This document shows positions 1-20,000 of a stretch of DNA of 20,000 bases, in pieces. The DNA lies in IMG/VR virus record IMGVR_UViG_3300032268_000966; one strand, 5' to 3'. The number at the start of each line of letters is the position of its first letter. The stretch's first letter is position 1. Origin of the DNA: an uncultured virus (IMG/VR IMGVR_UViG_3300032268_000966) (Duplodnaviria; Heunggongvirae; Uroviricota; Caudoviricetes). The notes beneath the pieces were generated by a model. The model was not told where the DNA came from. It saw only the letters and a program-made list of their open reading frames with translations, and searched no databases. The translations under genes and the position numbers were made by a program.

Positions 1-707
1 CTATCTCCACTCTTACCGTGATTCAAATGAAATATATAATGGTCTAATACTTGGATGTTAGAATAAAATGAGGCTTTCTTCATTACGTTTGTATCAATAC
101 CACATCCAAACAATATTGATTCTTCAAAACCTTTCATTTGGTTCCATACGTTTTTGTGACCAATTTGATAGTCACCACAACAATTAATCAGGGACCATTT
201 ATCGGTTTCACTTTCAAGTCTTTCTTTAGTTCTATAACCATTACGGTTATCCCACAATGATTTATATAAACTATTATAGTCGTTAAATGATAGGTGAAAT
301 GATTCATCAACATCTCTTCTTGGAACGGTATAAAATACGTCTTCTTTTAATATAGAATTGTCAAGTGGAGTTGTAACAATATCGATATTAGTTGAAATAA
401 TATAATCGTTAGATACTCGTCTTAGTGCAATGTTTCTACTAATAGATTCTATCATTGAGTAGTTAACAATGTGCGGATATTTCTCAGTTAAAAATTCTTT
501 TGGGACTTGGATATACTTTAACTTTTTTGTGTGAGGTAAATTATGTTTTATATTAGAAATAACTCCTTCACTGTTTTTGGTTTTCCAATCTACAAAAACA
601 ACTTCATCATGATGTTCAATTAATGATGTTAATCCCATAGTAGTCCTCTTATGTAGATTACCACCATAATTATCATTTCTTGATGCTAATATTACAGATT
701 TTTTCAT
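1..707 (-). CDS. GT-A fold (GT2-like) glycosyltransferase, 3'-truncated by the window edge; paralog of 704..1570
   Basis: Not in the ORF track; translated by hand from ATG at 707 (ATGA overlap with the TGA of the upstream gene): MKKSVILASRNDNYGGNLHKR...VVFVDWK...RNIALRRVSNDYIISTNIDIV...CCGDYQIGHK...KGFEE...IFHLNHGKSGD, open to the window edge. Layout of beta1, DW, RN..LR, TNxD and HxxH is GT2-like. Confidence 0.75.
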   Translation of the reverse strand, partial: MKKSVILASRNDNYGGNLHKRTTMGLTSLIEHHDEVVFVDWKTKNSEGVISNIKHNLPHTKKLKYIQVPKEFLTEKYPHIVNYSMIESISRNIALRRVSNDYIISTNIDIVTTPLDNSILKEDVFYTVPRRDVDESFHLSFNDYNSLYKSLWDNRNGYRTKERLESETDKWSLINCCGDYQIGHKNVWNQMKGFEESILFGCGIDTNVMKKASFYSNIQVLDHYIFHLNHGKSGD

Positions 708-1570
708 AATTCAGTTACAGATATTTTATCATTACCTAATAGACCCCAAGAATCATCTTTGACATGTGAATCGCTTACTTGGGTGGACATTCGGCCAACA
801 ACTCCTTCTCTAGAATGGTCTATGTGTATAGATACTGTAGGTAATATAAATTGTTTTAATCCCAACTTAACAAAATCTTTAAGTATTAATCCGTCAAATA
901 AACCATATGTATAATGTTCAACATATCCCTTAACTTTTTGAAAATTAGATTTACTAACACCTAAAAAATCACCACTAGCACCTTCATGGTTTATATCCCA
1001 ATAAAATCCTTTATCTAATGATAGATAGTCCTTAGGTAATGTTAAATTGTGTGATGGTGTTGAATAAAAATGTAATGGATTTTCGATTAAAGAACGACCG
1101 TCGATTACATCAACGTCAATGTTACCAACATAAGGTAATCTTACATCGTATCGACATAATCTCATAAAAATATTTTCAGATATATTATCTTCAATATGAG
1201 ACCATAATTCAGGGAAGAAAAAATTATCAGGATTTGTAAAAATTAAATAATTTCCTGAAGAATGCCTTGCCCCAACATTTTTACCGTAATACTCAAATAA
1301 TTTAAAAAGTTTTGAGCCAACAATATTATTGTGTGTTTCTGATGGTACTGTTATAATTTTTGTATCAATATTTTTAGGAAATAAATATTTATATTGTTCG
1401 TAGAAAGGTAATCTATCATTTGGAGGATTCCAATCAACTAAAATTAGTTCATAATTTTGTTTATTTTTTATTTGGTTTAACCCATTAAAAAAAACTTTAG
1501 TTCTTAAATCTTGATATGCACCATATTCGTCATTTCTGGTTACACAAATAATTGAAATCTTATTCATCAT
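704..1570 (-). CDS. GT-A fold (GT2-like) glycosyltransferase
   Basis: KISIICVTRND start, YELILVDW, KNVGARHSSGNYLIFTNPD (DxD-equivalent region), GDFLGVSK..F.KVKGYVE, IHIDH. Confidence 0.75.
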   Translation of the reverse strand: MMNKISIICVTRNDEYGAYQDLRTKVFFNGLNQIKNKQNYELILVDWNPPNDRLPFYEQYKYLFPKNIDTKIITVPSETHNNIVGSKLFKLFEYYGKNVGARHSSGNYLIFTNPDNFFFPELWSHIEDNISENIFMRLCRYDVRLPYVGNIDVDVIDGRSLIENPLHFYSTPSHNLTLPKDYLSLDKGFYWDINHEGASGDFLGVSKSNFQKVKGYVEHYTYGLFDGLILKDFVKLGLKQFILPTVSIHIDHSREGVVGRMSTQVSDSHVKDDSWGLLGNDKISVTEL

Positions 1571-2220
1571 ATTTTTTTATAAAGTTTGTCACAAAACATT
1601 TTTCCATTTACCGAACTTCTATGGTGTGAACTATCTTTAATAAACTCAAAACCTTTTGATAGAATATGGTCATTAACTTTAGTTTCAAATTCAGAGCCTA
1701 AGTCAGATACTTCAATTATAATATAAGTAAAATTTTTGATTTCGTCACCAATACCTTCAAGTACTTGTAATTCAGCTCCTTCAGTATCAATGTTTAATAA
1801 ATCATAGTTATCAAACTTAAAACCTTCTCTTTGGAATAAAGTTTTAATGGTGATAGTTCTGGTTTTAATAACTTCTCCTTTTTGTTCAATTAGTGAACTT
1901 GAATCCTGATTGTTTGGCGGACAATATAAATCCAAATCTAAATCATCAACATTCCACGCTGCAAGATTATAAATTTTTTGGCCAAACTGTTCAATTTCAT
2001 TTCTAAATCTTTCATAAGACCTAGGGTTTGCTTCTAAAAATATTGAGTTGTCACCACAGTAGTGAGCATATTGTTTTGACTCCCAAGCATCCCAAGCACC
2101 TATGTGTAAGACTCCTTTCGGAGTCCAATTCAAATTATAAAATAAACCTTTGTTGTTTCCAAAATTATCAGTCCCAACAGGATTAGGGTCTTTATCCCAA
2201 AATGCTCCAAATAAACTCAT
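1567..2220 (-). CDS. FkbM-family SAM-dependent methyltransferase
   Basis: VLHIGAWDA motif I, FLEANP, LLNIDTEGAELQVLEG, IIIEV: characteristic FkbM/Methyltransf_21 pattern. Confidence 0.88.
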   Translation of the reverse strand: MSLFGAFWDKDPNPVGTDNFGNNKGLFYNLNWTPKGVLHIGAWDAWESKQYAHYCGDNSIFLEANPRSYERFRNEIEQFGQKIYNLAAWNVDDLDLDLYCPPNNQDSSSLIEQKGEVIKTRTITIKTLFQREGFKFDNYDLLNIDTEGAELQVLEGIGDEIKNFTYIIIEVSDLGSEFETKVNDHILSKGFEFIKDSSHHRSSVNGKMFCDKLYKKI

Positions 2221-2221
2221 G

Positions 2222-2893
2222 TTATTTTCTTTTTAAAATTATTTCTTCGGTTGCGTGACCAACGTTAGTAATTTGAACAATTTCCCAATCAGGTGCATTT
2301 TCACGTATCCATTTTTCACTTATAAAAACTACTCGAATTATTTCTTTACCATTCCAATTTTCAAAATTCGCCTGAGGGTTTCCGTCATGTTTATGTCTAT
2401 CTTCATCATTTAACATCCCATCATACATAACAAAAATACAACCTGTATTTGCAACCTCAGCTAAATTTTTAAAAACATCTGATTTAAATTCTAAAGGAAT
2501 ATGAGGAAGAACTGCATTGGTAAACATGAAATCAAATTTAATTGGAAACTTATCTGCAAAACTTTCCGTTAAATCGGATTGAACAAATTTTAAATTTTCT
2601 TTTTCATATTGTTTAGCGTAATTGATTCTATTATTGGATAAATCAATTCCATAAGTTTTTTCAAAAGTTTCACTTAAAACTCTGGTAAAATACCCTTGGG
2701 CACAACCAACGTCTAAACAATTTTTATTAATATTTTTATCTATTAAATTTTCAATTTTTGGAATTAAATTTTCTTTCATCCAATTAACATTTCTTTCAGG
2801 GTAACCTGTTTCAGAGCCAGGAGTTCCTTGTGGATTAATTAAACTTTCGTCTTCGAAATAGTTTTTTAACGCTTCTTTTATATTATCTATCAT
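2222..2893 (-). CDS. Class I SAM-dependent methyltransferase
   Basis: CLDVGCAQGYFT, YGIDLS, FVQSDL, FDFMFTNAVLPHIP. Confidence 0.88.
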   Translation of the reverse strand: MIDNIKEALKNYFEDESLINPQGTPGSETGYPERNVNWMKENLIPKIENLIDKNINKNCLDVGCAQGYFTRVLSETFEKTYGIDLSNNRINYAKQYEKENLKFVQSDLTESFADKFPIKFDFMFTNAVLPHIPLEFKSDVFKNLAEVANTGCIFVMYDGMLNDEDRHKHDGNPQANFENWNGKEIIRVVFISEKWIRENAPDWEIVQITNVGHATEEIILKRK

Positions 2894-2894
2894 A

Positions 2895-3278
2895 TTATTT
2901 ATATTTTACATATTCTTTTACTTCTCTAATTTCAGAATCAGTAAATTTATTAATTTCGTTTTTTAATCTAAACCTTTCGTCATTTGTGAAATAAACTTTT
3001 CTTGCAAAATCGATGAACTCACCCTCAAATCTTTTTTCGGTTTCTAACACTCTTAACCTATCTTCAATATCCCAAAGTTTTGAGTTAATGTCAACTAATT
3101 GATGATATAAAGACTCAATTTCAGGTTGGTCTAAATAACCTGATGATAAATTGTAAAGAAGTTCAAATTCTTTATTTATATATTCTAACTTTTCCTCGTT
3201 AGTGATTTTTGTTTGTTTTACGTGTAAGATGGATAATTTGTCAATTAACTCACCAACACTTACTGGTGATTGAATCAT
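2895..3278 (-). CDS. DUF6165-like protein (small helical protein found near glycosylation genes)
   Basis: PVSVGELIDKLSIL..K, VDINSKLWDIEDRLR, FARKVYFTNDERFRLKNEIN, EVKEY: matches my recollection of the DUF6165 consensus. Confidence 0.75.
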   Translation of the reverse strand: MIQSPVSVGELIDKLSILHVKQTKITNEEKLEYINKEFELLYNLSSGYLDQPEIESLYHQLVDINSKLWDIEDRLRVLETEKRFEGEFIDFARKVYFTNDERFRLKNEINKFTDSEIREVKEYVKYK

Positions 3279-3982
3279 AATATGTATGTTAAGTCTTTGT
3301 CGAACATATGTTCAACTTGATGAAAACTTGGTGGGTTATGTCTTGAATAAACCGTAACATTTTTCAAACCAAGTTTTGAGATTATGTAGAGAATTGATGT
3401 CTCTACGGTATAAATGTGTTTAGCCTTTAATAAAAGTCCAATCCAATCGAATAAATTATCCCAACCAAGATATTCCATCTCGACTGAGTTTTCATATTTT
3501 CCCATATGTGGACATGGTTTTGAATGTGGAGGTGAGCCAAACATTCTGTTAACAAAAACAAATTCTTTATCTTGTACACCATAGTGGTCAATAAGTTTTT
3601 GTTCTCTTTCTAAATTTCTTTCAAACTCGAAATAATCTAACCAGTCAGATGAGTCTATACTAACCATTTTATATTTTGCCTGCATAACAGAAATGTCAGG
3701 GAAATGTCTATCAAAATGTTGTATTGGTAGATAAATTGAATCATCAGCAATTTGTACAGGTTTACTGTACCCTTCCAAATAGATGTTTTTGTGAGGGAAA
3801 TTTTCATTTTCAGTTACAAATTTCAATCCATCAACTTTAATGTAGTTTTTGATAAATTCAAACTGTTGAATTACTGGCCACCAAACTTCATACCCTTTAG
3901 ATATTAAATCTTTGGCAATTTTTTGAGTGAAAAAAATATCTCCAATTCCCGCAGGCTGTCGTATTAAACAAATTTTAGACAT
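3275..3982 (-). CDS. Putative GT-B (GT9-like) glycosyltransferase
   Basis: N-terminal LIRQPAGIGDIFF (GxGD motif of heptosyltransferase-like proteins) and C-terminal FDWIGLLLKAKHIYTVETS resembling the GT9 'A..I.vDS' segment. Confidence 0.55.
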   Translation of the reverse strand: MSKICLIRQPAGIGDIFFTQKIAKDLISKGYEVWWPVIQQFEFIKNYIKVDGLKFVTENENFPHKNIYLEGYSKPVQIADDSIYLPIQHFDRHFPDISVMQAKYKMVSIDSSDWLDYFEFERNLEREQKLIDHYGVQDKEFVFVNRMFGSPPHSKPCPHMGKYENSVEMEYLGWDNLFDWIGLLLKAKHIYTVETSILYIISKLGLKNVTVYSRHNPPSFHQVEHMFDKDLTYIL

Positions 3983-4793
3983 AGTCTTTTAAGTGATTTT
4001 CAAAAATCCAATCGTCAAGAACACTGTATTTTTGTACTCTATCATAATTATCTTTAATAGCCTCTATTTTTGAATTATAAAGCTCTTCAGTTAGTGTTGT
4101 AATATCAAAAGTTCCATCAAAAAATATAATCCCATCTGAGTTAAAATATTCTGTAACTTTTGGAGTACCCATGTAAATTGGTATAGTACCAGTGGCAAAA
4201 CAATCTAATATTTTTTCTGTGAAATAAGTATCATAGGTGTCATTTTCAACACAGAATGAAAAACGGTAATCAACTAATCCAATTTCTTTGTTTGGGATTT
4301 CTTGGATACCTCTACCAAATACATCAATCTTATCTTGGTTTGCCATTGCAAAATCATGTCTGATTTCATGTTGGCGTGTCCATCTTTTATTTGATGTAAT
4401 CATAGATGCCATCTTAGTCTTTGGGTGTATTGCAAAGTCTTTAATGTAGACACCATAAGCGGGAGTCCATTTGAATTTAGGATTTAGTTGGAGTAGTTCA
4501 TCATTGTGAGTCCAAATTTGTTCAAAAGTCTCAAGAACCTCATCTAAATGTTTTTTAATATTATCTACCGCACCACCATCAAATCTTCTTGATTCAATAA
4601 TCCAAAGAAATTTTTTCTTAACTCCCCCATCAACTTTATGGTCTTCAATCCCTTTAAATAAATCATTATCTAAATAAACCGAAATAGGGTTATCGTAACT
4701 ATTAAAACACCACTCAATATGGACTGGTGGTTTATTGGCTGTTGAGCCTTTGTCATGAGAAAAATTTCTCGATAGCATATTTAACTTAACCAT
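3975..4793 (-). CDS. GT10-like (alpha-1,3/1,4-fucosyltransferase-type) glycosyltransferase
   Basis: IDVFGRG, K...L.DYRFSFCVENDTYDTYFTEKILDCFATGTIPIYMG = GT10 signature. Start more likely at 4793 (MVKLNML) or 4778 than at 4826, which would overlap the upstream gene by 46 nt. Confidence 0.8.
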   Translation of the reverse strand: MVKLNMLSRNFSHDKGSTANKPPVHIEWCFNSYDNPISVYLDNDLFKGIEDHKVDGGVKKKFLWIIESRRFDGGAVDNIKKHLDEVLETFEQIWTHNDELLQLNPKFKWTPAYGVYIKDFAIHPKTKMASMITSNKRWTRQHEIRHDFAMANQDKIDVFGRGIQEIPNKEIGLVDYRFSFCVENDTYDTYFTEKILDCFATGTIPIYMGTPKVTEYFNSDGIIFFDGTFDITTLTEELYNSKIEAIKDNYDRVQKYSVLDDWIFENHLKDYV

Positions 4794-5590
4794 CCGTCTT
4801 CGTATTTTACTTCTAATACAATCCAATTAGGTTCGTATATATCTTTATAGTTTCTTGGTCCTCTTGGTCCAAACCAAATTGAAGGAGCCACGATTTTCTT
4901 ATTAGGGTTAGGGTTCAAAAATGTACCCCACCATGAGAATGTAGAATTAACCATGATATGGTTTTTACATAATGACATTAACCACATCTCTCTATAATCA
5001 TCATCTTCAACGTAAGTTACGTTTTCAAACTTAAGATTTTCTTTAACCCAATCTTTGTCATCACTAAAAACAAATACATGAGAATATTCTCCAATTTCTT
5101 TAAGTGCTCTTTCAATATATATTTCATTTGCAATTGGATGAATGTCAGGATTCATAAAACAATCACCTCTACGAATGTGAACTGATAAAGTATTCTCTTG
5201 TTTTAGTTCAGGATGTTTTTCATACATCTCTTGAATAAATTCTTCTGTTGGAGAAAATATTTTTCTTATCTCGTCGTTATAACCAAAAAAGTTTTTGCTG
5301 CTTTGGAAGTACCCGTCAAACACAGTGTCGTGGTCTTTAGCGTAAACATCAATGTATTCCCATGGGCCTTCACTAACTTTTTCAAATCCGTCAATACTCT
5401 CAACAAATTTCATGTTTCTAAAGATATTATTAAGGTAGTTTTCAGTTTGTCTTCCTTGCATTGGTGTCCAAGAACGTGGTACAAAAACAGCCTCTCTGTT
5501 CAATTTCATTGCGTGTGATAATGCGTGTGCTGCTTGGAACATTTGATTTCCCAATCCACCCATTAAATTACATGATATTAAATTACTCAT
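4781..5590 (-). CDS. GT11 alpha-1,2-fucosyltransferase-like protein
   Basis: GGLGNQMFQ, DGYFQS, SVHIRRGD, FVFSDD, LMSLCKNHIMVNSTFSWWG: all GT11 motifs present. Confidence 0.93.
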   Translation of the reverse strand: MSNLISCNLMGGLGNQMFQAAHALSHAMKLNREAVFVPRSWTPMQGRQTENYLNNIFRNMKFVESIDGFEKVSEGPWEYIDVYAKDHDTVFDGYFQSSKNFFGYNDEIRKIFSPTEEFIQEMYEKHPELKQENTLSVHIRRGDCFMNPDIHPIANEIYIERALKEIGEYSHVFVFSDDKDWVKENLKFENVTYVEDDDYREMWLMSLCKNHIMVNSTFSWWGTFLNPNPNKKIVAPSIWFGPRGPRNYKDIYEPNWIVLEVKYEDGWLS

Positions 5591-6315
5591 CTAATTAATT
5601 TTTTTAATTTGGTTTTATTTCTTATTATGTTTGAACATCTTTCTTGTTCTTGGTGACCTCCACCTGTTGCACTTCCGACCTTATGGTCATTGTATGGGGA
5701 ACCCGCGTTATAAACATAATATAGGTTTGGTAAAAATCTATAATTCTCTTTTCCAGCTAATTCTAATAATGAGAATGTATATGCAACATCTGCTGCTGAT
5801 TTGAAATAACTTCCGTCATCGTCTCTCAAATAATCTTGAGGAATTGACTTCCATAAAAACGTTTTCCAAGTTCTTAGATGTGAAAATCTAAATGCGTCTT
5901 TTCTTACAGTATCTGGATTACATTCTGATGAAAACCCTGAATTTCCGTCAGAGTACATAAATGAACCGTTAGTTAACCAAATTGTTTTATCTGAGTAAAC
6001 TTTTCTAATATCACTGACAACTTCATTACTAAGTAAAAAATCATCACCGTCAATTTCAATTACAATATCTTCATTATCAAAAGTTGAAATTAATTCGTCT
6101 AAGTTTTTTAACTTAAACTTTTTTTCTGTATTAATTATAAGTTTAAACCTATCGTCTCCTTTAATTAAATTTTTAACAACCTCAACCGTATTATCAGTTG
6201 ACATGTCGTCAATTAGATAAACTTCAAATTCATTATCTTTTTGGGTTTTTAAAGTCCTAATACAATTTTTAATGTAATTTTCAGCATTCCAAAAACAACA
6301 AACAAATTTTATCAT
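5587..6315 (-). CDS. GT2 glycosyltransferase
   Basis: FWNAENYIKNCI, YLIDDMSTDNT, EIDGDDFL (DxDD), SAADVA. Confidence 0.9.
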   Translation of the reverse strand: MIKFVCCFWNAENYIKNCIRTLKTQKDNEFEVYLIDDMSTDNTVEVVKNLIKGDDRFKLIINTEKKFKLKNLDELISTFDNEDIVIEIDGDDFLLSNEVVSDIRKVYSDKTIWLTNGSFMYSDGNSGFSSECNPDTVRKDAFRFSHLRTWKTFLWKSIPQDYLRDDDGSYFKSAADVAYTFSLLELAGKENYRFLPNLYYVYNAGSPYNDHKVGSATGGGHQEQERCSNIIRNKTKLKKLIR

Positions 6316-7472
6316 TGTAAATTAATAACGTATCCTTCAGGTGTTGTACCTTGTTTATAGAATTTAAGTCTACCATTGTAAGATTCACTTAATGAGTGTA
6401 AGTTTTTAACTACCTCATCAATTTCGATAACATTAACCAAATAACCTTCATCTAATAAATCTATACATAATTTGAATTGTTGGGATTCTTCTAAAATATC
6501 TGTACCTCTTTTATATGTTATGTAATTCATAACAAATGGATTTTCTTTATTAGGGTTTAATGACATGTAATGGTTTTTTAGGAACAACGCGTGTTCTGTA
6601 TTAAAGTCATCCACAGTTAATGGTAAATTTAATTCCATACCTAAATTCTTAGCATAATATCCTAATGCTCGATTATCTCTTGGAAGACAAGGTCCTCCAA
6701 ACCCAAACCCGTATTTCATATATTTTTTACCAACTCTTGTATCTCCACCAATAGCACTTAACACTGTGTCAATTTCTAAGTTTAATCCTGATTTCATTAG
6801 GATATCACCCATCATGTTGGCGTAACTAATTTTAGTTGTTAAAAAACAATTAATTCCAATTTTTGTAATTTCTGCAGCCTTTGGACTCATAATATGAGCG
6901 TTGACAGAAGTTGTTTGTATTTTTTCGTAAATTTTAATTAGAAGATTTCCTAACTCAGGATAATCAGTTCCAATCAAAACAATATCAGATTGTTCAAGAC
7001 CTTTTACAATTTCCCCTTGAGCAATAAACTCTGGATTGTATGCCACTTGAGTATTAAAGACCGCAAGCTTCTTTTGAATTTGTTCGGTGTCACCAGGATT
7101 AGTAGTACACCCAATTATGAATTTTTTATCGTGAATAGGTAAATTTAATTGGGAAACCGTGAAAAAATCATTAGCTACCTCAAAAACTTTGGATGTATCG
7201 TAATTACCATCCACGGTTGATGGAGTAGAGACAAATGTGAATATTACATCACATTGTTTAATTATTTCAATGTTATCTGTAGTTGCACTAAAGTTATGTA
7301 CATCAAATAACATTTTTTGAATCTCAGGTTCATTAGTTAAACAAACTCCTTGATTTAAATTTTGTACATAATCTTCTCTTTTATCAGACACGAGTACATT
7401 GTATCCCGCCTTCTCACATAATAAAGCGAAAGTTAATCCTAATCTTCCTGCCCCAATAATTCCTATTTTCAT
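6312..7472 (-). CDS. ugd: UDP-glucose/GDP-mannose 6-dehydrogenase family protein
   Basis: IGIIGAGRLG Rossmann motif, FVSTPS, YNPEFIAQG, AEITKIGINCFLTTKISYAN, GFGGPCLPRD (catalytic Cys); C-terminal domain short and divergent. Confidence 0.88.
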   Translation of the reverse strand: MKIGIIGAGRLGLTFALLCEKAGYNVLVSDKREDYVQNLNQGVCLTNEPEIQKMLFDVHNFSATTDNIEIIKQCDVIFTFVSTPSTVDGNYDTSKVFEVANDFFTVSQLNLPIHDKKFIIGCTTNPGDTEQIQKKLAVFNTQVAYNPEFIAQGEIVKGLEQSDIVLIGTDYPELGNLLIKIYEKIQTTSVNAHIMSPKAAEITKIGINCFLTTKISYANMMGDILMKSGLNLEIDTVLSAIGGDTRVGKKYMKYGFGFGGPCLPRDNRALGYYAKNLGMELNLPLTVDDFNTEHALFLKNHYMSLNPNKENPFVMNYITYKRGTDILEESQQFKLCIDLLDEGYLVNVIEIDEVVKNLHSLSESYNGRLKFYKQGTTPEGYVINLQ

Positions 7473-8272
7473 ACGATATTATTTTCTTTTAAATCAAAAA
7501 TTGGTATTGAAACCATTTTATGTTTATTTTTTGTGTTGAAGTTTGCGTAAGTTGTAAGTATTGTTTTTTCTTTTTCTGTTAATTCTAATTGTTCTGACCA
7601 TTTATTCATACCATATTCCATAGCCCATTCAAGCTCATCATAAGTTGAACCTATTTGTGTTTCGTCAACTCTGTTGTCTTCCCATAGACCATCTGTTGGT
7701 TCAGCGTTAATTATTTCTTGAGGTACTCCTAATAACTTACCTAACTCTCTAACTTCTGATTTATATAAATCAGCAATAGGGGAAATATCTACTCCACCAT
7801 CACCATACTTAGTATAAAATCCAACACCGAAGTCTTCAACTTTATTTCCTGTACCAATTACAATACCACCAGATGAAGCCGCTATTTGATAAAGAGACAC
7901 CATTCGTAATCTTGATTTTGTATTTGCAAATCCAAGTTCAGAGTTAAACCTTTTATCAAATGCTTTATGAGATTTAAATGATTCAAATACGGGAGATAAA
8001 TCTATATAGTATCCCTCAACATTATCATATTTCGCACTTAAAAGTGAAATTTGTAAATCAGATAACTTTGTATTTTCAGGACTTGAGTTTATTGGCATTC
8101 CAACAACAATGGTCGGTATTCCTGTTTCAGCACATAATGTTGACACTACCGCTGAATCTATTCCACCTGAAACACCTACTACTAAAGTAGATATTCCATT
8201 TTCGTTTACGTAAGACTTAATCCAATCTTGTATTTTTATGGATAAGTTTTCATAGTCAATAATTCTATTCAT
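7469..8272 (-). CDS. nadE: NH3-dependent NAD+ synthetase
   Basis: VGVSGGIDSAV PP-loop, ANTKSRLRM, GTGNKVE, GFYTKYGDGGVDISPIADLYKSEV, PTDGLW, DETQIGSTYDELE, HKM; no glutaminase domain. Confidence 0.95.
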   Translation of the reverse strand: MNRIIDYENLSIKIQDWIKSYVNENGISTLVVGVSGGIDSAVVSTLCAETGIPTIVVGMPINSSPENTKLSDLQISLLSAKYDNVEGYYIDLSPVFESFKSHKAFDKRFNSELGFANTKSRLRMVSLYQIAASSGGIVIGTGNKVEDFGVGFYTKYGDGGVDISPIADLYKSEVRELGKLLGVPQEIINAEPTDGLWEDNRVDETQIGSTYDELEWAMEYGMNKWSEQLELTEKEKTILTTYANFNTKNKHKMVSIPIFDLKENNIV

Positions 8273-9900
8273 TAAAGGATTTTTTGATACTCTTCTTTTA
8301 TTTGTTTTGCGACGTTAGAGGAGAAGTATTTCTCTACGTCTACAGGAGGTTCGAATTTTTCTTTTGATAAAATAAATCCACCTGAATCTACTTTATAAAT
8401 CCAACTTGGTTTTCCGCACATCCATCCTTCGATAGTTGTTCGTCCTAATTGAATTCCTGCAGTTTCTTCACATCTATATATGAAATTTTCTACAGACCAA
8501 GTAGGAGGGAAATATTTTACATGAGGTTCAAATAAAACTTGTTGTAGATAGTTTGATTTGTCTTCTCCCACTAACCAAAGTTCTTTACCCTCCTCTTTTG
8601 TTCTCTCCATTAAATCTAAGATTGTTTCTTTTCTTAGATAATCTATGGTACCAACAAATAATACAGAATTTTCTGTCTTAACTAAAGGTTTTGGTTTAAA
8701 TTTATCATTGTCAATTGGATTATAAATAATGTCAATTTGTTCTTCAGGTATTTCAAATTTATCTACAATATGGTCCTTAATTTCGGGTCTAATTGCAATA
8801 TATTTTTTAATTGATTCATGTTTGATAGGGTCTTCTAATTCTATAACTTCAGAATGAATAGAATAAATTTTATCTATCTCAGGATAAAATTGAATCATTC
8901 TTTCGGCAACAGGTTTATGTTGCATATGAATAATATCAAAGTTAACTTCAGAAACACGATACATTACATTTTCAGTTGATACTTTAAATCCTTCAGGTGT
9001 GTTGAATCCCCATTTACCATCACCAAGTTTAAATCCAGGTGCTGCTTCAAATGGTATACATTTAATCCCTAGTTTTTTTGCCATATCAGTTAATGGCCCA
9101 CCTATTTGGGACATAACAGTAACATCACAGTTTTGTTTAATTAAATTCTTTGCAAGTTCAAAAATATATAATTCAGAACCAGTAAAAGTTCTAAAGAACA
9201 AAGATGATATTAAAACTTTAATTCTTCTTTGTGGGTCGTAGTTAAGTTTAACAGGTAAATTTTTTGCGTATTTTGATTCAAACAATTTTCTATTCTCTTC
9301 CCATTGTTCATTAGTTTGACCAATTGACCTGTGAGTAATTCTAATATTAGTAATAACACCAACTTTAACTCCTTCAATATGGTTTTCAAAACAAAAAGGA
9401 ATATCATAAAAGTGAAACCCTTTAAAGTCTTCGTTAAAATTCTTTTTAATTTTTCTTTTGTCAATTGCAATGAATAGACCGTCAACAACAACTGTTTCTA
9501 TAATTGAGTTACCTAAGGACTCTGAGTATTTTGATTCCCATTTCTTTCCATCACTTTCATGATTAACAATGCCAACCATCTTTCTTCTGTCTTCCCACCA
9601 CATTCCACTACTTGGCATTTGAGTTGTTCCTGCCATACCAAGAATACCAAAATCACTTTTTTCAAAATGTTTTAATAATTTGTTATACCAAGAATTTGTA
9701 TCAAAATATATATCATCATGACAAAACACAACAATGTCAGTCTTTGATTCTGACAAGACTTCATTATAAACTTGGGCAAGAGACTTCTCACCGTTGTTAA
9801 CTTTTTCAATGACCTCAAGTTTTTTAAACCCTGAACTCTTTTTTAGATATTCTGTAAACTCTGGTTTACTCTCTCTTGTTGAGTATGCTATTGTAATCAT
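8272..9900 (-). CDS. Two-domain glycosyltransferase: N-terminal GT-A (GT2-like) plus C-terminal GT-B (GT4-like)
   Basis: N-terminal: SLAQVYN, VVFCHDDIYF, GILGMAG, VVDGLFIA, GFHFYD, ITHRS.G. C-terminal from about aa 227: KVLISS..TGSELYIFELAKNL, IIYNPID, LFVGTID, GRTTIEGWMCGKP. Confidence 0.82.
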   Translation of the reverse strand: MITIAYSTRESKPEFTEYLKKSSGFKKLEVIEKVNNGEKSLAQVYNEVLSESKTDIVVFCHDDIYFDTNSWYNKLLKHFEKSDFGILGMAGTTQMPSSGMWWEDRRKMVGIVNHESDGKKWESKYSESLGNSIIETVVVDGLFIAIDKRKIKKNFNEDFKGFHFYDIPFCFENHIEGVKVGVITNIRITHRSIGQTNEQWEENRKLFESKYAKNLPVKLNYDPQRRIKVLISSLFFRTFTGSELYIFELAKNLIKQNCDVTVMSQIGGPLTDMAKKLGIKCIPFEAAPGFKLGDGKWGFNTPEGFKVSTENVMYRVSEVNFDIIHMQHKPVAERMIQFYPEIDKIYSIHSEVIELEDPIKHESIKKYIAIRPEIKDHIVDKFEIPEEQIDIIYNPIDNDKFKPKPLVKTENSVLFVGTIDYLRKETILDLMERTKEEGKELWLVGEDKSNYLQQVLFEPHVKYFPPTWSVENFIYRCEETAGIQLGRTTIEGWMCGKPSWIYKVDSGGFILSKEKFEPPVDVEKYFSSNVAKQIKEEYQKIL

Positions 9901-9904
9901 ATAA

Positions 9905-10522
9905 TTAAATTATTCCCGTACTTCCAAATCCGTTATCACCTCTGTCCTTATCTTCAATTTTATCAATCTTTTCTAATTGTACAAAAGTACCATTAACAAC
10001 AGGACATAAGACAGCTTGAGCAATTTTCATTCCTTTGGTTACAATCACTTCATGATTATTTGTATTAAACATAATCACTTTAATTTCTCCATTATAACCT
10101 GAATCAACAGTTCCTGGTGTGTTTAGTACTGTTAATCCTTGGTTTATTGCTAAACCACTTTTAGGTCTAACTTGTATTTCATATTCATCAGGTATAGATA
10201 ACTTAAGACCTGTTGGAATTAATGCTCTTCCGAATGCGGATAGTTTATAATCTATTGTTGAATATAAATCAAACCCTGAATCAGACGGGTAAGCGTAAGA
10301 TGGAAATTTCGCATCTTCGTGTATTAATTCAACACCAAGACGTTTAGTTCTAAGAGTTATTTCAGTCTCTCTGTTCATTTCTTCAACTGACATTCCCAAC
10401 ATATCTTCTAATTGTTTTATATAATCTAAATCAGGTTCTATTCCTGAATCTGATTTTATCTTTTCAAATTGTTCTAAAACTTGTGACCAAACCTCTGGGG
10501 TTACTTCATTATCTTGTTTCAT
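9905..10522 (-). CDS. dut: dUTP diphosphatase (trimeric type) with ~60-aa N-terminal extension
   Basis: All five motifs: SGFDL, RPKSGLA, GTVDSGYNGEIKV, KIAQAV, RGDNGFGSTG. Confidence 0.95.
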   Translation of the reverse strand: MKQDNEVTPEVWSQVLEQFEKIKSDSGIEPDLDYIKQLEDMLGMSVEEMNRETEITLRTKRLGVELIHEDAKFPSYAYPSDSGFDLYSTIDYKLSAFGRALIPTGLKLSIPDEYEIQVRPKSGLAINQGLTVLNTPGTVDSGYNGEIKVIMFNTNNHEVIVTKGMKIAQAVLCPVVNGTFVQLEKIDKIEDKDRGDNGFGSTGII

Positions 10523-11223
10523 TATTTTAATTTTAATAGTTTGTTAATTACGTCGATTAAAACTGATACATCCTTTTCACAGTATTCAACAATACCTAAG
10601 ATATCTTTTTTAACCCAAAACGCTTCATGAACTTTATTACCTGTAACTTCCATGTTTTTAGATGATTCAACTCCTAAACAAACACACATTAATTCTAACG
10701 ATGCGATGGAACCATATCCACCGTATTGCCAAAGTTCCTTAGTATCTAAAGCTTTAATTTCCCATGGTTTAGTATCATGACCTGGTAATATTTTCGGAGG
10801 AAGAATACCATTCATCATCATTCTTTTTGCCAACATTGGAATATCAAATCCTTTAACATTGTGACCACATAAAAAGAAGTTTAATTCTCCAACTCGTTTA
10901 AGCAGTTTTTGAACCTCCTCTAATAGTTTCTTTTCATCAGGGTCACTGAAAGATTGCATTTTGGTTTCACCTTTGTCTGTAACAAAGGCAACACTAACAC
11001 AGGCAATTCTTGCAAACTCAGGTACTAATGCCGCTCTATTTACAAACATGTCACCAACAGGTTTATCTGCATCTTCAGGAAATCTTTTTTGAAACCAATC
11101 GTGGTAATTTTTAAATTGGTATGCTAGCTCAGGTCTGTTAGACTCAAGAGATTCCCAATCTGATTGAATACCGACAGTTTCGATATCTAAAAATAAAATC
11201 TTCGTTAAAGGTATGTTTATCAT
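10522..11223 (-). CDS. Stand-alone PolB-like 3'-5' exonuclease (DEDDy, DNA_pol_B_exo2-like)
   Basis: ExoI LFLDIETV, ExoII GHNVKGFDIPML, ExoIII EYCEKDV; no polymerase domain. Confidence 0.88.
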   Translation of the reverse strand: MINIPLTKILFLDIETVGIQSDWESLESNRPELAYQFKNYHDWFQKRFPEDADKPVGDMFVNRAALVPEFARIACVSVAFVTDKGETKMQSFSDPDEKKLLEEVQKLLKRVGELNFFLCGHNVKGFDIPMLAKRMMMNGILPPKILPGHDTKPWEIKALDTKELWQYGGYGSIASLELMCVCLGVESSKNMEVTGNKVHEAFWVKKDILGIVEYCEKDVSVLIDVINKLLKLK

Positions 11224-12434
11224 TATATGATTGATTTATAAAATTCTGCTCTTGTTTTTGTTACAACATTAAGGTCGTACTTGTCCTTTACGGTCTCATA
11301 TAACCTTTCTCCCATATCTTTTGCTAAGTTAGGATTTTTTACCAACTTCTCAATAAATTTTGGCCAATCGGCGTGATTTCTATTTTCATTTACTAACATA
11401 GCATTACCGTCAACAAACTCACCATTTTTCATACAATGTTTTAAATCGATAGTATAAGGACCTAAGTCAGATGCTATTAATGCTTTCTTATAAAATCCAG
11501 CTTCAATAACTTTCAACTGAGATTTCATTCTATTAAACATTGTGTTTTTAATTGGTGATAAGGACACATCAAATTTAGCATAATTTTTTGCATATGATGT
11601 TACTGGTTTAGTCCAAACTCTCAAATATGGTTCGTCAATATCACCAGTATAACTTTCTTGATTATAGTTAATCAAATGTTTTTTATACTCATCGGATACA
11701 ATTGAATAGTTCTGTGTAAAGATTTTTTCATACTGAGCCCAAACAGTTTCATGAGGAAGAATATTACGTTTAGTTTGTTCTCCTGTTTGTGCATTAATTT
11801 CAGTTACACTACCTCTAGTGTCAAATCCACATAATACATATTGAAGTTTATCTTTCAAAGAAAAAATCTTACCAAACCCTTGGTCTAATAATTGAATATC
11901 ATGTAAGTGGGAAGAACCTCCTAACCAACCAATTCTAAGTCTATCAGACTCTAATGTTGGTTCTTTAAATTGAGATTCGTTTGGATTAATTGCGTTAGGA
12001 AATACAACAACATTCTTATTTAATTTACTAATTTCATCAGCAAATAAAGATGTTGTGGTTGTAACATACTTTGCAACTTTTAAGTTCGCAGTAATTTTTT
12101 CATTAATCTTGTGAACTTTAATAATATCGTGGATGGGGTGTTCTTTACCAGGCATCCAATAATCATCAATATCACAAACAGTTATAACTCCTAATGAGTT
12201 TAACATTTGAATAAGACGATGAGCCCTTTCAAAATCGGGTCCGATACTTCTATGGAATGAAACTATTTGATATTGAGTCCAATAGTTAACGTCATCATAC
12301 GGTGGTTCATAAACGATATCGACGTGAAAATCATCAGGATAGAGATTTTGTAAAAAGATGTGCGGGTCTACTGACCTAAACTTACCAACTCCTGTTCTAT
12401 CGGATGGTACAACGAGTACTTTGATTTTTGACAT
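11223..12434 (-). CDS. GT-B (GT4-like) glycosyltransferase
   Basis: TGVGKFRSVDPH, CDIDDYW, VTTTTSLFA, VFPNAI, IGWLGGSSHLHD, FDVSLSPIK..FNRMKSQLKVIEAG, IASDLGPY. Confidence 0.85.
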   Translation of the reverse strand: MSKIKVLVVPSDRTGVGKFRSVDPHIFLQNLYPDDFHVDIVYEPPYDDVNYWTQYQIVSFHRSIGPDFERAHRLIQMLNSLGVITVCDIDDYWMPGKEHPIHDIIKVHKINEKITANLKVAKYVTTTTSLFADEISKLNKNVVVFPNAINPNESQFKEPTLESDRLRIGWLGGSSHLHDIQLLDQGFGKIFSLKDKLQYVLCGFDTRGSVTEINAQTGEQTKRNILPHETVWAQYEKIFTQNYSIVSDEYKKHLINYNQESYTGDIDEPYLRVWTKPVTSYAKNYAKFDVSLSPIKNTMFNRMKSQLKVIEAGFYKKALIASDLGPYTIDLKHCMKNGEFVDGNAMLVNENRNHADWPKFIEKLVKNPNLAKDMGERLYETVKDKYDLNVVTKTRAEFYKSII

Positions 12435-12451
12435 AAATTTTAATATATACT

Positions 12452-12475
12452 CAAAAGTATAACAAAATATGTCAA
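12452..12475 (-). promoter_or_regulatory. Candidate host-RNAP promoter for the glycosylation cluster
   Basis: The 54-nt gap upstream of the 12434 start reads, on the minus strand, TTTGACATATTTTGTTATACTTTTGAG: TACTTTTG (12459-12452) fits the Bacteroidota -7 TAnnTTTG consensus; TTGACA at 12475-12470. Spacing is non-canonical. Confidence 0.45.
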
Positions 12476-12488
12476 ATAAGAAAAGGTG

Positions 12489-13118
12489 TTAGGCCAACTT
12501 TTTAATTTTGGTAACTTTACCTTCAAACACGTGCTTACCTACTTTAAAGCTAAAAATTTCATTAGATTTTTCAGAACTTTCCATAAGTAATCCGTTTTCT
12601 CTAAGTGCATTACTTACGGCTTCATTAATCATTTTTTGAATTAATTTGTAATTAATACCACTAACACTAGAAGTTTGTTGTGGAGATTCCGATTGAGTTT
12701 TTGGTTTTGCTGATTCAGGAACATATCCACTATCATTACCTCTCATCAATCTTGACGCTCTTTCAATTAAGTCATTAGATAATGTTGCTTCAGGTTGTTG
12801 TTGTTGCGCAATTGGATGTTCCATCATTAACCTCTTAATATCATCAGGAAGTTTTGAATTTTTAATTGCATCAACGGTTGGATTACCAACTGGTTTTGTA
12901 TTCACTCTAGGGAGCTCTGATAAATAAGGTTGTTGAACTTGTGGTTGTTCTTGTAGATATTCTTGAGGAATATTATACTTTGCTTGTGGCATATCAAAAT
13001 CTTGCAAAGATGTTGGAGGTAATCCTCCACTCATTGTATTATTACTTTTACCAAATTTTGGACTATCCATAATAGCTTTAGATGCCGCTAATCTGCTCAT
13101 TAAATCATTTTCGTTCAT
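12489..13118 (-). CDS. Hypothetical phage protein, Q/P-rich
   Basis: 209-aa ORF in a tightly packed string; low-complexity middle, IKNSKLPDDIKRLMMEHPI core, C-terminal beta-hairpin FSFKVGKHVFEGKV. Confidence 0.75.
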   Translation of the reverse strand: MNENDLMSRLAASKAIMDSPKFGKSNNTMSGGLPPTSLQDFDMPQAKYNIPQEYLQEQPQVQQPYLSELPRVNTKPVGNPTVDAIKNSKLPDDIKRLMMEHPIAQQQQPEATLSNDLIERASRLMRGNDSGYVPESAKPKTQSESPQQTSSVSGINYKLIQKMINEAVSNALRENGLLMESSEKSNEIFSFKVGKHVFEGKVTKIKKLA

Positions 13119-13124
13119 AATATA

Positions 13125-13598
13125 TTAAGTTTGTGGAGTTGGAGTAGGCGTTGGTGTTTCTTGTGTTGGTATTTCTTGTGTTGGTTGTGGTTGTTGTGTT
13201 TCTTGAGGTTGTTGATTATCAAATTTTGCATTGATAATTACACTGACCATACTTTTATCTCCGTTAAAATTATAATTAGGCTTTGGAGTATTGTAAACTT
13301 CACCTGTTGGTTTAATTGACAATATCTTGTCTAACCTAAAAATTCTCCATCCTGGTAATGGTTGTTCTCCCTTATATGCTGTGTGAGAAGCACCTTCATC
13401 ATCCCAAGCTCTTAAAATCTTGTTGCCCGCTTTACTTGTTCCTAAGCAAACAGGTTCAATTTGTCTAATACCTCTACCACCTGGTTCATCACCATCATAA
13501 TAGATAATCACTATCTGTCTTTTTTTAATGGCGTCAACAACACCATCGATAGAAGCGATTTCACATATTAGACCTTTAAGTGCTTGATTTAATTTCAT
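13125..13598 (-). CDS. Stand-alone WYL-domain protein with Q/P/T-rich tail
   Basis: AIKKRQIVIIYY, RQIEPVCLG, LRAWD, WRIFRLDKILSI = WYL-like pattern; no N-terminal wHTH and no C-terminal WCX recognisable. Confidence 0.75.
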   Translation of the reverse strand: MKLNQALKGLICEIASIDGVVDAIKKRQIVIIYYDGDEPGGRGIRQIEPVCLGTSKAGNKILRAWDDEGASHTAYKGEQPLPGWRIFRLDKILSIKPTGEVYNTPKPNYNFNGDKSMVSVIINAKFDNQQPQETQQPQPTQEIPTQETPTPTPTPQT

Positions 13599-13891
13599 TA
13601 AAAATTAGGATAAGTTTTTGATGAATTAAATTTGTTAATTTTGATTTCGTTTTTTCTTTCCATAACGTCGTCAATAGTTCCAGCGTTTACGTTGTAGACA
13701 TCTAAGAAGGTACCTGTACCTCTACCCATAGAATCTCCGTCGGCAACAGCATCTCTGTTTACTGATGAATATTCATTACCTACAGCGTTATAGTCGTTTT
13801 TTGGTATTAATTTAGCTCTTTCCGCTTCAGCATAGGCTGTAAGTGCGTTTGGTTCGTTTTGAGATAAATCAACAATTAGTTCATTTGCCAT
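13598..13891 (-). CDS. Hypothetical phage protein
   Basis: 97-aa ORF with TAATG overlap to the next gene; contains ADGDSMGRGTG. Confidence 0.7.
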   Translation of the reverse strand: MANELIVDLSQNEPNALTAYAEAERAKLIPKNDYNAVGNEYSSVNRDAVADGDSMGRGTGTFLDVYNVNAGTIDDVMERKNEIKINKFNSSKTYPNF

Positions 13892-13893
13892 GA

Positions 13894-14370
13894 TTATAAT
13901 TTTGAAATTAGTTCGTTTATTCTTTTTAGGCTTTCAGTTACCGCAGTATTATATCTATAAACGGTACTGGTATGTTCTTGTGAAGGCCTTACATTATTAA
14001 AGTTTTTCTTTTCGTGAGGTTTTAAAAACTGATTTTGCATTCCTGCATTCATTTTATTTGTTTTGGTCATTTTTTCGTAATCTCTCATTTTCCTCAATTC
14101 ATTTTCCACCCAATTTTTCATTACAACACCCCCATTTAAAATAAACGGAGCTTCATTATGATTACCACTAAAATTATCAAAAAAGTTTTTAATCCTTTTT
14201 AATTGTTTGTATTCAATAAAATTTTGACCTTGTAGTTCTTGATTTCTATTAAACCCTTCAATATTTTCATTGGCACCTTTAACCATACGGAAACATTTTT
14301 TCATGTGTTCCTGTTTGTCTTTAGGAAATTCAATTTCTCCTTTGGCCGAATTATATAGGTCCTTATTCAT
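13894..14370 (-). CDS. Hypothetical phage protein, possibly head-associated
   Basis: 158-aa ORF; core G.NR.QEL...LKRIKNFFD...LNGG..M.NW; ends VTESLKRINELISKL. Confidence 0.7.
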   Translation of the reverse strand: MNKDLYNSAKGEIEFPKDKQEHMKKCFRMVKGANENIEGFNRNQELQGQNFIEYKQLKRIKNFFDNFSGNHNEAPFILNGGVVMKNWVENELRKMRDYEKMTKTNKMNAGMQNQFLKPHEKKNFNNVRPSQEHTSTVYRYNTAVTESLKRINELISKL

Positions 14371-14371
14371 A

Positions 14372-15187
14372 TTATTTTTTTAATTCTGTTCTTAGAAATT
14401 TAATCAAGTCATCAATTTGAAGACCTTGACGTTCTGCTTGTTTTTTTAAGTTAGCAATATTTCTTTTTAGAATTTTAAAATCGTCAACATTCTTTTCATT
14501 CACGTCACCATCTTCTGAAGATTTCTTATTTGCCAAAAGGTCCTCAACCATTTTGATTGCCTTTTGTTTTTGAATCTCAGATAATGTTGCTCTTGTGATA
14601 AAGTTTTTATCTTTATAGTATTTTGATTTTTTATCTTTCTTACCTGATGGGTCTTTACCTTGTTGCTTTGTTCTTTCTTTAGCATCATCAGGTTCCATTC
14701 CCATATCTTTAACCAAATATTTGTAAGTGTCTTCACCATCCATGTCTTCAGTTTCCTCATATCCAAACGCTCCTGACATGTCAATTTCTTTCATTTCACT
14801 TTCACCATAGTAAGTTCTATATCCACGAGAGATTGGGTCGTTTGTAATTCTTGATGCCGCCACAGTTTGGTCCATAGTTTTTCTTGGGTGAAGCCTAGGG
14901 TCTAAAATAGGAATTGCAGAGTTTGACATTGCTCCGTCAGCATTAACCAGTTCTTCCAAATCTTTTTTTAAAGTTTTGGTATCCTTAATTTTTTTCTCTT
15001 TGGCAACTTTTTTTAAATGTTTTTTTACTTTCTCACCCTTACTTTTTTCGAAGTGAATTACCTCGTCTTTTTTGCGAGCTTCAGTTAAATTTCCTTCCAC
15101 AGAGAAATATAAGGAATATTTACTCCCCTTGTCTCTTAAGAGAAAATAATATGGCGATGAATAAAATTCGGTATCTGTTGCAATCAT
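14372..15187 (-). CDS. Hypothetical highly charged phage protein
   Basis: 271-aa K/E/D-rich ORF, first gene of the leftward block, preceded by GTATTTAT. Confidence 0.75.
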   Translation of the reverse strand: MIATDTEFYSSPYYFLLRDKGSKYSLYFSVEGNLTEARKKDEVIHFEKSKGEKVKKHLKKVAKEKKIKDTKTLKKDLEELVNADGAMSNSAIPILDPRLHPRKTMDQTVAASRITNDPISRGYRTYYGESEMKEIDMSGAFGYEETEDMDGEDTYKYLVKDMGMEPDDAKERTKQQGKDPSGKKDKKSKYYKDKNFITRATLSEIQKQKAIKMVEDLLANKKSSEDGDVNEKNVDDFKILKRNIANLKKQAERQGLQIDDLIKFLRTELKK

Positions 15188-15202
15188 CTGTTCTTTTTAT
15201 CA

Positions 15203-15230
15203 TATAAATACCACGACACAATGTATTTAT
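15203..15230. promoter_or_regulatory. Divergent promoter region with an 8-bp inverted repeat (putative phage late promoters)
   Basis: ATAAATAC (15204-15211) and GTATTTAT (15223-15230), 11 nt apart, in the 52-nt gap between divergent genes; TATAAATA at 15203-15210 equals the T4 late promoter consensus. Confidence 0.6.
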
Positions 15231-15239
15231 CATTAGTTT

Positions 15240-17933
15240 ATGGCATATCAAAATATAAATCAATATAATTTTAGACGATGGGGTATTAAACCTGTCAACG
15301 AAGTCACGGACATTTGTCTCGCGTCAGATGAGAAAGACTACGACCAAGAAGTTATTTTTTCACCATTGTTAATTGGTGAGGATAATGGTAATAGAATGCC
15401 TTTTAAATTTGACTTTAATAGTTCAGGGACTACAAAATGTCAAACAAATTTGTGTACATTTGATGATGATACTATTGTATCTGAAAACTATTGGAATCCG
15501 ACTGATACAGACCCTAATTTTTGTCCCATTGTTACTGAGTTATGTGATGTTGGTTTGACAGGTATTGACAATGGACTTGTTAAAAACATGTCAGGTGAGA
15601 CTATTGAAATCACAACTGGTCTTTACGAAACAGAGTCAGACAGATTTAGTAGATATAAATATGATAGGAGAATGAAAATGCACCCTATCACTGGTTTCAC
15701 AACTTCAGAAAATAGATTGTGGAACGACAACTCTTATACCTATGATATGTATTACGCCACAGATGGTAATCCTGTGGGTTATTTTGCCAGATTAAACGGA
15801 GGGTTTTTTCAAGGTTTTTATAAGTTACCAGGATACGACTATCAGGTGTTCCCTCAAAGAGTATCGTTAGGGTGGACAGCTGAATTTATGTTAAGATACA
15901 GATGGACAGGAGATACTTCTGTCGGACTTAATTCAAGGTATCCTGATAATAAGGGAACCTTTTTCTACATGGGAGCGAGAGCCGAAAACAAATTCTATCA
16001 CTATGCTGATGGTGAACCAAAACAAGATACAGGGTATACAAGAGTGACCTCAGGGTTAACTTGTATGCATACTTGTGGATGTGCAAGTACTGCGAATACT
16101 TCATCTGAATGTCTACAGGTGTATCAACCATCGGGAGGTACGATAACTCATTGTACTTGTGGTTGCCCTTGTGATTGTGAGTCACATGCCAAATATCCTG
16201 AAAAGGACCCGTTATATGATGGTGTGTCAAATGCGTTGTCTTTAAGATTAAGTGGAGATACAGGTAGTCCAAGACTATGTGTTAAGACATATAGAATAAC
16301 AGGAGGGTGTGAACATAGTGGAACTTGTCTTACAGGATTGACTTACCACACTGGAACATCTGTAACCGAATGGTGTTCTACGAGAGGAATATTTGATGAT
16401 TGTAGTGGGACTACTTATCCTAACGTTGAACATTGGGTTCAAATAGATGCCGTATTTCAAAGAAAGGAATGGTTTGATACCTGTGACCTATATGAAAAAG
16501 GAGGACTTGGTTTGTTAGTTGATGATGTATATTTTGCAACATTAGAGAATAGAAGTGTAACATTAGTTGAACCTCCAATAACACATGACCCAGGATATAT
16601 TCCACCTTCAACAGAGGTTGTTACGTTTACTGATATGTGGACCGAAGAACAAAAATATAGATTAGGTACTCTTAAGTTTTATGTTAATGGTAAATTATTT
16701 TTGGTGGCTGAAAATTTCGAGGAAATAATTCCAAGACTTCTTAATGTTGAAAAAGAAAAACAAATTGGAGTTGGATATAATATTTCAGTTGGTGGTGGTA
16801 CTCAAGGTCTTCACGACAACTTAACATTCTCTGCAGGGTGTCCCGCAGAGTTAAGTGGTATTACATATCAACAAGACCCTGAATGTTTAACAGATTATGA
16901 CTTAGAACATACTGAATACTCAGGTCTTACAACTCAAATAAGGTTAGAAGAAATTTTTGGTGGTAGTATGATTGGTGATGTTAGTGCATTTAGAATGTAT
17001 ACAGAACCATTAAACGCTTCTCAAATTAGACATAACTTTAAATTATTAAAGAATAGATATAATTTATTAGACCCTAATTGTCTTAATTGTAGAATTTTTA
17101 TTCCAAACAACGACTTGTTGTATATCTCAGTACCGTGTAATGATTTAGGATATTTGATGGTACCATGTAATGATTTGTTTTCTTCTTTATACCCATGTCC
17201 AACATCAACCCCTACTAACACTCCAACTACCACATCAACACCAACAAATACATCAACCCCTACTAACACTGAAACTCCAACTTCTACGGCTACTGTTGGA
17301 TTAACACCTACTGCAACAGAAACTCAGACACCTACACCAACAGAGACTCCGACTCAAACTCCAACTAACACCGAAACACCAACTAACACACCAAGTGAGA
17401 GTCCTACACAGACTCCAACACAAACCGCAACTCCATCTACAACTGCAACTATTGGATTAACACCAACTCCAACAGAAACTCAAACACCAACTCCAACTGA
17501 AACACCTACTAATACACCAACTAATACGGAAACTCCAACAAACACTCCAAGTGAAACTGCGACAGAAACTCCTACTAATACTCCAACCAATACTCAAACT
17601 CCAACAAACACTGTAACTCCAACTAATACAGAAACCCCAACAAATACACCAACTAACACACCAAGTGAGAGTCCTACACAAACTCCTACACAAACGGTAA
17701 CTCAAACTACAACACCTACAACAACAAGTACTCCAACAACTACACCTACAAATACTACAACTCCAACACCTACACCGACTAGTTCACCAACACCAACTAC
17801 AACATCTACACCGACTAATACACCAACAACAACTCCAACCCCAACATCAACCCAACTATACTTCTTATTATTTGAAGATGATTCAATTGCTACGGCAGAA
17901 AATAACGATGATATTGAAATAGATATTATATAA
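15240..17933 (+). CDS. Large Cys-rich putative virion protein with split LamG/concanavalin-like elements and a mucin-like Thr/Pro stalk
   Basis: 897 aa; [51 protein letters not shown] resemble LamG strands and the terminal helix; about 27 Cys; ~218-aa T/P tract; acidic C-terminal [15 protein letters not shown]. Confidence 0.7.
17100..17189 (+). repeat. Three 30-nt (10-aa) coding repeats
   Basis: [10 protein letters not shown] / [10 protein letters not shown] / [10 protein letters not shown]. Confidence 0.75.
17199..17852 (+). repeat. Thr/Pro-rich coding repeat tract (TPTNT/TPTET/TPTQT)
   Basis: Seen directly; includes an exact 35-bp duplication at 17376-17410 and 17646-17680. Confidence 0.95.
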
Positions 17934-17949
17934 AAAAAAATAGAATAAA

Positions 17950-18456
17950 ATGGCAAATACAAAAATAAGTCAATTACCAACATTTACGGGAAATACTAAT
18001 GGGTCGTTTATTGTTATGAACAATAGTGGTAATACGCAGTCATTTAAGGTGGCTAAAGAAACATTATTTAGTGGATATTCAACAAATGTAGTGTCACCAG
18101 TCTCAGGAAGTTGGACTTTATCAACAGGTGCAAATACTGTTAGTTTCACAGTTACTCCAGGTCAATCATATGTTATGTGGGTGAATGGAAATATTCCAAG
18201 TGGTATTGTTAATTGGAATGCAACAGTAACACTATCAAACACAAATGTACCTGCAATAGGTGTACAATATGGTTGGTATTATCTCGCGGGAAATGCTTTG
18301 GAGTTAACATCAATACCAAGTCAGATAGTCGGAACTGCGGGAAGTATTAGTACATCAGCACCAGCGGGTTCAAATACAAATACCTTTACATTTGGTATAA
18401 CCAATAACAGTGGTACATCTCAAATAGTATATTACGGATATATTAAAATAAGTTAA
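17950..18456 (+). CDS. Putative virion/tail-fibre-associated beta-rich protein
   Basis: N-terminal MANTKISQLP motif typical of phage fibre-associated proteins; S/T/G/N-rich with few charged residues. Confidence 0.65.
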   Translation: MANTKISQLPTFTGNTNGSFIVMNNSGNTQSFKVAKETLFSGYSTNVVSPVSGSWTLSTGANTVSFTVTPGQSYVMWVNGNIPSGIVNWNATVTLSNTNVPAIGVQYGWYYLAGNALELTSIPSQIVGTAGSISTSAPAGSNTNTFTFGITNNSGTSQIVYYGYIKIS

Positions 18457-18478
18457 AATTAAAATACGGACTATAAAA

Positions 18479-19048
18479 ATGTATACAACAGACTGTAACT
18501 ATTTTATTATAACCAACTACAATAATGTCGAACAAGGATATTATAGATGGACTGGTTGTACGGATACAATTAGTGTTTCATCAATTAACCCGTTACAAGT
18601 ACAATATGTTTGTGCTAAGAATTTAATTGTTGAAAGTTATGGAGCACCTCTTACAATATCCTTAGTAGGATTATGCCCTTCAACAACACCAACTCCAACT
18701 ATTACATCAACACCAACTCAAAGTTCTGTAACGCCAACTCCAACCTCAACTTCTCCAACACCAACACCCACAACAACACCAACGGTTACACCAACAACAG
18801 TTTATATGTATAATCTAAGAACAGGTGGTTGGTACCAAAATGTTTGTCAATCTGTTAGTATGACAGCAAATCCTAAAAACGTAACAATCTACACTTCAAA
18901 ACCTTTTGAAATTTTGGAAGTTGGAGATTACGTATATGGTAACCAATCTTTAACTATTCCACCAATAGATGCCAATTTTACAATCTCAAACGGAGGTAGA
19001 TTTATTCAACTTAGCGGTAATCAAATTATTAATGTTGGGGTATGTTAA
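18479..19048 (+). CDS. Putative virion protein: two small Cys-containing beta domains joined by a Thr/Pro linker
   Basis: 189 aa; CPSTTPTPTITSTPTQSSVTPTPTSTSPTPTPTTTPTVTPTT linker at 18677-18799. Confidence 0.7.
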   Translation: MYTTDCNYFIITNYNNVEQGYYRWTGCTDTISVSSINPLQVQYVCAKNLIVESYGAPLTISLVGLCPSTTPTPTITSTPTQSSVTPTPTSTSPTPTPTTTPTVTPTTVYMYNLRTGGWYQNVCQSVSMTANPKNVTIYTSKPFEILEVGDYVYGNQSLTIPPIDANFTISNGGRFIQLSGNQIINVGVC

Positions 19049-19069
19049 AAGATAAAATAAAATTTTTGA

Positions 19070-19077
19070 GTATTTAT
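19070..19077 (+). promoter_or_regulatory. GTATTTAT motif 4 nt upstream of the ATG
   Basis: Identical to the copies at 15223-15230 (+) and 15211-15204 (-). Confidence 0.5.
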
Positions 19078-19081
19078 TAAC

Positions 19082-19585
19082 ATGGCAGATTGTGGTGTAT
19101 CAATATTTAGTGATAATTTAAGCGGATTAACCGCAAATGTTACCTTTCATTCTTGTACTGGTAGTACAATTAGTTTAGGTGAACAAACATTTCCATTTAC
19201 TTATATTACCGATTATTGGTATGGAACTTATGATTGCTATGTTGCAATATATAATTATACTTATACAATTAATGTACCTTGTCCATCACCAACATACGAA
19301 TTAATTCCTACAGGTGAATTATTATATGACATAATTCCTTTGGATAATTTGTCTGCATTAGACATACCTAATGGTGAATTATTGTATGACATAATTCCTT
19401 TGGATAATTTGTCGGCATTAGACATACCTAATGGTGAATTATTGTATGAAACAATTCCTTTGGATAATTTGTCGGCATTGGACATACCTAATGGTGAATT
19501 ATTGTATGACATAATTCCTTTGGATAATTTGTCGGCATTAGACATACCTAATGGTGATTTATTATACGCCATAATTCAAAATTAA
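19082..19585 (+). CDS. Putative virion protein: ~65-aa N-terminal module plus 20-aa tandem repeats
   Basis: 167 aa; N-terminal module shared with 19638..>20000; no Lys or Arg anywhere in the protein. Confidence 0.75.
   Translation: MADCGVSIFSDNLSGLTANVTFHSCTGSTISLGEQTFPFTYITDYWYGTYDCYVAIYNYTYTINVPCPSPTYELIPTGELLYDIIPLDNLSALDIPNGELLYDIIPLDNLSALDIPNGELLYETIPLDNLSALDIPNGELLYDIIPLDNLSALDIPNGDLLYAIIQN
19313..19577 (+). repeat. 60-bp tandem repeat, ~4.4 copies, in frame (GELLYDIIPLDNLSALDIPN)
   Basis: Units begin at 19313, 19373, 19433, 19493 and 19553 (partial); near-identical, no spacers. Confidence 0.97.
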
Positions 19586-19630
19586 ATTTCAATAAATAAA
19601 AATTTCAATAAATCATAATATTTATAAATA
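19584..19630 (+). promoter_or_regulatory. Intergenic 14-bp direct repeat followed by the palindrome TATTTATAAATA
   Basis: AAATTTCAATAAAT at 19584-19597 and 19600-19613; TATTTATAAATA at 19619-19630, 7 nt before the ATG at 19638. Confidence 0.5.
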
Positions 19631-19637
19631 AAAAAAT

Positions 19638-20000
19638 ATGTCAACAATAGAAGGAGTTAGAATCTCAAGTAACAGTTTAATAGGAAAAACATCAAATCCT
19701 ACTGTTTTTAGGCCAGTAACTGGAGGAACAATTAGTTTAGGTACCCAAATAGTTCCATTTAATTATTATTCAGAATATCCATATGGAGAGTACGATTTAT
19801 TCATCACTGAATATCAAACAGAATATACCATAACAATACCTGAACCAGCACCAGCTCAATCGGCGTATACTGAAACTGTTAATTTAACATTTACAGGTTC
19901 TGTTTTATCTAGTTTTTGGGGTTCATATACTACAGGATTTATGCAATCATTAGGGTTTGCACCTGAAGATATTGTATATGCTGAAGGAATTTGTTCTGAT
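19638..20000 (+). CDS. 5' part of a modular protein: shared N-terminal module plus start of a putative LCIB/LCIC-type beta-carbonic anhydrase domain
   Basis: Not in the ORF track; hand translation: MSTIEGVRISSNSLIGKTSNPTVFRPVTGGTISLGTQIVPFNYYSEYPYGEYDLFITEYQTEYTITIPEPAPAQSAYTETVNLTFTGSVLSSFWGSYTTGFMQSLGFAPEDIVYAEGICSD, open to the window edge. Confidence 0.7.
   Translation, partial: MSTIEGVRISSNSLIGKTSNPTVFRPVTGGTISLGTQIVPFNYYSEYPYGEYDLFITEYQTEYTITIPEPAPAQSAYTETVNLTFTGSVLSSFWGSYTTGFMQSLGFAPEDIVYAEGICSD

Follow-up and report, generated by a model that had tools for sequence, protein, structure and literature searches.

Enzymes of glycosyltransferase family GT60 are described as initiators of mucin-type O-glycans in protists (PMC8724618). 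In cultured phages, homologues of the GT60-type protein discussed below are encoded by Xoo-sp13, XacN1, CM1 and RAS14, with identities of 44-47% (45% for XacN1). For XacN1 virions the legend of Suppl. Fig. S4 reports Schiff-stained glycoprotein bands, and the authors suggested that phage glycosyltransferases make the virion glycoproteins (PMC5852040). The GT60, u293 and HtrL homologues of XacN1 are syntenic with the lineage described here. No Thr/Pro-rich gene is found among 12 ORFs neighbouring the XacN1 GT60 cassette, apart from 43 residues in ORF325. Phage glycosyltransferases which modify DNA are also well known (PMC12619734).

The window, a stretch of 20,000 nucleotides from an uncultured Caudoviricetes virus (IMG/VR IMGVR_UViG_3300032268_000966), is best explained as the centre of a glycosylation island in the genome (about 310-330 kb) of a freshwater T4-related jumbo myophage. 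Contig G001, which is 94% identical to the window across 1560-19457, has genes for a tail sheath, a gp19-type tube and a T4 baseplate. The complete 326-kb genome G005, which is 81%-related, encodes a T4-type large terminase (Terminase_6N). The phage origin assumed in a first-pass annotation, which was made from the sequence alone, is confirmed by these genes. The ORF layout described there and its tally of eight GT-like genes, two methyltransferases and one nucleotide-sugar dehydrogenase were recovered as well.

The leftmost gene of the minus-strand span 1-12434 is GT-A-like (3-707), and its 3' end lies beyond the window (276 aa in G001). It has no Pfam, NCBIfam or PHROG match, and its GT-A label is taken solely from BLASTP likeness to the adjacent gene 704-1570 (28% over 145 aa, 5e-10). 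The latter is itself a putative GT-A (GT2-like) gene with a sub-threshold match to PF00535 (E 0.024), a family found in 82% of the members of its Atlas neighbour cluster (score 0.99). It represents an insertion compared to close relatives and is missing in G001-G004, while the FkbM-family methyltransferase gene beside it (1567-2220; PF05050 2.3e-13; TIGR01444 51.6 bits, cut-off 37.7) is missing in G002-G004. A class-I SAM-dependent methyltransferase is encoded at 2222-2893 (PF13847 and PF08241, 1e-12 to 1e-13). The compact GT-B enzyme encoded at 3275-3982 gave no match in sequence-family searches; a GT9-like fold is suggested by its AlphaFold model (pLDDT 93.4), whose nearest structures in Foldseek are GT9 enzymes (3tov, E 3.9e-5, TMq 0.52-0.55; WaaC, 1.6e-3; TibC, 5e-3). 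Two fucosyltransferase-like genes are present, one of GT10 type (alpha-1,3/4; 3975-4826; PF00852 1.2e-8, 35.3 bits, curated cut-off 23.9) and one of GT11 type (alpha-1,2; 4781-5590; PF01531 4.5e-28; phrog_2644 1.8e-47). The GT10 ORF as listed begins with TTG at 4826, and its first in-frame ATG is at 4793. These are accompanied by a GT2 glycosyltransferase (5587-6315; PF00535 3.8e-17), a nucleotide-sugar 6-dehydrogenase of the UDP-glucose dehydrogenase type (6312-7472; UDP-Glc/GDP-Man family; PF03721 and PF00984; TIGR03026 204.6 bits, cut-off 189.8) and a two-domain glycosyltransferase (8272-9900), in which a GT-A domain (PF13712, 8e-33) is joined to a GT-B domain (GT4 N-domain PF13439, 2.1e-9). 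The fused gene is kept in 57 of 61 relatives. The Pfam matches of the GT10, GT11, GT2, fused, methyltransferase and dehydrogenase genes all lie above the curated cut-off. The remaining glycosyltransferase, a GT-B protein (11223-12434; phrog_7162 1.1e-41, no Pfam match), belongs to the core of the lineage (61/61 relatives); its homologues in Phapecoctavirus-type coliphages, about 26% identical, are annotated as glycosyltransferases. The gene content of the island differs among close relatives. A PseC-like aminotransferase and a NeuD/PglB/VioB acetyltransferase are also encoded in relatives.

Several minus-strand genes of the span 1-12434 were not mentioned in the first-pass annotation. They code for a DUF6165 protein without assigned function (2895-3278; PF19662 2.1e-11), the NAD+ synthase NadE (7469-8272; PF02540 4.6e-51; TIGR00552 193 bits; 22/61 relatives), which is not a glycan enzyme and adjoins the NAD-consuming dehydrogenase, a dUTPase (9905-10522; PF00692 9.7e-28) and a PolB-type 3'-5' exonuclease (10522-11223; PF10108 1.9e-13). 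The two last-named nucleotide genes, each present in 61 of 61 relatives, are interleaved among the sugar genes. Five further genes without assigned function (12489-15187) head the minus-strand train and separate the last glycosyltransferase gene from the divergent Thr/Pro gene. Each of them is likewise conserved in 61/61 relatives, and searches of Pfam, PHROG and NCBIfam gave no family match for them save a weak one to WYL.

As the first-pass annotation had noted, no membrane protein is encoded by the real genes of the window according to a hydropathy scan. A further scan of this kind found no polytopic membrane ORF in G005. It had been considered that the cluster might continue into wzx, wzy or export genes. 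This is not the case: PF01943, PF02397, PF00953 and PF04932 (the Wzx, phosphoglycosyl-transferase, WecA and Wzy/ligase families) were found in none of the four relatives searched, two of them CheckV-complete, and the same profiles detected their families in 13, 9, 12 and 9 of 14 positive control genomes.

The long Thr/Pro tracts reported for the divergent genes are indeed present and take the form of (Thr-X)n. The first plus-strand gene (15240-17933) encodes an 897-aa protein composed of a jelly-roll core (aa 1 to about 620), IPxNDLxY repeats, a 231-aa (Thr-X)n tract and a 21-aa acidic tail. The tract (aa 646-876, nt 17175-17867) consists of 47% Thr and 20% Pro, and in 85% of cases a Thr is followed by another Thr two residues later. 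The only strongly hydrophobic ORF (17702-17983, minus strand) runs antisense to the Thr-coding tract. The AlphaFold model (pLDDT 86) predicts the core to be a conserved lectin-like jelly roll of the ConA/LamG type. Its fold neighbours include the tailspike of cyanopodophage Pan3 (Z 15.2; rmsd 8.2 over 243 aligned residues), CBM40 and other sugar-binding modules (Z 12-13), and tailspike 2 of CBA120 (Z 10.8); all of them concern a single common lectin fold, and having a fold in common does not demonstrate function. Two S-PM2 'virion structural proteins' are matched with E 2.8e-5 and 1.2e-4. The protein has 147 relatives in viral contigs. Its core is conserved, and the C-terminal part with its Thr/Pro tail is hypervariable.

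Further plus-strand genes follow. A 168-aa variable protein (17950-18456; 17/60 relatives) has no match to any known family. A 189-aa protein (18479-19048; 53/60 relatives) consists of two small domains and a 52-aa Thr/Pro linker (aa 61-112, nt 18659-18814), and in L079 and L082 a C-domain of this type occurs in fusion with the 897-aa core. The 167-aa protein (19082-19585) combines a 67-aa N-module with 4.4 tandem copies of a 20-aa repeat (19313-19577, 94% alike). Its N-module shares 49% identity with the N-module encoded by the following gene, which starts at 19638 and reaches the window end (20000); in G001 this gene encodes 359 aa including an LCIB/LCIC-type beta-carbonic-anhydrase domain (PF18599 6.9e-29). 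The block between core and GT60 gene varies strongly, as seen in G002, where the flanks are 96-100% identical, the 168-aa protein 56% and the 167-aa protein 61%. In G005 this block also contains a collagen-repeat ORF, whose tail-fibre PHROG matches rest on the repeat sequence. For the 897-aa, 168-aa and 189-aa proteins, a location in the virion is not indicated by any match in PHROG, Pfam or cultured phages.

In G001 the gene for the GT60-type protein (PF11397 8.4e-67) immediately follows the Thr/Pro block, about 1.6 kb past the right end of the window. The same arrangement is found in 57 of the 60 relatives whose right flank measures 9 kb or more. The gene lies on the same strand as the homologue of the 897-aa gene and 1.8-8.7 kb downstream of it, and up to four Thr/Pro ORFs intervene. 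With 84-100% identity its product ranks with the best-conserved proteins of the locus. Judging from relatives at 94-96% identity, the window's own genome presumably carries it too. The protein is a candidate for, and likely to be, the initiating polypeptide GlcNAc-transferase. In relatives it is adjoined by members of the GT25 'LPS biosynthesis' and HtrL/YibB families.

We tentatively propose, with slightly less than even confidence, that the phage O-glycosylates the Thr/Pro stalks of its own appendages. The proposal is based on the gene content, the conserved synteny, the lack of lipid-linked export machinery and the glycoprotein bands of a cultured phage with a GT60 homologue; from these we infer the acceptor, the order of the steps, the location in the virion and the part of the window's own enzymes in the pathway. 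The minus-strand train (15187 down to 3, and further left in relatives) would supply activated sugars, namely a uronic acid via the dehydrogenase and an N-acetylated amino-deoxy sugar via genes that relatives carry immediately left of the window, together with a set of soluble transferases and the two methyltransferases. The divergent plus-strand genes would provide modular proteins, in which a lectin-like core or small modules are combined with (Thr-X)n stalks and exchangeable end domains. In the cytoplasm, the GT60-type polypeptide alpha-GlcNAc-transferase would begin O-glycans on Thr, GT2, GT4, GT25, HtrL and GT9-like enzymes would extend them, the GT11 and GT10 enzymes would add fucose caps, and the methyltransferases would O-methylate the product. 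The result would be stiff, protease-resistant and strain-specific 'bottle-brush' stalks on the phage appendages. The first-pass annotation had already suggested that soluble enzymes glycosylate virion proteins. This gains from the phage origin, the missing export genes, the candidate initiator and the XacN1 glycoproteins; the Thr/Pro proteins are placed in the virion by fold and gene neighbourhood only, and the window's own enzymes (1-12434) are linked to the tracts only by adjacency and by the back-to-back promoter-like boxes described below. The dUTPase, exonuclease and NadE genes of the same train, the homologues of the 897-aa protein that have no tract and the XacN1 cassette without a Thr/Pro-rich neighbour speak against the proposal.

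The families GT9, GT25 and HtrL are classically lipopolysaccharide-core enzymes, and LPS-type gene clusters of T4-like cyanophages have been read as host-envelope remodelling. Soluble or peripheral transferases could in the same way add sugars to host lipid A-core, to lipo-oligosaccharide or to a different host glycoconjugate on the membrane's inner face, with MsbA or other host exporters finishing the process and the Thr/Pro proteins being unrelated neighbours. The cell surface would then be altered during infection, which might block superinfection or keep progeny from adsorbing to debris. As LOS-type glycans are built sequentially without Wzx, Wzy or a phosphoglycosyl transferase, the lack of these families does not speak against this reading, and the earlier conclusion that without a flippase the target must be protein is weaker than claimed, since GT9, GT25 and HtrL enzymes act on lipid A-core without a phage-encoded exporter. 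Likeness of the 3275-3982 model to LPS heptosyltransferases (3tov, WaaC), the GT25 and HtrL/YibB genes beside GT60, the island content varying between close relatives as in O-antigen loci, and a set of GT10, GT11, dehydrogenase, aminotransferase and acetyltransferase genes typical of O-antigen/LOS loci all fit as well. However, the most conserved glycosyltransferase of the locus belongs to GT60, for which no role other than protein O-glycosylation is known, its gene directly follows the Thr/Pro genes in nearly all relatives, and XacN1 with the same cassette has virion glycoprotein bands according to the figure legend. We consider remodelling of the host envelope rather unlikely.

Still less probable, in our estimate, is that the Thr/Pro tracts serve as flexible spacers, free of glycans, in a modular fibre or adhesin, and that the island glycosylates another phage product (for example capsid or tail proteins at other sites, or a small molecule). 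The tracts do join interchangeable modules, with lengths from 0 to 497 residues. Of 78 homologues of the 897-aa protein, about 20 have none, which makes the tract dispensable for the core protein. XacN1, too, has reported glycoprotein bands and no Thr/Pro gene by its GT60 cassette, and two Thr/Pro ORFs of G005 (150 kb and 188 kb) lack a glycosyltransferase among their scanned neighbours. On the other hand, the strict recurrence of Thr at every second residue exceeds the needs of a spacer and creates a dense hydroxyl array. Furthermore, G005 has nine Thr/Pro ORFs in all, and GT60 or a GT9 gene is the neighbour of seven. A second locus in G005, with a cluster of four Thr/Pro ORFs adjoining another GT9 gene, fits the glycosylation of such stalks. 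That certain transferases, above all the core GT-B gene (11223-12434) embedded among nucleotide-metabolism genes next to dUTPase and exonuclease, glycosylate modified bases as a protection against restriction is highly improbable, as the sole hydroxymethylase candidate examined, a thymidylate-synthase-family gene of a relative, is a true ThyA (TIGR03284 311 bits, cut-off 108) and, to our knowledge, no fucosyltransferase, GT60 or sugar-methylating family is known from DNA modification.

Within the 52-nt gap between the divergent genes, two RTATTTAT promoter-like boxes stand back to back at a distance of 12 nt (15204-15211, minus; 15223-15230, plus), and all 76 relatives examined have kept both. 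From these paired boxes the island and the 897-aa gene appear to start. RTATTTAT is a general promoter-like motif of the phage, so no timing information can be drawn from the box. In G005 it occurs at most 60 nt upstream of 57 of 317 ORFs (3.9 expected), and these include many small genes located after hairpin-plus-T-run sequences.

A viral contig of 59.5 kb (G001) is 94% identical to the window over positions 1560-19457. To the right it continues with genes for a GT60 glycosyltransferase, a GT25 enzyme, an HtrL-domain protein, PolB, a SOD fusion, an SNF2 helicase, a tail sheath of 1068 aa, a gp19-type tube protein and a T4-type baseplate protein. In total, 147 related stretches in viral contigs were recovered with the conserved core of the 897-aa protein encoded at 15240-17933 (plus strand). 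Two relatives are complete genomes (CheckV 100%), G005 with 326,291 b and G006 with 309,177 b, and G005 encodes a T4-type large terminase (Terminase_6N). From the tail genes, the terminase and the complete jumbo genomes the window is assigned to a T4-related jumbo myophage lineage, the terminase, the tail genes and the size being known from relatives. The phage origin presumed by the first-pass annotation is thus borne out by a terminase, contractile-tail genes and a genome above 200 kb, all of them in relatives. The sheath reaches at most 26-32% identity to that of cultured phages (best 31.8%), and megablast found no cultured-phage record that matches the window.

The window is AT-rich (GC 0.27-0.37 over the 20 kb) and carries two divergent gene sets, a packed minus-strand train (15187 down to base 3) and a plus-strand set that starts at 15240 and continues past the remaining bases. 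Most of the sugar enzymes listed for the train in the first-pass annotation score above curated cut-offs in family scans, namely GT10, GT11, GT2, a fused GT-A/GT4 protein, an FkbM methyltransferase, a class-I methyltransferase and a nucleotide-sugar dehydrogenase. The GT10 gene is assigned to its family by a PF00852 score of 35.3 bits (cut-off 23.9; 43.1 bits for the G005 orthologue), and the GT11 gene by a PF01531 score of 98.8 bits (cut-off 23.9), which covers model positions 34-297 of 298. For 11223-12434 the match is to the glycosyltransferase family phrog_7162 (1e-41). Three of the listed glycosyltransferases turned out to be weaker calls, while the rest stood by family match: 704-1570 is GT2-like solely via a sub-threshold Pfam match and an Atlas neighbour, 3-707 is GT-A-like solely via its resemblance to 704-1570, and the third is the GT9-like gene 3275-3982. 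Among the window's real genes the hydropathy scan found no membrane protein, in agreement with the earlier claim. The train is also interleaved with genes for NadE, a dUTPase, a PolB-type exonuclease and a DUF6165 protein and with five conserved unknown genes, none of which had been listed. The NadE gene (NAD+ synthase, 7469-8272), which 22 of 61 relatives have, directly adjoins that of the NAD-consuming nucleotide-sugar dehydrogenase.

The product of 3275-3982 has no match in Pfam or NCBIfam, PF01075 included, and none of its 116 homologues carries PF01075. Pairwise BLASTP revealed no likeness to the GT9 genes of G005 and of the cultured phage XacN1, and a sequence search against solved structures found none. 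The protein is short (235 aa) and its structural model is confident (pLDDT 93). In Foldseek the predicted GT-B fold is nearest to solved GT9 enzymes, that is 3tov (E 3.9e-5, TMq 0.52-0.55), WaaC (1.6e-3) and TibC (5e-3), the last of which is a protein heptosyltransferase. The Atlas lead likewise is a GT9 cluster (score 0.93).

The gene content of the island shifts between near-identical relatives in the fashion of O-antigen loci. The GT-A gene 704-1570 is absent from G001-G004 and the FkbM gene 1567-2220 from G002-G004, with 86-96% identity in the DNA on either side. In the 61 relatives whose left flank is long enough, GT11 was seen in 15, GT10 in seven and NadE in 22, counts which are limited by the 10-kb flank. 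The left continuation of G001 consists of more sugar genes, encoding a NeuD/PglB/VioB-family acetyltransferase, a PseC-like aminotransferase, a Zn-dehydrogenase, an SDR epimerase/dehydratase, PhoH and GT1- and GT2-like proteins. G005 has the same sugar island.

The two gene sets diverge from a 52-nt gap that holds two back-to-back copies of the promoter-like box RTATTTAT, at 15204-15211 on the minus strand and 15223-15230 on the plus strand, both of which are kept in 76 of 76 relatives. Further copies lie at 19070-19077 and 19618-19625. The number of boxes in the window is at chance (7 vs 6.8 expected). Their meaning rests on position and on the enrichment seen in G005, where 57 of 317 ORFs have the box in the 60 nt preceding them (3.9 expected). 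The G005 ORFs behind it include the sheath, tube and collagen-fibre genes, the homologue of the 897-aa gene and many small genes after a hairpin and T-run; in that genome the box often stands just downstream of such a terminator-like element. Inside the minus-strand train there is no further RTATTTAT box and no credible terminator, and the train of about 20 genes may therefore be one transcription unit diverging from the Thr/Pro gene, the timing of which is not indicated by the box. The count of intrinsic terminators (7 vs 8.7 expected) is therefore uninformative on operon breaks. At 30 nt upstream of the 897-aa gene stands the sequence TATAAATA, which is conserved in 75 of 76 relatives. It was considered as a T4-type late promoter and rejected, being the reverse complement of the general RTATTTAT box that serves the divergent minus-strand gene; it stands upstream of only 14 of the 317 G005 ORFs.

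The long Thr/Pro tracts described in the first-pass annotation were confirmed. The tract of the 897-aa protein comprises 231 residues with 47% Thr and 20% Pro, Thr occupying every second position (0.85), and a similar Thr/Pro linker, 52 residues long, is found in the 189-aa protein (18479-19048). Residues 1 to ~620 of the 897-aa protein make up the core of a widespread family (675 clusters at E <= 1e-3, 113 at E <= 1e-30) that is covered by no Pfam or PHROG family. Seventeen distant homologues have no PHROG match over the core either; their matches sit in C-terminal extensions. By tblastn the 897-aa, 168-aa (17950-18456) and 189-aa proteins gave no match in cultured phages. The model of the core (pLDDT 86) is a lectin jelly roll of the ConA/LamG type with insertions. 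Its fold neighbours are the tailspike of cyanopodophage Pan3 (Z 15.2, 243 residues aligned, rmsd 8.2), the carbohydrate-binding modules AbnA domain 4 (Z 14.7) and CBM40 (Z 12-13), and tailspike 2 of CBA120 (Z 10.8). In a viral library the matches include two "virion structural proteins" of S-PM2 (E 2.8e-5 and 1.2e-4) and numerous ConA-like proteins of phages. Foldseek of the core against the PDB reached nothing at E <= 0.001. Its weak top rows belong to clostridial neurotoxin binding domains, whose lectin-like jelly-roll subdomain also turns up among the fold neighbours above; the fold is a widely shared one and does not point to a toxin function. Taken as indirect signs, the features of the Thr/Pro block would suit fibres or adhesins that face outwards.

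Immediately following the last Thr/Pro gene, G001 encodes a 421-aa protein (L004:1948-3213, L numbers denoting stretches of relatives' DNA) that matches PF11397/GT60 with 226.5 bits against a cut-off of 21 (8.4e-67). PF11397 is above cut-off also in G002, G005 and G006, and none of the 25 ORFs of the window matches it, the G001 gene starting ~1.6 kb past the window's right end. Of the 60 relatives whose right flank reaches 9 kb or more, 57 have the gene. It is in every case encoded on the same strand, 1.8-8.7 kb downstream of the 897-aa homologue, from which as many as four Thr/Pro ORFs separate it. Its product is among the most conserved proteins of the locus (84-100% identity), and a sequence search found no relative among solved structures. 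By its PF11397 match the phage protein is a candidate polypeptide alpha-GlcNAc-transferase. Protist GT60 enzymes (Dictyostelium, Trypanosoma cruzi) are described as polypeptide alpha-GlcNAc-transferases that start mucin-type O-glycans, with Thr-rich mucin-like tracts as acceptors (PMC8724618), and the relative's GT60 gene adjoins such tracts. Unlike the protist enzymes, the protein studied here is encoded by a phage and shows no hydrophobic segment in the hydropathy scan, because of which it is presumably cytoplasmic. In the cytoplasmic Skp1 pathway of Dictyostelium a GT60 enzyme is paired with a fucosyltransferase.

The reading we favour is a cytoplasmic O-glycosylation of the (Thr-X)n stalks, in which the GT60 enzyme would start the glycans and the soluble enzymes of the island would extend and cap them, with methylation. 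In its full form, which we put forward tentatively and as a possibility, a tailed phage would possess a complete membrane-free mucin-type O-glycosylation system in the bacterial cytoplasm. GT60 would seed GlcNAc on the (Thr-X)n stalks of lectin-like fibres, and a hypervariable island of ~20 genes (window plus left flank) would build strain-specific fucosylated, methylated, uronate- and amino-sugar-containing glycans, which gene gain and loss would diversify as in O-antigen loci, giving rise to particle "serotypes". In support of the favoured reading stand the enzyme families, their conservation, their position, the absence of lipid-linked machinery from the relatives searched and the glycoprotein bands of a cultured phage with the cassette (GT60, u293 and HtrL-domain genes). 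The acceptor, the glycan, the location on the virion and above all the role of the genes at 1-12434 in the pathway we infer, these genes being tied to the Thr/Pro tracts only by adjacency and by the common promoter gap.

The first-pass annotation had named a continuation of the cluster into wzx, wzy or other export genes as a case that would refute it; no such continuation was seen among the relatives and families searched. Wzx (PF01943), Wzy/ligase (PF04932), phosphoglycosyl transferase (PF02397) and WecA/MraY-type (PF00953) proteins were found in none of the four relatives searched, both complete genomes included, in a search that covered these four families. The same searches were positive in the control genomes (PF01943 in 13, PF02397 in 9, PF00953 in 12 and PF04932 in 9 of 14). 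In these relatives there is thus neither the initiating phosphoglycosyl transferase nor the flippase/polymerase that mark a Wzx/Wzy-type locus. The hydropathy scan detected no transmembrane ORF among the sugar genes of G001, and no G005 ORF of at least 100 aa with more than four hydrophobic segments, four being the maximum among 317 ORFs.

The main rival explanation is a remodelling of the host envelope by the island enzymes. The first-pass annotation had argued from the lack of a flippase to a protein target, but sequential synthesis of the LOS type also needs no flippase or polymerase encoded by the phage, and therefore this key argument leaves the rival standing. GT9-like, GT25 and HtrL/YibB enzymes classically work on the lipid A-core, and a turnover of island genes among near-identical relatives is as expected of O-antigen loci. 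LOS/LPS-core assembly resembles the island and its relatives in the GT9-like fold, GT25, HtrL/YibB, GT10/GT11 and nucleotide-sugar enzymes and in having no flippase, polymerase or initiating phosphoglycosyl transferase. T4-like cyanophages carry LPS-type gene clusters with comparable enzyme families. The GT9, GT25 and HtrL families or folds, present here without lipid-carrier machinery, do not by sequence distinguish between acceptors, and a protein heptosyltransferase (TibC) is also among the fold neighbours. On the other side, GT60 with its adjacent Thr/Pro proteins has no place in LOS/LPS-core pathways. If the envelope of the host were the target, the island would be among the largest phage gene sets for repainting a host surface. 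A modification of DNA by the island transferases is unlikely, as the ThyA protein of a relative, the sole hydroxymethylase-type candidate examined, is a true thymidylate synthase.

Hydroxyproline as acceptor for O-glycans was addressed by a search for prolyl-hydroxylase-type oxygenases (PF13640), which found none in G006, G002 and G001. G005 contains three ORFs for PF13640 2OG-Fe(II) oxygenases at 312-322 kb (L109-L111), far from the locus. Because the family occurs in G005 alone of the four genomes and at a distance, it is not a conserved part of the system.

Glycosylation of the phage's own particle, as in the favoured reading, is documented in few cases. The nearest cultured phages are XacN1 and its kin (Xoo-sp13, Stenotrophomonas CM1, RAS14), which are jumbo myophages as well and encode a GT60/PF11397 homologue of 44-47% identity. 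XacN1 shares with the relatives syntenic homologues of u293 (28%) and of the HtrL-domain protein (41%) and has a GT9 gene nearby. In contrast to the lineage studied here, XacN1 has no Thr/Pro gene block beside the cassette and no large fucosyltransferase/methyltransferase/dehydrogenase island in the 25 kb examined, and the 897-aa protein is without match in the cultured-phage collection. At least two Schiff-stained glycoprotein bands are reported for XacN1 virions, and the authors suggest that the two glycosyltransferases of the phage make them; the bands themselves were not identified (PMC5852040; legend of Supplementary Fig. S4). Mycobacteriophages are described as using phage-encoded glycosyltransferases on their own structural proteins (Freeman et al. 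2023, as cited in PMC12619734). Their glycans are at the C-termini of capsid and tail-tube subunits, whereas the candidates here are long Thr/Pro stalks on lectin- or fibre-like proteins. The enzyme set is far larger here than in mycobacteriophages, and includes nucleotide-sugar synthesis and methylation. The glycans of virion proteins in mimivirus fibrils likewise come from soluble virus-encoded enzymes, the host membrane pathway being unused. For Vp54 of the chlorovirus PBCV-1, soluble virus-encoded transferases, sugar-nucleotide enzymes and methyltransferases are described as glycosylating virion proteins without a host membrane pathway (PMC5852040). Both are eukaryotic giant viruses, however, and differ in enzyme families and attachment chemistry. 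In the open-access papers searched, no description of GT60, fucosyltransferases or Thr-rich acceptors in phages was found apart from a brief remark on XacN1 and a general comment on "moraphages", which gives four of their core orthogroups as glycosyltransferases and lists virion glycosylation as a possibility (PMC12619734).

The system may be regarded as an unproven variant of virus-encoded virion glycosylation. If this holds true, an abundant freshwater jumbo-phage lineage, represented by the 147 related viral contigs, makes mucin-like glycoproteins with its own soluble enzymes, which would give a reason for the many glycosyltransferases of jumbo phages. Models of how phages adsorb, stay stable and evade recognition would then gain a glycan layer, and a compact set of cytoplasmic enzymes for the O-glycosylation of Thr-rich tags in bacteria would be at hand.

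Enclosed by conserved flanks, the whole block that separates GT60 from the 897-aa core is a variable island. The C-terminal part of the 897-aa homologues is hypervariable, with total lengths of 631-1785 aa and a Thr/Pro/Ser-rich stretch of 0-497 residues, which about 20 of 78 homologues do not have at all. Among 57 distinct homologues the ends are of recurring types that can be swapped; one of these types is a C-domain like that of the 189-aa protein, which is fused to the core in L079 and L082. Right after the Thr/Pro tract stands an acidic peptide of ~22-25 residues (17868-17933 and homologues in L008-L087), which is of the type FLLQED...QEDG..I in several variants and with which many homologues end. 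The gene at 19082-19585 contains 4.4 tandem copies of a 60-nt unit (19313-19577, 94% alike) that encode GELLYDIIPLDNLSALDIPN. Its product has 167 aa and the G001 orthologue 127 aa, which implies a change in repeat copy number. The IPxNDLxY motif of this repeat recurs in the 897-aa protein ahead of the Thr/Pro tract, and many homologues of that protein end with it.

Two neighbouring genes have a common N-terminal module of 67 aa (19082-19290 and 19638-19850; 49% identity, E 2e-15), and their C-terminal parts are unrelated; the module may be a shared means of attaching cargo domains that can be exchanged. The second of them is cut by the window (19638-20000); its G001 version (L006:17774-18853) has 359 aa and joins the module to a beta-carbonic-anhydrase domain of the LCIB/LCIC type (PF18599, 6.9e-29), an unusual phage cargo found in only two of 60 relatives. 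The block of G005 holds a collagen-repeat ORF with tail-fibre PHROG matches that rest on the repeat sequence. A further four Thr/Pro-tract ORFs of G005, one of them with DUF5122 beta-propeller repeats, form a second cluster at 295-303 kb (L105:7388-15238), far from the main locus, and this cluster adjoins a PF01075 GT9 gene (L105:15574-16515).

What the first reader, a model, noticed from the sequence alone, without database searches (positions are those of the whole stretch)
15240..20000. [ST]-G-x-T motif confined to the virion-like proteins: candidate glycosylation sequon
Seen (hand count): in the ~620-aa non-repeat part of the 897-aa protein, 12 of 18 SG/TG dipeptides are followed by x-T (SGTT, SGET, TGFT, TGDT, TGYT, SGLT, SGGT, SGDT, TGLT, SGTT, SGIT, SGLT; 8 of 9 SG). 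The four downstream proteins add six more (TGNT, SGNT, TGCT, SGLT, TGST, TGGT), 18 in total. Among roughly 35 SG/TG dipeptides in the minus-strand proteins I found none. The copies are scattered in unrelated contexts and are not a DNA repeat, which points to protein-level selection. Established: the Bacteroidota host O-glycosylation motif is D-[ST]-[AILMTV], which is different. Inference: [ST]GxT is the acceptor sequon of a phage-encoded glycosyltransferase or another modifying enzyme.
Basis: partly seen in the sequence, partly recalled or inferred. Interest (0 to 1): 0.85.

Follow-up and report, generated by a model that had tools for sequence, protein, structure and literature searches.

The report
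Ser/Thr-Gly-x-Thr tag on phage fibres
A few tail-appendage proteins of this uncultured lake jumbo phage carry the four-residue pattern Ser/Thr-Gly-x-Thr far more often than chance, which looks like a selected tag, perhaps a sugar-attachment site, but no enzyme or sugar has yet been tied to it.

Summary
In residues 1-651 of the 897-aa protein, 12 of 18 [ST]G dipeptides are followed by x-Thr. Composition-preserving shuffles give 0.8 and local shuffles 1.3-1.5, and none of 220,000 shuffles reached 12. S-G-x-T is the top a-b-x-c pattern in an unbiased scan, and codons differ between sites.

The bias holds across homologues down to 33% identity, with 48 distinct motif columns. It recurs in a second, sequence-unrelated tail-module family. 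There one clade has SGMT, TGVT and TGYT where its sister clade has PNMT, ELFT and NGFV.

The bias is not general to virion proteins. Capsid, portal and baseplate wedge lack it, as do enzymes.

Outside the clade:
- A 735-kb low-GC huge phage shows the bias.
- Xanthomonas phage XacN1, a coliphage and the T4 fibres do not.

Glycosylation of these appendages is plausible. Glycosyltransferase clusters flank the operon, there are Thr/Pro stalks, and relatives carry a GT60 enzyme. However, no enzyme tracks the motif cleanly. XacN1 has GT60 without the bias, and the coliphage has the same GT-B family without it.

Verdict: a real, selected short motif. A glycosylation sequon is the leading reading (about 0.4) but is unproven. 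This scan noted the same motif before on related DNA (e1-6043942).

The parts
15240..17933 (+). Gene for the 897-aa 'family 1' protein. It has a conserved N-terminal 651 residues (ConA/LamG-like jelly roll with a Cys/His-rich insertion), a Thr/Pro stalk and a short acidic tail.
   Evidence: ORF list. No Pfam or PHROG hit. AlphaFold model pLDDT 85, pTM 0.86. VIA-align Z 13-15 to ConA-like jelly rolls, including a cyanopodophage tailspike chain. At least 1968 protein clusters share the N-terminal part and have variable C-termini.
15423..16931 (+). The 12 [ST]-G-x-T sites, at residues 62, 118, 151, 223, 264, 271, 298, 338, 365, 389, 539 and 561. Each is 12 nt long, starting at 15423, 15591, 15690, 15906, 16029, 16050, 16131, 16251, 16332, 16404, 16854 and 16920.
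   Evidence: The Gly lies in coil at 10 of 12 sites in the model. In 61 distinct close orthologues, 8 sites keep the motif in 59-61 and site 338 in 52. Sites 62 (43/61), 389 (38/61) and 539 (17/61) flip as whole motifs.
17193..17880 (+). Thr/Pro-rich repeat stalk (residues 652 to about 880) with no [ST]G dipeptide. This is the classical kind of O-glycosylated linker.
   Evidence: Translation. The repeat starts at residue 652. GC skew is -0.53 in 17001-18000.
17950..18456 (+). 168-aa protein with the fibre-type N-terminus 'KISQLP', carrying TGNT and SGNT at residues 13 and 26.
   Evidence: The motif is kept in 17/20 and 14/20 orthologous matches.
18479..19048 (+). 189-aa protein with a Thr/Pro linker, carrying TGCT at residue 25.
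   Evidence: TGCT is kept in 61/61 matches. An orthologue is present in 38/41 full loci.
19082..19585 (+). 167-aa protein carrying SGLT and TGST at residues 14 and 26. Its C-terminal half is four tandem copies of a ~19-residue unit.
   Evidence: SG[LQ]T is kept in 53/55 and [ST]GGT/TGST in 55/55 matches, with Ser/Thr exchange at position 1.
19638..20000 (+). Paralogue of the previous gene, running off the window, with TGGT at residue 28.
   Evidence: The motif is kept in 52/52 matches.
11223..12434 (-). 403-aa GT-B glycosyltransferase (phrog_7162). It is a core gene of the clade lying 2.8 kb upstream and divergently oriented. It is a candidate modifying enzyme, not shown to be one.
   Evidence: PHROG E = 1e-41. 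Atlas neighbours are phage Glycos_transf_1 clusters. Present in 41/41 full related loci at a median 81% identity. Present in 5/5 distant genomes at 65-68% identity, 3-5 kb from family 1.
8272..9900 (-). 542-aa two-domain glycosyltransferase (Glyco_tranf_2_5 plus GT4).
   Evidence: Pfam E = 8e-33 and 2e-9. Present in 37/41 loci. The N-terminal domain is present in 5/5 distant genomes.
1567..7472 (-). Variable glycan-building cassette: UDP-glucose dehydrogenase (6312-7472), GT2 (5587-6315), GT11 (4781-5590), GT10 (3975-4826), DUF6165, and two methyltransferases (2222-2893; FkbM type 1567-2220).
   Evidence: Pfam. Presence in related full loci: UDP-Glc DH 29/41, GT2 28/41, GT11 9/41, GT10 5/41. 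Genes below about 5240 lie outside the reach of those loci.

Best explanation
[ST]-G-x-T is a short linear motif kept and re-created by selection in loops of a subset of tail-appendage (fibre-like) proteins. It occurs in this clade of ~320-kb low-GC jumbo myophages and in at least one other huge low-GC phage. The most likely role is as the recognition or acceptor site of a trans-acting modifying enzyme. The best candidate is a phage-encoded cytoplasmic O-glycosyltransferase that puts a first sugar on Thr (position 4) or Ser/Thr (position 1), which the variable GT/methyltransferase cassette then extends. Shown here: the bias itself, its spread over unrelated proteins and genomes, its turnover, and the linkage to glycosyltransferase genes. 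Inferred: that the motif is read by an enzyme, that the modification is a sugar, and which enzyme does it.
For: (1) The bias is strong and robust: 12 sites against 0.8-1.5 expected. (2) It is not tied to one fold or family. In the related complete genome G002 a second protein has 12 of 15. This is family 2 (728 aa), with no BLASTP similarity to family 1 and no match above Z 8 in a VIA-align fold search, so its fold is unassigned. In the distant clade member G008, 12 of 339 ORFs reach P <= 5e-3, against a mean of 0.23 and a maximum of 2 in shuffled proteomes. Most of these have no G002 homologue. In the 735-kb phage LR756501, which has no family 1 or 2 homologue, 14 of 959 ORFs reach P <= 5e-3 and 8 reach <= 1e-4, against shuffle means of 0.65 and 0. 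(3) There is turnover. The 29 family-1 homologues show 48 motif columns. [ST]G dipeptides found in only one sequence are followed by x-T in 14 of 47 columns, and those found in 2-3 sequences in 9 of 12, against a Thr fraction of 0.10. (4) Motifs differ as whole units between clades. At aligned positions of family 2 one clade has TGNT, TGVT, SGQT, SGMT, TGVT, TGYT and TGDT where the other has EGNT, GNTT, DGSN, PNMT, ELFT, NGFV and IGDV. Motif counts are 8-15 against 1-8. (5) Position 1 exchanges Ser and Thr freely, x is free between sites, and position 4 is Thr rather than Ser, with no extended logo. This is how a sequon behaves. (6) The carriers look like outer tail parts. They have fibre-type N-termini, LamG, SprB/Ig, fn3 and collagen domains. 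Family 2 is collinear with the baseplate-wedge module in G008. (7) The operon sits between glycosyltransferase genes that are conserved across the clade. (8) Negative controls: T4 gp34-37 give 8 of 55. XacN1 gives 83 of 1061 with no ORF at P <= 1e-3. A coliphage gives 22 of 368 with none at P <= 5e-3.
Against: No modification has been measured, and the phage is uncultured. No enzyme co-varies cleanly with the bias. GT60 is present in XacN1, which has published virion glycoproteins but no bias, and it was not found in LR756501, which has the bias. Members of phrog_7162 occur in a coliphage without the bias. The 403-aa GT-B is a clade core gene, so its constant presence says little. In 61 close orthologues the motif residues are only slightly better kept than other Ser/Thr, Gly or Thr residues (P = 0.045, 0.75, 0.07). 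Within a site x is conserved and often hydrophobic, and many sites sit at a coil-to-strand junction, which also fits a structural cap. The high-motif family-2 sequences form one clade, so that contrast is a single evolutionary event of unknown direction.
Confidence: 0.4

Rival explanations
1. The motif is a lineage-specific structural building block. [ST]-G-x-T would be a favoured loop-to-strand cap, with a Ser/Thr side chain capping a turn, Gly allowing the turn and a beta-branched Thr starting the strand. These phages use it again and again in beta-rich appendage proteins, and nothing is attached to it.
For: The Gly lies in coil at 10 of 12 sites in both models, often just before a strand. 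x is conserved within a site and is often Tyr, Phe, Leu or Ile. Motif residues are not clearly better conserved than other residues in close orthologues. No transferase tracks the bias.
Against: The bias is seen in at least two sequence-unrelated proteins (family 2's fold is unassigned) and in many orphan proteins. Homologues of family 2 with about 55% identity, and so presumably the same fold, carry quite different residues at the same positions, so the fold does not need the motif. The LamG_3 domains on the C-termini of the same proteins show only 77 of 292 against 32 expected, while the N-terminal part reaches 60-67%. T4 fibres, XacN1 and the coliphage show nothing. The rest of the G002 proteome shows nothing either: enzymes 3/61, and capsid, portal, terminase, baseplate wedge and adaptor together 2/22.
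Confidence: 0.3
2. The motif is read in trans but not for glycosylation. It could be the site of another modification, such as phosphorylation or acylation. It could also be a docking site for an assembly chaperone, or a contact motif for a host surface polymer.
For: It rests on the same evidence of motif-level selection as the best explanation. No transferase has a clean link to the motif. Family 1 has a lectin-like fold.
Against: No kinase or other candidate enzyme was seen in the window. Ten or more docking sites per protein would be unusual. Glycosyltransferases are the only enzyme class that consistently flanks the carriers.
Confidence: 0.15
3. The bias is a chance or compositional artefact of Thr-, Ser- and Gly-rich proteins, picked out after the fact.
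For: The motif was chosen after looking at the sequence. The proteins are Thr-rich (0.095-0.13).
Against: 0 of 200,000 global and 0 of 60,000 local shuffles reach the observed count. An unbiased scan puts the motif first, beyond the best of 300 shuffles. Thr is enriched only at +3. The result replicates in other families and genomes.
Confidence: 0.01

Closest known systems
Virion O-glycosylation of mycobacteriophages by phage-encoded glycosyltransferases (Freeman et al. 2023). I saw this work only as cited and summarised in a passage of PMC12619734; the paper itself is not held.
   Same: Phage-encoded transferase genes lie next to structural genes, and a sugar coat on the particle is the proposed result.
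   Different: There the glycans sit at the C-termini of the capsid and tail-tube subunits (passage in PMC12619734). Here the motif lies in internal loops of fibre-like proteins, the capsid protein is not enriched (1/6), and no sugar has been measured.
SgtA / BclA3 of Clostridioides difficile: O-GlcNAc on Thr of Gly-Pro-Thr triplets (PMC7157674, passages read).
   Same: The acceptor Thr stands two residues after Gly (G-x-T). The enzyme is cytoplasmic, is encoded beside its substrate, and Ser can replace Thr.
   Different: SgtA is a GT-A domain plus TPR repeats acting on collagen-like repeats. The window has no GT-A+TPR protein. The motif here is isolated, needs Ser/Thr before the Gly (12 of 15 G-x-T), and G002's collagen-like fibres are not enriched (12/71 and 7/375).
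GT60 (Pfam PF11397) polypeptide alpha-GlcNAc-transferases of protists. The function of this family is recalled, not read here.
   Same: A clear homologue (E = 1e-66) follows the family-1 operon in G002 and in 39 of 41 related loci. Thr/Pro stalks, the usual kind of acceptor, are present.
   Different: It lies outside the window. XacN1 has it without any [ST]GxT bias, and LR756501 has the bias but gave no GT60 match. It is more likely to serve the Thr/Pro stalks.
Xanthomonas jumbo phage XacN1 (PMC5852040, passages read).
   Same: It is a cultured jumbo myophage with a GT60 homologue (47% identity), a GT9 and NAD synthase, and 'at least two glycoproteins' detected in virions.
   Different: It has no family 1 or 2 and neither of the window's two conserved transferases. 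It shows no [ST]GxT bias (83/1061).
Chlorovirus capsid N-glycosylation at atypical sequons by virus-encoded enzymes. This is recalled; the reviews appeared only in search listings.
   Same: A virus-encoded, host-independent glycosylation machinery with fucosyl- and methyl-transferases and a non-canonical short sequon.
   Different: The chlorovirus glycans are N-linked to Asn in a eukaryotic virus. Here there is no Asn in the motif and the virus is a tailed phage.
Ser-Gly-x-Gly xylosylation sites of proteoglycans, and the heptosylation of autotransporters by Aah/TibC. Both are recalled and were not read here.
   Same: A Ser followed by Gly serves as acceptor context. G002 has GT9 (heptosyltransferase-like) domains near family 2, and the window has a UDP-glucose dehydrogenase.
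   Different: The enzyme families differ (GT14; iron-containing BAHT). The GT9 protein of G002 is missing from G008 and G010. Nothing links them to the motif.

Membership tests
Phage virion glycosylation system (mycobacteriophage type) | Phage-encoded glycosyltransferase genes adjacent to the genes of the modified structural proteins | tested here: met
   The GT-B gene lies 2.8 kb upstream in the window, is present in 41/41 related full loci, and lies 3-5 kb from family 1 in 5/5 distant genomes. GT60 lies downstream in 39/41 loci.
Phage virion glycosylation system (mycobacteriophage type) | Glycan demonstrated on virion proteins | not testable with these tools
   The phage is uncultured and no proteomic data were examined.
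Phage virion glycosylation system (mycobacteriophage type) | Acceptor at the C-terminus of capsid and tail-tube subunits | tested here: not met
   The motif sites are internal, at residues 62-561 of 897. The major capsid protein of G002 gives 1 of 6.
GT60 / PF11397 polypeptide GlcNAc-transferase with Thr/Pro acceptors | A protein matching PF11397 above the gathering score | tested here: not met
   None of the 25 window ORFs matches. It is met in relatives: G002 94550-95812 has E = 1e-66, and G007, G008 and G011 match while G010 (89% complete) does not. In the window's own genome it would lie beyond base 20000, which I did not see. The nearest locus, L003, is only 97% identical and diverges downstream.
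GT60 / PF11397 polypeptide GlcNAc-transferase with Thr/Pro acceptors | [ST]GxT bias travels with the enzyme | tested here: not met
   XacN1 has the enzyme but no bias. LR756501 has the bias but gave no PF11397 match, in a search where the control genomes were also silent.
SgtA-type O-GlcNAc transferase on G-x-T | GT-A catalytic domain fused to TPR repeats | tested here: not met
   No TPR hit in any window ORF. The only small GT-A (5587-6315) is 242 aa and has no TPR.
SgtA-type O-GlcNAc transferase on G-x-T | Acceptor Thr in the third position of Gly-x-Thr | tested here: inconclusive
   The motif contains G-x-T, but which residue, if any, is modified is unknown. 12 of 15 G-x-T are preceded by Ser/Thr.
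   There is 1 instance against 2.2 expected in residues 1-651. Asp precedes 1 of the 12 sites.
Concanavalin A-like / LamG jelly-roll fold (family 1, residues about 40-610) | Structural match to solved jelly-roll lectin-like domains covering a whole domain | tested here: met
   VIA-align Z 15.1 (246 residues, rmsd 7.3) to cyanopodophage Pan3 tailspike 9vyh_q. Z 14.8-13 (rmsd about 3-3.5, 184-238 residues) to neurotoxin Hc N-lobes, AbnA domain 4 and CBM40. 90 chains score Z >= 8. Foldseek alone was weak, best E = 1.2e-3. No Pfam hit for the N-terminal part.
phrog_7162 glycosyltransferases as the motif's enzyme | Bias present wherever the family is present | tested here: not met
   Genomes with both: the clade, and LR756501 (36% identity, E = 5e-49). 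Genome with neither: XacN1. But coliphage Schickermooser has two members (E about 1e-150 to the profile, 26% identity to the window's protein) and no bias: 22/368 and 0 ORFs at P <= 5e-3.

The most novel reading that the evidence does not exclude
Huge low-GC phages, probably of Bacteroidota, would run a cytoplasmic O-glycosylation system of their own with a defined four-residue sequon, [ST]-G-x-T. The sequon would be written into exposed loops of folded tail-appendage proteins and gained or lost in blocks as lineages diverge. That would be the first defined O-glycosylation sequon of a bacteriophage, a glycan shield that evolves like the N-glycan shields of animal viruses. In family 2 the gain of sites goes with the loss of about ten cysteines, as if sugars replaced disulfide or metal clusters.
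Probability: 0.35. Interest if true: 0.85.

Novelty: new variant of a known kind. Interest (0 to 1): 0.7.

Why it matters
Protein glycosylation of phage particles is known from very few cases, and no phage sequon has been defined. A sharp four-residue motif on the outermost parts of abundant lake jumbo phages would give a direct handle. Sites could be predicted from sequence, tested with peptides and recombinant transferases, and searched for in metaproteomes. If the motif marks sugars, it bears on how phages hide from or stick to hosts and grazers. It would also supply a small tag for glyco-engineering. If it is purely structural, it is a case of strong lineage-specific convergence on a turn motif, and a warning for sequon hunting by enrichment alone.

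Tried and rejected
- **DNA-level repeat:** rejected, because codons differ at all three fixed positions.
- **Giant-virus origin:** PF04451 gave no match in 5 related records, but the control genomes were silent too, so that search is uninformative. PHROGs instead show a T4-like myophage, with portal, major head protein, terminase and baseplate wedge.
- **Family 1 in cultured phages:** no tblastn match in 50,697 phage records.
- **Extended logo:** no position outside the four residues exceeds about 3-fold enrichment.
- **Family 2 identity:** no Pfam or PHROG hit and no PDB sequence hit below E = 0.6. The model is only pLDDT 67 and its best fold matches have Z < 8, so the fold is not assigned.
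- **The 403-aa GT-B:** no PDB sequence match, and NCBIfam gives only sub-threshold hits.
- **The 1210-aa methyltransferase-GT1-GT9 protein beside family 2 in G002 as the co-varying enzyme:** rejected. It is present in G009 and G007, partial in G003, and absent from G008 and G010, which does not follow motif density.
- **Family-2 motif density against family 1:** G012 has an unenriched family 2 (3/13) but an enriched family 1 (9/14). The two families are therefore not coupled genome by genome.
- **Literature:** five full-text searches and passages of a 2025 review of bacterial O-glycosylation (PMC12645811) showed no [ST]GxT sequon. This covers the open-access library only.
- **The 'moraphage' paper (PMC12619734):** it describes aquatic Bacteroidota jumbo phages with four core glycosyltransferase groups. 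I did not test whether this clade belongs to them.
- **Not run:** Complex prediction, because enzyme-substrate pairs are a poor use of it, and read mapping.

Full report
**What is in the window.**
- Bases 3-15187 carry 20 tightly packed minus-strand genes. They include a two-domain glycosyltransferase (GT2_5 plus GT4), a UDP-glucose dehydrogenase, GT2, GT11 and GT10 transferases, two methyltransferases, NAD synthase, dUTPase and a PolB-type exonuclease. They also include a 403-aa GT-B transferase of phrog_7162.
- From 15240 the plus strand carries an 897-aa protein and four small proteins.
- The window's own assembly is not held.
- Relatives are IMG/VR contigs of up to 326 kb. One of them, G002 (326,291 bp, CheckV 100%), I fetched whole. 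It is a T4-like jumbo myophage with portal, major head protein, terminase, baseplate wedge, collagen-like fibres and many sugar-nucleotide genes.
- SprB repeats and weak T9SS sorting-domain hits in its proteins fit a Bacteroidota host, but this was not tested further.

**The observation.**
- The expected number is 0.83, and none of 200,000 shuffles reached 12.
- Shuffling inside blocks of 8-20 residues, which keeps local composition, gives 1.25-1.54, and none of 60,000 reached 12.
- Among all a-b-x-c patterns, S-G-x-T is first (P = 2e-9, beyond the best of 300 shuffled proteins) and T-G-x-T is third.
- Thr is raised only at +3. Ser at +3 is not raised, occurring 1 time in 18.
- Codons differ between sites.
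- The small proteins alone are weak evidence (P = 0.013), and the minus-strand zero alone is not significant (P(0) = 0.15).

**The carrier protein (family 1).**
- The N-terminal 651 residues are conserved in at least 1968 protein clusters, with variable C-termini such as LamG_3 and DUF285. The exhaustive library gives 673 representatives.
- The model is good (pLDDT 85, pTM 0.86). It is a ConA/LamG-like jelly roll with large insertions. It scores Z 13-15 to a cyanopodophage tailspike chain, neurotoxin Hc N-lobes, an arabinanase domain and CBM40. Viral look-alikes include cyanophage S-PM2 virion proteins.
- A conserved anchor-like lectin domain, a Thr/Pro stalk and a variable tip is the layout of an appendage protein. 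That reading is inference.

**The bias in relatives.**
- In 29 homologues (33-84% identity) the N-terminal part has 3-13 motifs among 8-24 [ST]G, with P from 4e-2 to 1e-9.
- Five sites are kept in at least 15 homologues: sites 118, 151, 264 and 365, plus column 371, where the window itself has TGTS. Others come and go, giving 48 different motif columns.
- [ST]G dipeptides seen in a single sequence are followed by x-T in 14 of 47 columns, and those in 2-3 sequences in 9 of 12, against Thr at 0.10. Misalignment in gapped regions could inflate these counts.
- In 61 distinct close orthologues, motif residues are only slightly better kept than other Ser/Thr, Gly or Thr (P = 0.045, 0.75, 0.07). Two sites flip as whole units: SGIT/DDIV and SGTT/KNTP.
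- The sites in the small proteins are kept with Ser/Thr exchange: TGCT 61/61, SG[LQ]T 53/55, [ST]GGT/TGST 55/55.

**Genome-wide, structural against non-structural.** All of this uses my own crude ORF caller (ATG start, at least 60 aa, longest first).
- G002 has 127 motifs in 1277 [ST]G, against Thr at 0.068.
- Four of 376 ORFs reach P <= 5e-3, against a mean of 0.2 and a maximum of 1 in shuffled proteomes.
- The strongest is not the family-1 orthologue (10/21 including its stalk). It is an unrelated 728-aa protein, family 2, with 12 of 15.
- Eighteen annotated enzymes give 3 of 61 (3.1 expected).
- Capsid gives 1/6, portal 1/5, terminase 0/3, baseplate wedge 0/5 and adaptor 0/3. The collagen-like fibres give 12/71 and 7/375.
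- The bias therefore marks a subset of proteins, not virion proteins as such.

**Family 2.**
- There are 569 viral loci.
- Sequences at 67-100% identity to G002's copy have 8-15 motifs in 14-22 [ST]G. Those at 51-57% have 1-8 in 7-21, and some are unenriched: 2/10, 3/13, 3/16 and 1/7.
- At aligned columns the second group has EGNT, GNTT, DGSN, PNMT, ELFT/VDFT, NGFV, IGDV and PECC. The first group has TGNT, TGVT, SGQT, SGMT, TGVT, TGYT, TGDT and TGTT.
- The fold therefore does not need the motif.
- On a quick maximum-likelihood tree the high-motif rows are one clade (support 99). This is one event, and the root is unknown.
- The low-motif group has 13-23 cysteines (one row has 8) against 5-10 in the high-motif group.
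- The family-2 model is mediocre (pLDDT 67). Its matches are weak (Z < 8) and go mostly to phage tail, neck and fibre-adaptor parts.
- In G008, family 2 is collinear with the baseplate-wedge module.
- Family 1 stays enriched in all distant genomes checked: 12/18, 14/18, 9/15, 7/11, 5/13, 9/14 and 9/16.

**Other genomes.**

| Genome | Motifs / [ST]G | ORFs at P <= 5e-3 | Shuffled proteomes |
|---|---|---|---|
| G008 (321 kb, terminal repeats) | 175/1027 | 12 of 339 (8 at <= 1e-3) | mean 0.23, max 2 |
| T4 gp34/35/36/37 | 0/18, 0/5, 2/5, 6/27 | not computed | not computed |
| XacN1 (cultured, 385 kb) | 83/1061 | 2 of 548; none at <= 1e-3 | mean 0.27 |
| LR756501 (735 kb, GC 0.32) | 653/4474 | 14 of 959 (8 at <= 1e-4) | means 0.65 and 0 |
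| Coliphage Schickermooser | 22/368 | 0 of 246 | mean 0.1 |

- In G008 the enriched ORFs are mostly orphans with fibre-type N-termini, one with LamG_3 and one with SprB repeats. Four of them lie just upstream of GT60.
- In XacN1 the two ORFs at 4.8e-3 are identical terminal-repeat copies with 2 of 2.
- LR756501 has no family 1 or 2 homologue. Its enriched ORFs include a collagen-like tail fibre (58/147), an fn3 minor-tail-like protein (25/46), a protein with a T9SS sorting domain, and orphans with 17/25, 15/21 and 7/8.

**Link to glycosyltransferases.**
- The eight genes upstream of family 1, including the 403-aa GT-B, are present in 41 of 41 related loci with full flanks. The GT2_5/GT4 gene is in 37, and the tailoring genes are variable.
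- The GT-B is 65-68% identical in five distant genomes, where family 1 is only 46-50% identical, and it lies 3-5 kb from family 1.
- Downstream of the operon, G002 has a GT60 homologue (PF11397, E = 1e-66), a GT25 and an HtrL-like gene. GT60 is in 39 of 41 loci. I first met this lead in earlier notes of this scan.
- The window ends before that point. The nearest locus is only 97% identical and diverges downstream, so GT60 in the window's own genome is inferred.
- XacN1 has GT60 (47% identity), and its paper reports at least two virion glycoproteins. It has no bias and neither of the window's two conserved transferases.
- LR756501 has a phrog_7162 homologue (36% identity, E = 5e-49) and the bias, and gave no GT60 match.
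- The coliphage has two phrog_7162 members and no bias.
- GT60 thus does not explain the motif, and phrog_7162 as a whole does not predict it. A subfamily might, but my sample is too small to say.

**Where the sites sit.**
- In both models the Gly is in coil at 10 of 12 sites, against overall coil fractions of 0.59 and 0.58. The sites often come just before a strand. This fits exposed loops and also fits a turn cap.
- I could not compute solvent accessibility.
- The LamG_3 tips of family-1 homologues show a milder bias: 77 of 292 against 32 expected, in related sequences. The bias is therefore not simply a LamG feature.

**Reading.**
- The motif is real, it is selected as a motif, and it is shared by unrelated outer tail proteins of at least two groups of huge low-GC phages. 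That points to something that reads it in trans.
- With transferase clusters on both sides, Thr/Pro stalks and a Thr-specific fourth position, O-glycosylation is the leading candidate (about 0.4).
- A lineage-specific structural cap (about 0.3) and another trans-acting function (about 0.15) remain open.
- Published parallels are G-x-T glycosylation by SgtA (PMC7157674, passages) and mycobacteriophage virion glycans (seen only as cited in PMC12619734).
- My five literature searches found no such sequon in print.
- This scan noted the same motif on related DNA before and reached the same open verdict (e1-6043942).

Noticed in passing
window 16056-16190 (residues 273-317 of the 897-aa protein): A Cys/His-rich stretch (12 Cys and 4 His in about 45 residues, with patterns such as C-x-C and C-x-C-x-C-x-C) sits in a low-confidence insertion of the jelly roll. 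It looks like a metal or disulfide cluster in a protein that is assembled in the cytoplasm.
   Followed up: no
L100-L178 (family 2 loci): Motif count and cysteine count run opposite to each other. The high-motif clade has 5-10 Cys and the low-motif clade 13-23 (one row has 8). Cys-rich segments such as PECC are replaced by TGTT.
   Followed up: partly
window 19300-19580: The 167-aa protein ends in four tandem copies of a ~19-residue unit (IPLDNLSALDIPNGELLYD-like). An orthologue covering at least half of it was found in only 2 of 41 related full loci.
   Followed up: no
window 17001-18000: There is extreme GC skew (-0.53) and AT skew (+0.31) over the Thr/Pro stalk, caused by ACN/CCN codon repeats. 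The stalk length varies widely between homologues (663 to over 1400 aa in total).
   Followed up: no
G002 304520-308152 and 303574-304515 (L098): A 1210-aa fusion of methyltransferase, GT1 and GT9 (heptosyltransferase-like) domains, together with a separate GT9 protein, lies about 9 kb from family 2. The GT9 fold is that of the protein-heptosylating Aah/TibC enzymes (recalled).
   Followed up: partly
G002 314056-316311 (L098:14056-16311): A 751-aa protein with two Hint/intein-type modules (PT-HINT, Intein_splicing) and an AXH-like hit. It is possibly an intein-bearing or polymorphic-toxin-like gene.
   Followed up: no
LR756501 391944-395495 (L252:11944-15495): This collagen-like tail fibre has 58 of its 147 [ST]G followed by x-T. 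Here the motif is woven into the Gly-x-y repeat, unlike the collagen-like fibres of G002 (12/71 and 7/375).
   Followed up: no
window 7469-8272: An NAD synthase gene sits inside the glycan cassette and is present in only 12 of 41 related loci. XacN1 also carries an NAD synthetase near its GT60.
   Followed up: no
G008 55656-64327 (L194-L195): Four consecutive motif-rich genes (6/9, 9/22, 8/16, 13/39) lie directly upstream of GT60. Three of them have no Thr/Pro tract.
   Followed up: partly
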